Assembly: GCA_963769425.1 (NCBI GenBank)
Contig: CAVYLP010000003.1
Span: 256,001-320,000 of the forward strand
Reading direction: 5' to 3'
Origin: Candidatus Bathyarchaeota archaeon
GTDB taxonomy: Archaea; Thermoproteota; Bathyarchaeia; TCS64
DNA: 64,000 bases
The position numbers were made by a program, and so were the translations under genes. Below are positions 1 through 64,000 of this stretch, piece by piece. The notes beneath the pieces are model-generated. The model saw only the letters and a program-made list of their open reading frames with translations. It made no database searches and was not told the origin of the DNA. How positions within the stretch are numbered: position 1 is the first letter of the stretch; every line of letters starts with the position of its first letter.

Positions 1-870
1 CTGTGAGGTCCCTCGATGACCGAGTCGGTCATCTCCTCGCCGCGGTAGCCGGGGAGGCAATGCATGAAGACGCTATCGGGCTTCGCGAACTTGATAGTCT
101 CGTCATTGATCTGGTACTTGGCGAAGGCGACCTTGCGCTGCTCGATGTCCTTGTGCCCCATGCTGTGGAAGGTATTGGCGTAGACCACGTCGGCGCCCTT
201 CAGCGCCTCCTCTAGGTCGTCGGTGACGACCATCTGGGTCTTGCCGATGCTGGCATGCTCCTCCGCGAACTTTGTTATCTTGGGGTTCGGTGCCCAGCCC
301 TTGGGTAGTGCGATGTAGCAGTCCATACCTAGGAGGCTGCTACAGGTCATGAGGCTGTGGCAGACGTTCCACGGGTCGCCGACGTAGGCGAGCTTGTAGG
401 CCCTTGATGTGGCCCTTGTGCTCTCGGATTGTGAGCATGTCGGCGAGGCCCTGGCAGGGGTGCACGAGGTCAGTTAGCGCGTTGATGACGGGGTTCTTCA
501 TGTACTTGGCGTATTCGTCGACGATTTCCTGACCGTAGGTGCGTATAACGAGTGCGTCGCAGTACCTGTCGAGAATGCGCGCCGTGTCCTTGATGGGCTC
601 GCCGCGCGCCAGCTGCATCGTGTCGGGTGTCGCGTAGAAGCTCTGCGCCCCAAGGTGGGCGATGCCCGCTTGGAAGCTGAAGCGGGTACGCGTGCTATTC
701 TTCTCGAAGACCATGGCGATGGTACGCCCCGCAAGGTAGTCGTGAGGTTCCTTCATCATCCGCTTATACTTCAGCTGCTGGGCGACGTCCAGCATGTAGG
801 TGATCTCGAGGGGTGAATAGTCCATAAGGGTGAGGAAGTCCTTTCCGAGGAAGCGATCCTTCATACTCAT
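1..870 (-). CDS. Ornithine carbamoyltransferase-family transcarbamylase; one frameshift near 397; runs off the window edge
   Basis: ORF 340..870 has STRT and HPCQ motifs; an alternative frame continues KLAYVGDPWNVCHSL...ADVVYANTFHSMG...FMHCLPGYRGEE to base 1. Confidence 0.85.
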
Positions 871-1071
871 TACAGGTCGTGGTATGATCCATCTAGAACG
901 TCTTTAACATTAACGGTCGCGGATGTGGCACGGGTTGCTGCAACGATAGATAACGGAAAAAAAGTGCTGGGTGAACCTACAGACGCAGCCTCAGGCCTGT
1001 CCGAAGTGCGGGAATGCCCTCAAGCCCGGTCAGAAATTCTGCAACATTTGTGGCGCTCAGTTACAGTAGGG

Positions 1072-1536
1072 CTACTTCCAGTCCCCGAGCGCCTTCCTTA
1101 TGTCTAGTATCTTGCCGTAATGGTAGGCGTTATGCTCGACGATTATCATGAGCTCGCGCAGGTAGGTGTTCTCGGTCTGCGGGACCATCGAGAGAAGGTC
1201 GATCTCCGTGTTCTTCGCTAGTTTTATTGCCCTCCTCTGATCTTTGAAGAAGCCATCAAGCGACTTTTTCCACTCCTCATCTGTCGGTTTATGCCCTGTT
1301 TCGGGCCAGAATCCTATCGGCCACTCCGTAGGCTTCCAGTCTGGATCGAGTGCGAAGTCAAGGAGGTCCTTCTGCGCTCTGCGAATGTGCTCCAGCTCCT
1401 CGTAGACGGAGTGCAGGGCCTTGTTCGGTCTCACCCCTCTGAGTTCGGGTTTCATGCCGTCGAGCCCGGCCTTGTAGTCGACAAATGCCTGACCGCCCTT
1501 AAGCGATAACACGAGATGTTCTCTAAAAGCGTCCAT
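1072..1536 (-). CDS. DinB-family protein
   Basis: 154 aa; HSVYEELEH near the N-terminus and C-terminal EHNAYHYG, typical DinB histidines. Confidence 0.75.
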   Translation of the reverse strand: MDAFREHLVLSLKGGQAFVDYKAGLDGMKPELRGVRPNKALHSVYEELEHIRRAQKDLLDFALDPDWKPTEWPIGFWPETGHKPTDEEWKKSLDGFFKDQRRAIKLAKNTEIDLLSMVPQTENTYLRELMIIVEHNAYHYGKILDIRKALGDWK

Positions 1537-1599
1537 TCAATGCACCTGCCTAGGTGGTGGGTGCAGGATGGATATTAAAGTGAATATTGAGGTGGGAGT

Positions 1600-2802
1600 T
1601 TAGGCGCGCCACTCGCGACCGAGGACCTCGCGGCTGATGATGACTTTCTGTACGTTCGCCGCGCCCTCCGCGCCGATACAGTAGCTCATCAAGCCACGGA
1701 GACCCATCTCGAGGGGGCACTCCTTGGTGTAGCCGTAGGCGCCCATCCAGAGGAGGACCCTGCGGAACACGTCTAGCGCGTGGTGTGGTGCGAGGTACTT
1801 GCACATGCCGAGGTATTTGCTCACCTCGAGGGCATCGAAGGTGCCGTGCTTATACTTCTGGTCGAGCATCCATGCCGTCTTGTAGACGAGGCTCTTGATG
1901 GCCTCGTGGTGGGCCGCCATGTCAGCTAGGTCGAACTGCACTCCCTGGAACTTGGCGATCGGCTGGCCGAAGACCTGACGCTGCTTTATGTAATCCATGC
2001 CTAGCTCCATCGCACGTGAAGCCGCGCCTATGCAGCTGGCGGAGACCATGACGCGGGCCGCGTCGAAGCCCTCCATCGTGTAGTAGAAGCCCTTGCCCTC
2101 CTCGCCGAGGAGGTACTCCTTGGGGAGCTGGACGTCGGTCATCTTGAATCCGCCGGTGCTGATGGCCATCCTGCCCATGTTATCGAAGCGCTTCGTTATC
2201 TCGACGCCTGGGGCGTTGATTGGCATGAATAGGGCGCTCATGCCCTTGTGGCCCTTCGCGCGGTCGGTGTAGCCGGAGACGAAGTAGCCGCCGTTGATCT
2301 CGGTGGCCTCGGCGGTGCCGCTGATGTAGCACTTCTCGCCGTTGAGGAGGTAGCCCTTGTCGTTTTTCTTGATCATCGTCTTGAAGCCGGCGACGTCACT
2401 GCCGCCCCCGGGCTCCGTGGCGCCGATCCCTATGAACGACTCACCTCTCGCCGCCTTGCGGAGGCACGCCTCTCTGACGGGCTCCTGCGCATACTTGTCG
2501 ACGACGAAGCCCCAGCTCGCCTGAACGAGGTAGAAGACGGGGGACGCTACGGAGATGTCGGCGTAGCCGAGCTCCTCGGCCCCGATGGTGGCCGTGATCC
2601 AGTCTGCGCCTGCGCCGCCGTGCTCCTCGGGCAGCGTGAGACAGAGAAGACCCAGGTCGCCGAGCCCCTTCATGAAGCTCTTAGGGATCTGGTGCTTCGT
2701 GTCGTTCTCCCTGACCTGCTCTAGTGTCAGGTTCTTCGAGAGCCAGTCCTTTACTGACTCGCGGAACAGCTGCTGCTCTTCGGTGAATGAGAAGTCTATC
2801 AA
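1600..2802 (-). CDS. Acyl-CoA dehydrogenase
   Basis: DFSFTEEQ start, TEPGGGSD, LNGEKCYIS, RQVFGQPIAKFQGVQ, GAYGY; TTG start at 2802 preferred over 2907. Confidence 0.93.
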   Translation of the reverse strand: MIDFSFTEEQQLFRESVKDWLSKNLTLEQVRENDTKHQIPKSFMKGLGDLGLLCLTLPEEHGGAGADWITATIGAEELGYADISVASPVFYLVQASWGFVVDKYAQEPVREACLRKAARGESFIGIGATEPGGGSDVAGFKTMIKKNDKGYLLNGEKCYISGTAEATEINGGYFVSGYTDRAKGHKGMSALFMPINAPGVEITKRFDNMGRMAISTGGFKMTDVQLPKEYLLGEEGKGFYYTMEGFDAARVMVSASCIGAASRAMELGMDYIKQRQVFGQPIAKFQGVQFDLADMAAHHEAIKSLVYKTAWMLDQKYKHGTFDALEVSKYLGMCKYLAPHHALDVFRRVLLWMGAYGYTKECPLEMGLRGLMSYCIGAEGAANVQKVIISREVLGREWRA

Positions 2803-2864
2803 CGTTACAACCCTCTGTTTTTGCTGTCTGAGCGCCCCGACGATATTTAAGCACTTCGTCATGA

Positions 2865-2893
2865 GACGAATACGGGTTCGACGTGAGACGATT
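2865..2893 (-). promoter_or_regulatory. Putative operator TCGT-N4-YGTCGA-N8-TCGWC upstream of acyl-CoA dehydrogenase
   Basis: Minus strand AATCGTctcaCGTCGAacccgtatTCGTC; similar motifs at 35122 and 39822. Confidence 0.45.
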
Positions 2894-2951
2894 CCATTCT
2901 TCGGCAACGATTAATACCCAATCGGACCAAGCTTGAGGCGTGGGTTTCCTG

Positions 2952-4121
2952 ATGAAGATACTTGTACTCGGGATGGGCCTAATGGGGCCGACCGTCGCCA
3001 AGGATTGTGCCGGCGACAAGCGTGTGGAGAAGGTAACGGGCTGCGACATCGACGAGTCGAAGCTGCAGGCGGCTAAGAAGTACGTTGACAGCAAGAAGTT
3101 CGACACGAAGAAGGCGGACTTGACAAGCCACGAGTCGCTCGTCGCCGCTATGAAGGGCTACGACGTCGTGGTGAACGCTTCCTCTGCGAAGTTCAGCATG
3201 GGCGTCCTAAAGGCCGCCATGGAAGCGAAATGTAACGTGGAGGATCTCGCCGGCGGAGGATATCCGCTCGACGGCCCCATCTACAAGGAGGTGGAGAAGG
3301 CCGGGATCACAGCCATCCCCGGGAGCGGCGTCGACCCGGGCCTCATTGACCTTCTTTGCGGGCAGGCGATGGAGTACATGGACGATGTGGAGGACGTTAA
3401 CTTCGCCTGCGGCGGCCTACCAAAGGACCCTAAGCCACCGCTCGACTACAAGATAGTCTTCGGCGGCACCCGGATGCCCATACGCCCCGGCAAGGTCCCA
3501 ATGATCGTAGACGGCAAGGTCCAAGAGATGGATAGATACAGCGAGGTCGAAGGCATCTTCGTCAACCAATACCCGGAGATGGAAGCATTCATCGACGGCT
3601 TCCCCTCCAGCCTCCTCAACCTCTGCCAGGAGAAGAAGGTCAAAAACTTCCGCGGCAAAACGATCAGGTACAGCGGCTTCGTTGACAAGCTCATGTTTCT
3701 CCTCGACCTCGGCGTTATCAGTAGCAAGCCAATCACCTACCAAGGGCGGGAGATCGTGCCCATTGACCTCTTCCACGAGCTCGTCTACCCCATCATAAAG
3801 TTCGACGAGGCAGCGGGGGACAGGGACATCACCGTCCTACAGGTAAGCGTATCTGGGAAGAAGGGCGGGATCGATATCGACGTCAACTACGAGATGCTTG
3901 ATGAGTACGACGAGAAGGCCGGTGTGACCTCGATGGCGAAGACCACGGGCTTCACCGCCGCCATAATCGCCCGTATCCTCGGAAGCGGCGCAGTAAAGAA
4001 GAAGGGCATACAGTGGCCCGTAAGAGTCATCAGGGGCGAACTATTTGAGGAACTCCTAAGCAGCCTCAGGGAGAGAGGCGTCGAGATAACAGAGACTATT
4101 ACGAAGACCCGTGGCGTCTAA
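2952..4121 (+). CDS. Saccharopine dehydrogenase / lysine 6-dehydrogenase family
   Basis: GMGLMG Rossmann motif, GVDPG, CGGLP, KTIRYSG, SMAKTTG. Confidence 0.85.
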   Translation: MKILVLGMGLMGPTVAKDCAGDKRVEKVTGCDIDESKLQAAKKYVDSKKFDTKKADLTSHESLVAAMKGYDVVVNASSAKFSMGVLKAAMEAKCNVEDLAGGGYPLDGPIYKEVEKAGITAIPGSGVDPGLIDLLCGQAMEYMDDVEDVNFACGGLPKDPKPPLDYKIVFGGTRMPIRPGKVPMIVDGKVQEMDRYSEVEGIFVNQYPEMEAFIDGFPSSLLNLCQEKKVKNFRGKTIRYSGFVDKLMFLLDLGVISSKPITYQGREIVPIDLFHELVYPIIKFDEAAGDRDITVLQVSVSGKKGGIDIDVNYEMLDEYDEKAGVTSMAKTTGFTAAIIARILGSGAVKKKGIQWPVRVIRGELFEELLSSLRERGVEITETITKTRGV

Positions 4122-4333
4122 GCTACTACAGACGCTGGGGCCGGCGTCGGCTCCTTCCTTCTATAATACAGGTAGATGCCCACCGCGAGGATGGCGGGCA
4201 CATGGAATATGCATACCTCGAATATCGGGTCCATGAACATGTACGCCGAGCGCTGAACAACGAACAGTACCACTGATATTAGGCCGAGTATGATGGCAGT
4301 CGTCCTCCAGGAGTTAAGGTCCGTAGGGTTCAA
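4118..4333 (-). CDS. Small two-TM membrane protein
   Basis: 71 aa with two hydrophobic segments, downstream of rpoK. Confidence 0.55.
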   Translation of the reverse strand: MNPTDLNSWRTTAIILGLISVVLFVVQRSAYMFMDPIFEVCIFHVPAILAVGIYLYYRRKEPTPAPASVVA

Positions 4334-4376
4334 CGGCTATGAGTGACAGCTTCCGGGGTAAAAAGGCTTCACCGGG

Positions 4377-4619
4377 TCAGCGCAGGTCGACGAGTGGGAT
4401 GTCCTGGTGTGAGCCGTCGGGCAGCGTCCTCCTGATGGTCATGGGGAGGACCCCCTCGTTTAGCTCCGCTAACGCGATGTCGATCGGGTCGCTGACCCTT
4501 TGTGGTAGTTCGACCAAGATTGGTGCCCCCAGCGATACCTGTAGCGCGCGTGCGCCTACGATCCTCGCCCTCTCGAAGCGCGTGAGCTTCGGCGGGCCAA
4601 TCATGACGTTTCCACTCAT
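4377..4619 (-). CDS. rpoK: DNA-directed RNA polymerase subunit K (Rpo6)
   Basis: [22 protein letters not shown] signature. Confidence 0.96.
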
Positions 4620-4809
4620 CGTATTTACCTTCACAAAGCATAGATCTTAGGCAGCGCGTTAAGTGTGCAGGATGCGGTTCGACCGGAGTCATGTTCACAC
4701 AAAGTTGCCACCACGAAACTAACCTAGCAAACCAGATACTCTCAATATAAACATGCCTATTAACCTTTCAGAATTAACACTAATCTGAAAATTGGGTGGG
4801 ACGCCAAGT

Positions 4810-5724
4810 CTACTTCTCAGCTACAACCTTGTTCTTGATGGAGCCGATCTTCTCGACGCCCACCTCGACTATGTCTCCGGGTTTGAGGAGGCCGAGCGGG
4901 TGAGCCATGCCAACGCCCGATGGGGTGCCTGTGGCGAAAATGTCACCGACCTCGAGGGTTATCCCCGCGGACAGGGTGGCGACAATCTTCTTGAGGTTGA
5001 AGATCATGTCACTAGTATTCGTGTGCTGCCTCTCCTCACCGTTGACCTTGCACCAGAGATCAAGGTCCTGCGGGTCGCCGACTTCGTCCCTCGTCACGAT
5101 CCAGGGGCCCATTGGGGCGAACGTGTCGAGGCTCTTTCCCCTGTACCACTGCTGGTGCTTCGACTGCAGGTCCCTGGCGGAGACGTCGTCGAAAGCCATA
5201 TAGCCGGCGATATAGTCGTAGACCTTCTCCTCGGGGATATTCTTCCCCTTCTTCCCGATGACGAAGGCGAGCTCAGCCTCGTAGTCGAGCTTTTCGGTGA
5301 CCTTCGGGTAGATTATGTTATCGTAGGGTCCCGTTACAGCGGTTGGAGGCTTTGTGAAGTAAATTGGTACTGGCGGCAGGTTTGGTGCTGCTCCACCCTT
5401 GCTCCCCTCCTTCACGTGCTCAGCGTAGTTCAGCCCAAGACAGACGATGTTTTTTCTCGGCCTCGGTATCGGGGCCATCAGTTTCGCTTTCTTGAGGGGG
5501 GTGAGATATTTGGAGCCTTCTGCGGCTTTCATCGCCTTCTTCGCCTCGACCAGACCCCTGGAGCCAAGGTCGAGGAAACCGAGCATGTCGAGAGGAGCGA
5601 CCTTTACGCTCTTGAACGAGTCTCCGAGATGCGCCTTGAAGGCTGCATTTAGGTCGAGCACATCGTCGCCTACGACTGCGCCGATACTGATGTTTTTCCC
5701 GAATCGATAGGTTACGAGTTTCAT
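4810..5724 (-). CDS. Fumarylacetoacetate hydrolase-family protein
   Basis: CLGLNY, LDYEAEL, DVSARDLQ, GKSLDTFAPMGP, ATGTPSGVG. Confidence 0.92.
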   Translation of the reverse strand: MKLVTYRFGKNISIGAVVGDDVLDLNAAFKAHLGDSFKSVKVAPLDMLGFLDLGSRGLVEAKKAMKAAEGSKYLTPLKKAKLMAPIPRPRKNIVCLGLNYAEHVKEGSKGGAAPNLPPVPIYFTKPPTAVTGPYDNIIYPKVTEKLDYEAELAFVIGKKGKNIPEEKVYDYIAGYMAFDDVSARDLQSKHQQWYRGKSLDTFAPMGPWIVTRDEVGDPQDLDLWCKVNGEERQHTNTSDMIFNLKKIVATLSAGITLEVGDIFATGTPSGVGMAHPLGLLKPGDIVEVGVEKIGSIKNKVVAEK

Positions 5725-5786
5725 GCCAATCCCTTAATGCAACATGCTCGGGTTTTTAACACCATACGGTAAACGGTAGGATCGAG

Positions 5787-6176
5787 ATGGAAATCAAGAC
5801 ACACGAGGAGATTTCGCAGACGCTTGTTGGTATCCCACTAGAGGTCGTGGACGGGGTTAGGGCTGTTGCGGAGCTAACCGCGACTGGTGAGATGGCTGCG
5901 GACTCGACTGGACTCATCCATGGGGGATTCACCTTCGGCCTCGCAGACTACGCCGCGATGCTCGCAGTCAATCACCCGAACGTGGTGCTCGGCCAGGCTC
6001 AAGCGAAGTTCACCGCACCAATCCGTGTCGGTGAGACGATGAAGGCCGAGGCCATTGTCACGAAGAGAGAGGGGAGAAAAAGTGAGGTGAACGTCGAGGT
6101 TAAGGTGGGGGACAGGAAGGTATTCACTGGGTCGTTTACCTGCTATACTCTCGACAAACACGTTCTTGATATATGA
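5787..6176 (+). CDS. PaaI-family hotdog thioesterase
   Basis: GLIHGGFTFGLADYAA motif. Confidence 0.85.
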   Translation: MEIKTHEEISQTLVGIPLEVVDGVRAVAELTATGEMAADSTGLIHGGFTFGLADYAAMLAVNHPNVVLGQAQAKFTAPIRVGETMKAEAIVTKREGRKSEVNVEVKVGDRKVFTGSFTCYTLDKHVLDI

Positions 6177-6255
6177 CTGGAAATCGATGCAAAAAAATAG
6201 GCTAATTCTTTTATATTGCCCGTCGTTAATAGACGGCATTCAGGTGCGATCAAAA

Positions 6256-6636
6256 TTGACAATCGTTATCGACCCCTCAAAGGAAGGTCTCGAAAAAGTC
6301 CTCAGGGACTACCAGATCGAGGCACTGCAGATCATCTGGAACAGCGACAATAAGGGCATGACCTCACGCGAGGTCTACCAGGCGGTCAACAAGTCGCTCG
6401 GGAGTAAGACAATCTCAAGGGCCTCCATAATCAACTTCCTCAACGATATGTGCGACGAGGGAGTCCTGAAGTACGAGGAGGAGACCTGCAAGGGCGGGAC
6501 CCGTAGGAAGTACTTCACCGGACTTGACGAGCTTGGTTTCAAGAAACATGTGGCCAAGGTTGTATTCAAGAGTCTCATGAAGGACTTCCCTGTGCAGACA
6601 AGGGAAGCCGTCGAGGAAGTCATCAACGACAACTAG
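6256..6636 (+). CDS. BlaI/MecI/CopY-like winged-helix transcriptional regulator
   Basis: ALQIIW..MTSREVY..ISRASIINFLNDMCDEGVL wHTH pattern; CAGGTG SD before the TTG start. Confidence 0.7.
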   Translation: MTIVIDPSKEGLEKVLRDYQIEALQIIWNSDNKGMTSREVYQAVNKSLGSKTISRASIINFLNDMCDEGVLKYEEETCKGGTRRKYFTGLDELGFKKHVAKVVFKSLMKDFPVQTREAVEEVINDN

Positions 6637-6687
6637 GCGAGAAAGCCTAAGCTTCTTTTAATCTGTAACATCACTCTTCTCCCAGAT

Positions 6688-6900
6688 ATGCGTATTATCG
6701 TCGACGTCAAGGCCGAGTCCCGGGAGGAGAGCGTGGAGGAGATAGGCGAAGGCCACTACCTTGTGAGGGTTAAGGAGCCCCGCAAGAAGGGGAAGGCGAA
6801 CGTAGCTGTCCTCAAACTGCTGAAGAAGCATCTGGGTAAACAGGTCGCTCTCGTCTCTGGGGCGACTTCGACCACAAAGATCATTGAGGTCGAGGAGTAA
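6688..6900 (+). CDS. DUF167/YggU-family protein
   Basis: VKEPRKKGKAN, LVSGATS. Confidence 0.85.
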   Translation: MRIIVDVKAESREESVEEIGEGHYLVRVKEPRKKGKANVAVLKLLKKHLGKQVALVSGATSTTKIIEVEE

Positions 6901-6933
6901 GGAACTTAAACACAAGAGGGGAAACGTGGAGGC

Positions 6934-7569
6934 ATGACAAAGATAACCGAGCGCATCAGGGGCGTAGCAGTCTCCCTCGCAGACGGCCTCAGCACCATGG
7001 TCTATATACTCAAATGCGAGGGGGGGCTCATTCTTATAGACGTCGGCTTCACCCCCCTCTGCATCGAGAATATCGATGCAGAGCTGCGCGATATGGGGGA
7101 GAAGTGGGACAGCATTAAGCTCATACTCATCACACACGCCCACGGCGACCACATAGAGAACCTCCAAAAGGTCCTCGAACTCACAGGCCACCCAGAGGTG
7201 ATGCTTGGAGCAGGAGACATGGACGCGCTGAAAGAACAGACAGGCGTTGAGGCTGACATGGGTTTAGAGCAAGGCGACATCATCGACGCCTGCGGTGGCA
7301 TAGAAATTATAAACGTACCAGGCCACTCCGAGGGCAACCTTACCTATTATATCCGCGAGGAGAAGGCTATGATAGTCGGGGACACAATCTTCGGCGACGA
7401 TGACGGAAATCTCTACACCCCACCCGCTAAGTACAGTGACGATGCCGAAATGGCGAAACGGGAGATCAAGAAGCTACTCGACTACGATTTCGACAAACTC
7501 CTCCTTGCACATGGTAAGAATATACTTAGAAACGCGAAAGAGGAAGTCGAGAAACTGGCGAACTCCTAA
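6934..7569 (+). CDS. MBL-fold metallohydrolase
   Basis: THAHGDH, PGHS, VGD, AHG. Confidence 0.9.
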   Translation: MTKITERIRGVAVSLADGLSTMVYILKCEGGLILIDVGFTPLCIENIDAELRDMGEKWDSIKLILITHAHGDHIENLQKVLELTGHPEVMLGAGDMDALKEQTGVEADMGLEQGDIIDACGGIEIINVPGHSEGNLTYYIREEKAMIVGDTIFGDDDGNLYTPPAKYSDDAEMAKREIKKLLDYDFDKLLLAHGKNILRNAKEEVEKLANS

Positions 7570-7862
7570 CCGAGCGCAGCTATTACATCTTTGACAACTT
7601 TGCCCGGTTCGAGGCCGAGTTGCTTCGCCTTTGTTGTTGCAGCCTTTATCGGGGCGTTGAGGACATCGTCAAAGGTCTTCACTCCGCTCACGATGGCTGC
7701 AGCGGAGCCGAACTTCTCGGCGGCTTCTATATTGAGGTAACCGCACATGACGTAGCCCTTGGCTCCCTTGATTAGGAGGAGTGGTGGCGCGTTCTCGGGT
7801 AGCGTCGACTTCATCGCCTGGAAAGTTTTACCTCCGATCTCAATCTTCTCGATCTCAAACAT
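7566..7862 (-). CDS. DUF1805/YunC-family protein
   Basis: KGYVMCGYLNIEAAEKFG..AAAIVSGV. Confidence 0.85.
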   Translation of the reverse strand: MFEIEKIEIGGKTFQAMKSTLPENAPPLLLIKGAKGYVMCGYLNIEAAEKFGSAAAIVSGVKTFDDVLNAPIKAATTKAKQLGLEPGKVVKDVIAALG

Positions 7863-8017
7863 ATCTAGTCGATAGATGAGGCTTGGATCTGGAGATTTAA
7901 CCTCTTCGGGGTTAGCCACAGGTGTAAAAACCCATTTTTTTTTATTTATGAACAGTGGCAAAAATTATAGGAACAGGTCCACTGGAGTTGTAGAACTCTT
8001 GAACGACTACATGTTCA

Positions 8018-8254
8018 TCGATTCCTAGTGGCAGGTGCAAAAAGTGATGAATTTCCGGGATACCACCCTACTAGGAATCCACACCCAACCAGCCAGTGAG
8101 CCATACCACCCTACTAGGAATCAGATTCCTAGTGGCAGGTATCAGAGGGTCGAGGTGAGCACTCCGCGATTCCACCCTACTAGGTATGGGATTCCTACCC
8201 ACAGGTGCGAGTCATACCATGCTACTAGGAATCCGGTTCCTAGTGGCAGGAATC
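8018..8254. repeat. Array A: 8 copies of a 20-21 bp pseudo-palindrome GATWCC-N8/9-GGWATC
   Basis: Copies start at 8020, 8059, 8102, 8124, 8168, 8190, 8213, 8235, e.g. GATACCaccctactaGGAATC and GATTCCtagtggcaGGTATC. Confidence 0.9.
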
Positions 8255-8487
8255 CACGCGGGGTTAGTTGCCATGAGGAAATTCCACTATTTAATCGCCC
8301 TAAAGGGACACAGGAAGATCCATTCGGGGCTTTCGCACTATCTATTCACTATAGATACACGAGTTCGCCCTGTAATTTTGATTTTTTTCGCAGCTTTTTA
8401 ACCCCCACTCGTCGAGGTCCAGAACAAATAATAATCGGTTAACTGTTGTTAATTAAAATAGAGCTAAAAAGGCTAGCTTTAAGGAAC

Positions 8488-8724
8488 TCAGCCGGATTTC
8501 GATTTGAACATGGTGAAACCGCAGTTTCCGCATGTGTAGCGGTCACCGTGGTCGGCCATGAAGTATCCGCGCCCACACCTGTTGCAGAAGGGCCTCTTCC
8601 TCTCCAACTTACCGTCCTTGATCTCGTACTTCTTGTAGATCGAGTCGGCGCCCTTCTTCGGCTTCTTCTCAGCCGGTTTCTTATCCGCGGGCTTCTTGCC
8701 CTGTGGTGGTGGTGTTTGAGCCAT
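8488..8724 (-). CDS. rps27ae: 30S ribosomal protein S27ae
   Basis: [22 protein letters not shown]. Confidence 0.95.
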
Positions 8725-9068
8725 TACTTCTTCTCCTCCTCAGGCGCAGCGGGGGCGGCGGCGGTGGCGGGCTTCTCCTCGGCCTTCACGGCCTCCTTCC
8801 CCTTGTTGCGGATGATGATATACTTGGGCTCCACTGCCTCCGCCGTCGCCGCGTCGTTATAGACGTGGGCGAGGCCAGTCGTCACCCTTGTACCAGACTT
8901 CGCCTCCAAGACGCGGACGTAGACGTTATCGAGCTCGGTCCTCATTAGGACCGAGATCTCACGCCTGACATCGGCTCTGCTCGGAGTGGAGGCCTCAGTA
9001 ACCTTGAAGGCTAACTCCTTTCTACCAACCACCTTGTTGATCTTGGTGGATGTTAACTCCAGCTTCAC
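8724..9068 (-). CDS. rps24e: 30S ribosomal protein S24e
   Basis: [13 protein letters not shown]; conserved position in the rpoE-spt4-DUF359-S24e-S27ae operon. Confidence 0.92.
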
Positions 9069-9071
9069 TGT

Positions 9072-9557
9072 CTATTTCATCTCCATTCGGTTGAGGAATC
9101 CCCTCGCCCAGTCCCGCCTCTCGTCGGAAACGGTCACTACAACAAGCCCCTCGTGGGGCTGGCCGTAGGCTATCACCGATCCGATAGGCATCTCAGCCAA
9201 CAGCGGGAGGACCAGGAGGTCCTCTTCACCTTCCACGACTACCGCCACCCGCCTTTTAAGCGTTACCGCGGCCCGGAGGACGAGCCAAGCCTCCGCGTTG
9301 ATCGTCGCCGCCTCGTTGGGGACGTGTATCTCCTTCAAACCATGCTCGACCGGCTCGACTACGGCCCTGAGCGTCTTGCCATCAACCACAACGATATCGG
9401 GGAACAGCCCGGCGCAGATGAGGTTGGCCGCGACGAAGTCCCCGACAACTGCGAGGAGCGGTGGCTTTACCTTGAGCTTCTCCTTGAGACGGACGGCTGT
9501 ATCCTTCGGCTCACCTCGGTAAAGTTCGCCGAGGGGCGTCTTCAACTCGATACGCAT
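9072..9557 (-). CDS. GTP-dependent dephospho-CoA kinase (DUF359)
   Basis: VGD, VDGKTLR, VEGEEDLL, YGQP; operon context. Confidence 0.88.
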   Translation of the reverse strand: MRIELKTPLGELYRGEPKDTAVRLKEKLKVKPPLLAVVGDFVAANLICAGLFPDIVVVDGKTLRAVVEPVEHGLKEIHVPNEAATINAEAWLVLRAAVTLKRRVAVVVEGEEDLLVLPLLAEMPIGSVIAYGQPHEGLVVVTVSDERRDWARGFLNRMEMK

Positions 9558-9609
9558 AGATTCGGGTAGAAGCAGAGTCTTGATCTGGGGGAGGCTTGGA
9601 TCCTTGTTC

Positions 9610-9795
9610 TTAGCGTATCTTGAGGGCGTAACGCCCCGCCTCTTTGATCTTCATCTTCTCAGCCAACTGGCTCTTGGATGGGTCGAGTATGATGACAAAT
9701 CCGAGGAAGTCCTCGCTTAGCTCCGAGCCCTTGCAGACAGGGCAGACGTTCTCGTCGGTAATTATCTTACAAGTTCTGCAGGCTTTGAGTGGCAT
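9610..9795 (-). CDS. spt4: Transcription elongation factor Spt4 (RpoE'')
   Basis: KACRTC..CPVC..GRYALKIR. Confidence 0.93.
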   Translation of the reverse strand: MPLKACRTCKIITDENVCPVCKGSELSEDFLGFVIILDPSKSQLAEKMKIKEAGRYALKIR

Positions 9796-10370
9796 TACTT
9801 CTTCTTCTCCTCCTTGGGGGCATCCATCGCTTTGACCTCTGCGTCGATCCAATCGATCTTGCCGAGCATCGGCTGGCGAGCCGTGACACCGATCTTGCCT
9901 GAGCTCCTGCCCTTGGGGAAACTGACGGCGACCATCCTCACCCTGAAGAGGTCACCCCTCTGAATGGTTCGCCCGCTCTCCTTGCCGAGGAGGATGCCCT
10001 GCCTCTCATCGTAGCTGATGAAGTCATCCATCAACTGGCTGACGTGTAGCAGCGCGTCCACCGGCCCGATCCTGAGGAAGGTACCGAAGTCAGCGACCTC
10101 GACCACCTCGCCCTCAACAATCTCTTGTAGCTGTGGGAAGAAGGTCATGATGCTGAAGGTAACCTGATGGTGTGTCCCACCGTCACCTGGAACGATGCGA
10201 CCTATGGGGTTGACCTCGACCTTGATGACCGAGATGACGTAACCGAGGTCCTCGTCGACGAGCCCCTCGTATTTACCGCGTAGCTCCTCGTAAGCTGCGG
10301 CGTCGAGTGGCTGGCCGAACTTGTTTGGACTTATCCTGATGGTGTCCTTAAGGGTGACTAGGTTGAACAT
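9795..10370 (-). CDS. rpoE1: DNA-directed RNA polymerase subunit E' (Rpo7)
   Basis: GRIVPGDGG and S1 domain GPVDALLHVSQ. Confidence 0.95.
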   Translation of the reverse strand: MFNLVTLKDTIRISPNKFGQPLDAAAYEELRGKYEGLVDEDLGYVISVIKVEVNPIGRIVPGDGGTHHQVTFSIMTFFPQLQEIVEGEVVEVADFGTFLRIGPVDALLHVSQLMDDFISYDERQGILLGKESGRTIQRGDLFRVRMVAVSFPKGRSSGKIGVTARQPMLGKIDWIDAEVKAMDAPKEEKKK

Positions 10371-10420
10371 CGCATCGCCTCAATTTAGCCGGGGTTGATT
10401 CATAAAAACGTTCCTGAAGC

Positions 10421-11146
10421 TCACAGTTCTATGAGCACCTCGAAGGACTCCTTGCTGATGATCTCTCCGAGGTCCTTCTTCCACTCGTCGCCGACGGCAA
10501 CTAGGATGTATATCCCCGCGATGTCGGCGCGCTGGTTCCTTACGAGGTCGACGAGCGCCTTCACGGTCTCTCCGCTGCGGACGACGTCGTCGATGATGAG
10601 TATGCTGTCTTTCTTCTTGAGGGAGGCCTTGGGGACGTACATCGTCTTTCTCATCGCCGAGCCCTTGGGGATGAAGGACTCCTCTAGGAAGTCGTTTATC
10701 CCGACCTCTCTGGTCTCTTTCGCGACTAGGAGGTCCACATCAAGGAGATTGGCGACGAGGGTGGAGACGGGTATGCCGTCCACAGCCGCCGTGAGAACCT
10801 TCGTCACGCGGCGCCCCGCGAACTTCTCCATCGCGTAGTTCGCCATGATCTTTAACCAGGTAATCTCCGCGACGAGGGGCGTGTTGTCGAAGTAACCCTC
10901 CTCGTCGAAGTTGATCCTCTTCTTTAGTTCGGCCTTTATGTCCGTTATTTCCATTAGCTTCTCGTATAGGCCCTGGGCCCTGTCGTAGCTCGGGAGGACG
11001 TGCCCCCTCATGTACCTGCTGAGTATTGGCGGGCTGAGGCCGAGGTAGTCGGATAGTTCTTGATATGTGTGACTCTCGCTCGCGACCTTCAGGAGGTCGG
11101 TGATCATCATTCTATATTTTAGTTCCCGTACCCTCGTCTCTGCCAT
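10421..11146 (-). CDS. HTH + phosphoribosyltransferase-domain protein (PurR-like / APRT family)
   Basis: N-terminal HTH LSRYMRGHVLP; PRPP loop ILIIDDVVRSGET. Confidence 0.85.
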   Translation of the reverse strand: MAETRVRELKYRMMITDLLKVASESHTYQELSDYLGLSPPILSRYMRGHVLPSYDRAQGLYEKLMEITDIKAELKKRINFDEEGYFDNTPLVAEITWLKIMANYAMEKFAGRRVTKVLTAAVDGIPVSTLVANLLDVDLLVAKETREVGINDFLEESFIPKGSAMRKTMYVPKASLKKKDSILIIDDVVRSGETVKALVDLVRNQRADIAGIYILVAVGDEWKKDLGEIISKESFEVLIEL

Positions 11147-11170
11147 TCACATCATCCCCAGCTGGCGGAG

Positions 11171-11263
11171 CGGGCCTGAGGGGATTTGAACCCCTGACCA
11201 ACGGCTCTCTTCGACCCTAAGGTCCTAAAAGGCCGACGCTCTTCCTTGCTGAGCTACAGGCCC
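11171..11263 (-). tRNA. tRNA-Lys(TTT) with a 19-nt intron at 37/38 (11207..11225)
   Basis: GGGCCTG/CAGGCCC acceptor stem, GGTTCAAATCC T-arm, BHB motif CTTT-TAG...GAAG-AGA. Confidence 0.93.
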
Positions 11264-11443
11264 ATGGCCCTAAGCGTTAACCCATTAGGACAAACATGGT
11301 ATTTAACTGTTTTTGGTTTTGCTTTAATTGTTTAATATAAATGCACTAATCGGTTAAATTTACACACGGGTGCAAGGAGGGCATAGAAGGGGTACCTCGA
11401 CATACTTATTAGACCGCTCTTGTTTATCCCTCTGTTAATCAGC

Positions 11444-11537
11444 GCGGTCGTAGTCCAGCCTGGTAGGACGCCAGCCCCCCACGAGTGTTTCTCGGGGAAA
11501 GTTGGTGACCCGGGTCCAATTCCCGGCGACCGCACCA
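11444..11537 (+). tRNA. tRNA-Gly(CCC) with an 18-nt intron (11482..11499), encoded CCA, atypical C33 and C55
   Basis: GCGGTCG/CGACCGC acceptor stem, ACCA end, BHB motif CCCC-CAC...GGGG-AAA. Confidence 0.85.
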
Positions 11538-11538
11538 C

Positions 11539-12729
11539 TTACTCGGACCTGAGAGCCTCAACAGGGTTGAGATTCGCGGCCCTCCAGGCGGGGTAGATCC
11601 CGGATAGGGTGGAGGTCAGGACGGCGAATCCTACCACCATCACCCCGATCATGGCAGATGGGACGGCGGTGATCCCGACAATCGAACCTATGGCTCCACT
11701 TAGCCCGAATCCTACGAGCACACCCAGTAGACCGCCTATGAGGCCTGTGAATACTGCCTCGGAGATGAACATCAATAAGACGTGCTTGCTCTTCGCTCCG
11801 ATAGCCTTCATGATACCTATCTCGCGTGTGCGCTCCATGACGCTGATGGTCATGGTGTTAATTATCCCGATGCCCGCGACCACGAGGCTTATGGCGGCTA
11901 TCCCGCCGAGGACTGCTTGAATCGAACCTACGACCTGATCCATCACAGCCTTAGCTGACTCGTAAGTCACCGCGCTGTAGCCCTTGCCCATCTTTGTCTT
12001 GATTGCTGCAGCGGTGGATGCGACGTTTTCAATTGAGTCGGCCTGCGCCATGACGTAAGTGAACTGGTTCCCCGTCTCGTAGAACTGTTGGGCGTCTCTT
12101 AGCGACATGGCAATGGAGTCGTCGAGGTTCACACCGAAACTGGCGCCCGTCTTGGCGAGGATACCCACAACGCGCACCGTCAGGGTCTTGTCCACGTCGT
12201 TCACTCTCGTGTTTAGAGTTATCCTATCACCAATGCCTAGGACGGGTTTTGTCTGGTCCTGCGGTAGAGCGACGTTCGCCCCGATTATCACTACGCCGTT
12301 ATCACTCCTGACGAGCCCTCTCCCATCAGATATTTCGGTATTCTGATTGATCTTCTGGTAATCCTCGGTTATGCCGAAAGTCGAGACGCGGTAAATCTTC
12401 CCTTGAAGCGTGTATGTTGCCATCTTGTTCGCAATAATCGGAGTTGCCGCAATGACGTGTTGTACCTTCTCAATGGTTGTAAGGTCCCTTAACGTTAATG
12501 TGCCGATCGACATAGTCCCCCCGGTGAATCCACCGGGGACTACCATGATGTTTTGAGGGCCAAAGATCTGGAGCTGGCCACTGATGTTATCGCTGAGTCC
12601 TTGGGTTATGGAAACGAGGCCGGTCACAGCCGCGCAGCCGATAAGTATGCCGATCAGGTTCAGAGCGAACCTGAATTTCCTCGACCTGACGCTCTCCCAG
12701 GCCGCGCCGAAGATGTCTCCAATGTTCAA
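11539..12729 (-). CDS. ABC transporter permease (MacB/FtsX type)
   Basis: GIINTMTISVMERTREIGIMKAIGA, PAWRAANLNPVEALR. Confidence 0.93.
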   Translation of the reverse strand: MNIGDIFGAAWESVRSRKFRFALNLIGILIGCAAVTGLVSITQGLSDNISGQLQIFGPQNIMVVPGGFTGGTMSIGTLTLRDLTTIEKVQHVIAATPIIANKMATYTLQGKIYRVSTFGITEDYQKINQNTEISDGRGLVRSDNGVVIIGANVALPQDQTKPVLGIGDRITLNTRVNDVDKTLTVRVVGILAKTGASFGVNLDDSIAMSLRDAQQFYETGNQFTYVMAQADSIENVASTAAAIKTKMGKGYSAVTYESAKAVMDQVVGSIQAVLGGIAAISLVVAGIGIINTMTISVMERTREIGIMKAIGAKSKHVLLMFISEAVFTGLIGGLLGVLVGFGLSGAIGSIVGITAVPSAMIGVMVVGFAVLTSTLSGIYPAWRAANLNPVEALRSE

Positions 12730-12741
12730 GGTTTATTCATC

Positions 12742-14268
12742 TTATTGGAGTCCGAATAGCCTTCTCAGCCAGCCCCATATTCCGCCGTTGTTTGAGGTGG
12801 TCGGGATTACCGTTGATGGGCTAGTGACGGTGAGAGGTAAGCTGATCGTGGCGTTCTGCTGGTTGTTCCTGCTGTCGAGGTACGTGATCCTCAGCTTCAG
12901 GCTATAGTCGCCCGTCGTTGAGCTGTTGCTTATGGCGTACTTCAGCGTGAACGGGACGGGGCTATCCGGGTCTATCGCGCCGATGTACTCGGTGCCGCCG
13001 GCGATCTGCTTAACAGGGCCCTCCGGCAGAACCTGAATCCTCGTGAACTCAACCCTGCCCGTGCCAACCAGCAGCAGGTCCGCCTCAAGCGTTTGAGTGC
13101 TCCCCCTCTCCGCCGTGAGCACAAGGTCCTCCATCAGGGAGAACTGGACGAGGTTCTCGACGGGGACAGTTATCGTCTCCGTTGCTGTGCCCTGAAGGCC
13201 CTTTGCGTCTATGTACTTCACGCTGACCGTTAGCGGGAAGTCACCCGCTGTGGCGGCGCCGCTGAGCAGCAGGATGTACGTGAACTTCGCATTCCCTCCA
13301 ATGGATAGGTCGCCGAGTGATACGGTTGTGGGGTTCAGAGGCGAGATCAGACCCTTGACATCCGGGCTCAGCACGGCCTTCACGTTGTAGACCGCGGCGT
13401 CAGCACAGGATGCCTGCAGGTCAATGCTGAATTGTTCGCCGGGGATGACCTTACTCGGGTTCATGTTCGTTATAGTGATGACTGGGCTCTTCGTCTGGAC
13501 CGCGGTGGTGACTTCCAGTGGGACGCTGAGGGTCTGTTTTGCCTCGATTCCCGAGTCGTTTGTGAACCATGCCTGCGCCGTCAGAGAGTAGGCGCCTATC
13601 GGGGTGTTCTCAAGCGCCTTGATCTTCAACTCATAAGATGTTGATCCACTCGCCTTCAGCTCGGTGAGGTGGTTGTTGATGCCGTCGGTTAAGGTGAGGA
13701 GAGGGCTAGCCGAGGCGAGGGTTATGTCGACATCCTTTACACTAGTGTTTCCCATGTTCTCCACAGTGAGGGTGATCGTGTTCTCCACTCCGGGTGTAAT
13801 CTTGCTCCCAGAGGTTGTTATCCTCAAGGCGGGGAGCGAAGGTTGGTTAACCACGACGGTTAGTGGGACCGTCACGGTCACGATGCCTCTGCCAGCCCGT
13901 AGGTAGCTAAGAGTCATCGTGAGTGGATAGGCCCCAACAGCTACGCTCTGATCGACCATCACGGTAGCTGAGTAACTGGCCGAGGCTCCGATCGCGATCT
14001 TGTTGATGACGTACTGGGATCCATCAAGGATGGATACGCCGGGCGTCGTTGAGCTTATCAGTGCCTCGATCTCGGTGACGTCGAAGTTGCCGCCGTTATA
14101 GAAGGTTATTCCGATGCTTCCCTTGGACCCTGCTGCCAACGAGGTGTTGGTTGTGGTTACCTGGAGGTGGGGGATGTAGTCCTCCGCGTATGTGGTCGCT
14201 ATCTGGCCCGCTAGTAGGCAGGCGAATAGGATCGTTATTAGATACTTTTTTCCGTTCATTTCTATCAC
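12742..14268 (-). CDS. Secreted COG1361 / S-layer-like protein with repeated Ig-like domains
   Basis: Signal peptide, repeated beta-sandwich units (G-x-Y-x-L), C-terminal GGIWGWLRRLFG; located in a MacB-type operon. Confidence 0.75.
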   Translation of the reverse strand: MIEMNGKKYLITILFACLLAGQIATTYAEDYIPHLQVTTTNTSLAAGSKGSIGITFYNGGNFDVTEIEALISSTTPGVSILDGSQYVINKIAIGASASYSATVMVDQSVAVGAYPLTMTLSYLRAGRGIVTVTVPLTVVVNQPSLPALRITTSGSKITPGVENTITLTVENMGNTSVKDVDITLASASPLLTLTDGINNHLTELKASGSTSYELKIKALENTPIGAYSLTAQAWFTNDSGIEAKQTLSVPLEVTTAVQTKSPVITITNMNPSKVIPGEQFSIDLQASCADAAVYNVKAVLSPDVKGLISPLNPTTVSLGDLSIGGNAKFTYILLLSGAATAGDFPLTVSVKYIDAKGLQGTATETITVPVENLVQFSLMEDLVLTAERGSTQTLEADLLLVGTGRVEFTRIQVLPEGPVKQIAGGTEYIGAIDPDSPVPFTLKYAISNSSTTGDYSLKLRITYLDSRNNQQNATISLPLTVTSPSTVIPTTSNNGGIWGWLRRLFGLQ

Positions 14269-14954
14269 TTGAACCTCTTCTCTCCCGCGATCTCCCCGTC
14301 CCGGATCTCTACGAGCCGGTCGGTGGCCTGGGCCACGTTGGGATCGTGGGTGATGAGTACGAAAGTCTTGCCCTGCTCCTGGTTTAGGTGGCGGAGCAGA
14401 CCCATGATCTCCTGACCGGTTTTGGAGTCTAGGTTACCGGTCAGCTCGTCGCATAGGAAGAGTGGTGGGTCATTCGCGAGGGCTCTCGCTATCGCAACTC
14501 TTTGCTGCTCTCCTCCGCTGAGCTGGTTGGGCCTGTGGTCGATCCTGTCGCCGAGCCCAACTGATTCGAGGAGTTTCTTCGCCCTCTCCTCCCTCTGCTT
14601 GTGCGGGGCACCGCTTATAGAAAGTGGGAGCTCCACGTTGTGGAGGGCGTCCATTCTCTGGATGAGGTTGAACTGCTGGAAGATGAAGCCGATCTCCTTG
14701 TTTCTGAGGTCGGCGAGCCCGTTGTCGTTCAACGTCGATATATCTATCCCGTTTATGAACACCTGGCCGGAGGTTGGGCGGTCGAGGGCTCCGAGCATGT
14801 TGAGTAGAGTGGACTTCCCGCTACCGGAGGGGCCCATGATGGCCATGAACTCCCCCTTCTCGATCTTGATGTTGATGTTCTTTAGCACTATAAGTGGGTG
14901 ACCACCCTGAAGATACTCCTTCACTAAGTCACGTGTCTCTATGACGAGTGTCAA
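14265..14954 (-). CDS. ABC transporter ATP-binding protein (LolD/MacB type)
   Basis: [20 protein letters not shown]. Confidence 0.95.
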
Positions 14955-14956
14955 GA

Positions 14957-15496
14957 CTATGCCTCCAGCTCTGATATGGATTTGTCAAGGTCCTCGAGGC
15001 GCTGTGACATCTTCTTGCGCATCCCCTTCAGGAATAGGAGTCGTGTATCCTTGTCCACGCTCTCGTCGAAGAATCCGATGATGTTTCCGAACATATTAGT
15101 GTCGTCGCCTGCCATCCATGAGAATGATGAAATAATTTTCTTTTTTAACTCAGGAGAAATCCACTTGATGAGCACAGTGATGAATCTGGCGCTGAACCGT
15201 GCGCTGCTCTCCTGGTGTGAGCCTATCTGCTCGAGGAATTTTCGGCCATTCTCGGTTATCTGGTAGAAGTCCACGCCGTCGCGCACAAGTAGCTCAATGA
15301 GGCCTCTTCTCTCGAGACTCTTGAGCGCTGGGTATAGAGTCCCTGTCTTGGGCTCCCAGACTCCTTCGAACGCTTCCTTTATGGACTTGAGCATCTCATA
15401 GCCGTACTTCGGTGAGGCCTCCAGCTGTATGAGTAGCAGGAATTGTAGTGGGCTGATCCTTGGGGGCGTCGGCATAGCGTTTCGGAGGGGGGACAA
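14957..15496 (-). CDS. PadR-family transcriptional regulator
   Basis: YGYEMLK..GTLYPALKSLE..YQITENG. Confidence 0.9.
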   Translation of the reverse strand: MSPLRNAMPTPPRISPLQFLLLIQLEASPKYGYEMLKSIKEAFEGVWEPKTGTLYPALKSLERRGLIELLVRDGVDFYQITENGRKFLEQIGSHQESSARFSARFITVLIKWISPELKKKIISSFSWMAGDDTNMFGNIIGFFDESVDKDTRLLFLKGMRKKMSQRLEDLDKSISELEA

Positions 15497-15530
15497 TAGG
15501 TTGACCTCTACCTAGTTGATTTTCTACTAG
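15497..15530. promoter_or_regulatory. Two overlapping imperfect inverted repeats, candidate PadR operators
   Basis: TAGGTTGA-cc-TCTACCTA (15497..15514) and CTAGTTGA-ttt-TCTACTAG (15512..15530), between a TATA-like TTTTTAA and the padR start. Confidence 0.45.
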
Positions 15531-15703
15531 GGGGCTGGGGCATCTTAAAAACATTATGGACATACGTTTTGACCCCTCTAAACCAAATTAACTAAGCGAA
15601 TTCAACGGATTAATTTGGCATCGTCTTCAAACGAGCGAGTATGTGAGTGCTTGCTGAGCGTGTGTGCTTATCTACGGGTGCCCTACTCAGTAATGCGGAC
15701 ATT

Positions 15704-16585
15704 ATGAAGATTCTCGTCCTCTACGGCTCGGTAGCGAGCAGGAACAGCGAGGAATTGGTCGAGGCCGCGAAGAATAAGGGATATGAGGTCGTCGGGGGGA
15801 AGACATCGGAAGTCTCAAGCGAGGTCTCCCCATCTGGCTCACGGTTCTGGCTTAAGGATATCGAGATAACCGACTTCGATGTGTGCCTTCTCCGTAGCTT
15901 CGGCCCCGGTTCCTGCGAGCAGCTTACCCGGCGTATAAGTCTCATCGAGCACATGGAGGTGGCGGGTATCAGGGTCGTCAATCCCTGCTACGCATTCAGG
16001 AGAGCGAGAGACAAGTACGCGACCCAGTACACCCTCAAGGCCGAAGGACTACCCATCCCCACAACATACACGACGGAAGGCATGTCAGACGCGTACCGAG
16101 TCTCCGAGGCTTACGGGGATTTCATCTACAAGCCGATACTCAGCAGCATGGGGAAGGGTAGCATGAGGTTCACCGACCCCGACCTCGCCTACAACGCCTA
16201 CAAGATGCTGGACAGGTACAGCCAGCCCCTAATCCTCCAGAAGTATGTGCAGAATCCCGGCAGGGACATCAGGGTCTTCGTGATAGGGGACTCAGTAGTC
16301 GGCTCCGCCTACAAGTACAGGGCGGAGGGGAAGTGGAAGACGAACGTTGCTCAGGGGGGGCATATGGTGGAGGAGAAGGTACCAGAGGACATACTTGAAC
16401 TCGGGCTTAGGGCTACACACACGATGGGGCTCGATTACTCGGGTGTAGACATTATTGAGTCGCCGGACGGCCCGATTATTCTCGAGGTGAATGGCTCCCC
16501 CGGATGGCAGGCGCTCAACCTTGCCACAAACATCAAGGTCGCTGACGAGATAGTTAGGTACGCGGTGAGTCTAGTATATGGGTGA
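15704..16585 (+). CDS. RimK/LysX-family ATP-grasp ligase
   Basis: RDK, KP..SMGKG, RDIRVFVIG, WKTNVAQGG, GVD, EVNGSPG. Confidence 0.9.
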   Translation: MKILVLYGSVASRNSEELVEAAKNKGYEVVGGKTSEVSSEVSPSGSRFWLKDIEITDFDVCLLRSFGPGSCEQLTRRISLIEHMEVAGIRVVNPCYAFRRARDKYATQYTLKAEGLPIPTTYTTEGMSDAYRVSEAYGDFIYKPILSSMGKGSMRFTDPDLAYNAYKMLDRYSQPLILQKYVQNPGRDIRVFVIGDSVVGSAYKYRAEGKWKTNVAQGGHMVEEKVPEDILELGLRATHTMGLDYSGVDIIESPDGPIILEVNGSPGWQALNLATNIKVADEIVRYAVSLVYG

Positions 16586-16952
16586 GAGTCAAGCTAGGAT
16601 CCCGATAGTCGTTAAGATTGCGGGTGTCGGTGAGTCGCTGGGCGAATTGAACCGGTTAACTGCCCCCCTCACTGTCGGTGATATCTTGAAGATGTTGCCG
16701 ATAAATGGGAGGACGGTGCCAGCGCAGGGCTGCGTCTCGATACTCCTCGGGTTGAAGAGGGGTACCGAAAAGGCGGTGACTCAGGTTGAGGAGGGCACCA
16801 TCGTTTACTGGCCTAGGGCGGGGAGCCTCTGCATCTACCCAGAGGCCGCGAAGACGTATGGCCCCGTCAACAAGATAGGAAAAGTAACTGGTAGTCTTGA
16901 GATATTCCGGAACCTGAAGAGCGGTTCCCGAATAATAATAGCTGCCGTCTAG
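16578..16952 (+). CDS. Cyclophilin-like fold protein
   Basis: APLTV..LP..GTIVYWP..LCIY..PVNKIGKV. Confidence 0.7.
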   Translation: MGESQARIPIVVKIAGVGESLGELNRLTAPLTVGDILKMLPINGRTVPAQGCVSILLGLKRGTEKAVTQVEEGTIVYWPRAGSLCIYPEAAKTYGPVNKIGKVTGSLEIFRNLKSGSRIIIAAV

Positions 16953-17251
16953 TTGGTCTTGGGGGGGAGGGCGTAGACCCTCAGGTTGTTCGTGTGCGCA
17001 ACGAGTTTAATTGTCCCCTTCTGGTCGAGCTCCTCCAGCATCTTTTTAGCGACGCTGACCTTAAGGTTGAACTGACTCGCAATGGCTGGGGGCGTGATGA
17101 CCTTCATCTTCTTCATCGCGTCCATAAGTTCAGGGCTGTTAGAGTGGATGGCGTCGACGGAGCCAATGAGCTTCTCCTTCTTCTTCTCCTCCTTCGGAGC
17201 CTCGGTGTCCTGCGTCTTCTCCATCTTCTTCAGGCTTTTCTTTCCGGGCAT
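16949..17251 (-). CDS. rps25e: 30S ribosomal protein S25e
   Basis: KVITPPAIASQFNLKVSVAKKMLEEL. Confidence 0.88.
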   Translation of the reverse strand: MPGKKSLKKMEKTQDTEAPKEEKKKEKLIGSVDAIHSNSPELMDAMKKMKVITPPAIASQFNLKVSVAKKMLEELDQKGTIKLVAHTNNLRVYALPPKTN

Positions 17252-17303
17252 GTTGAATCGTGGATTAAGCGAGGAGGGGAGTTGATAAAGGTGACGCCGA
17301 GGG

Positions 17304-20300
17304 CTAAGCTCTGCGTAGGCCGAGAATGAGTTGGAGGCCACCCATCTCGTAGGCACCCGTCTTGGCGTCCTCGGGGGATACGCCCTCCTGAAGCAGGTCG
17401 GAGAGGGTCTCCGTCTTGATGTAGTCGGCCTCCTCCTGAAATACCTCGACCACATCCGGGTCACCGCGGTAGTAGGTCTCTATGTGGTCGTTGATGTCGA
17501 AGTTAGCCTCCTTGCGGAGTGACTGGATGCGGCGGACTATGTCTCTCGCTAGTCCTTCGCTGCTGAGCGATTCGTCGATGGTGGTGTTGACACCGACAAG
17601 TAAGCCGCCCTCCTCCATGATGGAGTAGCCCTCGATTGGCTTTGATTCCAGCTCAACCTCCTCGGGAAGGACTTCGACGAGGCTGCCATTGACATTGAGC
17701 GTGACTGCTTTCCTCCTAGCCAGTGTCTCGGTCTGCTCAGTCGTCATCGCCCTGATGGCATCCGCTACCGCGATGAAGTTTTTACCGTGTTTCTTCCCAA
17801 GGAGTCGGGGCAATGGCTTGGCGATGTAGCTCTGTAGGATGTCCCGCTCGCCGGTTACCTTGACTTCCTTGACGTTTAGTTCCTCACGGATGAATGGTGC
17901 GACCTTGTTAACGATTGGAAGCTGCTCCTTCGAGGCGACTATTATTGCCTCGCTGAGTGGCTGGCGGAGTTTTATCTGGCTCTTTGCCCTCGCCGCGCGT
18001 CCGAGGCTACTCGCAATCATGGCGAGTTCCATCTCCGCCATCAACCCCTCATCTATCTCGGATTCCTGTGCAGTAGGCCAGTCGTTGTGGTGGACGCTCT
18101 CGTGGGCATTCGGCTCGACAGGTCGGACTAGGCGTTGGTACATAGCCTCGGAGACGTGGGGGGTGAGGGGCGCCATGAGCAGGGTGACGGTCTTGAGGCA
18201 CCTGTAGAGTGTCGCGTATGCCGCCCTCTTCTCGTCGTCCGCCTCAGTCTTCCAAAACCGGCGCCTGCTCCTCCTGACGTACCACTTGGATAGAGCGTCG
18301 ACGAAGCGCTCCAGTTCCTGTGTGGGGGTTGAAGCGTCGTAGTTCTCGAGCGAGGCGGTCACGCTCTCGATGAGAGTGTTAAGTCTTGATAGGATCCAGC
18401 GGTCCAACTGCTGTAGGTTCTTCGGCTGCTGTTCTGTGGTCCATTTATCGAGGTTGGCGTAGATGGTGAAGAAGTTGTAGACGTTGAGGAGGGTCATGAA
18501 GTACATCCGCTTCACCTCATTGGCTTTGGTGTAGCCAAAGAGTACGTCGTTCTCGGGCTTAGCGGCGCAGTATATCCAGCGCATTATGTCGGCGCCCATG
18601 GTCTCGGCTGCATCGTCGAACCAGATAGCGTTGCCTCGACTCTTGTGCATCTCCTGCCCATCCTCGGCGAGGACCGAGCCGTGGCCGAGGCAGACCTTGT
18701 AGGGTGTCCTGCGTTCTAGGATGGTGCTCTCGGCGAGCATGGCGTAGAACCAGTTGCGGAACTGGCCGGGGAAGGACTCGGTGATGAAGTCGGCTGGAAA
18801 CCACTTCTCCCAGTAGGCGCGGTCGCTGCGGTAGCGGAGGGTGCTGTAGCCGACTATCCCTGCGTCGAGCCACGGGTTGCCCACCTCGGGGACCCTGCTC
18901 GCGACACCACCGCACTTTTCGCACCTGATCTTTACGGCGTCTATGTATGGGCGGTGTGGGCTGTGTCCCTCGAACTCGTCCCATCCGCTGATCGCCCTGC
19001 TCTTTAGCTCCTCCTTGTCGCCTATGACTATGAACCATCCGCAGCTGCACTGCCATATGGGTAGGGCGAGGCCCCAGTACCGCTTCTTACTTATCATCCA
19101 GTCGTCCATGTTCTGAAGCCAGTCGAGTTCGCGTTTGAGGCCGAACTCGGGTATCCAGCGGACGTTGCTGGCGGAGTCCATTATCTGGTAGCGGAGGCTC
19201 TTGTCTTTCTCTTCGGTGGTCACCGTCTCGTAGGGCTTGTCGAGCTTCTCGCCCATGTTGATGAACCACTCGTTTACGAGGCGGAAGACGAGTTCCGAGC
19301 CGCAGCGCCAGCAGACTGGGTAGCGGTGGGTGATCTTCTGGGTGCGTAGGAGGAAGCCGCGTGCCTTTAGGTCCTCGAAGATGGGCTCGGCGGAGTTGTA
19401 GACGTGTGTGCCTGTGAGCCATCCGAAGCCGGGTGTTATGACTCCGTACTCGTCGAGGGGTGCGGGGGCGGGGAGCTTGTTCTGCTTCCCGAGTTCGAAG
19501 TCCTCTTTTCCCGCTCCGGGGGCGATATGGACGAGTCCGGTTCCCTCAGTCTCGCCTACTGCGTCCCACATGATGACGCGATGCGCCTCGGGTACGCCGA
19601 GCTTCTTGGGTATCTCGAGGTCGTCGTATGGACCAGTGTAGGTCCAGCCGAGCATGTCCCTACCCTTGAGTTCCTCGAGGATGGTGTAGCTGCCCTTCTG
19701 GGTGAAGACGGTGGCGAGGGTACCCTTACTTAGGTAGAGTATCTCTTCTCCGTGTTTGACCTTAACATAGGTTAGGTCTGGGTGGGCTGCGACGGCGACG
19801 TTGCTCGTGAGGGTCCAGGGTGTGGTCGTCCAGATGAGGAGTGAGCCTTCACGGTCCTTGAGGGGAAACTTGACGAATACGGTTGTGTGTGTGATCTCCT
19901 TGTAGCCCTCGGTGACTATCTCGTGTTGGCTTATGCCTGTGCTGCAGCGGGGGCACCAGGGCATGGAGTCCTGTCCCCTGTATATCCAGCCGCGGGTGTG
20001 GCAGCTCTTGAGGGCGGTCCAGATCATGTAGTTGTTCTCGTCGCTTAGGGTGTAGTAGCTGCCCCCGACCTGTGGCATGCCGAGTTGGCCGACGATGTAC
20101 TCGGCGGTGCCGTAGACGGGGCCGTGTGAGCCGACGTATGTGGTCTGCTGCAGGGGGTTGTTCATGGCCTCGGCGAGCTTGCGTAGTTCGTCGGGGTTAT
20201 TCCAGTCGCACCAGTATCCTAGGCGTATGCTCTGCTCAGTCTGGCGGGCGGAGTAGTTGAGGACTCTTTGCTTGCACTTGACGACAAACTCGGCTATGCC

Positions 20301-20636
20301 GTAGGCCTCTATGTCGCGTTTGGTCTGGAAGCCTAGCTCCTTCTCTACCTCTACCTCTACCCATAGTCCCTGGCAGTCGAATCCGTTCTGGTATCGGACG
20401 TCTCTTCCGCGCATGGCCCAGTAGCGTTGCCAGAGGTCCTTGTATGTGCGACCCCATGCGTGGTGGACGCCCATCGGGTTATTGGCTGTGATTGGGCCGT
20501 CGATAAAGCTCCACTTGGGTTTGCCCTCATTGAGGCTACGCCTTTTCTCGAAGGCGTTTGTCTCCCTCCAGAGCTTCTGTACGTCGCGCTCAAGAGCGGC
20601 TATGTCGACTTTACTGTCTATGGGTTGGAAGGTCAT
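17304..20636 (-). CDS. ileS: Isoleucine--tRNA ligase (IleRS2 type)
   Basis: DGPITAN-PMGVHH, GFDCQGL, WTTTPWTL, GTGLVH, WMISKKRYWG, EMHKS, WYVRRSRRRFW. Confidence 0.96.
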   Translation of the reverse strand: MTFQPIDSKVDIAALERDVQKLWRETNAFEKRRSLNEGKPKWSFIDGPITANNPMGVHHAWGRTYKDLWQRYWAMRGRDVRYQNGFDCQGLWVEVEVEKELGFQTKRDIEAYGIAEFVVKCKQRVLNYSARQTEQSIRLGYWCDWNNPDELRKLAEAMNNPLQQTTYVGSHGPVYGTAEYIVGQLGMPQVGGSYYTLSDENNYMIWTALKSCHTRGWIYRGQDSMPWCPRCSTGISQHEIVTEGYKEITHTTVFVKFPLKDREGSLLIWTTTPWTLTSNVAVAAHPDLTYVKVKHGEEILYLSKGTLATVFTQKGSYTILEELKGRDMLGWTYTGPYDDLEIPKKLGVPEAHRVIMWDAVGETEGTGLVHIAPGAGKEDFELGKQNKLPAPAPLDEYGVITPGFGWLTGTHVYNSAEPIFEDLKARGFLLRTQKITHRYPVCWRCGSELVFRLVNEWFINMGEKLDKPYETVTTEEKDKSLRYQIMDSASNVRWIPEFGLKRELDWLQNMDDWMISKKRYWGLALPIWQCSCGWFIVIGDKEELKSRAISGWDEFEGHSPHRPYIDAVKIRCEKCGGVASRVPEVGNPWLDAGIVGYSTLRYRSDRAYWEKWFPADFITESFPGQFRNWFYAMLAESTILERRTPYKVCLGHGSVLAEDGQEMHKSRGNAIWFDDAAETMGADIMRWIYCAAKPENDVLFGYTKANEVKRMYFMTLLNVYNFFTIYANLDKWTTEQQPKNLQQLDRWILSRLNTLIESVTASLENYDASTPTQELERFVDALSKWYVRRSRRRFWKTEADDEKRAAYATLYRCLKTVTLLMAPLTPHVSEAMYQRLVRPVEPNAHESVHHNDWPTAQESEIDEGLMAEMELAMIASSLGRAARAKSQIKLRQPLSEAIIVASKEQLPIVNKVAPFIREELNVKEVKVTGERDILQSYIAKPLPRLLGKKHGKNFIAVADAIRAMTTEQTETLARRKAVTLNVNGSLVEVLPEEVELESKPIEGYSIMEEGGLLVGVNTTIDESLSSEGLARDIVRRIQSLRKEANFDINDHIETYYRGDPDVVEVFQEEADYIKTETLSDLLQEGVSPEDAKTGAYEMGGLQLILGLRRA

Positions 20637-20989
20637 CTCTGGTCCTCGGTTGGGTCTAGAATCTTGGTGTCGGGTGGGGTTTGAGTGTTTCGGCTAGATT
20701 TGGTAGTCACCGGACATCATAGGCACCGATAGGGTTGGTTGTTTGTTTCCATAAAAATGTTGTTCATGGGTGTGTGAGGGGGTTTTCCCCATGATCGCCA
20801 TCATCATCATACGTGTTCTTGTCCGGTTGAGTGGGTGACGCGGATGAGGGGGGCTTTTTTTCGCGTCGGTGTGAATTTTCGGGGAGTTTTCTTTGAGTTT
20901 TCGGTATTTGAAGGATGTTGATGGTTTGTATCATCATTCGTCGTATCTGAGCTTATTTATCGGGGTATGTTTACTGATTTTTCTATGGC

Positions 20990-21307
20990 TTAGACCTGTT
21001 TCTCGTAGTAGATGTCCTTGGGTAGCATCCACTCGAACCAGAGCTTGTAGCCCTCGGGTGTCTCCTCGGTACCGGAGGTCATCGCACCGAATAGTCCGGC
21101 GGCTGGGATGAGGCCCATGATCTCCTTGGGGGTGCCCTTTATGTCGCCAACCCAGACGGAGAGGCGGCTGCCCTTGAAGTCGACGAAGTTGATTGTGGCG
21201 ATCGTGTCGAGTTGGGTGAGGAAGTCGGCGACCGCGAAGCCGTCGAAGGTGAACTGTATCCCCATGGCCTTGAACTCCTCTATCTTGGCCGCTAGTTTCT
21301 CGTGCAT
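20990..21307 (-). CDS. Hypothetical protein
   Basis: About 105-aa ORF with genome-typical codon usage downstream of the MFS gene; start uncertain. Confidence 0.55.
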   Translation of the reverse strand: MHEKLAAKIEEFKAMGIQFTFDGFAVADFLTQLDTIATINFVDFKGSRLSVWVGDIKGTPKEIMGLIPAAGLFGAMTSGTEETPEGYKLWFEWMLPKDIYYEKQV

Positions 21308-21332
21308 GGCTACTGGTGTGGCGGGCGGGAAC

Positions 21333-22556
21333 TTATTGCTTGCCGTGGCCAAGGCTCATGGCGAGCAGGGCGGCACACCCCGTGGCGGCCGCGGTGATGA
21401 CGAAGACGGACGGCGGGCCGAAGGCACCCCATGAGAAGCCGAAGATGAGCGAGCCCATCATGAGACCGAAGTCCTCGAAGGTGCCGTAGAGGCCGAGGCT
21501 CATCCCCGAGAATTCCTTCGGGGTAGCGGAGCTGTGTATGGCTATGCTTAGGACGCCGAAGCTGAAGGTCGCCGAGACGCCGATGGTGAGGAGAGTGAGC
21601 TGTATGGCGTCGGTGGCGAATGGGAACAGGGCGAAGAGGGCGCACCCGAGGGCGAGTACGCCGAATAGGAGCTTTCTCTTGTCGATCCTGTCGGATATCC
21701 TACCGAGTAGGGGCGTCGCCACGAGACGCGCAGTGGCTGCTATGGTCGCCATGCTGCCGACGGCGATGGTCGTCATCCCCACCCTCTCCGTTGCGTAGAT
21801 GGGGAGGAAAGAGGCGACGACGCTGCAGCCGAGGAAACCGAGCAGGGTCAGTGTGCAGGTCTTCTGGAGGGTTGGTATCCGGAGTAGCTGTCCGAAGCCC
21901 GAGAATAGAGGGCGACGTGCAATTAATGCAGGCGCCCTGTGATCCTTGTTTCTTAGATACGTCACGAGGAAGAAGAGTATGGCAGTCCACACTATGCCCA
22001 TCGAGGTGTAGAAGGCGTACTCGTACCCGTAGCTGGCGGCGATGAATGTACCGACTATAGGGCCGGCTATGTTACCGAGGGTGGCGAAGAAGAACCAGAG
22101 GCTCATGTTGAAGCCCGCCGACTTGCCTGAAGAGGTCTCTGCGATGACAGCGCGCGTCGTAAGCCCCACGATCACCTGTATGGCGCCGAAGATGAACTGT
22201 AAAACAATGAAGAGGGGCAGGAAGGCCTTCATCGTGTAGAGTGGGTATATGAGGCTCGTCAGTACGAGGGCCATGAGGATGAAGTAACCCTTGTTCACCC
22301 TGTCGGAGACTACTCCCCAGACGAACTCCATGAAGAGGCCGGCCGACATAGCCATGGCGAGCAGGCCCCAGTTGGCCACGTCGAGTCCGAGGGCGCGTGC
22401 GTAGAGGGGCATCACGGGGCCATTCAGGGTGAGCGACCACGCCATGTTCCTGAGGAAGAGCACCGCGTAGACCGGCGACAGCTTCTTCAGAGTCTCGTCC
22501 AACCCAGTGGCACCGCTTACTCCCCACAGGGGGTGCACCGACAATTTATCCTTCAC
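21333..22556 (-). CDS. MFS transporter
   Basis: About 12 TM segments; GVVSDRVNK and GRISDRIDKR motif-A repeats. Confidence 0.9.
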   Translation of the reverse strand: MKDKLSVHPLWGVSGATGLDETLKKLSPVYAVLFLRNMAWSLTLNGPVMPLYARALGLDVANWGLLAMAMSAGLFMEFVWGVVSDRVNKGYFILMALVLTSLIYPLYTMKAFLPLFIVLQFIFGAIQVIVGLTTRAVIAETSSGKSAGFNMSLWFFFATLGNIAGPIVGTFIAASYGYEYAFYTSMGIVWTAILFFLVTYLRNKDHRAPALIARRPLFSGFGQLLRIPTLQKTCTLTLLGFLGCSVVASFLPIYATERVGMTTIAVGSMATIAATARLVATPLLGRISDRIDKRKLLFGVLALGCALFALFPFATDAIQLTLLTIGVSATFSFGVLSIAIHSSATPKEFSGMSLGLYGTFEDFGLMMGSLIFGFSWGAFGPPSVFVITAAATGCAALLAMSLGHGKQ

Positions 22557-22608
22557 GCTCCCCGAGGTGATTTATACTCGTGCAGATGAAATGCTCCGTG
22601 ATTCTGAG

Positions 22609-24207
22609 ATGTATGCCGATCTGGTACTCCGCGGCGGGAAGATCATAACAATCGATGCGAAGGAGTCGACGGCCGAGGCTGTCGCAGTAAAGTATGGTAG
22701 AATAATCGCCGTAGGCAAGGACGGCGACGTGAAGCCGCTCGTCGGACCTAAAACTAAGGTAATTGAGCTAAAAGGGCGGTCCGTCATCCCCGGCCTCATG
22801 GACAGCCACAGCCACATGGCGGATGAGGGCGCGGGTAGGCTCCGCTTCGTCGACCTCAGCCAGGAGGCCGGCGTCAAGACGATAAAGGATATACAGGATA
22901 GGCTCGCCGAGCGCGCAAAGAAGACCCCGAAGGGCGCGTGGATATTCGGTTATCAGGAGGATGACTCCAAGCTCGACGAAAAGAGGCACCCAACGCGTTG
23001 GGAGCTGGACGTCGCCAGCAAGAACCATCCTATCAGCATCTCCACGGTCGGCGGCCACTTCTCGGTCCTCAACAGCAAGGCGTATGAGATGGCGGGCATC
23101 ACCAAGGAGACGCCTGACCCAGTGGGCGGTAAGTTCGACAGGGACGCAAAGGGCGAGATCACAGGCGGAGCACATGAGAAGGCGATAGACATGCTCATCC
23201 CCGCCGAGGCTCAGCTGCCCACCGCTGAGCAGAGTTACGAGGGGGCCAAGTCGATACTCATGGACTGCGCCAGCGTCGGCCTGACCTGCGTTTATGACCT
23301 CGTCGACAAGAGCCAAATCAAGGCGCTCATCGATCTCAACACGAAGGGCGAGCTTCCCATTAGGATGAGGATGGATGCAATCATCGACCTCTTCCCCCAG
23401 CTGAACGCCACAGGGGTCCACCAGATGTTCGGCGACGACATGCTCAGGCTATGCGGTGTCAAGTTCTTCTTCGACGGCGCCATCTCGGCGAGGACCGCGG
23501 CGGTGACGGAGCCCTACTGCGACAAGCCAGGGTTCTACGGCGTCATGTCGACGACGCGGGAGATAGCGGAGGATATGCTGGGGAAGGCGTACGCCGCCGG
23601 CTACAGGGTGAGCTGCCACGCGAACGGGGACAAGGCGATAGCCATGTACCTTGACATCATGGAGAAGCTCCAGGCCAAGTACCCCCGCGAGGACCCGAGG
23701 AACAGGGACATCCACTGCACCGTCATCACGAAGGAGCTTGTGGTGAGGATCAAGAAGCTGGGAATCCTGCCAACCATCTTTGGTCCCTACCCATACTACC
23801 ACGGGGACAAGCTCCTCGTGCCCTTTGGGGCTGAGAGGCTGGAACGCATGTTCGCCGCCCGAACCTTCCTCGACGAGGGTATAATCGTGGCGGCGCACAG
23901 CGACCACCCCTGCGCTCCCTTCCCGCCGCTCATGGCGATACACGCCATGGTGAACAGGACAACGAAGGCGGGGAAGCCCATAGGCCAGAGCCAGCGCATC
24001 TCCGTCATGGAGGCACTGAGGCTCTACACGATCAACTCCGCCTACCACAGTTTCGACGAGGACCGCCTCGGCAGCATCGAAGAGGGCAAACTCGCCGACT
24101 TCGTCATACTCGGCAGAGATATCCTCACCGTCCCCAAGGAGAAGATCAAGGACATCCCTATCGACGCCACAATAGTCGACGGAAAAGTAGTTTACGAGAG
24201 AAAGTAG
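22609..24207 (+). CDS. Amidohydrolase family 3 (YtcJ-like)
   Basis: PGLMDSHSH, KFFFDGA, HANGD, SD, GSIEEGKLADFVIL. Confidence 0.9.
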   Translation: MYADLVLRGGKIITIDAKESTAEAVAVKYGRIIAVGKDGDVKPLVGPKTKVIELKGRSVIPGLMDSHSHMADEGAGRLRFVDLSQEAGVKTIKDIQDRLAERAKKTPKGAWIFGYQEDDSKLDEKRHPTRWELDVASKNHPISISTVGGHFSVLNSKAYEMAGITKETPDPVGGKFDRDAKGEITGGAHEKAIDMLIPAEAQLPTAEQSYEGAKSILMDCASVGLTCVYDLVDKSQIKALIDLNTKGELPIRMRMDAIIDLFPQLNATGVHQMFGDDMLRLCGVKFFFDGAISARTAAVTEPYCDKPGFYGVMSTTREIAEDMLGKAYAAGYRVSCHANGDKAIAMYLDIMEKLQAKYPREDPRNRDIHCTVITKELVVRIKKLGILPTIFGPYPYYHGDKLLVPFGAERLERMFAARTFLDEGIIVAAHSDHPCAPFPPLMAIHAMVNRTTKAGKPIGQSQRISVMEALRLYTINSAYHSFDEDRLGSIEEGKLADFVILGRDILTVPKEKIKDIPIDATIVDGKVVYERK

Positions 24208-24233
24208 CCCCGCTTTTCAGGGATTTTTTATAA

Positions 24234-25025
24234 TCAGTACGGACTGACGGGTATCCCATATCTGCCGGTGCTTATGCCGCCGTCGACGCTAAGCACAGTG
24301 CCGGTTATGAAGTCGGCCTGGGGGCTGCAAAGCATCAGGATGGCGTTGGCGATGTCTTCGGGCACCCCTATCCTGTCCCAGGGCGTCATGTTCACCATCG
24401 ACCTGTCGTATGCCGCCTTGCTCGGCGTCTGCTCCTCACCTACCTCGATGAGGCCCGGGGCGACGCAGTTGACGTTGACCTTATGTTTGCCGAGCTCAAG
24501 GGCGAGGCAGTTGGCGAACATGACCATGCCGCCGTTCGAGGCGCAGTAGGCGCCCGCCGCCTCGCGCGCCACCTTCCAACTCCCCGAGGCGACGAAGACC
24601 ATCTTCCCGCCGCGTCCCTGCTTTATCATCTGGCGCGCCGCTAGCTGGGAGCAGATGTAGGCGCCACGCAGCTTCGTGTTCATGTTCCTGTCCCAGATGT
24701 CGTCGGTCATGTCGACGATCTTCATCACGGGGCGGTCGGCGGCGTTGTTTACGAGGATATCTATGCCACCCCATTTTTCGATGAGGGCCTTGAACATCCC
24801 CTCGATCTCGGCCCTGCTCTTCAGGTCCGCCCTGTGGGCGACGACGTTGCCCTTGTACTTGGCGAGGCTCTTCAGGGCGGCATCGAGCCGCTCCTTGTTA
24901 GAGCCATTGATCATCACCTTCGCCCCCGCGTCGAGGAGCATCTTCGCCGTCGCGTAGCCTATCCCCCTGCTCGAACCCGTAACGAGGGCCACCTTGCCCT
25001 TGTAGTCAAACGTGATCATAACCAT
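24234..25025 (-). CDS. Short-chain dehydrogenase/reductase
   Basis: TGSSRGIG, NNAA, YCASN (K of YxxxK replaced by N). Confidence 0.9.
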   Translation of the reverse strand: MVMITFDYKGKVALVTGSSRGIGYATAKMLLDAGAKVMINGSNKERLDAALKSLAKYKGNVVAHRADLKSRAEIEGMFKALIEKWGGIDILVNNAADRPVMKIVDMTDDIWDRNMNTKLRGAYICSQLAARQMIKQGRGGKMVFVASGSWKVAREAAGAYCASNGGMVMFANCLALELGKHKVNVNCVAPGLIEVGEEQTPSKAAYDRSMVNMTPWDRIGVPEDIANAILMLCSPQADFITGTVLSVDGGISTGRYGIPVSPY

Positions 25026-25087
25026 CAGTCACCAATCGACCGACTTTTCTAATAATACGTTTGGTCGAGAGGGGAAGGTTGGGTGGG

Positions 25088-26596
25088 CTACTTGTTCCCG
25101 GGGAAGACGAGGCTGAGTGGCCCCTGCTTACCCGGTTTGGGCCAGCGGACGGTGACCTCCTTCTGCTTCGTGAAGAAGCGTATGGAGTCCTCGCCGCGTA
25201 TCTGGACATCCGCGAAGGCGGAATTACGGGTGCCGCCGAAGCTGAGGTAGCCCGCAGGCACCGGAATTGGAACATTTATGCCTATCATGGGTACGTCGAC
25301 CTCCAGCTCGAAGCGCCTCGCGGCTCCGCCGTCAGTCGTGAAGATGGCTGTGCCGTTGCCGTACTGGTGCCCGTTGATGAGCGCGAGCGCCTCGTCGAAC
25401 GTCTTGACCCTGACCATGCCAAGGACTGGGCCGAATATCTCCTCTGTGTATATGCTCATCTTCGGCGTGACGTTGTCGAAGAGCGTGACGCCGAGGAAGA
25501 AGCCCTTGGGGCTCGTCGGGTGCTTGAACTTGCGCCCGTCTGCCACAAGCTTCGCGCCTTCCTCAACGCCCTTGTCGATCCATTTAATAATCGCCTCCCT
25601 GTGCTCGGCTGAGTAGATGGGGCCCATGTCTATGCTCGGCTCGATCCCTGGGCCGATTTTGAGTTTCGCAATCCTCTCCTTCATGAGGGGCAAGAGCCTG
25701 TCGCCAGAGTCGCCGACAGCGATGACAAGCGACTGCGCCATGCAGCGCTCGCCTGCGGAGCCGTAGCCCGCCGCGATGGCGGAGTCAGCGGCCAGCTCCA
25801 TGTCGGCGTCGGGGAGCACCACCATGGCGTTCTTCGCTCCCATGTAGCAGCCGACGCGCTTCCCCGCCTTCGTCCCCTTCTCGTGGACCATCTTGCCAAC
25901 AGCCGTTGAACCGACGAACTGCACTGCCTGTATCCCGGGGCTGTCCAGTATGGCGTTCACCGCCTCCCGGCCGCCGTATACAATGTTGAAGACGCCGTCG
26001 GGGAGCCCCGCCTGCTTCCAGAGCTCGGCTTGGAGCTGCGTCGCACCAGGCGTGTGGCTGCTGGGCTTCCAGATGAACGTGTTTCCCGTCATGAGGGCGA
26101 TGGGGTATATCCACATCGGGACCATCGCGGGGAAATTGAAGGGAGTGATGCCCGCTGTGACGCCGAGCGGCTGCCGCAGCGTGCGGACGTCAATAGACGT
26201 TGAGACGTTGGGGGTGTTCATCCCCGCCATGTGCACGGGTAATCCACAGGCGTACTCAACCGTCTCGAGCCCGCGTACGACCTCCCCCAGCGCGTCGGGG
26301 TACGTCTTCCCGTGGTCTCGGGTGATAAGCTTCGCCATTTCTTCGCGATTCTTCCAGCAGAGCTCGCGGAAGGCGAAGAATATTGCGCTCCTCGCGATGA
26401 GCGGCGTGTCACGCCAAGCGGGGTAGGCTTTACTCGCCGCTGCTACGGCTGCCTCGATTTCCGGGGCACCCCCACGTGGCACGCGGGCGATCTCCTCACC
26501 CGTCGCCGGGTTGTAGACGGGCCCCGTCTTCTCGAGCGGGACCTCAACGGCACGCCCGTTTATCCAGTGACTTATGATCGGAATGGCCCTGGACAA
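25088..26596 (-). CDS. mmsA: CoA-acylating (methyl)malonate-semialdehyde dehydrogenase
   Basis: ITPFNFPAM, FVGST, MGAKN, GERCMA, EEIFGPV, GINVPIPVP. Confidence 0.9.
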   Translation of the reverse strand: MSRAIPIISHWINGRAVEVPLEKTGPVYNPATGEEIARVPRGGAPEIEAAVAAASKAYPAWRDTPLIARSAIFFAFRELCWKNREEMAKLITRDHGKTYPDALGEVVRGLETVEYACGLPVHMAGMNTPNVSTSIDVRTLRQPLGVTAGITPFNFPAMVPMWIYPIALMTGNTFIWKPSSHTPGATQLQAELWKQAGLPDGVFNIVYGGREAVNAILDSPGIQAVQFVGSTAVGKMVHEKGTKAGKRVGCYMGAKNAMVVLPDADMELAADSAIAAGYGSAGERCMAQSLVIAVGDSGDRLLPLMKERIAKLKIGPGIEPSIDMGPIYSAEHREAIIKWIDKGVEEGAKLVADGRKFKHPTSPKGFFLGVTLFDNVTPKMSIYTEEIFGPVLGMVRVKTFDEALALINGHQYGNGTAIFTTDGGAARRFELEVDVPMIGINVPIPVPAGYLSFGGTRNSAFADVQIRGEDSIRFFTKQKEVTVRWPKPGKQGPLSLVFPGNK

Positions 26597-26618
26597 TTAG
26601 GCCGCCCCCTTTTCTATC

Positions 26619-27896
26619 TTACCCAAGCTCCTCGCCCATGACCTCGACGGCGTGGTCGAGCTCCTTCGTCGTGATGACGAGCGGCGGCTGGAACCTCATC
26701 ACGTTCGCCTTGACTCCTCCGGTGCCGACGAGGACGCCCTTCTTGCGCATCCCCTCCTTGAGTTTGTTCGTCTCCTCGGCTGCTGGGGCCTTCGTCTTCC
26801 TGTCCTTGACGAGCTCGACGCCAACCATGAGCCCCTTGCCCCTGACGTCGCCGATGAGCGAGTGCTTCTCCATCAGCTCCCTGAACCTCTTCGTGAGGTA
26901 CTCGCCCTTCTTGGCGCTGCCCTCGACGAGTTTCTCCTCCTTGAATATCTCGAGGTTCGCTATCGCAGCGGCACAGCAGACAGGGTTCCCGCCGAATGTG
27001 GAGAGGTGGTCACCGGGCTGAAGGGAATCACCCACATCACTCCTCGCGATGCAGGCGCTCAGCGGGAAACCCGCTGCTATGCCCTTCCCCATAGTCAGAA
27101 TATCGGGCTTCACATCATAGTGCTCGATGCCGAACATCTTCCCCGTGCGCCCGTAGCCGCTCTGAACCTCGTCGACGATGAGCAGGCTCCCGTGTGTGTC
27201 GAGTATCTTCTTCAGAATCGGGAAATACTCCTTCGGCGGTACGATGATACCGCCCTCACCCATTATGGGCTCCGCGATCAGCGCCGCCACGTTGTCGCTG
27301 CTGTGGTAGTTGATTATGTCCTCGAGCCTCCGTGCGCAGAGCACGCCACAGCTCGGGTACTCCTTCTCGAATGGGCACCGGTAGCAGTAGGCCGCCGTGT
27401 TGAAGCTCACCCCGCTGAGGTACGGGCCCATGTCGTAGCGCCTCCGCTTCGACTGACCCGTGATGCTCAGCGTCCCAACTGTACGCCCGTGGAAGCTGCA
27501 CTCCAGCGCGACCATCTCCTGCTTCTTCGTGAACTTCTTCGCCAGCTTCACCGCCGTCTCGTTCGCCTCAGCGCCACTGTTGCCGAAGAAGGTCTTCACC
27601 AGCCCCTTCGGGCTGATCTCCGCAAGCCTCTCCGCCAGCTCCGTCACCACGGGGCTGTGGTAGACGTACGGGCCATAGTGGATCAGCTTCCCCGCTTGGT
27701 CCTGCACCGCCTTCACAACCTTCGGCGGGCAGTGGCCGGCGTTGACGACGCTTATTCCCGCGAAGCAGTCGAGGTACTCCTTACCCTCCATGTCCACGAG
27801 GGTGGCGCCGTGCCCCCCCACAACAGCAATAGGCTCAAGCTTCGTGAAGCTGAGAATTCTGTACTTCTCGTCCTTTGAGAATACGTCGCTCGACAT
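26619..27896 (-). CDS. Class III PLP-dependent aminotransferase (GABA / beta-alanine type)
   Basis: NSGAEANE, FHGRT, DEVQSGYGRTG, MGKG, TFGGNP. Confidence 0.93.
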   Translation of the reverse strand: MSSDVFSKDEKYRILSFTKLEPIAVVGGHGATLVDMEGKEYLDCFAGISVVNAGHCPPKVVKAVQDQAGKLIHYGPYVYHSPVVTELAERLAEISPKGLVKTFFGNSGAEANETAVKLAKKFTKKQEMVALECSFHGRTVGTLSITGQSKRRRYDMGPYLSGVSFNTAAYCYRCPFEKEYPSCGVLCARRLEDIINYHSSDNVAALIAEPIMGEGGIIVPPKEYFPILKKILDTHGSLLIVDEVQSGYGRTGKMFGIEHYDVKPDILTMGKGIAAGFPLSACIARSDVGDSLQPGDHLSTFGGNPVCCAAAIANLEIFKEEKLVEGSAKKGEYLTKRFRELMEKHSLIGDVRGKGLMVGVELVKDRKTKAPAAEETNKLKEGMRKKGVLVGTGGVKANVMRFQPPLVITTKELDHAVEVMGEELG

Positions 27897-27998
27897 GACG
27901 AATCAAGAATAGTATAGCACTGGCGATAAAAAGGCTGAGACTGGCTACTGCCCGGTGAGGCGGCGGATAATGATGACTAGTCAAGATACGGCCCGCAT

Positions 27999-28274
27999 TT
28001 AGACCCCTTGCTCGATTAACTGCCTAAGCGCGGCAACCTCGCCCTTCAACTCGCTAAGTTCCGCGTCCCTCAATAATGGGGTAGCTACGCCGACAGCCGA
28101 CACGATAACACGGCCCAAACCCATTTTCTCAGTATTCGCGCTATTCTTCAGATACAACTTTGTGAATGCTATATGGCAAACCTCATCAAGATAAAGCAAT
28201 AATGACGCCCTATCAAGACTCGGCTTATCACGCAACTTCTCAAGGAATACCTTGGGCTTTTCAACCGCAACCAA
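27999..28274 (-). CDS. Hypothetical protein with a C-terminal coiled coil
   Basis: 91-aa ORF ending ELSELKGEVAALRQLIE. Confidence 0.5.
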   Translation of the reverse strand: MVAVEKPKVFLEKLRDKPSLDRASLLLYLDEVCHIAFTKLYLKNSANTEKMGLGRVIVSAVGVATPLLRDAELSELKGEVAALRQLIEQGV

Positions 28275-28373
28275 CTCAGTAAAATTTACAGGCGGAAATA
28301 CCTTACATATTTAGATGTGTCGATGCATGGCGGCCAGGCGTTGCCTCCCCGCGTTAGGATGTAAGTGATAGAA

Positions 28374-28739
28374 CTATGGGATATGCAATGTTTGAATCCT
28401 ATTATGTTTCTTTATCTCATCCTGTGTTTTGTTTTCTTTATCTGCTTTTTTTTGGCAATCATCTTCGTAGAGATATGCTCCTAAAATATTCACTGATTTG
28501 TATTTCACCCCATTCTTGTTAAGCTCATCTTGTTTCTTATTTCTGAATTCTCTTATTGCTCTATCAGTGTATTTCGCGTCTTCCGGTTTAGTGCGGAATA
28601 GAACCAATTTTATTTCAATATACTCGCATTCTGTGATAGATTCCTCAATTGGTTTATCTTGGTAAATGATTTTATAGGGTATCCAATATTTGAATAGTTC
28701 ACCCTCTAAAATGTTATCCGATGTTCTCTTTCCACTCAT
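28374..28739 (-). CDS. Hypothetical protein
   Basis: 121-aa ORF in AT-rich DNA. Confidence 0.55.
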   Translation of the reverse strand: MSGKRTSDNILEGELFKYWIPYKIIYQDKPIEESITECEYIEIKLVLFRTKPEDAKYTDRAIREFRNKKQDELNKNGVKYKSVNILGAYLYEDDCQKKADKENKTQDEIKKHNRIQTLHIP

Positions 28740-28828
28740 CTCAGGTCGATTAAGGTTTATCAGTCAATGGAGATTAAATTTTCTGTTAGGCGTGTTTAAT
28801 CTCAAATTTTCCATCCGTGGGCGTAAAT

Positions 28829-29053
28829 TCAAGAAAAGGGATTCCAACTTTTCTTCTCTTTACATCTATGATTTTCAGGTATATGGTGCGAAGAACACAA
28901 CACTTTACCGCATTTATGACACTTGTAGGCATTCTCAGATTTAGTTTGCATAAACCGTTTACCACAAAAACTACATCTAAGATAATGGTCACCCTTGATG
29001 GTATTCGACGTATTTGATTTACTAGTTTTTTTAAACCAATTTAGCGGATTCAT
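28829..29053 (-). CDS. AN1-type zinc finger protein
   Basis: CSFC..CHKCGKVLCSSHHIPENHRC matches the AN1 Cys/His pattern. Confidence 0.8.
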   Translation of the reverse strand: MNPLNWFKKTSKSNTSNTIKGDHYLRCSFCGKRFMQTKSENAYKCHKCGKVLCSSHHIPENHRCKEKKSWNPFS

Positions 29054-29068
29054 ATCCCCGCCACAAAA

Positions 29069-29626
29069 CGAGAACTGTCAATTTAATATTTGAAACCTTG
29101 GCGAGCGAGCGCACCCGATCCTCATCATGATAGTCTATTAATAAATTTTTAATATAAATGGAGTTCTAAATAAAAAAAGAGGATAGTATTGAATCTTAAT
29201 TCTATTATTTTTCCGACTGTTATCGTAGTTATATGTGTTGCCCTCCACGAATTAGGTCATTTTACAATGGCTAAATACTTTAAAAGATCAGCATGGTTTA
29301 GAGTAGGAAAAGTAAAAGGTATCCCTGCCATCATCACGTCTCATAAAAGAGAATTTGAGATTCATACTTATGTAGATTTGAAAAGGGCATTTAAAGAAGA
29401 GATTAAAATAACTCAAGCAGGTCTTCTAAGTGTAGTTTTACCACTATTCTTAATTTGTCTTTATCCCGCATTCTGGCAATTCTTTTTTATTGTCATCTTA
29501 CTTTTTATGATTTATACTATTTGGGAAATAGAATTTATAATTAATATCGAAGTCGAAAAAATTGAGAAATATAGTCTTTTCTGAATATTTGCATTAAGGC
29601 GAGAACTGTAAATTTAATATTTGAAA
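29069..29626 (+). repeat. 27-bp direct repeat pair (29069..29095 and 29600..29626)
   Basis: CGAGAACTGT(C/A)AATTTAATATTTGAAA, one mismatch. Confidence 0.85.
29189..29584 (+). CDS. Small M50-like membrane zinc-peptidase-type protein
   Basis: TM segment followed by HELGH; later AG plus TM segments. Confidence 0.6.
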   Translation: MNLNSIIFPTVIVVICVALHELGHFTMAKYFKRSAWFRVGKVKGIPAIITSHKREFEIHTYVDLKRAFKEEIKITQAGLLSVVLPLFLICLYPAFWQFFFIVILLFMIYTIWEIEFIINIEVEKIEKYSLF

Positions 29627-29640
29627 TTTAGTACATATTG

Positions 29641-30177
29641 TTAAGCGAATAGTAAGGAAGGGTAGAAATAATAACTCCAATAGTTTATGCCAATTAAAAT
29701 AATGCTTAATATAATTAACATATAGAATGGTTTATGATCATTAAATATTCTAGCCATATAGTTTCTCCATCGCATTTTGAGTTCTGGTTTATTCTTATAT
29801 TTCCCAGTTCTTTGAGAAAACTCAGAGGCCGCTCTTTTTAAAAGATATAGTTGACTAAAATCGTAATTATCTGAATATTTTCCTTTTTTGCTCTCCTCTT
29901 TATTCGCTTCTATAAATCCTTCCCCAGTATATGTTTTAACATACATAACTGCCTCAATAAGGATTGAATAGTATCCTGCTCTGAGTAAAAAATAAGTCAT
30001 ACTTAAAAGAGACATCAATATAAACACAAAGAAGTTAAAATGAAAAGTGCTTATTATATCCCGCGCACCTAAAAGGGCTATTACTGTAGCTACCAAATAG
30101 CCAATATGAGCATGACTTTTTTGAGTAAACAAATTAATTAAAGTTGATCGAGTATTTTCTAATTCGTCCGCTACCAT
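29641..30177 (-). CDS. Hypothetical membrane protein
   Basis: 178 aa, three hydrophobic segments. Confidence 0.6.
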   Translation of the reverse strand: MVADELENTRSTLINLFTQKSHAHIGYLVATVIALLGARDIISTFHFNFFVFILMSLLSMTYFLLRAGYYSILIEAVMYVKTYTGEGFIEANKEESKKGKYSDNYDFSQLYLLKRAASEFSQRTGKYKNKPELKMRWRNYMARIFNDHKPFYMLIILSIILIGINYWSYYFYPSLLFA

Positions 30178-30365
30178 AATGTTTCAAATACAAGTTAATT
30201 ATTAAAAATTATCGGGCATCGGGGTCGAGATATAACATCTCCCAAAGAGTGGCCCCGGCGTCCTCCATTTACTAAAAATGATGCGCGCGCGCCGAGGTGG
30301 CAGCGGCTCTCTGATACAACTCGATCGAGGAGAGTTCCGGGTGGGTGCTCATGAAACTAGGGGGC

Positions 30366-31160
30366 TCACGGCAGCGGTTGGAGCTCGCTCGGGAGTGGCT
30401 CGTGCTCCACCCAGGCCCTGATCATGGCGGCGAAGAGGTCGGGCTTCTCCATCCCCCAGTTGTGCCCGACGCCGGGGGCGACGACGCAGGGCACACCGGG
30501 GTGCTCCCCCCGAATCATGCGCGCCGACTTACTGATCAGCCCCGACTCCATCTCCCCGCAGACGACCAGCAAGCCGGACGCATCGGCTATGCTCGGCAGG
30601 GGGTAGGTCATGCTCTCCACGATCACCTGGGTGTAGAAGTCTGGGGTCATGAGCCTAGTGTCCGCCCTGAACTCGGCCTCGTACTCATCCGGGACGCTGA
30701 GCTGCCTCATGTTGGCGTGCACCATGAAGCCGGTGTTCTGGATGGGGGAGTACAGGAGGATTACCAGCTTCAGTAGGGGAGCCATGAGCCTTACGCTGCC
30801 GCTCGGCGACGTGTTCGTTCCGCTGACGATAACCCTGTCCATTAGCTCAGGGCACGTGCTCAGCAGCTGCAATGCGACCTGGCCGCCCAGGGATAGACCA
30901 ACGACGTGGACACGACCTATGGGGACGATTCCCCTGATTAGATTCGCGACCTCATCGGACGCCTTACTTATACTGATTGGGCCGTCAGCCGGGCTCAGCC
31001 CGTGCCCGGGCAGGTCCGGGACTATGCAGCGGTACCCGGGGAGCCTCTGGACCTGGGGGAGCCACGACCAGCCACTCATGCCACCCCCTGGGATGAGAAC
31101 GATCACCGGCGCATCCGAGGGGCCAGAATCCAAGTAATGTAGCAAGGAAACGCCCATCAC
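30366..31160 (-). CDS. Alpha/beta hydrolase
   Basis: DLPGHG, GLSLGG nucleophile elbow, GVGHNW. Confidence 0.9.
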   Translation of the reverse strand: MMGVSLLHYLDSGPSDAPVIVLIPGGGMSGWSWLPQVQRLPGYRCIVPDLPGHGLSPADGPISISKASDEVANLIRGIVPIGRVHVVGLSLGGQVALQLLSTCPELMDRVIVSGTNTSPSGSVRLMAPLLKLVILLYSPIQNTGFMVHANMRQLSVPDEYEAEFRADTRLMTPDFYTQVIVESMTYPLPSIADASGLLVVCGEMESGLISKSARMIRGEHPGVPCVVAPGVGHNWGMEKPDLFAAMIRAWVEHEPLPSELQPLP

Positions 31161-31164
31161 CCCT

Positions 31165-32085
31165 TTATTTTGGGCCAGATGACTTCGCAGCCTCCTCTTT
31201 GAGCTTCCACTTCGTGTACTCCATGAGGCCGATTATATTTGGGATGGCGGTCCTGCGCCTGCTGTCGTCTTCATCGATGCTGAGGCGGAGGATGGGGTCC
31301 TGCTCCTTTAGTAAGTCCCAGACCCCGTTCAGGTCCATCCCCTCTTTCACGCCACGCTCAACGATCTCGGCCCAAGTCTGCAACTCCCCCCTGTAGAACC
31401 TGAGCTTCTTCACCGCATCGTAGGCGTAGCCGAAGTGGCTGTAGCAGACTATCTCGGGACGGAGGTCGATGAGCTTGTCGAGGGTCTCGATGGCTTTGTC
31501 GGTGTTGAAGGGGGGTGGCGTTATTGGGAAGTTGTTCCCACTCCTCTTGTTGAAGCTCCCCCCGCAGTCCCCAAGGATTATTATCTTGTAGTCGGGCTCC
31601 CAGAAGCTCTGCCCGTGGCTCGCGTGCCCCGGCGTCCAGAGAACCTTGAGTGTCGCCCCCTGTAGATCGAGGACCTCCCCGTCCTTCGACTCCTGGATCT
31701 TCATCGGGTTCAGCCCCTTAACTTCCCCGTACTTCTCGTAGGCGGGGCCGAAGAACTGCTTCGCGGAGGCAGCGAGTCGACTAGGGTCGACTAGGTGCTC
31801 CACCGCCTTCGGGTGGGCGTAGACGTCGGCCTCGGGGTGTGCCTCTATGAGCTTCCACGCGCCACCGCCGTGGTCGAGGTGGATGTGGGTGAGCCCAACA
31901 TAGCGTAGTTGCCTTATCCCCAGCTCGCGAAGCCCCTCGATGGCGCCGGGTATCTGGGTCGTCGGTCCAGGGTCGATGAGCATAGGCTCCTCCCCCTTCA
32001 CCACGTATGTCCCCAGCACCCCCTGGGCACCGTGGTATGGTGAGTCGATGAGGTAGACGGGGCCTAGAATCTGCTGGGTGAGCAT
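31165..32085 (-). CDS. MBL-fold metallohydrolase
   Basis: THIHLDHGGG, TPGHA, GD, SHFG. Confidence 0.9.
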   Translation of the reverse strand: MLTQQILGPVYLIDSPYHGAQGVLGTYVVKGEEPMLIDPGPTTQIPGAIEGLRELGIRQLRYVGLTHIHLDHGGGAWKLIEAHPEADVYAHPKAVEHLVDPSRLAASAKQFFGPAYEKYGEVKGLNPMKIQESKDGEVLDLQGATLKVLWTPGHASHGQSFWEPDYKIIILGDCGGSFNKRSGNNFPITPPPFNTDKAIETLDKLIDLRPEIVCYSHFGYAYDAVKKLRFYRGELQTWAEIVERGVKEGMDLNGVWDLLKEQDPILRLSIDEDDSRRRTAIPNIIGLMEYTKWKLKEEAAKSSGPK

Positions 32086-32110
32086 ACTTCACCCATGCCT
32101 CGTCGCGTTT

Positions 32111-32695
32111 TTAATCCCTTCGAGTGTTGGACCAGGCGAAGGAGTTGACTATGGCGTTTAGGACGATGCTTGCGCCGATTATAATTATGAAGCCAGGGAG
32201 CAGGGCGGAGCCACTTATGGACCCCTGCCCGTATAGCATGATCAAGTATGCTATGGCGAAGTTACCGAGGGCGCTGACCATGTTGCCGATTCCCCTCATC
32301 ACCCGCCCGGAGGCCATCCTTAGCCCACCCTCGAGTATCCCCCAGGCGCCCATGATCACGAAGAAGAGGAAGATGGGCTGCGCCAGGATCAGTGGGAGCA
32401 TGGTAGGGCCCGCGGTCCAGGTGCGGAACCAGGCAACGATCTCGTCCCAGACCCACGGGTACTGGAGGTACACCCACGCGATGGCAATGAGGAAGACGCC
32501 GAACCCGACCCCGTTGAGGTAGTCGGGGCCGCGGTCGAGCCTCTCTACGCGATCCATGCGTCTCTCCCACCTGCGCTCCCACCGGCCCTCGAATGGCGGG
32601 GTGGGGGGAACAGGCTCACCCATCTTGTGCCCGCACCTATCACAGAAAGCGGCGTCGTCGGGAAGCTCCTTACCACACTTCGGGCAGTAGATCAT
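32111..32695 (-). CDS. Zinc-ribbon domain membrane protein
   Basis: YCPKCG..FCDRCG followed by four TM segments. Confidence 0.8.
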   Translation of the reverse strand: MIYCPKCGKELPDDAAFCDRCGHKMGEPVPPTPPFEGRWERRWERRMDRVERLDRGPDYLNGVGFGVFLIAIAWVYLQYPWVWDEIVAWFRTWTAGPTMLPLILAQPIFLFFVIMGAWGILEGGLRMASGRVMRGIGNMVSALGNFAIAYLIMLYGQGSISGSALLPGFIIIIGASIVLNAIVNSFAWSNTRRD

Positions 32696-32796
32696 GCCAA
32701 CCACTGAGATGCGAGGGTTTAGGGAGAGATATAAGGATAGGGAAAACCGTGCCAACCCATTTTAACCCGGCAAACCCACTAACCCCCTGAACAAAG

Positions 32797-33741
32797 ATGC
32801 GCGTAGCCGTCACAGGGGGAGCGGGATACATAGGCTCCACGCTGATAAGGAATCTACTCGCCGAGAGGCACAGTGTCGCCTCCTTAGACAATCAAGCGAA
32901 GGGGGACTACTGCCACCTACGCGACCTTAACGCAAAGAGCCTCACCTTAATCGAGGGGGATATAAGGAACGCCGGTGACCTCGACACGATCCTCAAAGGG
33001 GCCGACGCGGTGGTCCACATGGCGGCACTCTCCGACCTCGACGTCTGCAACGAAGACCCCGAGGAAGCGGTCTCTGTCAACATCTATGGCACCCACAAGG
33101 TGCTAGAAGCCGCCGAGCGAAACGGGGTTCGGAGGCTCATCTTCTGTAGCAGCGCGGCCATCTACGGCGTCCCCTCGAGCCTGCCCGTCACCGAGAGGCA
33201 CGCCCTCCACCCCCTCAACCTCTACGGCGTCACAAAGCTCGCGGGGGAGAAGCTCATCGACGCCCACCACGTGAACCATGGCCTTGAGACCGTCAACCTG
33301 AGGTTCGGAAACGTCTACGGCGTCGGACTCTACACGAGCTGGGTCGGCGTCATCCCCAAGTTCGTCGCCCTCGGCCTGGAGGGAAAGCCGCTCACAGTAT
33401 ACGGGGACGGCGAGAGCACCCGCGACTTCGTCCACGTCGAGGACATATCCAGGGCTATAACGTTGGGCCTGACGAAAGAGGGCATACGCAACGAGACCTT
33501 CAATATCGGCAGCGAGACCACTACGGTGAACAAGATAGCGAGCCTCGTCGCCTCGGAGATCGAGAAGGCCACTGGGAAGCGCCCAGAGGTCACCCACCTC
33601 CCCCCGCGACCCGGGGAGACCAAGGAGTTCAGCTACAACACATCCAAGATAGAGAGAGCCTTAGGATTCAAGCCCAAATGGAGACTCAGGGACGGTGTCA
33701 GGCAGATAATCGAGTACCGGTTGAAGAACCAGAAGCAGTGA
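32797..33741 (+). CDS. NAD-dependent epimerase/dehydratase (GalE-like)
   Basis: TGGAGYIG, YGVTK, RFGNVYG, RDFVHV. Confidence 0.92.
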   Translation: MRVAVTGGAGYIGSTLIRNLLAERHSVASLDNQAKGDYCHLRDLNAKSLTLIEGDIRNAGDLDTILKGADAVVHMAALSDLDVCNEDPEEAVSVNIYGTHKVLEAAERNGVRRLIFCSSAAIYGVPSSLPVTERHALHPLNLYGVTKLAGEKLIDAHHVNHGLETVNLRFGNVYGVGLYTSWVGVIPKFVALGLEGKPLTVYGDGESTRDFVHVEDISRAITLGLTKEGIRNETFNIGSETTTVNKIASLVASEIEKATGKRPEVTHLPPRPGETKEFSYNTSKIERALGFKPKWRLRDGVRQIIEYRLKNQKQ

Positions 33742-33750
33742 CGGCGGGGA

Positions 33751-33981
33751 CTACTCGAGGACCACCATCGTCAGAGTTGACCTGACGTGGTTGAGGCGCC
33801 TAACCTTGCTCGTTATGACGTCCTTGATCTCCTGCATCGTGGGGGCTTCCAGACGGACGACGAAGTCGTAGACCCCATAGACGCCATATACCTCCTTGAC
33901 CTCGGGTATCTCCTTCAGAGCCTTGCTGACATCGGTCCCCTCACCGAGATCAGTGTTGATCAAGACAAATGCAACGCTCAT
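33751..33981 (-). CDS. Stand-alone Lrp/AsnC ligand-binding domain protein
   Basis: AFVLIN..VYGVYD..STLTMVV. Confidence 0.88.
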   Translation of the reverse strand: MSVAFVLINTDLGEGTDVSKALKEIPEVKEVYGVYGVYDFVVRLEAPTMQEIKDVITSKVRRLNHVRSTLTMVVLE

Positions 33982-34388
33982 GGATGAACCTCAAATGATC
34001 CCTCAACGGGAACTGATTTAACATTTTCTAGGGTTGAGACGTGCGGGAACATATTGTAAATACAGTCAGGCTATGATATTGCCATGTTCATGTTTCTAAC
34101 GATATAAAAGTAAGTCAAGACCATCAATCATCCAAAGCACCCTGAACCTAGACCCAATCCGACTGAATTTCCATCAGCCTTCTCCGGTAAGGTTGGTAAG
34201 TATGAATCGGCGCGTTTTTCAAGTCTCCCCCATGATGGTAGCATAGTATAAGCGTTTTACAGAATAGCTTAATGACTCCTCACCGGTCCTTTGCGATGAT
34301 TCATCTGAGATTGAGTTCACCCGTATGGGTATCGACTGGAGAAGTGGAGGTTCGTTGGGTGGAGTAACATGTTTGCTGGTTGGTCGCG

Positions 34389-34742
34389 TATGCCTCGCTG
34401 GTAGGAATAAGGAAAAACATCACTTTTTGCACCTGCCACTAGGAATCGAGACTCGTTACGCTAACCAACAGTTGGTCTGTGGTACACAGTAAGGGGGTAC
34501 AACGGTACCCGGTAGGAGGGTACTTGGTACCATGTAGGAGGGCACCGACGGTACCCAGTAGGGTGGTACCATGGTACCCTGTAGCGTGGAACCGGCGCAC
34601 GGGATCTGTGTAACATGGTACCATGTAGCAGGGAACTCGATACCACGTAGTATGGTATATGGTACCCTGTAGGGTGGTACGGGGGACCCATTAGGGGGGT
34701 ATAAGGTTTTTTCCACGTCTCGGTACCATGTAGCAGGGTACA
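34389..34742. repeat. Array B: about 12 copies of a 20-21 bp motif, mostly GGTACC-nnGTAGnnn-GGTACN
   Basis: Copies start at 34389, 34428, 34481, 34504, 34526, 34550, 34573, 34617, 34639, 34661, 34683, 34722. Confidence 0.92.
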
Positions 34743-35121
34743 GCGTGTTTTACGCCTCCTTTTGCTCTTCCTAGTGAAGATAAATCTTCGTTTGGAGGAG
34801 GACTGCTGAGACATTCAGGCTATGTGCGAGGCGGTCTGGGCCTCCTCTACTGGTGTCGTTCAAGATGGTTCTTTTCGCTCCCATGGCTAGTTGATGCCTT
34901 GCCTTGGGGCATGTAGAAAACTCATGGGATTTGCTCCTGCAGCAGGGAATATTGTGTGTAAGGATGGTGGTGAGCCGCTATGCTGGTATCCTTCTTTCTT
35001 CAGGGTAGGGGGTAGATGGATGGGGTATTCAACATGATTTCAAAGAGGAAACAGAAGCGTATACCGGCGACTTCTAATTTAACCTTGGAAAGTTGACTTT
35101 TACAGGTAAAAATCGGGGATT

Positions 35122-35152
35122 GTTCGTTTAGTGTCGAGAAACAATTCGACAC
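35122..35152 (+). promoter_or_regulatory. Putative operator upstream of the thiolase
   Basis: GTTCGTttagTGTCGAgaaacaatTCGACAC, immediately before a TATA-like TTCTTAA. Confidence 0.5.
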
Positions 35153-35197
35153 AATTCTTAACCCAAACGCCGACGGAGGTCAACCTAGGCGTAGGGC

Positions 35198-36436
35198 TTG
35201 GGTCTGCATAGGGGAGTATCTATAGTCGGCGCGGGGATGACTAGATTTCACAACAGGCTCCACGTCGATAAGACGGGGAGGGAACTGTTCGTTGAGGCTG
35301 CACTCGACGCGGCTGGATCCGTTGACAATGGCTTCAGATTCAGAGACGCTGGAGCTCTCTTTGTCGGCAATTTCACGAGCGACGTCTTCGAGGGGCAGGC
35401 GCACACGGCCGCGGTGATGGCGGATTGGTTGGGCATTAACCCTACACCAGCTTATCGCATTGAGGACGCATGCGCGAGCTCGGGTGCTGCACTCAACCTC
35501 GGAGCCATTACAATCGCATCGGGGATGGCTGACGTCGTCATAGTCGGCGGCGTCGAGAAGATGAGTGGGCTCACCACAGATCAGGTCACGGACGCGCTCG
35601 CCCTCGCGGCTGACTCATCCTTCGAGACCTCCGTCGGCTTCACCTTCCCATCTATATACGCGGCGATAGCCTCGTCATACTTCAAGAAGTACAACGCCAC
35701 CTGGGACCAGCTTGCAGCTGTCACCATCAAAAACCACAAGAACGGTGTCCTCAACCCGAAGGCACAGTTCCAGTCAGACATTATTGCGACAGGAAAGAAG
35801 ATTGGAGAGAAGAGCGGCAGAAAATTTTCAGATGAGATGGAGTTCCTACGCTCGGATCTCAACCCCGTTATCGCCTCCCCGCTGAGGCTATTCGATTGTT
35901 GCCCTGTATCAGACGGCGCCGCCGTTGCGATCTTGGCAGCTGATGAGGTGTCGTGGAAGTATACGGATACGCCGGTTAAAATGATAGGGATGGGGCAGGC
36001 TAGCGACACAATCGCCCTGCACAGTAGGCCTGACTTCACCACCCTCAGGGCAGCCGTAAAAGCTTCAGAGGACGCCTACAAAATGGCGGGGGTTAAACCG
36101 AGGGCAATTCAAGTCGCTGACGTACACGACTGCTTCACCATAGCCGAGGTGGTCGCGACGGAGGACCTAGGATTTTTCCCCAAGGGACAAGGAGGAAAGG
36201 CGGTCGAGGAGGGCAGAACCGCAATAAACGGCGAGCTACCCATTAACCCAGACGGCGGCCTAAAAGCGAAGGGCCACCCCGTCGGCGCGACGGGCGTCGC
36301 CATGGCTCATGAAATGTTCAAGCAGCTACGCGGGCAGGCAGAACAACACCAAGTCAAGGGGGCCGAGTTGGGCCTCATCCACAACGTCGGAGCCGCGGGG
36401 GCGAGCGTCGCCGTCCAGATATACAGGAGGGGATGA
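35198..36436 (+). CDS. Thiolase (archaeal SCP-x-like acetyl-CoA acetyltransferase)
   Basis: EDACASSG, DCCPVSDG, HDCF, GHPVGATG. Confidence 0.93.
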   Translation: MGLHRGVSIVGAGMTRFHNRLHVDKTGRELFVEAALDAAGSVDNGFRFRDAGALFVGNFTSDVFEGQAHTAAVMADWLGINPTPAYRIEDACASSGAALNLGAITIASGMADVVIVGGVEKMSGLTTDQVTDALALAADSSFETSVGFTFPSIYAAIASSYFKKYNATWDQLAAVTIKNHKNGVLNPKAQFQSDIIATGKKIGEKSGRKFSDEMEFLRSDLNPVIASPLRLFDCCPVSDGAAVAILAADEVSWKYTDTPVKMIGMGQASDTIALHSRPDFTTLRAAVKASEDAYKMAGVKPRAIQVADVHDCFTIAEVVATEDLGFFPKGQGGKAVEEGRTAINGELPINPDGGLKAKGHPVGATGVAMAHEMFKQLRGQAEQHQVKGAELGLIHNVGAAGASVAVQIYRRG

Positions 36437-36437
36437 G

Positions 36438-36827
36438 TTGAGCGAGTTCACCACGAAGGAGTTTAACGCATTCGTCGCCCAGGGCAAGCTCATGGGCAAC
36501 AGTTGCAAGACGTGCGGGGAGCTCCACCTTCCACCACGCCGGATATGCTCCAAATGCGGCTCCCAGCAACTTGAGTGGCACGAGTTCAAGGGCAAGGGTA
36601 CCCTTGAAGCGGTGACACTCAACAGGATGCCCTCCACCGCCTTCAAAGAGAGGTGCCCCTACGCAGTAGGAATCGTCAAGCTCGACGAGGGCCCATCAAT
36701 CTCCGGCCTAATGGTGGACAAAAATCCCGAAAAGTTGGCTGTTGGATCCAGAGCCGTCTTCACCGTCGTGAAGGACGGGGAGAAATCAATCCTCGCCTTC
36801 AAGACACTCAGGTCTGCTCGCCCGTGA
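36438..36827 (+). CDS. DUF35 Zn-ribbon/OB-fold protein (thiolase partner)
   Basis: CKTCG..PPRRICSKC..PYAVGIVKL; directly after the thiolase. Confidence 0.88.
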   Translation: MSEFTTKEFNAFVAQGKLMGNSCKTCGELHLPPRRICSKCGSQQLEWHEFKGKGTLEAVTLNRMPSTAFKERCPYAVGIVKLDEGPSISGLMVDKNPEKLAVGSRAVFTVVKDGEKSILAFKTLRSARP

Positions 36828-38646
36828 AGGTGGGTTTCCGCTTCTCCTTGAAGGCTGAGACGCCCTCGCGGAAGTCCTTCGTCTCGAACAGTTTGGAGAA
36901 CTCCCCCGACTCGGCCTCGAGGTCTTCTTCCTCGACGTTTGGGTTCGTGAGCCTCTTCACTGCATCAATCACCGTAGGGGAGGCCGCGACCAGCTTAACC
37001 ACGAACTCGTCGACCTTAGCGTTGAACTCAGCAGCAGGGTAGACCTTGTCCACGAGTCCAATCTGCCTCGCCTCCTCAGCAGTCAGTGCCTCCCCAGTCA
37101 TGATGAGGAGCTTCGCCTTCTGTTTACCTACGAGCTTCGAGAGCATCTGCGTCCCACCCCAGCCTGGGATCACGCCGAGGTTCGCCTCGGGCTGCCCCAG
37201 CTTCGCCTTGTCACTGGCGACCCTGAAGTCGCACCAAGAGGCGAGCTCACATCCGCCGCCGAGGGCGAAGCCGTTTATCGCGGCAACCACCGGTTTCTTC
37301 GCCGCCTTGATCATCTTCATCGCCTTCTTACCCGCCCTCGTATAGACAAGGGCCTGAGCAGGCGTGAGCTTGCTTAACTCATCGATGTCCGCCCCGGCAG
37401 AGAAAGCGCGGTCCCCAGCGCCAGTGATGACGACGCATCGAATTGCCTTATCCGAGCCTGCCCTCTCGACGGCGTCGGCGACGGTGTTCAACATTTCCGT
37501 GGTTATGGAGTTGAGCTTCGAGGGGCGGTTGATCGTGATCTTTAGGACACCGTTCTTCGCCTCCGTGACGACAGGCTTCTCCTCCACAACACCCGCCTCT
37601 AGACGCGCCTTCAGCTCGAAGGGGCCCATCGGGAGATTGGCGCCCAGCTTAACGGCGAGGTCGATCGAGACAGGGTCCGCTATTCCCTCGGAGACGAGCC
37701 TCTCCGCCTCAGCGATGAACGGCTTAAGGAGGGTCGAGGGGTCGAAGCCCGCCGCCTGCTCTTCCCTGACCTCAGGCTTACCGTAGATGTAGAAGCCCTC
37801 CCCAGTCTTCCTGCCGAGCTTCCTCTCCTCGAAGAGCCTCCGGATCGGCTCCGCCGCCCTGTATCCAGCCCCAAGGTTCTCCTCGAAGACCCTGAGTATG
37901 TTATAGGTGATGTCGAGGCCGATGAGGTCTGCGAGCATGAAGGGGCCCATCGGCATCCCCGCCTTGTACTGCATCGCGGCGTCAACCTGCTCCTTAGTGT
38001 AACCCCTCTCGAGGAGCTTCGCCGACTCGTTCAGATAGGTGATGAGGACGCGGTTGACTATGAAGCCGGGGGCGTCCCTGCTGACCACGACGGGGGTCTT
38101 CCCGAGCCTCTCCGCCAGCGCCTTGATCGCCGCTATTGTTTCGGGCCTCGTCTTCGCCCCCGGGATGATCTCTACGAGCTTAAGGATCGTTGGCGGGTTG
38201 AAGAAGTGCATCCCCACGAATCTGCCCGGGTCGGAGACGACCGTCGACATCTCCGTGATGCTGAGGCTGCTAGTGTTCGTCGCTAGGATTGCGTCGCTGC
38301 GCGCGTTCCTGGAGACCTCCCCCCATACACTGTGCTTGACCTCCATCCTCTCCGGCACCGCCTCGACGACGACATCCGCATCCCTGACGGCGTCGGGTAG
38401 GCTGAGAGTCATCCCTATCCGCCCCATAATGGCGGGGACTTCCTCCTGCTTGAGGCGCCCCCTCTCGACGAGTCGAGCGAGGTTCTTCTCAATCCCCGCC
38501 TTAGCGTTGTCTAGGAAGCTCTGCTCCACGTCCCTGATGACGACACTTATCCCGGCCTGTGCCGCGATCTGTGCGATTCCATGCCCCATAACCCCGGCGC
38601 CGAGGACCGCGATCCTGCTGACCCCCTCAGGCTTCATATTAATCAA
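36808..38646 (-). CDS. 3-hydroxyacyl-CoA dehydrogenase / enoyl-CoA hydratase fusion
   Basis: GAGVMG, TNTSSL, GMHFFNP; C-terminal crotonase domain FSAGAD, GGGCEL, PGWGGTQ. Confidence 0.94.
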   Translation of the reverse strand: MINMKPEGVSRIAVLGAGVMGHGIAQIAAQAGISVVIRDVEQSFLDNAKAGIEKNLARLVERGRLKQEEVPAIMGRIGMTLSLPDAVRDADVVVEAVPERMEVKHSVWGEVSRNARSDAILATNTSSLSITEMSTVVSDPGRFVGMHFFNPPTILKLVEIIPGAKTRPETIAAIKALAERLGKTPVVVSRDAPGFIVNRVLITYLNESAKLLERGYTKEQVDAAMQYKAGMPMGPFMLADLIGLDITYNILRVFEENLGAGYRAAEPIRRLFEERKLGRKTGEGFYIYGKPEVREEQAAGFDPSTLLKPFIAEAERLVSEGIADPVSIDLAVKLGANLPMGPFELKARLEAGVVEEKPVVTEAKNGVLKITINRPSKLNSITTEMLNTVADAVERAGSDKAIRCVVITGAGDRAFSAGADIDELSKLTPAQALVYTRAGKKAMKMIKAAKKPVVAAINGFALGGGCELASWCDFRVASDKAKLGQPEANLGVIPGWGGTQMLSKLVGKQKAKLLIMTGEALTAEEARQIGLVDKVYPAAEFNAKVDEFVVKLVAASPTVIDAVKRLTNPNVEEEDLEAESGEFSKLFETKDFREGVSAFKEKRKPTFTGEQT

Positions 38647-38700
38647 GCAGTCTAGGGCTGATCACCTTAAAGCGTTTTCCGGGGACCCGAGGGGCGAAGG

Positions 38701-39774
38701 CTACCTGAATAAATGGAACCTGCTCCCGAACAGGAGCCCAACGAGGAACAGGACCACAATGCCGGTCAGACTCTGGATGATGAAGCTCTGCCTGTCACTC
38801 TGCGCCTTGGCTTCAAGCTGGGTGATGTTCTCCTGCTGGAGCTGATTCAGCTTCAGGACCTGGTCGAAGTCCTGCAGCAGGACGTTGTACTGCCCATTGA
38901 GGTTGGAGTAGTCCTGCTTCAGCTTGACATAGCTGTCAGCCGCTATCCCGGTGGAGTTCAGGTTCGTGTAGAGGAGGGCGACGAGCTTGGGCTGGTCGAA
39001 CTGGTAGTAGTTGAGGATTAGCTGGAGGGCGTTGACGTAGTCTCCTCGCGTCATCGTCGCGTTGATGCTGCCCACGATGTTGTTGAAGTAGTCTTTGCCG
39101 ATCTGCACCTGGGCGCTGTTGATGTTCTTCAGCTGCCCTATCTCGCTCTTTATGTCGAGGAACTTCCCCGCGAGGTACTCACGCTTTACGAAGTCCTGAA
39201 CATAGTAGTCGTTTCTCTGGGTCTTAATCATGACGCCCACCTGCAGCTGACGTCCTCCGTTCGCCTCGCGGTACGTCTGTACGAAGAGGTTGACCCTGAA
39301 GTAGAGCACCATGTCCTCGTCGGGCCTAACCCCGAATACCTCGTACCCCTTCGTGAGGTTGTAGGTGAAGACGTTGCTGAGTGTGCCGTTTATGGGCGGT
39401 ATCCTGAGGGAGTAGTAGTTGTCTATCTCCGTGTTGTTGAGGGACGTGATGTAGCTGATGGACTGCCCGTTGTAGAATATCCTCCCCTGCTTGCGCAGCT
39501 CGAAGGTAGTCTCCAGCGTGAAGTTGCCCGAGTACTTGACGTCTGGGATCGAGGCGTTTACGACCTGCCCCTCGTGAACGTCCACCCCGAGGTTCTGCAC
39601 TATAACCTGAAAAATACATCGGTCCCCCGAGGTAAGCTGGCTCAAGAATGGCTCGGGGGTGGTGATGACCGTGATCTTCGCCGGACTTGTAGGCGTATCG
39701 CTATGCACCAGCGTAGGGGTCATAGATAGCAGAACTATTAACAGTGTCAGGATGGCGAGCCTTTTTTGGGGCAT
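38701..39774 (-). CDS. Secreted, C-terminally anchored hypothetical protein with a coiled coil
   Basis: Signal peptide, Q/L heptads, C-terminal TM segment. Confidence 0.7.
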   Translation of the reverse strand: MPQKRLAILTLLIVLLSMTPTLVHSDTPTSPAKITVITTPEPFLSQLTSGDRCIFQVIVQNLGVDVHEGQVVNASIPDVKYSGNFTLETTFELRKQGRIFYNGQSISYITSLNNTEIDNYYSLRIPPINGTLSNVFTYNLTKGYEVFGVRPDEDMVLYFRVNLFVQTYREANGGRQLQVGVMIKTQRNDYYVQDFVKREYLAGKFLDIKSEIGQLKNINSAQVQIGKDYFNNIVGSINATMTRGDYVNALQLILNYYQFDQPKLVALLYTNLNSTGIAADSYVKLKQDYSNLNGQYNVLLQDFDQVLKLNQLQQENITQLEAKAQSDRQSFIIQSLTGIVVLFLVGLLFGSRFHLFR

Positions 39775-39821
39775 ACCAATATTCAGCGGATAGTGACTCT
39801 CTTAAAGGCTTGGTGGGGACC

Positions 39822-39850
39822 GTTCGTCGATTGTCGAAGTATTTTTCGAC
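39822..39850 (+). promoter_or_regulatory. Putative operator upstream of etfB
   Basis: GTTCGTcgatTGTCGAagtattttTCGAC. Confidence 0.5.
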
Positions 39851-39903
39851 GTTCAACTGATAAGGATAAATGGGCGAAGAGCGTGGGGGGAGGCTGATTC
39901 AGG

Positions 39904-40692
39904 GTGACGAGGATAGCTGTCCTGGTCAAGGACATACCGGACCTAAACGAGGTGAAGATCGACGCGGCGACCCGCCGCCCACAGGTGGAGGGGGCGAAGA
40001 GGAGGCTAAACGACCTCGACAAGAGGGCGTTGGAGGCCGCCATAAGGCTCAAGGAGGCGGGCGGGGCCGAAGTGGTGACAGTCTCCGTAGGGGACGACAA
40101 GACCAGAACTTGTATCCTGGAGGCCCTCGCCATGGGCGCGGACGCCGCCTACCTAGTCTCCGACCCCACGCTGAGGGGCCTGGACGCGAACGCGACGAGC
40201 CGCGTGCTAGCGGCGGCCCTCACAAAGGCGGGTGCATTCGACGTGATCATCGCCGGCGAACTCGCCCTTGACGGAATGGGCTCACAGGTCGGGCCTCGCG
40301 TCGCGGAACTGCTGAACATTCCACAGGTCACCTACGCGAAGGAACTGAGGCTCGAGGCTGGAAAGTTCAGGGCGACCCGTGACCTCGAGGATATCGACGA
40401 GGTAGTGGAGGTGGAGCCCCCCTTCCTCGCCACCGTCGTCAGGGAGGTCAACGAGCCCCGCATCCCCAGCCTCATGAACATCATGAAGGCGAAGAAGAAG
40501 CCGCTGACGGAGTGGAACGCGGAGGCCCTCGGCGTCAAGACGGAGGACCTCAAGGCTTCGTCGAGGGTCGAGGTCAGTGACGTACAGGCCCCAGAGGTGA
40601 AGAGGAAACGCGTTGTGATCAAAGCGGAGAACGTTGAGGACGCTGTCGCGAAGCTCGTATCGGCCCTCACAGGGGACGGTGTCCTGGGGTGA
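39904..40692 (+). CDS. etfB: Electron transfer flavoprotein beta subunit
   Basis: ALEAAIRLKE, ALAMGAD, SQVGPRVAELL, NEPRIPS. Confidence 0.93.
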   Translation: MTRIAVLVKDIPDLNEVKIDAATRRPQVEGAKRRLNDLDKRALEAAIRLKEAGGAEVVTVSVGDDKTRTCILEALAMGADAAYLVSDPTLRGLDANATSRVLAAALTKAGAFDVIIAGELALDGMGSQVGPRVAELLNIPQVTYAKELRLEAGKFRATRDLEDIDEVVEVEPPFLATVVREVNEPRIPSLMNIMKAKKKPLTEWNAEALGVKTEDLKASSRVEVSDVQAPEVKRKRVVIKAENVEDAVAKLVSALTGDGVLG

Positions 40693-41612
40693 TAACCATG
40701 AAGATGCTCGTCTACTCCGAGAACACCGAGCTATCCCTGCAGCTCCTCGGCAAGGCCCTCCAGCTATCGGTGGGAGGTGTCTCAGCGATGGCTGTTGGAT
40801 CGACTCAGGCCGAGGCTTTGGCCCAGTACGGGGTGAAGGTCTACGTCGTTAAGGATGGGGAGACGGACGTTGTGAAGGCGGCCCTACTGAAGGTGATAGC
40901 AAACGAGTCCCCCGACCTCGTCTTGGTCGGCTCGACGAAGAGGGGTAGGGAGCTCGCCCCAAGGGTCGCCGCGGCGCTGAACTCCGGATACTCCGGAGAC
41001 TGCTACGACATCCAGCCAACCGATGGCGGGTTCACGACGAAGCGGCTGACCTACGGTGGTGCAGTGGTCGCCACGGGCACCATCAGGGGTAAGCCAGCGA
41101 TCGTCGGAGTCCCAGCGAGGAGCTTTCAGAAGCCCGAGGCGCAGGGGACGCGTGGCGAGATAGTCGAGCTCGACGTCCCCGTGCCAGCGACCCGCATCAA
41201 GGTCGTCGAGACTAGGCAGAAGAGGACCAGCGACGCTGGGCTCGAGAACGCCAAGATCATAGTCTCCGCCGGCAGGGGCTTCAAGAAGAGGGAAGACCTC
41301 AGGCTCCTTGAGGACCTCGCCGCTGTGCTCGACGCAAAGATGGGGTGCAGCAGGCCCGTCTCCGCCGACCTTGGCTGGATGGACCAGTGGGTGGGGATAA
41401 GCGGGAAGAAGGTGGCGCCGCGCCTCTACGTTGCCTGTGGCATCTCGGGCACGATCCAGCACGCCGCTGGGATAAGGGACAGCCAAACCATCGTCAGCAT
41501 AAACATAGACGAGTCCGCGGGCATCCACGAGCTCAGTGACTACAGCATCGTGGGAGACATCTACACGGTCCTCCCGGCGCTGACGCGTGCCCTCCGGGAG
41601 AGGGCGGGGTAA
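40689..41612 (+). CDS. etfA: Electron transfer flavoprotein alpha subunit
   Basis: VSAGRG, GCSRP, GISGTIQH. Confidence 0.93.
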   Translation: MITMKMLVYSENTELSLQLLGKALQLSVGGVSAMAVGSTQAEALAQYGVKVYVVKDGETDVVKAALLKVIANESPDLVLVGSTKRGRELAPRVAAALNSGYSGDCYDIQPTDGGFTTKRLTYGGAVVATGTIRGKPAIVGVPARSFQKPEAQGTRGEIVELDVPVPATRIKVVETRQKRTSDAGLENAKIIVSAGRGFKKREDLRLLEDLAAVLDAKMGCSRPVSADLGWMDQWVGISGKKVAPRLYVACGISGTIQHAAGIRDSQTIVSINIDESAGIHELSDYSIVGDIYTVLPALTRALRERAG

Positions 41613-41647
41613 CTACCCTTTTCCCACCCGGCAACCATTCTCTACTC

Positions 41648-42427
41648 GTGCCACTCGACGAATCCGTCCATGCCTCGATTCGTGAAGCCGCCAGAATAAT
41701 CGCAAACTCCGATTATGTCACCGCCCTCACTGGAGCGGGGGTCTCCGTTGAGAGCGGCATACGCCCCTTCCGGGGCCCGGGCGGGCTCTGGACCGAGCGG
41801 GGGGAGCCGCCGATGGACGGCTACAGAAGGTTCGAGGAGGACCCGAAGCGGTACTGGGAGGAGATGCTTAGCCCCGCCAGGGAGAGCAGGTTCGGGGACA
41901 GCATCAGGGATGCCAAGCCGAACGCGGGCCACTACGCACTCGCCGAGATAGAGTCGATGGGCATACTAAGATCGCTAGTCACCCAGAACATCGACAACCT
42001 CCACACCGAGGCGGGGAGCAGGAATGTTCTCGAGATACACGGGAACAGGCTGAAGCTGAGGTGCGTCAGGTGCGGTGAGAGGTTCCCGAGGGGGGGATTC
42101 GACCTCTCCACTCTGCCTCCCCGCTGCCCGACCTGTGGGGGGATAGTCAAGGACGACGTCGTCATGTTCGGGGAGCCCATCCCGAGGGACGTCTCAGACG
42201 CGTGCCACACCGAGGCTGGTAAGAGTGACTGCATGATCGTCGCGGGGACCTCCGCGGTGGTCTACCCCGCCGCGAGCCTGCCACTCATAGTCAAGGAGAG
42301 GGGCGGCTCGATAATCGAGGTAAACCCGCTTGAGAGTGAGTTGAGTAGAATCAGCGACGTGATCATCAGGGCCCCGTCGGGTGAAGCCCTGCCCGCATTG
42401 GTTGAAGCCCTGAAAAGGTTAGGCTAG
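41648..42427 (+). CDS. cobB: NAD-dependent protein deacylase (sirtuin)
   Basis: TGAGVSVESGI, TQNIDNLH, HG, CxxC..CxxC, GTS. Confidence 0.93.
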   Translation: MPLDESVHASIREAARIIANSDYVTALTGAGVSVESGIRPFRGPGGLWTERGEPPMDGYRRFEEDPKRYWEEMLSPARESRFGDSIRDAKPNAGHYALAEIESMGILRSLVTQNIDNLHTEAGSRNVLEIHGNRLKLRCVRCGERFPRGGFDLSTLPPRCPTCGGIVKDDVVMFGEPIPRDVSDACHTEAGKSDCMIVAGTSAVVYPAASLPLIVKERGGSIIEVNPLESELSRISDVIIRAPSGEALPALVEALKRLG

Positions 42428-43201
42428 CTTCTTCCGGGTCCAGTCGGCGACCTCCTTCCCCGTCGCGAACCAGACATCCCCCTTTTCCTCCATGTCGGTG
42501 AGGAGCTTCTCGAGCATGTCGAGGCGGCTTATCCTGCCTGTGGCCTGCGGGTGGCAGGTGAGGCCGAAGTAGCGACCGAGGCGGTAGATGCCCTCGAACT
42601 CGGGCTTCCACTCCTTGTACGCCTCCTCGGGGCTGCGCCTGTAGGTGTCGTACTGGGGCCAGTCATCGAGCATCCACTCGACGGGCAGCTCCACGAGGCC
42701 CGTTGGCTTGCCCCGCCACTCGAGCATGTAGGGCATGTCGTTGTCCATGAAGTCGCTGTCGTAGCTGAAGCCGAACTGCTTGATCCTCTCGATGGTGCGG
42801 TCGCTGATGAGCCAGTAGGGGGCGCGGAAGCCCTCTGGCTTCACGCCGAGCTTCTTGAGGGCTGCCAGGCTCCTCTCGAAGACGCCCTCCTCGATCTCCC
42901 AGCTGAGCTCGCCGAGGCGCTCATGGGTGTAACCATGGGCGCCGATCTCGTGGCCGTGCTTTATGATGTCCTTCACCGAGTCTGGGTACCTGTCCGCGGT
43001 CCAGCCGGGAACGAAGAAGGTCGCCTTGAGCTCGTGGCGGTCGAGCATCTCGAGGATGCGTGGGATCGCAACGTTCGGAGCGAAGCGTCCCCTGCTCTGG
43101 TTGACTATATCGAGGGGGGTGCGCCAGATGGTGGCGCTGTCCGAGTCGTAGTCGAAGCTGAGGTTCACACAGCACTTGTATCCCTTTGGCCAGAATCCCA
43201 T
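42419..43201 (-). CDS. Polysaccharide deacetylase family (PuuE/PgdA-like)
   Basis: SFDYD, TFFVPG, HGYTH, GFRAP, HP. Confidence 0.88.
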   Translation of the reverse strand: MGFWPKGYKCCVNLSFDYDSDSATIWRTPLDIVNQSRGRFAPNVAIPRILEMLDRHELKATFFVPGWTADRYPDSVKDIIKHGHEIGAHGYTHERLGELSWEIEEGVFERSLAALKKLGVKPEGFRAPYWLISDRTIERIKQFGFSYDSDFMDNDMPYMLEWRGKPTGLVELPVEWMLDDWPQYDTYRRSPEEAYKEWKPEFEGIYRLGRYFGLTCHPQATGRISRLDMLEKLLTDMEEKGDVWFATGKEVADWTRKKLA

Positions 43202-44974
43202 TCAGTTCACCGCTGAAGAAGGGGTTCGGATACGGTATAAGAGATGCGCTCCGCAGAAAAAACGTTGTACGCTCTGGAAAGGATGTGAATTTGTTACTGC
43301 TTGACCAGGCTCGGGCAAATCGGGGGAGAAGCGGAGGATCAGTCCGCCGAGGAGCCTCATTATCGCCGAGACTACGAGCACGTAGACTCCGAGCTGAATA
43401 CCCCACTCCATGTAGACTGAGCCTACACCTGTGATGCTCATCGAGGTCGTCCCCTGTATCGGGCTCGCGGCTATCTGGTTTGTCAACTGTATCACCTCGG
43501 GTGGGAGCTGCTGGGCCCCTCCCACGAACTGGGAGACGAACGCGGGCAGATTGCCTAGGAATAGTATCATGACGCCGTATATGATTGCGACGAAAACGAA
43601 GAAGAGGAGGCCGCTGACTACGTACTTCGAGCCCAGCTTCTTCACCTTCTTGACCCCAATCAGGTCAAGGATTGTGAGCACGACGCTGGCGGCAATTAGT
43701 ATGCCGAACGGGATACTAGCAGTGCCCAGAGGCTGGAAACCGTTGCTGGATAGCAGGTTAACGGCTATACCGTTTAGCCCATCGAGCTTGATAAGGTCGA
43801 CCGTGCCTCCCGTCGTCATCACTGAGGTCTGTATGTTGGCCCTGACAAGGTAGTATGGTAGGAACACAGCCCCGACTCCTACGAGGACGCCCAAGAACCC
43901 GATTATAACGCCTATGGCTGCGCGGCTCTTCATGACTGCTCCGAGCCTGAGCCCGCCCTGCCTGCTTAGGCGGGCTATGCCGATGAGCTTCCAGAGTGCC
44001 TGTACTCCGCTAATCCCGAGGAATATCCAGAGGAGGTTGGCCATCACTAGGTCGAGGTATAGCTGGTTCTGGTCGATCTGGGGCAGTGAGAAGGTCCACT
44101 GCGTTGCCTGAGCCCACCTGACTGCATTGTCCCCCTGTGCAGGGCCGAATGGGCCCGCGTTCCCGAGGGTGGCGTCCGAAATCTTAGCCCAGTCACCCCA
44201 GCGGCCCCCGAAGTCGAGCCACCCCTGGTCGGCTGGGTGGTTACCGGGCTCGCCGAGCGTGACTATGCTGTAGTCTGTGGACGCGATGGAAAAACCGTCC
44301 CCGCCGACATCATCATTTGCCACGCCGAGCTTGCCCTGATATGGGCGGTAGTAGTTGGCGTGGCTGCCCCTAGCGACATAGACGACAGGGTGGGTGACAT
44401 CTACCTTCTCAACGTCCGTCCACGCCGCGCGTTGCCCGGCGTCGTGCTGCGAGTAGGCCGTGTACATCGGGGAGCTGCCTGAGAGGACTATTGTGATGCC
44501 CTCCCAGTCCCCCTCGTGCTGGTTCATCGGGGCGTCGTTGTAAGCGTAGAAGAACCAGTACTGGAGCACCGTGTAGCCGCTCATCTGTACCTCGCGGGCG
44601 TAGACGGTGTACCCCAGACTACTCCTCACCTGCTGGTAGTTGGTGAGTATCTCGCTGAAGCCGCCGAGCTTGTTATCGAGGAAGTAAGCATTGGTCGTGT
44701 AGCCCGCGAGCATCGCGGACGTCGGGTTCGCATTTACGAGCGTTGGCCCATTCTGCTCCATAACCTTGAGTACGCCGTTTGTGATCGCGTAACTGGAATC
44801 GATGGGGTAGAAGTTCTCCCCCTTATTGAACCTGAGGACGGGTGCGAACTGGTTAACCAGACTGGAGCCTTGGGATGGCGCTTGGTACGCCGCGCTCGTG
44901 AAGATGGGTGAAAGGAGCATAAGTAGCGTCAGTGAGAGTGCGACGAGGGCGGGTTTCGATCGGATTCCACTCAT
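43202..44974 (-). CDS. Secreted Vps62/NPP1-like domain fused to a multi-TM C-terminus; true stop possibly near 43295
   Basis: FAPVLRF..E.FYP, LQYWFFYAYN, HEGDWE, SQH, HPVVYVARGSHANY. Confidence 0.7.
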   Translation of the reverse strand: MSGIRSKPALVALSLTLLMLLSPIFTSAAYQAPSQGSSLVNQFAPVLRFNKGENFYPIDSSYAITNGVLKVMEQNGPTLVNANPTSAMLAGYTTNAYFLDNKLGGFSEILTNYQQVRSSLGYTVYAREVQMSGYTVLQYWFFYAYNDAPMNQHEGDWEGITIVLSGSSPMYTAYSQHDAGQRAAWTDVEKVDVTHPVVYVARGSHANYYRPYQGKLGVANDDVGGDGFSIASTDYSIVTLGEPGNHPADQGWLDFGGRWGDWAKISDATLGNAGPFGPAQGDNAVRWAQATQWTFSLPQIDQNQLYLDLVMANLLWIFLGISGVQALWKLIGIARLSRQGGLRLGAVMKSRAAIGVIIGFLGVLVGVGAVFLPYYLVRANIQTSVMTTGGTVDLIKLDGLNGIAVNLLSSNGFQPLGTASIPFGILIAASVVLTILDLIGVKKVKKLGSKYVVSGLLFFVFVAIIYGVMILFLGNLPAFVSQFVGGAQQLPPEVIQLTNQIAASPIQGTTSMSITGVGSVYMEWGIQLGVYVLVVSAIMRLLGGLILRFSPDLPEPGQAVTNSHPFQSVQRFFCGAHLLYRIRTPSSAVN

Positions 44975-45036
44975 GGCTTAGGTGGGATGGGCTGCGGATA
45001 AGAGAATTTCCATGAAATCGGAGAACGAAAAAGGAG

Positions 45037-45746
45037 CTAAGCGACTACTACACGCGCGCCGTAGATCGCTGCGACCCTTTCGGCGACCTGCTTGATGGTC
45101 ATGGTCTCGCCCTTCATCAGGATGATGCCTGTGCCCTCCTCCAGGTAGCCGAGGAGGTTACGGGCGCATTGGCCCACCTCGACGAGAGTCACGGGCGTGT
45201 CCTCCGGGGGGCGTATCCGGACGACGCCGGTCTCCCTCGCAGCTTTGTTGAACCGTCGGGAAGAGGCGGCTATCGTTCGGGTCCTTCCCCTCCAGGTCGT
45301 AGATGTTTGGGAGCCTGATGGTCACCGCGTCGGGTAGAGCTTCGACGAGCTTCTCCGCCTCCTTCTTCGCCGAGGCGTAGGGGGACTGGAGCTGGCCGCA
45401 GCAGCTGCACCTGAAGCTGTCCGCAGCGAGTTGCGTGCTCGTGAAGATAAGGCGCTTCCCGTGTCTCCTGCACGAGTCAGCGACGTTCGCGGTACCCCTG
45501 ACTATGTGGTCCCAGTACTTCCACGGGTTCTGGATGCTCTCCCCTACTATGCAGGGGGAGGCGAGGTGATAAACCACGTCGGAGGTGGCGACTGCGGCGT
45601 CGATCCGCTGCGGCGTCCCTTATGTCGTCCCGGAGGTCGTGTCGCGATGTCGAAGCTAAGTGGCGGCGTGCCCTGCTGATCTCAACGACCTTAACAAGCT
45701 CTGAGCCGATGTAGCCGCTCCCACCTGTAACTAGGACTTTCATCAA
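45037..45746 (-). pseudogene. NAD-dependent epimerase-family gene with several frameshifts (probably sequencing errors)
   Basis: TGGSGYIG in one frame, YHLA..YASAK..RLPNIY in another, C-terminus in a further frame. Confidence 0.7.
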
Positions 45747-45758
45747 GCAACCATCCAG

Positions 45759-46095
45759 CTAAGATACGGTCGAGCCGTTGGGGACTTCACGCTCGGTCGT
45801 GAGCAGGGCGAGTTTCCCGTCCTTCTCGGCGGTGAGTAGCATGCCGTTGCTCTCGTTGCCGAATATCTTCGCGGGCTTCAGGTTGCAGATGACGCAGATT
45901 ACCTTGCCCTTGATCTCGTCCGCCTTGTAGTACTCGACCGAGCCCGTGATTATCTGACGCGATGTGGTCCCCCATGTCGACCTGCAGCTTGTAGAGCTTG
46001 TCGCTGCCCGTGATCTGCTCTATCTCCTTGACGGTGCCGGTGCGGATGTCGAGGCGCTTGAACTCGCGTATGCTGACGATCTCTGACTCGGACAT
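45759..46095 (-). CDS. tRNA-binding OB-fold protein (Trbp111/CsaA/MetRS C-terminal type), frameshift near 45960
   Basis: EFKRLDIRTG..DKLYKLQVD, then shifted QIITG..NLKPAKIFGNESNGMLL. Confidence 0.85.
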
Positions 46096-46120
46096 GGCTC
46101 AGGATTCGCGTTTTCTCGTA

Positions 46121-46650
46121 TTAAGCCTTGACTGGGATGACGTAGAGGTAGACGTTGGCGTCGGGGTGCTTCTTCGTCGGCTCCCAGCCCTCGAAGGTGA
46201 AGCTGAAGGAGACGACGCGGGAACCCGGTTGTCAGCTCGGCCTCGAACTTCTCCCTGAGCCTATTGTTTATGGACTCACCCTGGTAGACGGTAACGACGG
46301 ATCGCCTCGGCGACGCTGTTCTTGAAGAAGTCGCCCCAGATGAAGCGTATCCGGTCGTGTACTGGGCTCCTCCGCGCCCTGAGTCTTGACCAAAGGACCC
46401 TTAAAGCGTCCGCCTCGACGCCGACTCCACGTGCGCCGCGCTCCGCGGCACCGATTACTATCCTGCCGTCCCCCGAGCCTAGGTCATAGAGCACATCCCC
46501 CTCTCCCACTTCAGCGATGGAGAGCATCTTCTCGACGACGTCTAGCGGCGTCGGAAGGAAGATGGCGCCTATGAAGATGGGCCAGACGAGCCAGAGGAGG
46601 AAGCCGAGGACGAGGAAGTAAGCGACTGGGAGTAGAATAGTGAAGTCCAC
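46121..46650 (-). CDS. Membrane-anchored class I SAM methyltransferase, frameshifted near the 3' end
   Basis: GAIFLPTP, YDLGSGDGRIV; C-terminus VYLYVIP in a shifted frame. Confidence 0.8.
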
Positions 46651-46670
46651 GCATCCAAGCTGGACCCGAG

Positions 46671-47846
46671 CTAGTTAACTGTTCCCGAGAGGTAGCGGTC
46701 GGCGATCATGGCGTACATTCTGCTGACGGGTGGGAGCCACTCGAGCTTCACGTACTCGTTCGCCCCGTGCGCCTCCCCACGCTGGGGTCCTATATGGACG
46801 CAGGGTATCCCTTCCTCCCCCTGGAAGATGTTCGCGTTCGTTATCCCGTAAGCGTACTCGTAGAGAGGCGGGTGCCCCATCACATCCCTGTAGACGCTGT
46901 CGAGCGTCTTCATGATCAGCTCATCCCTGTTGCATGTGTAGGGCTCGTACCTCGGGGGCTTGACGCCTATCTCGACCTCAGACTTGAGGTGCAGGGAGTC
47001 TACGAGGCGCCTCATATCGCCGATGGCATACTGGATAGTCTCCCCTGGGACGAGTAGGCGGTTAACTTCGAATCGCGCCGACGCTGGTACGACCACGGAG
47101 TAGATATGGTACCCTCCCTCGAACTTCAGTGTACAGTAGGTTCCCTTGCCGAACTCGGGGTGGGGCTTGAGCTGTAGCTTGTCGAGGTTTGCGACAATCT
47201 TGGCGGCGTCCTCGACGGCGTTGACGCCAAGTTGGGGGCGGAAGCCGTGTGCGGCCTTCCCCTTCACCCTGATATCGTATAGGATCTTACCCGTGAGGCC
47301 GAGAGGTATCGGCTTCGTCTCATCCCCGCAGTAACTGTAGGCGAGGACGATGGCGTCTAGGCTCCTCCACCTCTCATCTCTCATCATCGCCCAAGCGCCG
47401 ACGTCGGTCGCCTCCTGGTCGACGACGAGGCTGAAGCTGAGCTCCCCGGGGAACTCGTTGCCGCTGTCTGCGATGGTGCGGAATGCGTCGAGGGTGCAGG
47501 CGATGCCGCTCTTCATGTCGCAGGCGCCGCGCCCGTAGATCTTCTTGTCCTTGATCACCGCCTTGAAAGGGTCAGTGCTCCAACCCTCCCCAGCGGGAAC
47601 AGTGTCGCTGTGCGCGTTATAGTTGAGCCTCTTCCCAGGTCTGACCCCCTTGAGCGTGGCGTAGAGGTTAGGCCTCTTCGTCTCGACATACTGAAGCTCG
47701 GTGTCGAAGCCGTAGGATTCGAGCTTCTCCTTCAAGTAGAGGCTCAGGGCTTCCTCCTCCCCAGTGACACTGGGGATGCCTATCATCTCCTCGGTGAGCC
47801 TGACGGCGTAGGAGGGGTCGAGTCGCCTGAGAACGTCCTCGAACAT
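46671..47846 (-). CDS. M20/ArgE/DapE-family metallopeptidase paralog 3 (degenerate active site)
   Basis: HSDTV, GRGACDMK, GKAAH; DQE in place of DEE and LAYS in place of the (A/G)EP motif. Confidence 0.88.
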   Translation of the reverse strand: MFEDVLRRLDPSYAVRLTEEMIGIPSVTGEEEALSLYLKEKLESYGFDTELQYVETKRPNLYATLKGVRPGKRLNYNAHSDTVPAGEGWSTDPFKAVIKDKKIYGRGACDMKSGIACTLDAFRTIADSGNEFPGELSFSLVVDQEATDVGAWAMMRDERWRSLDAIVLAYSYCGDETKPIPLGLTGKILYDIRVKGKAAHGFRPQLGVNAVEDAAKIVANLDKLQLKPHPEFGKGTYCTLKFEGGYHIYSVVVPASARFEVNRLLVPGETIQYAIGDMRRLVDSLHLKSEVEIGVKPPRYEPYTCNRDELIMKTLDSVYRDVMGHPPLYEYAYGITNANIFQGEEGIPCVHIGPQRGEAHGANEYVKLEWLPPVSRMYAMIADRYLSGTVN

Positions 47847-47887
47847 TCGAGGAGAAAGGGGGGAGACTGGGAAGATAAATTAGGCGT

Positions 47888-49050
47888 CTAGGCGAGGAAC
47901 TTCGCTACTATGATGGCGTAAGCCTTGCTCACCTTTGGTAGCCAATCGAGCTCGACATACTCGTTCCTCTGGTGTGTGCCGCCCGGCTTGGGGCCGAGGT
48001 GTATGCAGGGTATGCCGCCCTCCCCAGTGATGGTGTTCGCGTCTGTGATGCTCTTATGGTACCCGTATTCGGGAGTCGAGCCGAAGGCCTCCCTGTAGGC
48101 TTCATCGAAGACCTTGACGATGGGTTCAGTCTTCTTCATCTCGTAGCTGGCGTAGAGCGGCGGCTTCGTTTTGACCTCGACCGTGCTTCTGAGCTTGAGG
48201 CTCTTCACGAGGCGCTCCATATCTTTGACCGCGTATTCGACGGTCTCCCCTGGAACGAGCAGGCGGTTGACCTCTATTCGGCATGTCGCCGGGACGACGA
48301 CGCTGTAGACGGTGTAACCGCCCTCGATCTTAAGGGTGCTGTAGTTGCCCTTCCCGAAGTGGGGGTTCTCCTTGAACTTGAGGCCGGGGAGGTTGGCGAG
48401 GATGATCCCCGCCTCCTCGACTGCGTTCACACCCTCCTCGGGGCTGAAGCCGTGCGCCGCCTTGCCGTGGACGTAGATGTCATAGAGGACCTTCCCAGTG
48501 ATGCCGAGGGGGGTGCCGCGGCCCGGCTCAGCCGTCGTTGGCTCCCCGAGGACCACCGCGTCCACCTTGCCGTACTCGGTCTTCAGCATCGCCTTGGCCC
48601 CCTCGCCGAAGGCCTCCTCGTCTATGACCCCGGCGAAGCTGAGCTCCCCGCTGAATGGGTGGCCGGACTCGGCGAAGGCACGTAGCATGTTGAGTGTGCA
48701 GGCTATGCCCCCCTTCATATCGTTCGAGCCGAGGCCGTATAGCCTGTCCGCCCTTCTTAACGGCCTTGAAGGGATCGGTGTCCCAACCGACGACGACTGG
48801 GACGGTGTCCATGTGACCGCAGAAGTTGAGGCGCTTGCCCTTCGTCTTGCCCTTGAGCTTCGCGTAGACGTTCGGGCGCCCCGGCTCGACCTCGTTCAAG
48901 CTCCGTCTTGTATCCGAGCTTCGTGAGTTCGTCCTGCAGGTAGTGGGCGAGCTCCTTCTCGTCCTTGACGACTGAGGGGATGGCGACCATCTCCTCCAGC
49001 TTCTTGACGGCGTAGGCGTCGTCGAGCCTCTTCAGTAGATCCTCGTACAT
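47888..49050 (-). CDS. M20/ArgE/DapE-family paralog 2, two frameshifts (near 48895 and 48750)
   Basis: GHMDTVP, DMKGG, IDEE, GEP, GKAAH, TH..NE distributed over three ORF fragments. Confidence 0.85.
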
Positions 49051-49116
49051 AGGTGTCGCTGCATGGATCACCGCCTTCGGTTAAATGGTTTGCCCAGAGA
49101 AGCGGTGGAAAAGTGG

Positions 49117-50305
49117 TCAGTTGTTGAGGAAGGAGTCGGCGATTTTGACGTACATCCTGCTTATCTTAGGTAGCCAGGTGACGTCGACGTACTCGTTCTT
49201 CTCGTGTGTACCCCCGCCCTTCTTGGGATCGGAAACACCGCGGGTGGGGCCGAGGTGGAGGCAGGGAATCTTGCCGACGCCGGCGAAGGTGTTGGCGTCC
49301 GTAATCCCGTAGGCGTACTGGTAGACTGGCGCCTTCCCCATGACCTCACTGTAGACGGGGTCGAATGCCTTGATGATGGGGTCGTCCCTTGCCATGACGT
49401 ATGCCTCGTACTTCGGGGGTTTGATCTTCACCTCGACGCTGCTCTTCAGGTTGAGGCTCGCGACGAGGCGCTCCATGTCGGCGACGGCGGTCTCGGGCGT
49501 CTCACCGGGGACCAGTAGGCGGTTGACCTCGAACCTCGACGAGGCGGGGACGACGACGCTGTAGATGGTGTACCCACCCTCGAACTTTAGGGTCGAGTAG
49601 TTGCCCTTGTGGAAGTCGGGGTGGTCGAGAAAGCTTAGCTTGTCCAAGTTGGCGACTATCTTGGCAGCGTCCTCGACGGCGTTTATCCCGTGCTGGGGGC
49701 GGAAACCGTGCGCCGCTTTACCGTGGACGTGCACGTCATAGAGTATTTTGCCAGTGATGCCCAGAGGCATTGGCTTTGACTCGTCGCATGGGTATGGCTC
49801 CGCGAGGACTATGGCGTTGACCTTGGCGAAGTCGGTCTTCAGCATCGCCTTCGCGCCCTCACCCATCGCCTCCTCGTCGATCACGGCACTGAAGCTCAGC
49901 TCTCCCCTCAGCTTGTGCCCCGAATCCTGCAATGCCTTGAGCATCGTGAAAATGGAGGCGAACCCCGCCTTCATGTCGCAGCTGCCCAACCCGACGAGGT
50001 CGTTTCCCCTCCGCACCGGCTTGAAAGGGTCCGTCTCCCACCCCTCGACCACAGGGATGGTGTCGAGGTGGCCGTTGTAGTTGAGCCTCTTCCCGGGCTT
50101 GTCCCCCCTGAGGCGGGCGTAGACGTTCGGTCTCCCCGGCTCCACCATCTGAGTCTCGGTCTTTAGTGCCGAGTGACTCCAGCTCGGATTTGACGTACTC
50201 GGCGAGTTCCGCCTCCTTGCCAACGACTGAGTTGATCTTCACCATCTCTTCCAGTTTGTGGAGGGTGTAGGCGTCGTCTATGCGCTTCACGGCGTCGTCG
50301 ATCAT
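49117..50305 (-). CDS. M20/ArgE/DapE-family paralog 1, frameshift near 50165
   Basis: GHLDTIP, CDMKAG, IDEE, AEP, GKAAH, THEKNE. Confidence 0.87.
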
Positions 50306-50377
50306 GGTTGTCGGAGGGTAATACCGTCTGATACTGGTATAAGACTTGAGAATTGCGTTAATTGGCGAGAACTTCGA

Positions 50378-50872
50378 TTAGTTGAAGATTATTGAGGAGT
50401 AGTCGCCTGAGGGGTAGACGATCCTGATTCGGGTGATGTTGCTTATCCAGACGTCGCCGTTCGTGTCGGGGATCACGAGGCGTGTTACCTCGGGGAGCGC
50501 GCTACCGTTCAACTGGTATGCCACTATTACGTTCACTCGTGTCGCCACGGTGTAGGTTATATGCGTCGAGTAGCCATCGCTGGCGTAGAACTCCACCGTG
50601 TCTGCCTGCTGGGTCGCCCCAGCCCTCTCAAGCAGGTACCCGAGCCTGACACCAGTCCAGTTGCCATTAGCAACGTAGTTGCCGATGCAATCAAGCTCGG
50701 CGTTGACGGTTGTACCCGGCATCGCGGTTAGTTCTGTGTAGCTGAAGTCGATTCGTGACTGCTCCACCCCCGGGTCAACGTTCTTGGTCTGTCCGTAGGT
50801 GCCGTACAGGAAGATCGACGCTAGCACGGCGATCACAAGGACCGTCGCCATGGCGATCATGCTTTTTCTCAT
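50378..50872 (-). CDS. Membrane-anchored molybdopterin-binding oxidoreductase domain (sulfite oxidase family)
   Basis: LDCIG..NWTGVRL..LL..AG, ASDGY, VAYQLNG..RLVIP. Confidence 0.75.
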   Translation of the reverse strand: MRKSMIAMATVLVIAVLASIFLYGTYGQTKNVDPGVEQSRIDFSYTELTAMPGTTVNAELDCIGNYVANGNWTGVRLGYLLERAGATQQADTVEFYASDGYSTHITYTVATRVNVIVAYQLNGSALPEVTRLVIPDTNGDVWISNITRIRIVYPSGDYSSIIFN

Positions 50873-51019
50873 CCCGCATCATTTCCCAGTTTAAGACTGG
50901 GTCGACGGCGCCGGATATCAACCATTACACGGGAATAAATGCAGATTGGGCATATCCGAGCCACTGGTTCCCAGCTAAGTATCATATACTGGGTCTGGCT
51001 GAGTTCTGGAGGATCCGAC

Positions 51020-52051
51020 TTGAAACTGGTCACTTTTAAGATACACACCGAGTGCAGGCTCGGTGCAGTCGTGAAGGAGGGCATAGTCGACCTCAACTCC
51101 GCCTACACCACCTACCTGAAGGAGGGTGGCGAGGCGTTCCCCAAGCGAGTAGCTTCAGCTCTCATACCGCCGGATATGGTGGGTTTCCTTGAGGGCGGGG
51201 AGAAGGCGAAGAAGGAGGCGGAGAAGGTCCTAAAGTGGGTGGCAAAGAAGAAGGACGCCGTGGGTGTCGAGGGCGAGAAGCTCGTCCTAGGCGACGAGGC
51301 TCGCATACAGGCGCCCATCCAGTACCCGGGCAAGATCTACTGCACCGCTGTCAACTACTACGACCACGCCACTGAGCGCATGGCGAAGGACCCCGAAGCA
51401 CGGAAGAAGGAGATCGCACGCATGAAGAGCCTAAACCTCAAGGTCGCCGACTGCTTCCAGAAGCAGCCCAGCCTCATCATAGGCACAGGCGCGCCCATCA
51501 TCAAGCCGAAAGTCTCCAAGCAGCTCGACTACGAGAACGAGCTCGCTCTCGTAATCGGTAAGAAGTGCAAGGACGTCAAGCCAGAGGACGCCTACTCCTG
51601 CATCGCCGGCTACACCATCCTAATCGACGTGAGCTTCCGCGACCAGGGCTTCCCACAGGACGTCGACTTCCGCCTCTATAAGGGCGACATCAACTGGACG
51701 AAGGGCAAGGGGATGGACAACGCCGCCCCCATGGGCCCCGCCATAGTCACCGCCGACGAGATACCCGACCCCTACAAGGTACCGCTGAAGCTTGTGACCC
51801 GCGTCAACGGCAAGACGCGCCAGGATGGCACGGTCGAGAACATGATCATAAAGATCCCCGACCTCGTCAGCTACATGAGCAGGGGGACCACCCTCAACCC
51901 CGGCGACATCATAGCCACGGGCACCTGCGCCGGCGTCGCGGCGAGCTGGGGCCCAGAGGGCTTCCTCAACGTCGGCGACGTTCTAGAGTGCGAGATACAG
52001 CCCATCGGCGTGATGAAGCACACCGTCGTCGAGGACAAGGGTCCCGTCTAA
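51020..52051 (+). CDS. Fumarylacetoacetate hydrolase-family protein (second copy)
   Basis: AVNYYDH, LDYENEL, DVSFRD, KGKGMDNAAPMGP, ATGT. Confidence 0.9.
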   Translation: MKLVTFKIHTECRLGAVVKEGIVDLNSAYTTYLKEGGEAFPKRVASALIPPDMVGFLEGGEKAKKEAEKVLKWVAKKKDAVGVEGEKLVLGDEARIQAPIQYPGKIYCTAVNYYDHATERMAKDPEARKKEIARMKSLNLKVADCFQKQPSLIIGTGAPIIKPKVSKQLDYENELALVIGKKCKDVKPEDAYSCIAGYTILIDVSFRDQGFPQDVDFRLYKGDINWTKGKGMDNAAPMGPAIVTADEIPDPYKVPLKLVTRVNGKTRQDGTVENMIIKIPDLVSYMSRGTTLNPGDIIATGTCAGVAASWGPEGFLNVGDVLECEIQPIGVMKHTVVEDKGPV

Positions 52052-52091
52052 AAAAAACTTACCACCCCTTTTGGGGCAGCTTCTTTTCAGA

Positions 52092-52931
52092 TCAGTTGAG
52101 GTAGATGCCTTTGACTATGTAGTCGGAGGTGTCGAATTTGAAGTTGTTTCGGGCGAGTTCCTTACCGATCTTCGTGGCAGTCGCCTCGTGGTAGCAGTTG
52201 AGCTGTGGAACGCCCCTCTCCGCCGCCTTCCATTGAGCGAAGCGCAGGCAGGCGTCAGGGTCCCCACCCCAAACCCCCACATGCATCGCCTGCTCCGGCA
52301 TAAAGCGTGCGCCGATGGCCACGACGCTGCCCGTCTTTTGGTCCCTGTGGACCATTCCCCGCTTCGCCATGTCCGCGCAGAGGGTTGGGCTGAGCCTGTA
52401 GAAGGTGCGGTTCATCACGAGCCAGCCCATCCAGTCGCCCTCGAGCGGCATGAGGAGGTCCGTGGCCTCCTTCGGGTCGGGGACTGGCACGAACCCGCCC
52501 CTCTCACCAGTGCCGGCGTGGACGGGGAGCGTCGCACCCTTGAAGGTACCCTGGAGGGTGAGACCGTACCTGTCCGCGAGGCCACTGCTCACAACATTGT
52601 CGATACCGGTGTACATCCTCATCGCCCTTACCCCCTGTGCGCGGGCGAGCTCGAACCAGTGCTCATAGAGGGCCTTGCCTAGACCGAGCCCCTGCTTCTC
52701 GGGGATGACGCGTAGCGTCTCCAGCCACGCGGAGCCGTCCGGTACGATCGTGTACTTACCGCACGCGGCGATCTCGCCGTCGAGCTCCACGACGCTGAAC
52801 TCACCGACCCTATCGTTCACGAACATGTCGAAGACATATGGCAGATACCTGAGGTTGGGCGTTGACTTGGACTCTACCCAAAGCGCCTTCTCACGGTCCT
52901 CCGGCCTAGCTCTGCGCACTACGATTTTCAT
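52092..52931 (-). CDS. GNAT-family acetyltransferase
   Basis: WLETLRVIPEKQGLGLG acetyl-CoA binding motif. Confidence 0.85.
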   Translation of the reverse strand: MKIVVRRARPEDREKALWVESKSTPNLRYLPYVFDMFVNDRVGEFSVVELDGEIAACGKYTIVPDGSAWLETLRVIPEKQGLGLGKALYEHWFELARAQGVRAMRMYTGIDNVVSSGLADRYGLTLQGTFKGATLPVHAGTGERGGFVPVPDPKEATDLLMPLEGDWMGWLVMNRTFYRLSPTLCADMAKRGMVHRDQKTGSVVAIGARFMPEQAMHVGVWGGDPDACLRFAQWKAAERGVPQLNCYHEATATKIGKELARNNFKFDTSDYIVKGIYLN

Positions 52932-53039
52932 TGAGTCACCAGTTGAGATGAGTCGATACGAGAATATGGGTGTAAAACGCTTCCGATTCGAAGTTGCCAC
53001 TAGGGAGAAAAAACCATTATCTATGATGGCGTAAGTTGG

Positions 53040-54809
53040 CTAGCCCTCGACCGACTTCTCGATCTGCTTGAGCTGCGATCTGTACATGTCGAGGAGCTCG
53101 GAGACCGTAGTCGCCTCCTCCGCGGACTTGTCCTCGCGCCACCTCTGGAAGCGGGGGAACCTCACCGCGAGGCCCGCGCCCTTCCTTATGGCGTCGAAGC
53201 CCGCTGTGTGTATGGGGCTCAGCGTCAGCTCGTCGCCCAGAACCTCCATCACTCTCTCGGGGGCGAACCAGATGTCCGCCTTGAGGAGGCTGTCGACTAG
53301 GGGGTGCTTACCCTCGTGGCGCAGGGGCTCCAGTTCCTTCGGCAGTTTCGCCAGTACCTCGTCTGTGAAGCCGGAGCCAACCTTGCAGACTGTGCGGTAT
53401 ATGTCGGTCTCCTTGTCGTATGCAGCTCCGAGGAGCGCGCCGTAGCTCCCCGCCCTCCTACCCATCCCATGGAACGCGCCCACCACGACGAGGTCGACGG
53501 GATCCGACATCTTGCTCTGGTAACTCCTCTTGAGCTTCACCCAGAGCCAGCTCCTCGCCCCTGCCCTGTAGACGGACTCGTCCGCGAGGCTCTTACACAC
53601 GAGCCCCTCCGTCCCGTCGGCTATCGCCTGCTCGAAGAACCTCTCAATCTCCTTCGGATCATCCGTCTCGATCGACTCAACCCGGTGGAAGTTATCGGTC
53701 TCGTCAATGATCTCCTCCAGCTTCTTCTTTCGCACAGGATAGGGGTCGAGTGTGTAGTCCTTGCCGTCGGCGTAGAGGCAATCGAAGAGGAAGATGGTAA
53801 CGGGGAGCTTCTCCATCATCTCCTCAATCTTGTACTTGCGGCGACGCTGCATGAGGGTCTGGAAGGGGTGCATCTCCCCGGTGTTCGGATCGGTGGCGAC
53901 GACCTCCCCCTCCACGATGGCGGTCTTCGCCTTGATGTGATCCTTCGCCATCTTAACCGCGTCCGGGTACATGTGGGTGATGTTCTCCAGCCTCCGGCTG
54001 AAGAGCTGAACCTTCTCCCCCTCCTTGTGGATTTGGAGCCTCTCCCCGTCGAGCTTGTACTCGGCAGATAGCTTCCCGAGCTTCTCAACGATCTCCTCGG
54101 CGGAGCCCAAGCGCTGGGCCGCCATCGCCATTATGGGCTTCCCGACGGTGATCTGGAAGTGCTCTATCGCCTCAATCCCCTTCCCCGCGAGGGTCTCAGC
54201 GACGTCCCCAAGGTCGCTGCTCAGGTAGTAGGCCCTCTCAAGCGCCTCGCGGGCGTCCTTCGAGCCGGTCCTCGCGATGGCGAGGGCGTCGAGTATCGTC
54301 ATGTCGCCTACGCCGAGGCGGAGCGCCCCGACCACTGTTCGGGCGAGGTACCTTGCCGCAGTGGGGGTCACGTTGACCATGAGCTTGACGAGGCGGTCCA
54401 CCTTCCTTACCGAGCTGCCCTGCCCCGACTCGTTAGCGATAGCATCAAGGGTGTTGTAGACCTCCGAGGCGGTTGGCTGTTTCCCCCCGAAGCTCTTCAC
54501 CTTCTTCCCCCTCAGAGCCGCCTCCGCCGCGTGGCCGATGTCCCCAGTCTCAGCTATAAGCTGCTCCACCTTCGCCTTCGGAAGCCCCGTCGCCTTGACG
54601 ATGGCCTCGACGACGCTCTTCTCCGCCATCCCGATCTCGGGTTCGCCCGTCCAATCCGGGTGAATCTTGCCCTGAGTGAGGTAGATGACCTCAGCCATCT
54701 CGTCGGGTTCAGCCTTCTTGAGAAGCTCCGCGAGGATGGCGGTCATCTCGAGCCGCTTCGTCGTTGCCTCAAGCTTGACGTAGGTCTCCACGAGGGTATC
54801 GTAGAGCAT
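53040..54809 (-). CDS. lig: ATP-dependent DNA ligase
   Basis: EYKLDGERLQIH, EGE, FD, EGLVCK, WVKLK, RFPRF. Confidence 0.97.
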   Translation of the reverse strand: MLYDTLVETYVKLEATTKRLEMTAILAELLKKAEPDEMAEVIYLTQGKIHPDWTGEPEIGMAEKSVVEAIVKATGLPKAKVEQLIAETGDIGHAAEAALRGKKVKSFGGKQPTASEVYNTLDAIANESGQGSSVRKVDRLVKLMVNVTPTAARYLARTVVGALRLGVGDMTILDALAIARTGSKDAREALERAYYLSSDLGDVAETLAGKGIEAIEHFQITVGKPIMAMAAQRLGSAEEIVEKLGKLSAEYKLDGERLQIHKEGEKVQLFSRRLENITHMYPDAVKMAKDHIKAKTAIVEGEVVATDPNTGEMHPFQTLMQRRRKYKIEEMMEKLPVTIFLFDCLYADGKDYTLDPYPVRKKKLEEIIDETDNFHRVESIETDDPKEIERFFEQAIADGTEGLVCKSLADESVYRAGARSWLWVKLKRSYQSKMSDPVDLVVVGAFHGMGRRAGSYGALLGAAYDKETDIYRTVCKVGSGFTDEVLAKLPKELEPLRHEGKHPLVDSLLKADIWFAPERVMEVLGDELTLSPIHTAGFDAIRKGAGLAVRFPRFQRWREDKSAEEATTVSELLDMYRSQLKQIEKSVEG

Positions 54810-54855
54810 TGTTATCGGTGAATTGATTGGCGGAGGCGATTAAAACCCTGCGCCT

Positions 54856-55605
54856 TTAGACGGTGTAGGCTTGGGCGCTGCGCTTCCCTATCGATTCGTA
54901 CTCCTCGAAGGCGTCGATGAGGCAGTACTCCCCCGCCCTCTCAGTGAAGAGGGAGAAGACGTACTCACTCCCCTTCTCCGCCTCGATCATCGTTAGGAGG
55001 TTCGGCGGGAAGAAGTTGATCGACAGCTTGTCCCAGATCATCTCGAGCTTCGGCGCCTCCGCGTAGCGCAGCGCCACGAAGCTCCTGAAATGGGTAACCA
55101 TGTCGACGTAGTGGGCCGCGTTCAGGTTGGCGAGCTCGGGCACGGTCTTTATGCAGTCGGTGCCGTCTTTGTCCTTGATGAAGGCGAGCGCCTTCGCAAG
55201 CTTGTCTCTGTGCTCCCTGAGCATGTGGTCACGCGTCAGCCTCTGTAGCCTGTCCCCACCCACCCAGTCGTCCGCGTGGAGCACCTCGTGCACCGCCGTG
55301 TAGAGGGAGAGCGTCGAGGCGAGCTCCGGTATCTCCATCGGCTTGTCGCTGAAGGGGAGGTCCCTGTCGAGGATTATCGTGGATGGCGGGGTGAAGCAGC
55401 CGAAGTCCATCCCATACTGGCAGCCCCTGATCATCTCAAGCGAGTCGGCGAGGCAGTCCCCCTCCCCGAGCCGATCACGCGTCTCGATGATGTGCGGGCC
55501 GAGGGGGAGATTCAACTCAAGCTGGGCCTCCCGTATCAACTCGACGGAGCCCACGACGAGCCTTCGCACGTCCTCGTGCGTGAGCCGCCTACGCTCGAGA
55601 TACAT
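54856..55605 (-). CDS. Hypothetical protein with an HExxH motif
   Basis: AVHEVLHADD; genome-typical codon usage. Confidence 0.7.
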   Translation of the reverse strand: MYLERRRLTHEDVRRLVVGSVELIREAQLELNLPLGPHIIETRDRLGEGDCLADSLEMIRGCQYGMDFGCFTPPSTIILDRDLPFSDKPMEIPELASTLSLYTAVHEVLHADDWVGGDRLQRLTRDHMLREHRDKLAKALAFIKDKDGTDCIKTVPELANLNAAHYVDMVTHFRSFVALRYAEAPKLEMIWDKLSINFFPPNLLTMIEAEKGSEYVFSLFTERAGEYCLIDAFEEYESIGKRSAQAYTV

Positions 55606-55753
55606 CTTCGGAAGACACTCAGCCCCCTTTAAAAGCACATTGGTGTAATTACTGTATAGATACGAGTACTTTGCCACATCTGGAATAGCTCACCTTTTCC
55701 GGTCGAAAACCCTTTAGACACCTCCCCGCACCCTCTACGCTCAGTGAACCAGC

Positions 55754-56677
55754 ATGAAGTACGGAGCCCAGACGGAGTACGGGAAGCTTAGGAAGGTGCT
55801 CATGCACCGCCCGACGGAGGAGAACAAGCGCATTACGCCGGGTAACAAGGACGCCTACCTCTTCAGGGACGTCGTCTATTGGAAGGAGTTCCAGCACGAG
55901 CACGACGTATTCACCGACCTCCTCAGGGACGAGGGGGTCGAGGTACTGATGCTCACGGACCAGCTCGACGAGCACCACGCCCACATAGCCGAGACGCTCC
56001 CCAACCTCGTCTACACGCGCGACGTCTGCATGGTGAGCAACCTAGGTGCCCACGCGCTGAGGATGACCTATGCGGCCCGGCAGGTGGAGCCACTCCTCAT
56101 GGAGATGGCGATGAAGAAGCTCGGCATCCCGATCGCGCAGAGCATACAACCACCCGCCCTCGTCGAGGGCGGAGACTTCGTCTGGCTCAACAAGGAGACC
56201 CCAATGATGGGCTTCGTAACTCGCAGCAACGAGGCCGGCGTCATGGCGGTGAAGGACAAGCTCCTCGGCGGCGGTGCCGTGAAGGAGTTCGTCGCAGTCC
56301 CGCTGCCCAGCTGGCGCGTCCACCTAGACGGTGCAGTCATGGTGATGAGCCCCGACATCGCCCTCTTCCACGAGGCGAGCCTCGGACTCTTCCCGGCCTA
56401 CGTCTACAATGAGGAGGGTGTAAGGCTCCAGTACCTACGCGACTACCTCGAGGAGAAAGGCGTTGAAATCATAGAGGGAAACGACACGGAGACCCGCGTC
56501 TTCGGAGCCAACATAATCGGCCTCGGAAACCACAAGTGCGTCAGCTATGAGTGGAACGAGCGCCTCATCGAGATACTCGACGACAGGGGCTTCGACGTCC
56601 TCACCATACCCGGGAGCCAGCTCAGCATCGGAGGCGGCGGCCCCCACTGCATGACCTGCCCAATTCTCAGAGATTAG
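55754..56677 (+). CDS. Arginine deiminase / amidinotransferase-superfamily protein
   Basis: EYGKLRKVLMHRP, YTRD, EGGD, HLD, GGGPHCMT. Confidence 0.88.
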   Translation: MKYGAQTEYGKLRKVLMHRPTEENKRITPGNKDAYLFRDVVYWKEFQHEHDVFTDLLRDEGVEVLMLTDQLDEHHAHIAETLPNLVYTRDVCMVSNLGAHALRMTYAARQVEPLLMEMAMKKLGIPIAQSIQPPALVEGGDFVWLNKETPMMGFVTRSNEAGVMAVKDKLLGGGAVKEFVAVPLPSWRVHLDGAVMVMSPDIALFHEASLGLFPAYVYNEEGVRLQYLRDYLEEKGVEIIEGNDTETRVFGANIIGLGNHKCVSYEWNERLIEILDDRGFDVLTIPGSQLSIGGGGPHCMTCPILRD

Positions 56678-56835
56678 ATACATTCGTAAAAATATTGAGA
56701 CTTTCTTGGGCAGATTAATGAACTCATACGATTCTCCACCCAAGCCAAGTTAGTGATCAGCATCTCTCGAGCCAGTTATTATGCTGCAATATCAATGGTC
56801 TAAGATCTAAGATGCTCTGTTTTTAAAAGAGGGGG

Positions 56836-57390
56836 TTACGTCGTTAGGCTCCGCGTTACGAAGAAAAACGTTATCGCCACAGCCACTATATCTACTATTA
56901 TCGCCCAGATAGCCCAGTCAGCATAGACTAAGACCGTGACATTTTTCGTGAAACTACCCACTTGAATATTGTATTGAATGCTGGAGATGGGATTCATATA
57001 GGGATTTGGGGCCACCGCATATTGAGCAGTACTTGGGATTGTATTGAACTTCGCGAACGGGTTTGTGATTAACACAGATGCACCTGGGAGGGTGACGTTC
57101 GCCGCCACGATCTTAGAGATATCGTTCGCCTTCATGTCTACATTGATTAAGCTAAGCGTCGTCCCGTTGACGACGACAGGGATCGCCATCGACTCGGCCT
57201 GAGTAGTAGTCTTATTCACTACTATGTTGAAACGGCAGTTTCCATAGAGTGGTGAGCTCGAGTCTACAACGGCTGGGATGTTTACACTCTGGACGTTTAT
57301 TGTTGCATTAGCCACGGGAAAAACGAGGGTGGCTAAAAATGCAGCGATGATTACAAGCTGGAACAACTTCATTTTTTTAACTACAGACAT
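56836..57390 (-). CDS. Secreted or membrane-anchored hypothetical protein
   Basis: Signal peptide and C-terminal TM segment; start uncertain (57390 or 57420). Confidence 0.65.
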   Translation of the reverse strand: MSVVKKMKLFQLVIIAAFLATLVFPVANATINVQSVNIPAVVDSSSPLYGNCRFNIVVNKTTTQAESMAIPVVVNGTTLSLINVDMKANDISKIVAANVTLPGASVLITNPFAKFNTIPSTAQYAVAPNPYMNPISSIQYNIQVGSFTKNVTVLVYADWAIWAIIVDIVAVAITFFFVTRSLTT

Positions 57391-57394
57391 TCCC

Positions 57395-57502
57395 CTATCA
57401 ACGACCATACACACTATCATAGGCGTTGCCAGATTTAACCTTCGTTATCCTGAACCCAACTTTAGGTTCTATCAACGACCATACACACTATCAGAGGCGT
57501 TG
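57395..57502 (+). repeat. 34-bp direct repeat pair (57395..57428 and 57469..57502)
   Basis: CTATCAACGACCATACACACTATCA(T/G)AGGCGTTG. Confidence 0.88.
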
Positions 57503-57662
57503 GAAGCGCACCTTATCAACCTGAACGCTGGAACAATTCAACCACATTCTTTTTAAACTCGATTTAGTTCTGGTTGTCAAGTTTAGTTAAAAATCCCAAT
57601 CCTACACCCTAAGGGACTATAACTCACATTAAGGAGGGAGAGAAATAAATAGCCGAGGGGGG

Positions 57663-58121
57663 GTTTCGACGTCTGAACAATATGAAAAAGGATGGGAATA
57701 TTTCAAGGAAGGAACGAAATCTAGGGAAAAGGCCAAGCTCCTCCTGAATAGCACTGATTACGCCGGGAGCGTACGCGCCTCCCAGAGCGCCATCGATCTC
57801 TATATAAAAAGCGCGTATCTCCTCCAAGGAAAGGAGCCGCCGAGAAACCTCTCCCCCAACTCAGACTTTAAGGAGATCGTGAAGAAGATCAAGGAGACCC
57901 CGACACAGGACCCAAACCTCTCCAAGCAGGTAACCGCCGTGTCGAAGAGGTTCCAGGGGATACACGTGAAGAGCATGTATGGGGCGGTGGGGAAGAAGAC
58001 TTCACAGCTCTTCGATAAAAGTGACGCCTACGAGTACTATCATCTCGCAAACGACTTGGGGCTGCTGATAGTCGCAATCGACTCAGTGTATGGCGGCCGT
58101 TCCAACCGACCCTCGAGCTAG
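57663..58121 (+). CDS. HEPN-like domain protein; reading frame extends upstream of the called GTG at 57879 without a canonical start
   Basis: In-frame upstream text AKLLLNSTDYAGSVRASQSAIDLYIKSAYLLQGKEPPR, then SMYG..LFDKSDA. Confidence 0.55.
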   Translation, partial: VSTSEQYEKGWEYFKEGTKSREKAKLLLNSTDYAGSVRASQSAIDLYIKSAYLLQGKEPPRNLSPNSDFKEIVKKIKETPTQDPNLSKQVTAVSKRFQGIHVKSMYGAVGKKTSQLFDKSDAYEYYHLANDLGLLIVAIDSVYGGRSNRPSS

Positions 58122-58291
58122 AAGCATTTCAGCGATTAGGTTTAAGAGACGGTATCCCGCACCACCCCATGGCTTCGACTAGCCTCCGTTTAGGCGAAGC
58201 CCTTAGGGATGACCCCCTCATCCCTAAGTTTTCCTCACCAACCCCGGGTCAGGTATATAATCAATCATTCAACTGGATCAACCGGAGAAGT

Positions 58292-58714
58292 ATGGAAACC
58301 AATATTCTGCTCGCGTTCGATGGCTCGGATCAGTCTCTGAAGGCGCTCGACGAGGCGATAAGGGTAGCCAAGGGGCTGAAGGCGAAGCTGATAGTGCTCC
58401 ACGTCTACTGGGAGGAGGGGGCGGACGCATATATAGACCCAAAGAGGATCACGACGGAGGACGTCGACATCGACGCCCAGAAGATGTATGGGAAGATGGA
58501 GGAGAGGCTCAAGAAGGAGGGGGTAACGTACGAGCTCAAGTCGGAGAGGAGCACCGACGCCCCACTCACCATCACTGAGACCGCCGAGAAGATGAACTGC
58601 GAGATGATCGTCATCGGCAACAGGGGCGTCGGGAGGCTGAGGGGCTTCCTCCTCGGCTCCGTCGCGGAGAAGGTCGTCTCCACATCGAAGCGCAGCGTCC
58701 TCATAGTCAAGTGA
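58292..58714 (+). CDS. Universal stress protein (UspA family)
   Basis: ILLAFDGS, IVIGNRG, LGSVAEKV. Confidence 0.93.
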   Translation: METNILLAFDGSDQSLKALDEAIRVAKGLKAKLIVLHVYWEEGADAYIDPKRITTEDVDIDAQKMYGKMEERLKKEGVTYELKSERSTDAPLTITETAEKMNCEMIVIGNRGVGRLRGFLLGSVAEKVVSTSKRSVLIVK

Positions 58715-58757
58715 GGCACCCGAAGACTCATGAGACGCGGCGACACCATCATCGGTG

Positions 58758-59210
58758 ATGTCCCTAGAATCCTACCTCGAGCAGAACGGAGTCTGGCACA
58801 GGTTCGTCGAGAAGCAGGAGACGGTCCACACCGCCGACGCCTCCAAGGCGACCGGAATAGACCTTCATAAGATTACTAAGAATCTCGTCTCCGTGACGGA
58901 TACGGGCGAGCACGTGGTCCTCATCGTCCCGGGTGATAGGAGGGTCAACCTAAAGGAGGCTGCCAAGGCGCTTGGAGCGAAGAACGTCCGCCTCATGCCC
59001 TTCGACCAATCCGAGCCCATAAGCGGGTACCCACCCGGCGGGACACCGAGCCTCGGCTACAAGACAAAGATGAGGGTTTTACTTGACAAGGAGCTTGAGG
59101 GCTTCGATACATTTTACTGCGGGGGTGGGAGCAGGGACAGGCTCCTTGAGGTTAAATCGGTGGATGTTATCAGGCTAAACGGGGCCATCGTTGCGCCGAT
59201 AAGCTCCTAG
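58758..59210 (+). CDS. YbaK/EbsC aminoacyl-tRNA deacylase family
   Basis: KNLV, GYPPGGTPSLG, CGGG. Confidence 0.88.
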   Translation: MSLESYLEQNGVWHRFVEKQETVHTADASKATGIDLHKITKNLVSVTDTGEHVVLIVPGDRRVNLKEAAKALGAKNVRLMPFDQSEPISGYPPGGTPSLGYKTKMRVLLDKELEGFDTFYCGGGSRDRLLEVKSVDVIRLNGAIVAPISS

Positions 59211-60020
59211 AGGCGTAGGCCACAGGGAGCTGGCTTACCGTCGAGGTACACTGCGCCGTTCTCGAGGGAGAACCTGCCCTCGGCGATCATCTCGACGGTC
59301 AACGGGTAGATCACCCAGTCACCCTCCTGTTTGAGGCGGTCCTGGTGCTCCTCGACAACTGCTTTGAGTAGCTCCTTGTCCTCCCTGAGCTTATCCAACG
59401 TGATCCCTTCGGGGAGCATGATGGGGACTGGCTTGGAGACGACCAGTATCTCACCGTTGTCAACCTTCTCCCTCACCACGTGGGTCGTAGAGCGTATCTC
59501 CTGCTCCCCTGCAAGTATGGCGTCCCTTACCGTGTGCACCCCCACGTACCTCCGCTCCCCGTTAAGGGTAACCGTCAGGTCCGCCGGGTGGACGTTTATT
59601 ATCTTCCCATCGTAGCGGTCGAGGAGGGGCCTCGTTGTTATGCTCATGTACCCGGCTAGGGCGATGAGATCGATTTTGTGCCTCTCGATGTGCCGCGACA
59701 ACCAGTTTATCGAAGTCGGGGCGCAGGCTTAGGTCCTTCTTCGACGAGTGACCGCAGGAGGCGTAGAAGTCCATGATGTCGACGCACTCGTAGGCTATCC
59801 CGTACTCCTTCGCGATGTCGAGAGCTCTGCACGCCTTCTTCCCTTCCTTATCCACTGTCTCATCCTTGACGTCCGTGAAGATTAACTCTACACGGTACCC
59901 CGCCTTGGGCCGCTGGCTTCGCTCTATGATCCTCCGGGCGTTGGTTCCGGAGCCGGACATGAAGCAGACGACCCTCATTAGCTGTCCCGCGGCGGGGGCG
60001 TAGATGGGTGTGGGGGCCAT
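59207..60020 (-). CDS. purN: Phosphoribosylglycinamide formyltransferase-like, frameshift near 59697
   Basis: FMSGSGTN in the upstream ORF; LAGYM, INVHP, STTH..VDNGEI in the downstream ORF. Confidence 0.8.
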
Positions 60021-60140
60021 GCTGATAGGTTCCCGGGTCCGAAAATAAATGTGCTTGGTCACTTTCGGCGGCCCCTCTCCCCGCGGATGCTGCGGCTCGC
60101 TTATAACCCGATGAAGGGGGTTTTATGTGCGAGGATAGAA

Positions 60141-60296
60141 TTGGCTCAAGACATTGTGGTAGACATCCACGACGGCGAGGAGTCTAGTGATGACTCCCCG
60201 TTAGCGGTGTGCAAGGGCTGCGGGAAGCTCGTCCCTCGGACGAACCTCTGTCTCTACTGCGGCTCACCTATACTCTATGGGAAACACCCTTCCTAA
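60141..60296 (+). CDS. Small zinc-ribbon protein
   Basis: CKGC..CLYCG. Confidence 0.55.
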   Translation: MAQDIVVDIHDGEESSDDSPLAVCKGCGKLVPRTNLCLYCGSPILYGKHPS

Positions 60297-60335
60297 CCGT
60301 TTTAACCGCCTGGCACCCCTTTCTCTTCGACCATT

Positions 60336-61181
60336 ATGGCGAATAAACCAGATCGCGTTTTCATCTCCATCGACATGGAGGGTATATCCAGCGTCGTCGA
60401 CTGGACCCACGTCGACATGAACCACCCCGAGTACGCCTACTATCGAAAAATGATGGCGGGTGACCTGAACGCCGCCATCGACGGCGCACTAGCCGCGGGG
60501 GCGAAGGAGATCGTGGTGAGCGACGCTCACGGCGGGATGAGGAACCTCATACCCGAGGACGTAAACGAGGCCGCGTACCTCATCAGGGGTAGCCCGAAGC
60601 CGGACAGCATGATGGAGGGCATCGATGACGGCCACTACGATGCGGCCCTCTTCGTCGGCTACCACTCCATGGTCGGCACCGAGAACGGGATACTCGCTCA
60701 CACGATCGCGGGGAGCACAGTCGACGGCGTGGTGATAAACGGGCGTGAGACGGGTGAGTTCGGGATGAACGCCGCCCTCGCGGGCTGGCACGGCGTCCCA
60801 GCCGTCTTCCTCGCGGGGGACTACGCCGCATGCGCCGAGGCGGAGAGCTTCGTCCCCGGAATCACCACGGCCCCCATCAAGTGGGCGGTCGGCAGGTACT
60901 CCGCCAAGTGTCTCCACCCCAACAAGAGCCGAGCCCTCATCAGACAGAAGGCGAAGGAGGCCCTGGAGGACATTGGTAAGGTGAACGCCTACTGGGTGAA
61001 CGAGCCCGTCGAGGTCAAGATGAGGTGGGCGACTCCCACGATGGCGGACGTCGTCAGCGTGCTCCCATACATGGAGCGCATCGACGGGAAGACGACGAGC
61101 TGCACCTTCGACGACTACCCGAGCGCCCTACGCGGGCTGCGCGCCTCCATCACCATGGCTGGCACCGCCGAGAAGCGGTAA
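60336..61181 (+). CDS. M55 D-aminopeptidase (DppA family)
   Basis: SIDMEG, DAHG, GYH, LAHT, GE, GD. Confidence 0.92.
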   Translation: MANKPDRVFISIDMEGISSVVDWTHVDMNHPEYAYYRKMMAGDLNAAIDGALAAGAKEIVVSDAHGGMRNLIPEDVNEAAYLIRGSPKPDSMMEGIDDGHYDAALFVGYHSMVGTENGILAHTIAGSTVDGVVINGRETGEFGMNAALAGWHGVPAVFLAGDYAACAEAESFVPGITTAPIKWAVGRYSAKCLHPNKSRALIRQKAKEALEDIGKVNAYWVNEPVEVKMRWATPTMADVVSVLPYMERIDGKTTSCTFDDYPSALRGLRASITMAGTAEKR

Positions 61182-61318
61182 ACCCCAGCCAGCGTTTGCG
61201 CGCGCGCTCGGAACTAATAAAGCAGTTTCATACTGATGTAGTTGTTATGAGAGAAAAGGAACGCGCGCGCAGGCATTCTCCAGTTCGCGCGATTGTTCAG
61301 TGTTTATGGATCTTGGGT

Positions 61319-61917
61319 CTTAGGTCGTGTCATAACGTATCGGGATCACTCAAAAGAACTGGACCAATAGAATCATAAGTCAAGATCTTCTTATCCCGCA
61401 CTCCATCGAATCTATAAATATCACTCAGGTTCTAGGTATTCTAATTATTAAGAAAATGAGCTTAGCGCACAAGCTCGGATAACCACTTCTTCATTACATT
61501 ATTTCTTTCGAGGCGCTCAAGCTCCTGTCTCACCGCTCTCGCTCTTTCCTCTATAGATCTAAGCCGGTTGATCATTTCAACGTTGGAATCGTTACCGCTC
61601 AACCCTCTCCCCCGTAGAAAAGATCAGATTTTTTCTTAATACACCTTAAGCACACATTGTTAGTTCAGATCAGTAGTCATTGAATACGGTTTTTGTTAAA
61701 TTTAACACATTCATGGGTTGATTTTCGTTATTACTTCTTAAATATATTCAATAATGGCTGTGAAACATCTAGCGATTTTTGGGTTCAAGTGCCCTGTAAA
61801 AATGACCTCTTCCTGTTAATCATCTTCCAATTTTCGCCGCATTGCTAACTGTTAGCAAACGGAGGTTCACGTGAATGATCGATGTAGGGCCTTAGGTCGT
61901 GTCATAACGTATCGGGA
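61319..61917 (+). repeat. Perfect 27-bp direct repeat pair (61319..61345 and 61891..61917)
   Basis: CTTAGGTCGTGTCATAACGTATCGGGA twice, 572 bp apart. Confidence 0.9.
61462..61602 (-). CDS. Putative 46-aa coiled-coil microprotein
   Basis: TTG start after GGGGAGAGGG; MSGNDSNVEMINRLRSIEERARAVRQELERLERNNVMKKWLSELVR. Confidence 0.4.
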   Translation of the reverse strand: MSGNDSNVEMINRLRSIEERARAVRQELERLERNNVMKKWLSELVR

Positions 61918-62540
61918 CCCGCGCGCGTATAAATAAATTAAAGTACTGTTCTCATGGATAATTAAAATCATTAATGTAAAAATAAAATTCATATTAAATA
62001 TTTATCTTTGTATAATGCAATTCCCGTTTCTAGCGGTATCAACAAGAATTTCCCAATGTAGGTCTCTAAAAAATTCATATCTTGGCTCGTCGCGCCATTC
62101 TCTTGACATCACTAAAAATTGCGTAGTTACTTTTTCGAAGGCTGCGCTATAATGACTGTCATGATGGGGAGTCTCCACCAGAAAATAAGGAACATTTCCA
62201 AATGTGCACGCGCAAAACAGTTACCCGAAATCTCACCAGCGTCCCGAAGAGACCACTTCACCATCTTTGTTAAGGCATTTCCTGATGCCTTAGACTACCT
62301 CATATCAACTTTCGCCCACAGACACAACCAAGTAAAAGGCTGAGAATCTCGCACCGTGAGCGTCTGAGCAAGCTGGTAAGAACGAAGGGACTTGAATCTA
62401 TATGGGTTCAGGTCCGTAAACTATTCGGAAAAGCCTCGGTTCCTGAAGCATCTATCAACTATTTGGACAATAAAAAATGGTAACTCATTTAGGAATATTT
62501 TTTTATTGGCACTATGTGACATCTATAAATCAGGCGTTAT

Positions 62541-63899
62541 TTACTTGGAGTTGAGAGCTTTAGCAAGCTTCACAGCTATTGCGGCCACGTCTTCCGCGGA
62601 TTCGCCTACGATAGTCACCATCGCCTCTTTACCCCAGTCTCCAACGTGGTAGATCGCGTCGGGGACTTTACCCGCCCTCCTGACTGCCTGCTCCGCGCCC
62701 CAGAATGTTGTTCCACCTTCACGGTTCTTTATTTCCGGTGGCTCCTGTCTTCGGTCGTAAAATGATACAGTGAGGCTCATCTCCTCGAGTTTTTTGATGA
62801 TGTCTTCTCCGTATCTAAGGTTTATTGCAGCTCTCTTAGAGTCCTCGAACGACTTTACTGCAAGTATTGTTCGGGCCACGTGGCTCGAAGCGCCGAATCG
62901 TGGGCAGCCAGTCGCCTTCACTCCATGGCTCATCCTCACTATTCGTCCCTCGATCGCGGCAATGTCCTTGATTCCAGTGGCGTAGGGGAGTGCCATACCG
63001 ATGTTCATCTGAACCTCAGCGACGAGGTCCCTCACCTCTGGACAGCTTTCCAGCATTAAGACGGCGTTTTGTAAGTTTTCTAGGACTTTGTATCTCTCTG
63101 CGTCGTTGAACAGCTTAGCTGCTGGGTTGAGTGGTCCGCTCCCTTTCCCGATTCTGAGACTGTATTTTATCGAGGTGTTGACGAAGTCCTTGGCCTCTGT
63201 TACCGATTCGGTTATCGTCTTACCCTTTGCTAATCCTGCTGCAATTGCTGAGGCGAAGCTACACCCTGTACCGTGTGTATCCTTTGTTTGGTGTCTTTCA
63301 CCAACAAGGAGGGAGAACTCCCCGTCGTGCAAGAGGATGTCGACTGCTTTATCTGTCTCGAATATGTGGCCGCCCTTCACAAGTACTGATTTCGGGCCCA
63401 TAGACTGGATTTTCTCGGCGGCTTTCTTACCGTCTTCAATAGTTGTTACTCTTACACCGGAGATTGCCTCGGCTTCCATGGCATTCGGGGTCACTACAGT
63501 CGCGAGTGGGAAGATCCTCTTGATGAGCGTCTCCTTAGCCTCCGGTAGGAGAAGTGGAGTGTTGCTCTTTGAGATCATCACCGGGTCTACGACGATGGGG
63601 CATTGTAGTTTCTCTAGTTCGTCGGCGACTGCGCCGATTATTTCGGAGGTGTGAAGCATTCCTGTCTTGACCGCATCTACGCCGATGTCGTCCACGACTG
63701 CTCTGATCTGGGCTTTGATTGAGTCGATTGGCAGGTCGTATACCGACCTTACTTCGACAGTGTTCTGGGCGGTCACCGATGTAATCGCTGACATTCCGTA
63801 CACCCCAAGGGCCATCATGGTCTTGAGGTCCTCCTGTATTCCGGCGCCGCCGCTCGAATCCGAGCCGGCGATCGTCAAGCATCTATATACTTTTCTCAT
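62541..63899 (-). CDS. thiD: Bifunctional HMP/HMP-P kinase - thiamine-phosphate synthase (ThiDN)
   Basis: AGSDSSGGAGIQED, KTGML, DPVM, TPN, HGTGC; C-terminal ThiN domain FGASSHVA, GDWGKE. Confidence 0.94.
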   Translation of the reverse strand: MRKVYRCLTIAGSDSSGGAGIQEDLKTMMALGVYGMSAITSVTAQNTVEVRSVYDLPIDSIKAQIRAVVDDIGVDAVKTGMLHTSEIIGAVADELEKLQCPIVVDPVMISKSNTPLLLPEAKETLIKRIFPLATVVTPNAMEAEAISGVRVTTIEDGKKAAEKIQSMGPKSVLVKGGHIFETDKAVDILLHDGEFSLLVGERHQTKDTHGTGCSFASAIAAGLAKGKTITESVTEAKDFVNTSIKYSLRIGKGSGPLNPAAKLFNDAERYKVLENLQNAVLMLESCPEVRDLVAEVQMNIGMALPYATGIKDIAAIEGRIVRMSHGVKATGCPRFGASSHVARTILAVKSFEDSKRAAINLRYGEDIIKKLEEMSLTVSFYDRRQEPPEIKNREGGTTFWGAEQAVRRAGKVPDAIYHVGDWGKEAMVTIVGESAEDVAAIAVKLAKALNSK

Positions 63900-64000
63900 G
63901 GCTTCACATCCTCTTCGTAGCAGGTCGATTCGTCTTTCCTTAAAACCTTGACTGATGCGTGGATTAGGTAAGGGTTTGTCATAGTTGTATCACCATATCC

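Follow-up and report, generated by a model that had tools for sequence, protein, structure and literature searches.

Several described systems resemble parts of the locus analysed here. The BOX elements of pneumococci are modular, MITE-like intergenic repeats with a boxA-boxB(n)-boxC organisation. Plasmids and viruses carry iteron, operator or centromere-like arrays, such as 22-bp iterons and repeats of the parC/parS type, and invertible segments and shufflons are driven by Hin/Gin-type recombinases or by integrases. REP sequences are described, in parts of PMC3733652, as extragenic palindromes that contain GTAG and carry it as a terminal tag. Little has been described of the mobile DNA of Bathyarchaeia, an abundant and uncultured group, and listings of the open-access literature contained no paper on repeat families or MITEs in it. 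Here we analysed a stretch of 64,000 nucleotides (the window; GCA_963769425.1 CAVYLP010000003.1:256001-320000) from a Bathyarchaeia genome (G000; 2.55 Mb, 6 contigs, 91% complete), in which an initial annotation had pointed to two distant copies of a 32-mer in inverted orientation as possible inversion sites. We conclude that these 32-mers are likely the best-conserved module of a dispersed, modular repeat family specific to this lineage, with operator-like units and a probable origin in the control region of a two-gene cassette (R-S), and that they did not serve inversion.

The inverted repeat itself is real and exact. Copy 1 occupies 8018-8049 on the plus strand and copy 2 occupies 34418-34449 on the minus strand, 26.4 kb away; allowing up to three mismatches adds no further match in the window, and none arises in 100 dinucleotide-preserving shuffles. 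As had been proposed, each copy consists of a single 17-nt array unit (8020-8036 in copy 1) followed by a tail containing A5/T5 (A5-N6), a block common to all subfamilies described below. The next unit had been placed 39 bp away in both copies: a unit-like sequence is present at both alike, but the distance is only approximate, with its start some 39-43 nt away from that of the 32-mer. The 32-mer is also specially conserved, as claimed, with a mean pairwise identity among 10 genomic copies of 0.89, against 0.28 for the 32 nt that precede it and 0.63 for the 32 nt that follow. The sole Rfam match at gathering threshold across the whole window is a tRNA at 11171-11263.

Across the genome, three sites match the 32-mer exactly; allowing up to 6 mismatches gives 10 copies, and an 11th differs by a 1-nt deletion. 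Self-BLAST of the genome placed 42 related loci of 56-796 bp in one cluster, which contains all copies of the 32-mer and is spread fairly evenly across all six contigs. These 11 near-identical copies and 42 loci support what had been offered only as an alternative, that the 32-mer is the core of a dispersed element family. All 42 loci lie between ORFs of at least 90 aa, with 14 overlapping only short ORFs in or across arrays; flanking genes are, by manual count, roughly 13 convergent, 9 divergent and 20 tandem, with no evident bias, and two loci are within 1 kb of any of the 42 tRNA genes, about chance level by our own estimate. Repeats of 1.28 kb and 2 kb, considered as insertion sequences, were rejected as paralogous metabolic genes. 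The near-exact copies have unique upstream flanks and downstream sequences that form three subfamilies, and copies of the family are mosaics of modules without fixed element ends. Units follow the pattern T[TA]CC, 8 nt with a GTAG/CTAG core, and GG[TA]A; their arms differ among arrays (TTCC/GGAA, GGTACC, GATCC), while the core is kept.

The family appears to be confined to one lineage. The search of the genome and its relatives that the initial annotation had recommended found the 32-mer multi-copy in G000 and a 27-mer in 1 of the 41 genomes searched, namely G000, although 17 congeners were among them. Most of the relatives are fragmented MAGs, whose assemblies may lack repeats. The unit pattern has 42 matches in G000 and one in the 40 other genomes, with none for the reversed control in G000, and 21-23-mers had no matches in genome, metagenome and viral contig collections. 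Where G000 has locus C1:184585, the orthologous site in a JGI contig (L101) is occupied by another module of the family. Each 32-mer copy in the window lies in DNA missing from congeners. The spacer between the Lrp and thiolase genes measures 1217 bp in G000 as against 171-205 bp in 13 congeners, and alignment with seven congener spacers of 185-189 bp delimits the extra DNA to 34076-35108 (about 1.03 kb, boundaries within about 10 bp). At the DUF1805/S27ae junction, array A has no counterpart in the 11 congener spacers compared.

Array A (8020-8254) comprises eight units, four forward (family D2) and four reverse-type (inside the 46-nt family D1), with inverted families I1-I6; one pair is separated and three abutting pairs form long imperfect palindromes, the abutting reverse and forward units being 84-93% complementary. 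It belongs to a 264-bp subfamily 1 member (8019-8282, plus strand) consisting of the 32-mer, array A and a remnant that by eye resembles the start of S (ATG at 8273); this member is 93.6% identical across 264 bp to C3:378738-378999 and was also aligned with three other subfamily 1 copies. Copy 2 and its downstream module form a subfamily 3 member (34206-34449, minus strand), 94% identical over 242 bp to C3:176588-176827, whose 32-mer carries the 1-nt deletion. In array B (34497-34745, minus strand), 6-7 direct units with GGTACC arms, spanning 34497-34741, mostly follow one another at 22-24 bp; from start to start the intervals are 22-24 or 44-47 bp, with a single interval of 61 bp. Spacings of 22, 24, 23, 44 and 44 bp match the helical-turn spacing of an iteron or operator array, and 22-23 bp spacing is also present at other family loci. 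Its closing unit is followed by GGTATAAGG and a T6 tract (34698-34714 on the plus strand). Array A folds as RNA with z-scores of -4.3 (plus strand) and -3.1 (minus strand), and folding on both strands is expected because the DNA is palindromic. Arrays A and B are both strongly structured on either strand, so folding cannot tell RNA from DNA palindromes.

The 32-mer seems to be derived from the intergenic spacer of the patchily distributed R-S cassette. R is a protein of 564 aa with an ABC_tran match of 46 bits and weak GNAT matches, and would be an ABC-type ATPase that also has a GNAT-like domain and a C-terminal tail. S, of about 85 aa and predicted to be all-helical, is found in 12 of 41 genomes, in multiple copies in some. 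It had no match at E<=0.01 in Pfam, PHROGs, PADLOC or NCBIfam (the weak matches were Terminase_7 at E 0.05 and PHROGs at E ~0.1) and fell only into unnamed clusters in the ESM Atlas; its AlphaFold model has three helices (pLDDT 78), for which Foldseek found no match in the PDB at E<=0.001 and no solved DNA-binding fold. G000 matches only residues 480-562 of R, in five places that are all family loci. Full-length R is absent from the G000 assembly (91% complete), and hence nothing in that assembly obviously acts on the repeats. Arrays at C4:352, C6:641, C6:494 and C1:235 lie between an R-tail remnant and an S gene or S remnant, and the congener G002 has two 32-mer homologues, which precede their respective S genes by about 70 nt. 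By search, an R-tail is directly upstream of 1 of the 11 near-exact copies (C3:176588); a second (C3:378969) was recognised by eye only, and the diverged copy at C4:352 also has one. At the remaining copies, including both in the window, homology begins at the 32-mer or runs into another array. Units occur within 150 nt upstream of S at only 3 of 16 S loci outside G000, one of the three inside the R coding sequence, and in the control within 150 nt upstream of 51 of 2547 G000 ORFs. By their position, S and the R tail are candidate binders of the units.

A second structural feature surrounds copy 2. An 824-bp segment (34127-34950) that includes copy 2 and array B is reversed in contigs from two further metagenome runs, with joints at 34126/34950 and 34127/35099 in run X1 (two contigs) and at 34128/34948 in run X3 (one contig), the sides being 127-138 nt. 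Inverted repeats at the ends of this segment do not exceed the chance level: the best local score is 16, and shuffled sequences average 16.5 and reach 25. Depth across 34536-34659 is 0 in runs X1, X3 and X5 and 0.57 in X2, and no RNA sequencing data carrying the region were among the matches listed.

The initial annotation had proposed that the 32-mers were crossover sites for, or the scar of, an inversion of 8050-34417 (26.4 kb). A perfect repeat at both ends and a geometry in which arrays A and B would become neighbours afterwards are what such an event calls for, but the inversion is refuted by gene order, and we regard it as highly improbable that the pair had this role. In congener G016, 22 of 32 window ORFs were found, all in the same order and relative strand, and in G015, 27 of 32 were found, all collinear in mirrored orientation; the junctions at which broken synteny was to be sought are conserved, with DUF1805/S27ae adjacent in 13 of 14 congener loci and Lrp/thiolase likewise in 13 of 14. 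One pair among 11 copies of the 32-mer is nothing special, and the loose ends found next to copy 2 in X3 and X5 do not match the reverse-complemented flank of copy 1. Consistent with the earlier observation that the window lacks a recombinase gene, a Pfam scan of its 76 ORFs found neither recombinase nor transposase; the genome has no serine recombinase (Resolvase), and its single tyrosine recombinase (Phage_integrase) is at C4:282254, on another contig than the window and distant from every family locus. The inverted pair reflects no more than the opposite orientation of two family members, which occupy different spacers 26.4 kb from each other. Least probable of all is an assembly chimera at one copy or at the point where the 32-mer meets array B. 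Among the matches listed, no contig bridges 34449 into array B and none bridges 34126/34127 in the G000 orientation. However, independent X1 and X5 contigs cover 34174-34449 with few differences, the same 32-mer and GGTACC-array architecture recurs at C4:177874-178240 (78% identical over 391 bp), and the window contains no N.

How the family spread is a separate question. The elements are small, non-coding, dispersed between genes and missing at orthologous sites of congeners, and the genome has six DDE_Tnp_1 matches, as would be expected of a classical MITE family that depends on a DDE transposase supplied in trans from another part of the genome. We consider this unlikely. The initial annotation took many copies with target-site duplications as the sign of a MITE. 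The many copies were found (11 of the 32-mer, 42 loci), but neither target-site duplications nor terminal inverted repeats were: none of the former is visible at 10 left and 4 right flanks, comparison with empty sites of the Lrp-thiolase spacer gave only a short ambiguous CAGG repeat, and the four aligned subfamily 1 copies start and end with a unit in the same, direct orientation. A BLAST search of the genome with the surroundings of the six DDE_Tnp_1 matches retrieved none of the 42 loci, and the mosaic copies are not one element with fixed ends. Short, clustered, partly alternating palindromes that contain GTAG and are species-specific would also suit REP/BIME-like sequences made by a RAYT (an IS200/IS605-type Y1 transposase), or PATE-like derivatives of TnpB. 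This we hold to be very unlikely, since the genome (91% complete) has no match to Y1_Tnp (PF01797) or TnpB (Cas12f1-like_TNB), whereas the same searches matched in 6/14 and 8/14 control genomes, respectively; moreover, GTAG/CTAG is at the centre of the unit rather than a terminal tag, and BIMEs are not, to our knowledge, typically built as long direct arrays that repeat every 22 bp or so. IS91 Y2_Tnp also had no match in the genome, but its control likewise matched nowhere, so this absence carries no information. The fairly even distribution over six contigs, the strong conservation of the 32-mer across subfamilies and the spacing of about 22 bp in array B would fit chromosomal sites that benefit the host, such as platforms bound by a nucleoid, segregation or regulatory protein. 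In contrast, the 27-mer is absent from 40 related genomes, orthologous spacers of congeners work without arrays, copies carry R and S pseudogene remnants, and gene orientation around the loci has no evident bias; this explanation is about as improbable as a classical MITE. Taken together, the features of the family make recombination or some other unit-directed mechanism a better candidate than DDE transposition of the cut-and-paste type.

We therefore return to an origin in the R-S control region as the preferred reading. The 32-mer would correspond to the first tens of bases past the R stop codon, a unit followed by an A-rich/T5 tract, roughly 70-100 nt upstream of S, and the T5 tracts on both its strands could stop archaeal transcription. 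Units are often about 22 bp apart, or two helical turns, and this geometry suggests sites for a dimeric DNA-binding protein, such that the units are putative operators or iterons. In G000 the region may then have been amplified, shuffled and mostly left without intact R or S. A bolder possibility, doubtful as it stands, is that this is a new archaeal non-autonomous element, in which amplified operator or iteron modules of a selfish R-S cassette spread and flip by unit-directed recombination without terminal inverted repeats or target duplications, with the 32-mer as the shared recognition or junction site for module exchange and the 824-bp flip as one visible act. If so, the flip between Lrp and thiolase possibly switches transcription into the flanking genes.

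The nearly closed G000 assembly thus reveals a lineage-specific burst of modular, palindrome-rich repeats that the fragmented assemblies of relatives would hide, and whose probable source is an uncharacterised two-gene cassette. Should the units bind protein, the family would be a natural set of operator arrays with two candidate binders. The differing orientation of the 824-bp element, which lies between divergent genes, is a hint of structural switching in archaeal intergenic spacers. We note that a distant perfect inverted repeat should first be counted genome-wide.

Compared with known systems, the 824-bp piece resembles invertible segments in being reversed in two other metagenome runs, but its ends (34126/34127 and 34950/34951) are not at the 32-mer and lack inverted repeats, and serine recombinases are absent from the genome, as are recombinases of any kind from the window. 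The likeness to REP/BIME sequences, as far as these are covered in parts of PMC3733652, lies in imperfect GTAG palindromes of about 17-20 nt that cluster in spacers, sometimes alternate and are species-specific; the differences are that G000 has no RAYT, that GTAG is central and that arms vary between arrays with the core kept. As in iteron or operator arrays, there are direct repeats about two helical turns apart and palindromic pairs, which in the more complete cassettes adjoin an ATPase gene and a small gene; unlike such arrays, they occur at 42 chromosomal loci, mostly without the genes, and the S model matches no solved fold. Like BOX elements, the repeats are short, non-coding, intergenic, hairpin-rich and lineage-specific, with dozens of copies and modules of variable internal repeat number. 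They differ from BOX in their archaeal host and in that no terminal inverted repeats or target-site duplications were found, and further in that copies of the family keep remnants of R and S and that their units are often about 22 bp apart.

The 32-bp sequence (hereafter the 32-mer) that the initial annotation described as an exact inverted repeat is real, with copy 1 at 8018-8049 on the forward strand and copy 2 at 34418-34449 on the reverse strand, and no match with three or fewer mismatches was found in the shuffled window. It is made up of one 17-nt array unit (8020-8036) and then an A5 tract, which in some copies is directly followed by a T5 tract. Array A, beside copy 1 (8020-8254), has four forward and four reverse-type units, with three abutting pairs forming long imperfect palindromes. 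Array B, beside copy 2 (34497-34741), has six to seven direct units with GGTACC arms, the unit starts lying mostly 22-24 or 44-47 bp apart and in one case 61 bp. The 76 window ORFs in our Pfam scan are ordinary metabolic and information-processing genes, including those for DUF1805, S27ae, S24e, Spt4, RpoE, IleRS, an Lrp-type ligand-binding domain, thiolase, ETF and DNA ligase; none encodes a recombinase, as had been stated.

The favoured interpretation of this pair had been a 26-kb inversion of 8050-34417 between the two 32-mers, and this is refuted by gene order in related genomes. In a search with the DUF1805 protein, S27ae-S24e-DUF359 came next in 13 of 14 congener loci, the fourteenth being cut by a contig end, and thiolase was the divergent neighbour of Lrp in 13 of the best 14 Lrp loci. 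Four relatives (G016, G015, G014 and G004) have DUF1805 and Lrp together on one contig, with strand shared and 20-22.5 kb between them. The comparison took in 32 window ORFs from positions 4810 to 39774: 22 were found in G016, all with order and strands kept, and 27 in G015, all collinear in mirrored orientation. Inverting 8050-34417 would have brought Lrp next to DUF1805 and onto the opposite strand, and relative to its kin this lineage has undergone no such inversion. The alternative offered at the same time, that the 32-mer is the core of a dispersed element family, was instead borne out. The source genome (2.55 Mb in six contigs, C1 to C6, with the window at C3:256001-320000), a Bathyarchaeia MAG to judge from the relatives of its ligase, holds three exact copies, the third at C4:10103-10134, eight copies at three or fewer mismatches and ten at six or fewer, and an eleventh with a 1-nt deletion at C3:176588. 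The 5' flank differs in each copy and the 3' flank sorts into subfamilies, the three exact copies representing three different ones; mean pairwise identity is 0.89 within the 32-mer, compared with 0.28 over the preceding 32 nt and 0.63 over the following 32 nt.

Both window arrays fall in a single connected cluster of 42 loci of 56-796 bp in the genome self-BLAST. Every locus is placed between ORFs of 90 aa or longer; 14 loci overlap only short ORFs that are contained in the arrays or run across them. Each locus is a mosaic of modules, a module being a tandem run of units at about 22-bp spacing. The unit reads T[TA]CC, then an 8-nt stretch with GTAG/CTAG at its core, then GG[TA]A. The arms vary by array (TTCC/GGAA, GGTACC or GATCC), and runs often end in a unit, then GGTATAACG, then a T tract. 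A second, unrelated repeat family, outside the window, forms a 16-locus self-BLAST cluster; 14 of its loci are about 300-750 bp and each match about 13 others (for example C3:349307-349826, C6:355966-356712 and C1:74138-74538), the other two being short pieces. It carries a palindromic TATA-like motif, GCTATATATAGC, and a repeated TTCAATGG/TTGAAGG, and may represent either a family of non-coding RNA genes or a further MITE.

Both copies of the 32-mer in the window sit in extra DNA, and the family elements are missing from the orthologous sites of congeners. The Lrp-thiolase spacer is 1217 bp here as against 171-205 bp in 13 congeners, and in an alignment with seven of these the additional DNA, about 1.03 kb, spans roughly 34076-35108. 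No array of this kind was present in the 11 congener spacers printed for the copy 1 junction, where the window has a 264-bp element (8019-8282) that shares 93.6% identity with C3:378738-378999. The 27-mer core matched only the source genome in a search of 41 genomes that included 17 congeners, and the unit pattern matched 42 times in that genome, once in the other 40 and, as a reversed control in the source genome, not at all. Cores of 21-23 nt gave zero matches across genome_contigs, metagenome_contigs and viral_contigs. The unit-pair pattern matched one JGI contig (L101), whose flank is 89% identical to C1:185047-185704; at this orthologous site it carries a different family module, 91% identical to C3:227249 and C6:762699. 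Contigs of four public metagenome runs aligned over 32800-36500 revealed a local rearrangement. One contig from run X1 passes from 33817-34126 into the reverse complement of 34950-34814, and a second has the reverse complement of 34252-34127, 149 unaligned letters and then 35099-36500. Run X3, from another study, has the first joint again (34128|34948), and X5 repeats break points at 34126-34128 and 35099-35105. The X1 and X3 joints therefore place the 824-bp piece 34127-34950, with copy 2 and array B, in the opposite orientation in related populations, which shows that family elements are structurally dynamic. The ends of this piece are not at the 32-mer, no inverted repeat beyond chance was found at them in the source genome, and the flip gives the 26-kb model no support.

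Several array ends resemble the start of a small gene, S, which has no family in Pfam, PHROG, PADLOC or NCBIfam and is present in 12 of the 41 genomes, multi-copy in some. Longer versions lie at C4:351845-352123 (92 aa), C2:94954-95193 and C3:87254-87514, and a truncated copy at C6:641229-641360. At the C4:352 locus, S is preceded at a distance of about 95 nt by a diverged 32-mer, which comes directly after a short ORF with a '...QSK.Y.YW...' tail that also precedes arrays at C6:641, C3:176, C6:494 and C1:235. In relatives the tail forms the C-terminal end of R, a protein of 564 aa (L132:1298-2992) that has an ABC ATPase domain (46 bits) and matches GNAT weakly; matches in the source genome are confined to residues 480-562 of R and lie at five places, all family loci. 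R adjoins S without an array between them in G006, and in G002:C47 the R-S spacer holds a 32-mer homologue and two units. Just two such homologues occur in G002, each shortly upstream of an S match. On these grounds we take the 32-mer to be the portion nearest R of a putative R-S control region, which in the source genome would have been amplified and shuffled with its genes mostly lost. The R-tail codons (K-A-Y-L-Y-W) are themselves similar to the array unit, so a duplication of the R 3' end may have given rise to the arrays. In relatives the R-S pair is accompanied by an HTH_45 winged-helix gene and small ORFs of unknown family (L132, which is G018:C130, 590-3585; L130, which is G002:C47, 1-7900). 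The G002 pair borders a stretch of about 6 kb, upstream of R, whose ORFs lack Pfam matches; this stretch would fit a putative mobile island.

Two-turn spacing and palindromes suggest that the units are putative protein-binding sites. The predicted model of S, with three helices (pLDDT 78) and no PDB match, does not support this reading. The A5/T5 tracts are putative terminator or promoter elements, and a GAAAAACGTTAT-type motif may have a promoter role. Neither terminal inverted repeats nor target duplications were visible in the family copies. The source genome lacks a Y1 transposase, TnpB and a serine recombinase; its single tyrosine recombinase is on a contig other than that of the window. 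When the sequences surrounding its six DDE transposase matches were compared with the genome by BLAST, no family locus was hit.

Other features of this DNA were also noted. A low-GC island at 27999-30300 (35% G+C over 28001-30000 versus about 58% around it) has five ORFs of 84-178 aa without a Pfam match, and those at 27999-28274, 28374-28739, 29189-29584 and 29641-30177 have no counterpart in the syntenic regions of G016 and G015; the island is probably recently acquired DNA. Two 94-nt tRNA calls on opposite strands about 180 bp apart, 11170-11263 (Rfam-confirmed at 58 bits, anticodon unnamed by ARAGORN) and tRNA-Val at 11444-11537 (called by ARAGORN only), are probably archaeal tRNAs with introns. 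A tandem set of three M20-family peptidase paralogues occupies 46671-50223, the middle one shorter (276 aa), and M20-family repeats of about 1.06-1.34 kb form a cluster of seven loci elsewhere in the genome, three of them grouped at C6:892359-899901. C3:51000-52075 and C6:1003708-1004783 are inverted, 100% identical over 1076 bp and beside an IS4/IS5-type transposase gene, the result of very recent duplication or of a join made in assembly.

The repeats described here are dispersed, lineage-specific and modular, lie between long ORFs and carry R and S remnants. They are a variant of the kinds of intergenic repeat known in prokaryotes, with REP/BIME-like elements and modular MITE-like elements as the nearest counterparts, and their link to an uncharacterised ATPase/small-protein cassette is unusual.

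Follow-up and report, generated by a model that had tools for sequence, protein, structure and literature searches.

Comparison of a short cluster of palindromic sites (Array A) with the genome around it uncovered a family of dispersed repeat arrays that are linked to a small protein family (S), to an ATPase-acetyltransferase fusion protein (X), and to a large terminase (TerL), and identified Array A as an insertion into the spacer between the genes for ribosomal protein S27ae and a DUF1805 protein. The window, i.e., the whole stretch of 64,000 nt that was analysed, covers C3:256001-320000 of G000, a 91% complete Bathyarchaeia metagenome-assembled genome (MAG) of 2.55 Mb in six contigs. The arrays are best read, from their sequences, as amplified and dispersed relics of a cis-element upstream of S-terminase genes, and Array A would then be a decayed, inserted copy of a lineage-specific mosaic repeat. 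Whether Array A is an S-binding array derived from a virus control region is, in our judgement, an even call.

Array A consists of eight ~21-bp units with starts at 8020, 8059, 8102, 8124, 8168, 8190, 8213, and 8235, and from 8059 onwards all starts fall within 1 bp of a 22-bp lattice. Both the eight positions and the ~22-bp lattice had been recognised correctly in a first-pass annotation of the sequence, as had the AT-rich tracts on both sides. The consensus proposed there, GATWCC-N8/9-GGWATC, is exact at two of the eight units (8059 and 8124) but too strict for the remainder, including the units at 8020 and 8190, in which the right arm is missing; a looser TWCC-N8/9-GGWA fits six of the eight. 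The alternation of 21-mers and 20-mers described earlier holds as to position, but the two are essentially one unit type in opposite orientations, the 21-mers (R) being near-identical to the 20-mers (F) on the other strand. The units therefore follow one another as F, R, R-F, R-F, R-F, and the three 21+1+20 pairs are imperfect palindromes of ~42 bp. The two lattice slots that are skipped (8080-8101 and 8144-8167), earlier taken to be empty (at ~8081 and ~8146), are in fact linkers conserved between copies. The motif TWCC-N9-GGWA occurs 13 times in the window, compared with 3.3 ± 1.6 in shuffles, none of 100 of which reached 13; Array A accounts for four of these matches and another array, at 34.5 kb, for seven. 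The shorter TWCC-N8-GGWA alone is not significant (7 in the window, 3.4 ± 1.75 in shuffles, reached by 4 of 100).

Table 1 Features of Array A and its surroundings, in window positions
Feature	Position	Strand	Basis
Host gene: DUF1805 protein	7566..7865	-	PF08827, E 1.7e-21
Second, degenerate copy of the head module, then a T-run; approximate left edge of the inserted block	7913..7950	+	Repeat search, head variants of G002 and C4:352
Possible 3′-end scrap of the ATPase-GNAT gene X (tentative)	7975..8018	+	Reads V-H-W-S-C-R, cf. ...LYWCRD of intact X
Head module: unit F1 8020-8039 (right arm degenerate) and conserved A-rich/GTGATG stretch	8019..8050	+	Copy comparison
Unit R1, 21 nt, CTAC core on the + strand	8059..8079	+	Exact fit to the first-pass consensus
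Linker 1	8080..8101	+	Conserved among copies
Pair R2 (8102-8122) and F2 (8124-8143), 42-bp imperfect palindrome	8102..8143	+	Inverted repeat
Linker 2	8144..8167	+	Conserved among copies
117-bp stretch variable between strains	8144..8260		Metagenome contigs, joint 8143->8261
Pair R3 (8168-8188) and F3 (8190-8209; core and right arm degenerate)	8168..8209	+	Repeat search
Pair R4 (8213-8233) and F4 (8235-8254)	8213..8254	+	Inverted repeat
Tail module with start codon (8273) and first three codons (M-R-K) of a decayed S	8255..8284	+	Copy alignment
Host gene: ribosomal protein S27ae, last of the row rpoE'-spt4-DUF359-S24e-S27ae	8488..8724	-	ORF and domain scan

The nine ORFs around Array A (5787-11146) encode, among others, the DUF1805 protein, an MBL-fold protein, a winged helix-turn-helix protein, S27ae, S24e, DUF359, and Rpo7, and no cdc6, par, or cas gene was seen among the genes scanned there, in agreement with the first-pass annotation. 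Array A is not a CRISPR array, as had also been noted: its units alternate in orientation, and the gaps between them measure 1-24 nt and are conserved between copies. Rfam searches of the whole window at gathering thresholds returned tRNA only, and the array matches no family. A 135-aa ORF across Array A (8035-8442) was rejected as a gene since the copies differ by a 43-bp indel and array-spanning ORFs are repeat-coded; the GTGATGA in the head was likewise discarded as a sign of a C/D-box sRNA, the other copies having no matching D box by eye. Further along the window lie two tRNA genes of 94 nt each, probably intron-bearing, at 11170-11263 (-) and 11444-11537 (+), for one of which ARAGORN named no anticodon.

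A BLAST search with positions 7800-8500 showed that 8019-8282 (264 bp) recurs at C3:378738-378999 with 93.6% identity, and homology of Array A to the other copies stops at 8282. Partial copies are present on C1, C2, C3, C4, and C6, five of the six contigs. The opening 16-mer of the array has 13 exact matches in G000 (76 at ≤3 mismatches, compared with 21 for the reversed control), and the head module starts 11-12 elements of the genome (12 matches at ≤4 mismatches, ~10 of them convincing). When a unit is defined by its core alone (CC-NN-GT-R-G-N2-3-GG), G000 contains 23 arrays of at least three units (147 units) at a clustering gap of 70 bp, and 26 at a gap of 120 bp. Many of these are unidirectional, with 7-12 units repeating every 21-24 bp; the core is common to the arrays and the arms vary (GATTCC, GGTACC, TGTTCC, TCTTCC, GATCC). 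The arrays are mosaics of modules, their units facing either way, and show the REP/BIME trait of palindromic units combined with few linker types. Beside the arrays no protein family recurs except S, X, and TerL, the other recurrent ORFs being repeat-coded. The ends are ragged and variable among copies, and neither terminal inverted repeats nor target-site duplications were identifiable, the relatives' empty sites being too diverged for a clear comparison. The first-pass annotation had named a known MITE among the findings that would speak against its proposal; what was found comes close to this in spirit only, namely an undescribed repeat with dispersed copies.

The second array of the window (Array B) belongs to the same family, with about ten forward units carrying GGTACC arms at 34480-34745 and a head in reverse at 34420-34452. 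It is adjoined on the - strand, down to ~34160, by a module of ~250 bp that terminates in another decayed S start; further copies of this module lie at C3:176588-176827 (94%) and, in part, at C4:318916-319078. A convincing gene is absent from 33982-35197 around it.

The repeat is lineage-specific. A scan of the genome and its relatives for the motif, suggested by the first-pass annotation, returned 45 strict matches in G000 with 0 control matches and 0-2 matches in each of 150 other genomes of the class, counts to be read knowing that the relatives are mostly fragmented short-read MAGs in which arrays may be under-assembled. With the whole element as query, weak matches were obtained in one of 40 relatives (G002, same genus), whose loci resemble the G000 arrays in architecture and are diverged in sequence. 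Synteny of S27ae and DUF1805 is retained in 13 same-genus relatives. The spacer between the two genes measures 625 nt and holds seven unit-core matches in G000; in the relatives it measures 46-194 nt (10 of 13) or 417-456 nt with unrelated inserts (3 of 13). None of the 13 orthologous spacers carries an array (no unit-core match in 12, a single one in the other), and Array A is therefore an insertion. The relatives' empty spacers end around 7913-7950. In one contig from each of three metagenome runs (close strains) positions 8144-8260 are missing and replaced by five other letters; all three contigs run on into the S27ae gene and so represent the same locus, and the 117-bp loss therefore shows that module number varies between strains. 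The X4 contig of a more distant relative, with an apparent skip of 7908-8494, was left out of this count.

The arrays run into the start codon of the S family, whose members are small (75-130 aa), basic, and helical. Array tails end in ATG-AGG-AAA (8273 in Array A), and better-preserved copies continue M-R-K-Y-V-F-T-E-I-E-R-R-R-L. Recognisable S starts follow the arrays at C1:184, C1:235, C3:227, C3:378, C6:641, C6:762, and C4:352, and in these seven arrays the CTAC strand is the S sense strand. An S-like start stands at only 7 of 26 arrays, and the loose peptide test used for this count also fired in 32 of 300 random windows. Four intact S paralogues of 79, 86, 92, and 130 aa are encoded in G000 (among them the 92-aa copy at C4:351845-352123 and the 79-aa copy at C2:94954-95193), along with several truncated or stop-ridden copies. 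A profile search of 1.84 billion representatives recovered 164 clusters at E≤1e-3, 45 of them at E≤1e-10. Within the class S was found in 56 of 301 genomes, and within its own family in 37 of 70, often in several copies per genome and commonly with in-frame stops. Among named records, searched with a 7-row alignment as query, 14 of 15 matches are Bathyarchaeota/Bathyarchaeia MAGs or an uncultured archaeon, and one is labelled Patescibacteria.

Searches of S against Pfam gave no match (best Terminase_7 at E 0.05, below the cut-off), and PHROGs gave none. Foldseek against pdb and BFVD returned nothing at E≤0.001, the best VIA-align hit had a Z of 4.7, and the AlphaFold2 model, with an unstructured N-terminus followed by three helices, has a pLDDT of only 69.6. 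A word-based search returned the protein itself alone, the ESM Atlas no usable match, and a PDB profile search rows at chance level. Sequence comparison nevertheless indicates that S is a real, widespread family despite the lack of a Pfam or PHROG match. The predicted S homodimer scores 0.70 against 0.00 for the best control; of 30 proteins solved as pairs, 20 attained this mark, and of 23 solved as single chains, one did. Contacts agree between the runs to at least 92% at a pLDDT of at least 73, and residues 1-7 of both chains lie in the interface. S is thus a predicted dimer, and the model supports binding rather than showing it. A ribbon-helix-helix fold is a guess from the model that no database match backs. 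At three loci in other genomes (L097, L099, and L102 of G101, G127, and G232), S follows a different, T-rich conserved leader that starts right past a tRNA gene or the end of a host gene; the leader at tRNA genes suggests integration of an S-carrying element there.

The second recurrent neighbour is TerL. G000 has a single intact TerL (Terminase_6N/6C; phrog_2 at 4e-34), on contig C2, with the 79-aa S ~180 bp upstream of it; no array is present upstream of this intact S-TerL pair. A TerL scrap directly follows the array at C3:227 (C3:227495-227692, 70% identity over residues 46-125). For other genomes, 28 of 79 candidate ORFs were scanned, from 19 loci: TerL directly follows S in nine of these loci, and X is found upstream of S in nine. 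The corresponding counts for 15 named Bathyarchaeota loci are four and six. As at virus pac/cos packaging sites, the position of the family is directly upstream of, or at the start of, a small gene preceding TerL (S-TerL at C2 and C3:227 in G000, 9 of 19, and 4 of 15 loci); Array A itself holds the first three S codons only, and no TerL. X is a ~490-aa fusion of an ABC-type ATPase and a GNAT acetyltransferase, ending in ...SQSKAYLYWCRDW.

In related genomes the intact modules comprise tail genes, X, sometimes a short gene Y, one palindrome, S, and TerL. All three extended loci encode Laminin_G_3 proteins of 856-1008 aa and small ORFs upstream of X, and one of them a tail-tube match below the cut-off; these loci are tailed-provirus gene clusters. 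The conserved module occupies L125:10903-18275, L126:3231-10001, and L127:965-7597, in the order Laminin_G_3, ~130-aa ORF, X, (Y), palindrome, S, TerL, with TerL at the cluster end. It is unusual for a fusion of ATPase and acetyltransferase to stand immediately before packaging genes, and no description of such a case was found. The module's TerL type has a patchy distribution, being present in 35 of the family's 71 genomes and, within the genus, in 5 of 17 others; such a pattern fits a temperate virus rather than a gene of the host. Tail genes and an intact X are both missing from G000, where X survives solely as C-terminal scraps beside four arrays, and no HK97-type capsid (PF05065) was found in it. 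In 40 IMG/VR contigs with a related TerL (29-44% identity) there was no S homologue (best E 0.18) and no comparable array; a pattern scan of viral contigs for S gave nothing, and a complete related virus genome was not found.

Tailed viruses and proviruses of Bathyarchaeia that carry a large terminase are in print as Fuxivirus and Kunpengvirus (PMC10848311); they resemble the clusters described here in host class, tail, and terminase but differ in that the passages on such viruses considered from that paper mention neither the X-S-TerL module nor such arrays. A literature search on palindromic intergenic repeats of Bathyarchaeia brought up only work on defence systems.

Two further loci of G000 may be mentioned here. 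Between the 79-aa S and TerL (C2:94770-94954; L034:4661-5203, - strand), a coiled-coil-like frame lies in another frame of a 180-aa ORF overlapping S; it resembles a 175-aa ORF before the 130-aa S at C3:131439-131966 and may be a frameshifted or shuffled Y gene. At C6:24127-25401 a second, distant TerL-like frame aligns with the module's TerL along almost the entire length at 29% identity, so at least one other virus remnant is present in G000.

In other genomes the interval between X (or Y) and S usually holds a single palindrome, whose arms vary by genome and whose centre is (G)CTAC or GGTWACC. Under a strict test, only 6 of 29 loci had a hairpin-forming repeat with a central CTAC in the 170 nt preceding S (controls: 1 of 29 on the other strand, 1 in the region further upstream, shuffles with a mean of 0.45 and a maximum of 4), and looser versions were seen by eye in several more. 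G006, the closest relative to retain an intact module, carries one palindrome and lacks an array, so the arrays of G000 look like an amplification of the palindrome. In the X-Y-S-TerL modules the palindrome occupies a gap of ~75 nt with no visible TATA-like box or promoter. Solo S genes have a TATA-like box with short repeats on either side, an arrangement more in keeping with an operator than with a packaging site.

On the favoured reading, the repeat stems from the non-coding stretch before the DNA-packaging genes of a head-tailed Bathyarchaeia virus. The palindrome of that stretch would have been multiplied into arrays of ~21-23-bp units in G000, and in diverged form in one congener, and the array would have spread to about two dozen loci along with scraps of X and S (an X-end/array/S-start junction). 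The candidate site travels with the start of the S gene and changes along with it, which is most simply explained by a site that S binds; on the sequence and model evidence, the units are probably S-binding sites of a pac/cos-like or operator kind. Each unit would be recognised by an S dimer, making the array a cooperative S-binding platform that in the virus either marks DNA for the terminase (pac/cos-type) or controls S and TerL expression. We divide our support about equally between these two roles, recognition for packaging and control of transcription. A pac/cos-type role is favoured by the position of the site upstream of S-TerL and behind tail genes, with no visible promoter in the ~75-nt gap. 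Against it, S has no small-terminase family match and, at 75-100 aa, is shorter than is usual for small terminases, and the unidirectional arrays start at a TATA-like box. Array A, with its S gene lost and its place in a spacer of host ribosomal-protein genes, is most likely a relic and could act only in trans, with S supplied by one of the four intact S genes or by an infecting virus. The favoured reading offers no reason for the multiplication of this junction in preference to other parts of the virus.

Several known systems share parts of this arrangement. [quoted passage not shown] The small terminase of SF6 is described in the same source as not binding specifically to the pac repeats, which speaks against the S-binding analogy (PMC4737164). 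The units described here differ in being ~21-bp pseudo-palindromes in arrays of up to 12 instead of three direct-repeat pairs, S has no sequence or fold link to small terminases, and the arrays are scattered over a host chromosome. In lambda, the cos region (cosN and the cosB R sites, to which gpNu1 binds) immediately precedes the two terminase genes, small and large. It is similar in combining a partly symmetric site with several small-subunit sites in both orientations behind the last late genes; here there are far more units, with copies outside the virus. Small dimeric repressors or centromere-binding proteins with iterated sites (omega of pSM19035, ParG/parH, Arc, MetJ) offer a third parallel, with direct and inverted short repeats directly upstream of the gene for a small (here predicted) dimer. 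They differ in that a ParA-type partner is lacking among the genes scanned here (5787-11146), and the ribbon-helix-helix fold is in the case of S a guess.

Cis-acting sites of archaeal viruses are almost unknown, and for Bathyarchaeia, in which no virus and host have been cultured together, none has been described; S and the units offer a concrete candidate protein-site pair, accessible with a 92-residue protein and synthetic DNA. The succession of ATPase-GNAT fusion, palindrome, S, and large terminase would be a previously unremarked conserved provirus module of the class, and it would be a virus control region, not a transposon end, that was multiplied over the host chromosome. If the arrays are relics, they may serve as markers of past infections and of strain-level variation in metagenomes.

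A rather unlikely alternative is that the units act as RNA or single-stranded DNA hairpins, i.e., as stems of the leader or the intercistronic S-TerL mRNA whose CUAC-containing loop is bound by a protein, the binder perhaps being the arginine-rich N-terminus of S and the outcome perhaps control of translation, processing, or read-through. Palindrome arms that differ completely across genomes yet stay complementary, around a centre that keeps (G)CTAC, would fit such a role, but the half-sites of a protein-bound palindrome co-vary too, so this covariation is not decisive. The strand bias points the same way: in the strict test CTAC lies on the S sense strand in six loci and on the other in one, and it is on the sense strand in the unidirectional arrays that retain an S start. 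The palindrome, in a short gap without a TATA-like box, is probably co-transcribed. Folding of Array A's + strand is more favourable than that of shuffled sequences (-100.4 kcal/mol, z -4.5, equalled by 0 of 200), although a stretch rich in palindromes folds well by construction. Within G000 the arms are hardly more complementary than chance would give (373 Watson-Crick cells out of 882, 345.7 ± 11.9 when shuffled, maximum 386), over half of the units leave the central W-W position unpaired, both orientations are mixed in Array A, and Rfam offers no match. An "RNA sponge" was dropped as the lead reading on account of this weak hairpin covariation inside G000.

The arrays may instead be a selfish, non-autonomous repeat of MITE, REP, or BIME type with no present function that would have spread through transposition or recombination, their likeness to virus DNA reflecting origin only. 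This is unlikely in our view, and overlaps with the S-binding reading rather than excluding it. Many intergenic copies, mosaic modules in both orientations, insertion polymorphism between species, module-number polymorphism between strains, and the decay of adjacent gene scraps all agree with it. The ragged borders without identified terminal inverted repeats or target-site duplications do not, nor does the restriction of recurrent neighbours to the S, X, and TerL families, and no Y1 transposase (RAYT/IS200-type, PF01797) was found in the 91% complete G000 when control genomes matched. The REP/BIME elements of enterobacteria are imperfect palindromes of alternating orientation, with few linker types, in many extragenic copies per genome; the arrays share with them the mosaic of palindromic units and conserved linkers in extragenic DNA, and differ in that no RAYT-type Y1 transposase was found, in numbering ~25 copies instead of hundreds, and in carrying virus-gene scraps in their flanks.

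An improbable reading takes the units as multiplied promoter-proximal elements, in which a stretch immediately downstream of the S promoter's TATA-like box underwent tandem duplication. An array would then consist of stacked promoter or operator pieces and hold no packaging site. In S sense, the unidirectional arrays open with an A-run and then a TTATA-like box joined to the first unit; at G002:C49 and at the second locus of the window a TATA-like box is followed directly by GCTACC, a Shine-Dalgarno-like GGAGG, and then S; and the box of solo S genes is flanked by short repeats. However, promoter motifs of Bathyarchaeia are not established, the TATA boxes were read by eye, and no promoter is visible at the palindrome of the virus modules.

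Highly doubtful is the proposal that the arrays are working pac/cos-type packaging-initiation sites at some twenty chromosomal places. If they were, a tailed virus, or the host's S with the lone terminase, would package host DNA from many points and channel it into virions, which would amount to a built-in system resembling lateral transduction or a gene-transfer agent in an uncultured archaeal lineage.

The cooperative protein-binding platform of the first-pass annotation survives in part: a binding-site array is plausible and is the reading favoured here, but the origin, centromere, or nucleoid roles proposed for it are unsupported. Two-helical-turn spacing, many adjacent sites, and AT-rich flanks suggested a chromosomal platform of this type, and the arrays do precede S genes or S scraps, which would be centromere-like if S binds them; it is nonetheless extremely improbable given 23-26 arrays, an array-free orthologous spacer in 13 relatives, no initiator gene among the neighbours and a sole Cdc6_C match on another contig (C1:24396-24674), no ParA/ParB- or SegAB-type domain in the nine ORFs, and no clear turn of GC skew at 8 kb.

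Paralogous winged-helix proteins are encoded 0.5-1.5 kb from two arrays, at window 6166-6636 (+) and C4:352667-353035, with weak Penicillinase_R/PadR/Cdc6_C-type matches (E 0.003-0.03); this may be a coincidence. Window positions 28000-30300 form an AT-rich island (GC 0.26-0.40, compared with ~0.58 around it) with three ORFs of 121-178 aa, and may be foreign DNA.

Follow-up and report, generated by a model that had tools for sequence, protein, structure and literature searches.

The window analysed here, a stretch of 64,000 nucleotides, belongs to an archaeon, as indicated by two 94-nt tRNA genes of intron-containing length and by the ribosomal protein S27ae and Rpb7/RpoE encoded in it. The tandem repeats under study, array B, lie between the genes for a small stand-alone RAM-domain protein and a thiolase (Table 1). 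That this region is free of genes had been noticed before, and the gap between the two coding sequences indeed measures 1,216 bp (33981 to 35198). An ORF of 117 aa can be read across the array on the minus strand (34461-34814), however it has no Pfam match. The paralogous GGTACC arrays of the genome are distinguished from each other by several indels of 1 nt and by the deletion of one whole unit (23 nt), hence no reading frame is kept, and array B is not covered by a conserved ORF. Elsewhere in the window, two divergent tRNA genes, those of 94 nt, were found by ARAGORN at 11170-11263 (minus strand) and 11444-11537 (plus strand), one of them without anticodon assignment; the former is matched as a tRNA by Rfam too. 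Positions 28001-30000 form an island of low GC content (0.35, compared to about 0.58 around it) that could be foreign DNA. Its four ORFs (27999-28274, 28374-28739, 29189-29584 and 29641-30177; 91-178 aa) have no Pfam match.

Table 1. Array B, its surroundings and array A, with positions in the window.
Feature	Position	Strand	Remarks
Array A, GATWCC arms, units in alternating orientation	8016..8264	-	inverted relative to array B
Left flanking gene, 76-aa stand-alone Lrp/AsnC ligand-binding (RAM) domain protein	33751..33981	-	
Lineage-specific insertion, ~1.03 kb	34079..35107		boundaries +/- 1-2 nt
820-bp segment (M1, M2, array B, downstream module)	34129..34948		orientation differs between strains
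Module M1, dispersed repeat	34165..34328	+	four other copies: C4:319k, C3:176.8k, C2:184k, C1:318k
Module M2, ends ...CACTTTTTGCACCTGCCACTAGGAATC	34354..34449	+	~12 other copies, one inverted beside array A
Array B, ten 21-bp units GGTACC-nn-GTAG-nnn-GGTACC	34481..34742	+	GTAG on + strand
Conserved non-unit spacer in array B	34594..34616	+	fills the supposed empty slot
Terminal module: degenerate unit with right arm GGTATAA, then GG, TTTTTT, CC	34683..34714	+	
Final unit	34722..34742	+	39 bp past preceding unit in all four GGTACC-type arrays
Downstream module	34743..34839	+	common to C4:396k copy; weaker match at C2:38k
Right flanking gene, thiolase	35198..36436	+	

The ten tandem 21-mers on which the original prediction was built are real. 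They start at 34481, 34504, 34526, 34550, 34573, 34617, 34639, 34661, 34683 and 34722 and stay in register, with steps of 23, 22, 24, 23, 44, 22, 22, 22 and 39 bp and 1-8 nt between consecutive units. The unit pattern is matched 13 times in the window against an expectation of 0.37, a count of 13 was reached in none of 100 shuffles, and TRF reports a tandem repeat of period 23 at 34480-34584 (score 96). Nine of the ten units match GGTACCNNGTAGNNNGGTACC with at most three mismatches; the tenth (34683), counted by hand, has four. Two details of the earlier description have to be modified. The jump in the lattice near 34595 exists (44 bp being 2 x 22), but the slot described there as empty is occupied by a conserved 22-nt non-unit spacer, and a step of 43-45 bp across such a spacer is also found in three paralogous GGTACC arrays and two GATCC arrays. 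The two units reported upstream (34389-34449) are unit-like motifs, yet they lie inside another dispersed module, M2. Conservation of the arms and the GTAG core against a variable remainder is confirmed by an alignment of the four paralogous GGTACC-type arrays, in which 127 of 158 columns of arms and core are invariant compared to 41 of 102 other columns (Fisher p = 7e-11, an overstated value because alignment columns share ancestry). Pairwise identity is 0.89 in arms and core and 0.66 at the other positions. Thus, variation is strongly uneven across the unit and not uniform as in a neutral minisatellite.

Array B is one of many such arrays. We searched the genome assembly (2.55 Mb in six contigs, C1-C6, 91% complete) and found 21 loci with at least four unit-like cores and about 177 cores in all. 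A pattern of three consecutive units gave 54 matches, compared to 0 and 1 for the reversed-pattern control; looser scans for self-complementary units (129 versus 86 in the shuffle) and for core clusters (60 versus 40) were unspecific and were set aside. Arrays A and B are members of one motif family with locus-specific arms, as proposed, and the array A unit at 8059-8079 (minus strand) matches with three mismatches. Further GGTACC-type arrays with the same internal lattice are located at C4:178.0k, C4:396.5k and C6:520.4k, arrays with GATCC/GGATC arms at C2:38.0k and C4:396.2k, and arrays with TTCC/GGWA arms at seven places of the curated set and at C2:143k; an additional arm class reads TGTTCC...GTGGAAC. 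At C4:396013-396689 (about 396.0-396.8k) A-type, GATCC-type and GGTACC-type arrays follow each other head to tail on one strand. All arm classes have in common the GTAG core and a terminal motif, GGTATAACG-TTTTT, and units of 20-24 bp are built throughout the family as (arm ...TWCC)-nn-GTAG-nn(n)-(arm GGWA...). There are 24 genomic occurrences of the terminal motif, written as G[GT]ATAA[CG]G(N)TTTT, against one in a shuffle, and each of the 24 has at least three unit-like cores within the preceding 120 nt, always on the GTAG strand. Arm classes and modules are combined in differing order from locus to locus. Copies are 75-94% identical to each other, hence there is no sign of very recent bursts. 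This layout bears on another account of the arrays, a neutral minisatellite whose units were born locally by slippage and carry no meaning. Unit number does vary between paralogs and between orthologs, and the overall rate of change is close to neutral (see below). However, the modular layout recurs at about 21 unlinked loci, indicating that arrays were copied rather than born in place, and the strongly non-uniform variation over unit positions also speaks against this account, which we judge very unlikely.

All 18 array loci that were inspected lie between ORFs. The adjacent genes are unrelated housekeeping genes, for example those for ABCE1, S15, RpoB, HisRS and TatC, and the arrays are oriented at random with respect to the genes nearby (11, 8 and 9 out of 25 for three window sizes). 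A gene consistently linked to the arrays, which the original prediction suggested looking for, was therefore not found at the 18 loci. Seven paralog clusters of at least three members exist in the genome, none of them a multi-copy transposase; the largest is an M20-peptidase-like family of seven proteins of about 480 aa with weak matches to Peptidase_M20, including C6:898523-900016. One of these paralogs lies directly beside the array at C6:900.2k. Only one of 18 loci lies within about 500 bp of a tRNA gene as predicted by ARAGORN, which disposes of a general linkage to tRNA genes. Likewise, GGTACC is not avoided in the genome (observed/expected 1.04, with 39 of 573 sites in the four GGTACC-type arrays), so that no oddity of restriction sites is involved.

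Comparison with relatives reveals that the arrays are insertions of limited distribution. Among 17 genomes of the same genus that were searched, 13 hold the thiolase ortholog and in all 13 the spacer in front of it is only about 190 bp long and has no array. This short spacer between RAM gene and thiolase contains both promoters and a conserved palindrome. In the window the palindrome, GTGTCGAG-N5-TTCGACAC, is found at 35131-35153, immediately ahead of the promoter of the thiolase gene; allowing for variants, it is conserved in the 13 congeners and thus looks like an operator for fatty-acid degradation genes. The spacer of array A, from DUF1805 to S27ae, is without units in all nine congeners read (orthologs in 14), and no array is present in six of six congeners read for the S15-Ham1 spacer (16 found) or in six of six for the spacer upstream of the D-aminoacyl-tRNA deacylase gene (13 found). 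Hence, at four of four loci compared the congeners have an empty site with the flanking genes kept. About 360 bp of the 1.03-kb insertion have no other copy in the genome, and the insertion was therefore not one simple transposition; neither a target-site duplication nor a common target could be established. By BLAST, one of 40 relatives (G002) has arrays of the family. When 400 other genomes of the class were scanned for the three-unit pattern, 16 had one or two matches, which is the control level, and unit arms are found only in G002, a congener. In this relative there are two small arrays with GATACC/GGTAT arms, each adjoining a tRNA gene (Glu and Gln, respectively) and an M2-like module. 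A match in another relative (G009), obtained with an earlier pattern that was ill-suited to GGTACC arms and had seven matches in the own genome, is coding DNA and not an array. Searched in 185,579 species genomes, the terminal-motif pattern gave a single match, by chance; in metagenomes one of 15 matches is a real family member. A chance match on a marine metagenome contig (L081) drew attention to an unrelated, perfect tandem repeat of the 24-nt unit GTAGGATGGTATAAAGGTGCCCTG with at least five copies in low-GC sequence. Taken together, copies of these modules entered numerous intergenic spacers, unrelated to each other, during the recent ancestry of one species group.

The original prediction had considered a centromere- or origin-like role. 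Tandem 22-bp units in a long gene-free region do resemble iterons, and a replication origin (an ORB or iteron array) or a chromosomal centromere would have this appearance. Nevertheless, such a role is extremely unlikely. An archaeal origin would be expected at one or a few loci per chromosome, linked to an Orc1/Cdc6 gene and conserved in position among relatives, yet about 21 loci with 24 array ends are spread over 2.55 Mb. The only Orc1/Cdc6 gene, recognised by its Cdc6_C match (C1:24396-24674), lies on another contig than array B, 85 kb from the nearest array there, and no Rep or partition gene is found among the Pfam-labelled neighbours. Moreover, the congeners examined are without arrays (13 of 13 at the thiolase spacer) and one orthologous array evolves at a near-synonymous rate. 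GC skew is flat on all six contigs. The centromere motif of SegB, given as TCTAGA-S-TCTAGA in the available text of PMC12284271, is unlike the array units.

A metagenome contig (L080) allows the evolutionary rate to be estimated. It is the ortholog of C6:257.7-259.9k, to which it is 94.1% identical over 2,181 nt, and has arrays at the same site. In these orthologous arrays 282 of 340 aligned positions are identical (83%) and 83 further positions are gapped, the gaps being a 59-nt deletion and a whole-unit deletion, while third codon positions of the flanking genes are identical at 544 of 624 (87%). Thus, the arrays as a whole drift at about the neutral, synonymous rate. Parts of the unit are held: the left arm is identical at 54 of 55 positions, the right arm at 50 of 59 and the GTAG core at 36 of 44, compared to 12 of 23 for the two bases before the core. 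Such data have to be weighed when the arrays are regarded as platforms with a function for the host, coated by a probably dimeric, sequence-specific DNA-binding protein with sites two helical turns apart, serving nucleoid organisation, insulation or silencing and having spread through their benefit to the cell. The period of 22-24 bp is in line with this proposal, as are arms and core conserved above background and the step across the non-unit spacer, which is kept in six arrays. In addition, the dyad-like arms TWCC/GGWA shift together between classes (TACC/GGTA, ATCC/GGAT, TTCC/GGAA). However, in TTCC arrays the right arm reads GGTA half of the time and then lacks complementarity to TTCC, and the overall rate is about synonymous with whole-unit and 59-nt deletions. 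Arrays are lacking in the congeners examined at four of four loci and in at least 398 of 400 other genomes of the class, no candidate protein is at hand and the neighbouring genes are unrelated. We therefore consider a host platform rather unlikely. Recognition of the units by a protein is plausible.

Conservation is higher in the terminal motif than in the units, and read on the opposite strand the motif resembles an archaeal BRE/TATA element. Considered along with the T-run of the GTAG strand, such a sequence would be expected of transcription units more than of inert DNA. Each array might accordingly be a small transcription unit for a non-coding RNA made of tandem short hairpins, which could sequester protein as a sponge or undergo processing into units, with the terminal motif as U-tract terminator when the GTAG strand is transcribed or as BRE/TATA promoter for the CTAC strand. 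In favour of this idea, the motif with its run of T5-8 stands at 24 of 24 array ends in a single fixed orientation, the promoter of the adjacent RAM gene (AGAAAA-TG-TTAAATC) is similar to the motif in reverse complement (GAAAAAA-CG-TTATACC), and across the genome TTATA[CT] has its peak 30-40 nt ahead of start codons. Both strands also fold better than shuffles (z of -3.3 and -3.2), but good folding on both strands follows from the self-complementarity of GGTACC. Against an RNA stands the missing covariation: RNAalifold on four paralogs gives a covariation term of +1.25 with one of 71 pairs compensatory, and in neither of two hairpin phases is there covariation of the variable arm base (24 of 84 versus 20.6 expected, and 17 of 66 versus 15.8). 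Outer arm bases of the type GGAAG...CTTCC appear compensatory, however counting reveals no covariation there. Divergence is neutral-like with whole units lost, and positions 33950-35250 give no Rfam 15 match with E <= 1. Over the window as a whole, a tRNA is the only feature to reach an Rfam gathering score. A non-coding RNA is, in our view, unlikely.

The DNA around array B rearranges. An 820-bp segment that includes the array (Table 1) is joined on the opposite strand, 34127/8 to 34948 or 34964, in contigs of three metagenome runs from three studies that are about 97% identical to the window, with matching sides of 41-136 nt. A perfect 151-nt contig from a fourth run crosses 34128 in the orientation of the window. 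The piece therefore exists in both orientations among strains, the result of either a one-off inversion or a switch. Only AT, repeated at 34127-34128 and 34949-34950, is shared at the joint and inverted repeats of at least 10 nt are lacking at the ends of the segment. It is bordered by AT...AT inside CAAT...ATTG, and its removal would leave the palindrome CAATATTG. Array B itself has a gap in cover at 34462-34609, a stretch crossed by no contig of the four runs. Arrays gain and lose whole units and the surrounding DNA is rearranged, including an 820-bp inversion among strains.

A bolder proposal unites the terminal motif with the inversion and takes the arrays as working parts and autonomous cassettes, in which the invariant terminal motif, as promoter or terminator, accompanies a string of GTAG sites for one lineage-specific protein, with arm classes as addresses and the 820-bp segment as a switch. 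If this were true, the GTAG-centred sites would be produced as a string or bound as one, the arm classes would address paralogous binders, and the 820-bp segment would direct the cassette to either of the two genes beside it. The family would then be an undescribed archaeal regulatory or sponge system and a recent coloniser of the genome. We regard this combination as quite improbable.

The reading that we favour is that array B is one module of a lineage-specific, mosaic family of non-coding intergenic repeats that is self-copying; on balance, we think this somewhat more likely than not. The family would be built from a leader, a run of 20-24-bp units, the motif GGTATAACG-TTTTT, one last unit and linkers such as M1 and M2. 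Its elements may spread as non-autonomous DNA, copied by an enzyme that is either absent from this assembly or not recognisable, or else by recombination and template switching. A trans-acting copying protein would recognise the conserved arms, the GTAG core and the terminal motif. A dedicated role for neighbouring genes, in replication or in segregation would not be expected. We propose that a protein reading arms, core and terminal motif is the reason for their conservation. It would be either a mobilising enzyme or a binder of the host; a host protein with a cellular role could just as well account for the conserved arms and core. No mobilising enzyme was found. In the 91% complete genome there is no match to Y1_Tnp, Resolvase or the TnpB zinc ribbon, with working controls, and a single match to Phage_integrase, a tyrosine recombinase. 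Six DDE_Tnp_1 genes are present and the ends of their elements are unlike the array units. A MITE of a resident IS was rejected for this reason, and the ends of the insertion carry no inverted repeat.

Mosaic repeats of the REP, BIME and BOX type are well known in bacteria, and to our knowledge the way in which they spread is understood only for those accompanied by a RAYT enzyme. BOX elements of Streptococcus pneumoniae have the layout boxA-boxB(n)-boxC, are intergenic and lack a transposase of their own. The arrays resemble them in having a fixed head, variable tandem middle units and a fixed tail and in being dispersed between genes, but differ by the absence of any sequence relationship, by units of 21-24 bp instead of about 45 bp, by several arm classes and by the archaeal host. 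MIRU of Mycobacterium and STAR of Staphylococcus are interspersed tandem repeats at tens of intergenic loci with strain-variable unit number. Related tandem units at tens of intergenic loci are found here as well, but unit sizes and sequences are different and the units, which have dyad arms, are accompanied by mosaic partner modules and a fixed terminal motif. Plasmid iterons and centromeres, such as the 22-bp iterons of R6K, sopC of F or parC of pSK41, are single loci beside Rep or Par genes. Like these, the arrays consist of direct repeats with a period near 22 bp and internal dyad elements, but they occur at about 21 loci and have no Rep or Par gene nearby. A CRISPR array, in which unique spacers of similar length would part the repeats, was rejected, since the units abut and a crude genome scan revealed no repeat-spacer array.

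Closest in several respects are GTAG-tagged REPs, short high-copy extragenic units with self-complementary arms that are clustered, tandem, mosaic and species-specific, as far as the available text describes them (Di Nocera et al., 2013, PMC3733652). GTAG combined with self-complementary arms, tandem clusters, mosaics with other motifs and species specificity all recur in the arrays. According to the same text, GTAG stands at one end of the stem-loop in REPs, whereas it lies between two arms in the arrays. When the array unit is re-phased in the manner of a REP, GTAG is placed 2-3 nt 5' of a 4-6-bp stem with a loop of 1-8 nt, and the variable arm base shows no covariation. Stems of only 4-6 bp and an archaeal host are further differences; the available text of PMC3733652 names archaea only in its reference list. 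Copy number and extragenic location are similar, with about 177 cores at 21 loci compared to the more than 100 copies per genome given for REPs in the available text of PMC2817692. A RAYT match (PF01797) is lacking in the 91% complete genome, while the control was positive in 6 of 14 reference genomes. In BIMEs, units follow each other at regular distances and alternate in orientation. Here, alternation is seen only in A-type arrays, and array B, the TTCC arrays and the GATCC arrays are all strictly head-to-tail. A classical REP was rejected on these grounds, namely the lack of a Y1_Tnp gene, GTAG between the arms and the head-to-tail order of most arrays. Our best reading is that GTAG-tagged REP clusters, BIMEs, BOX and MIRU/STAR are the nearest known kinds and that the family is not a member of the REP/RAYT system. 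Loosely defined palindromes have been reported in archaea by a tool paper (PMC12306157, as far as its available text goes). In full-text literature outside the subscription journals we found no description of such Bathyarchaeia arrays or of archaeal GTAG-type tandem arrays.

The family thus occupies about 21 loci in an uncultivated archaeon. It comprises several arm classes, underwent its expansion in a single species group and has no recognisable mobilising enzyme. The clean contrast between filled and empty sites, together with the orientation variant, makes it a good natural case for studying how repeats are copied in archaea, and it is equally suited to asking what reads the signature of GTAG plus arms. 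Arrays of this kind break short-read assemblies and could therefore serve as strain markers. A separate duplication is present in the same genome: a sequence of 1,276 bp occurs twice with 99.7% identity (C3:50800-52075 and C6:1003708-1004983), with one copy adjoining a DDE transposase gene and the other about 4 kb from an array locus.
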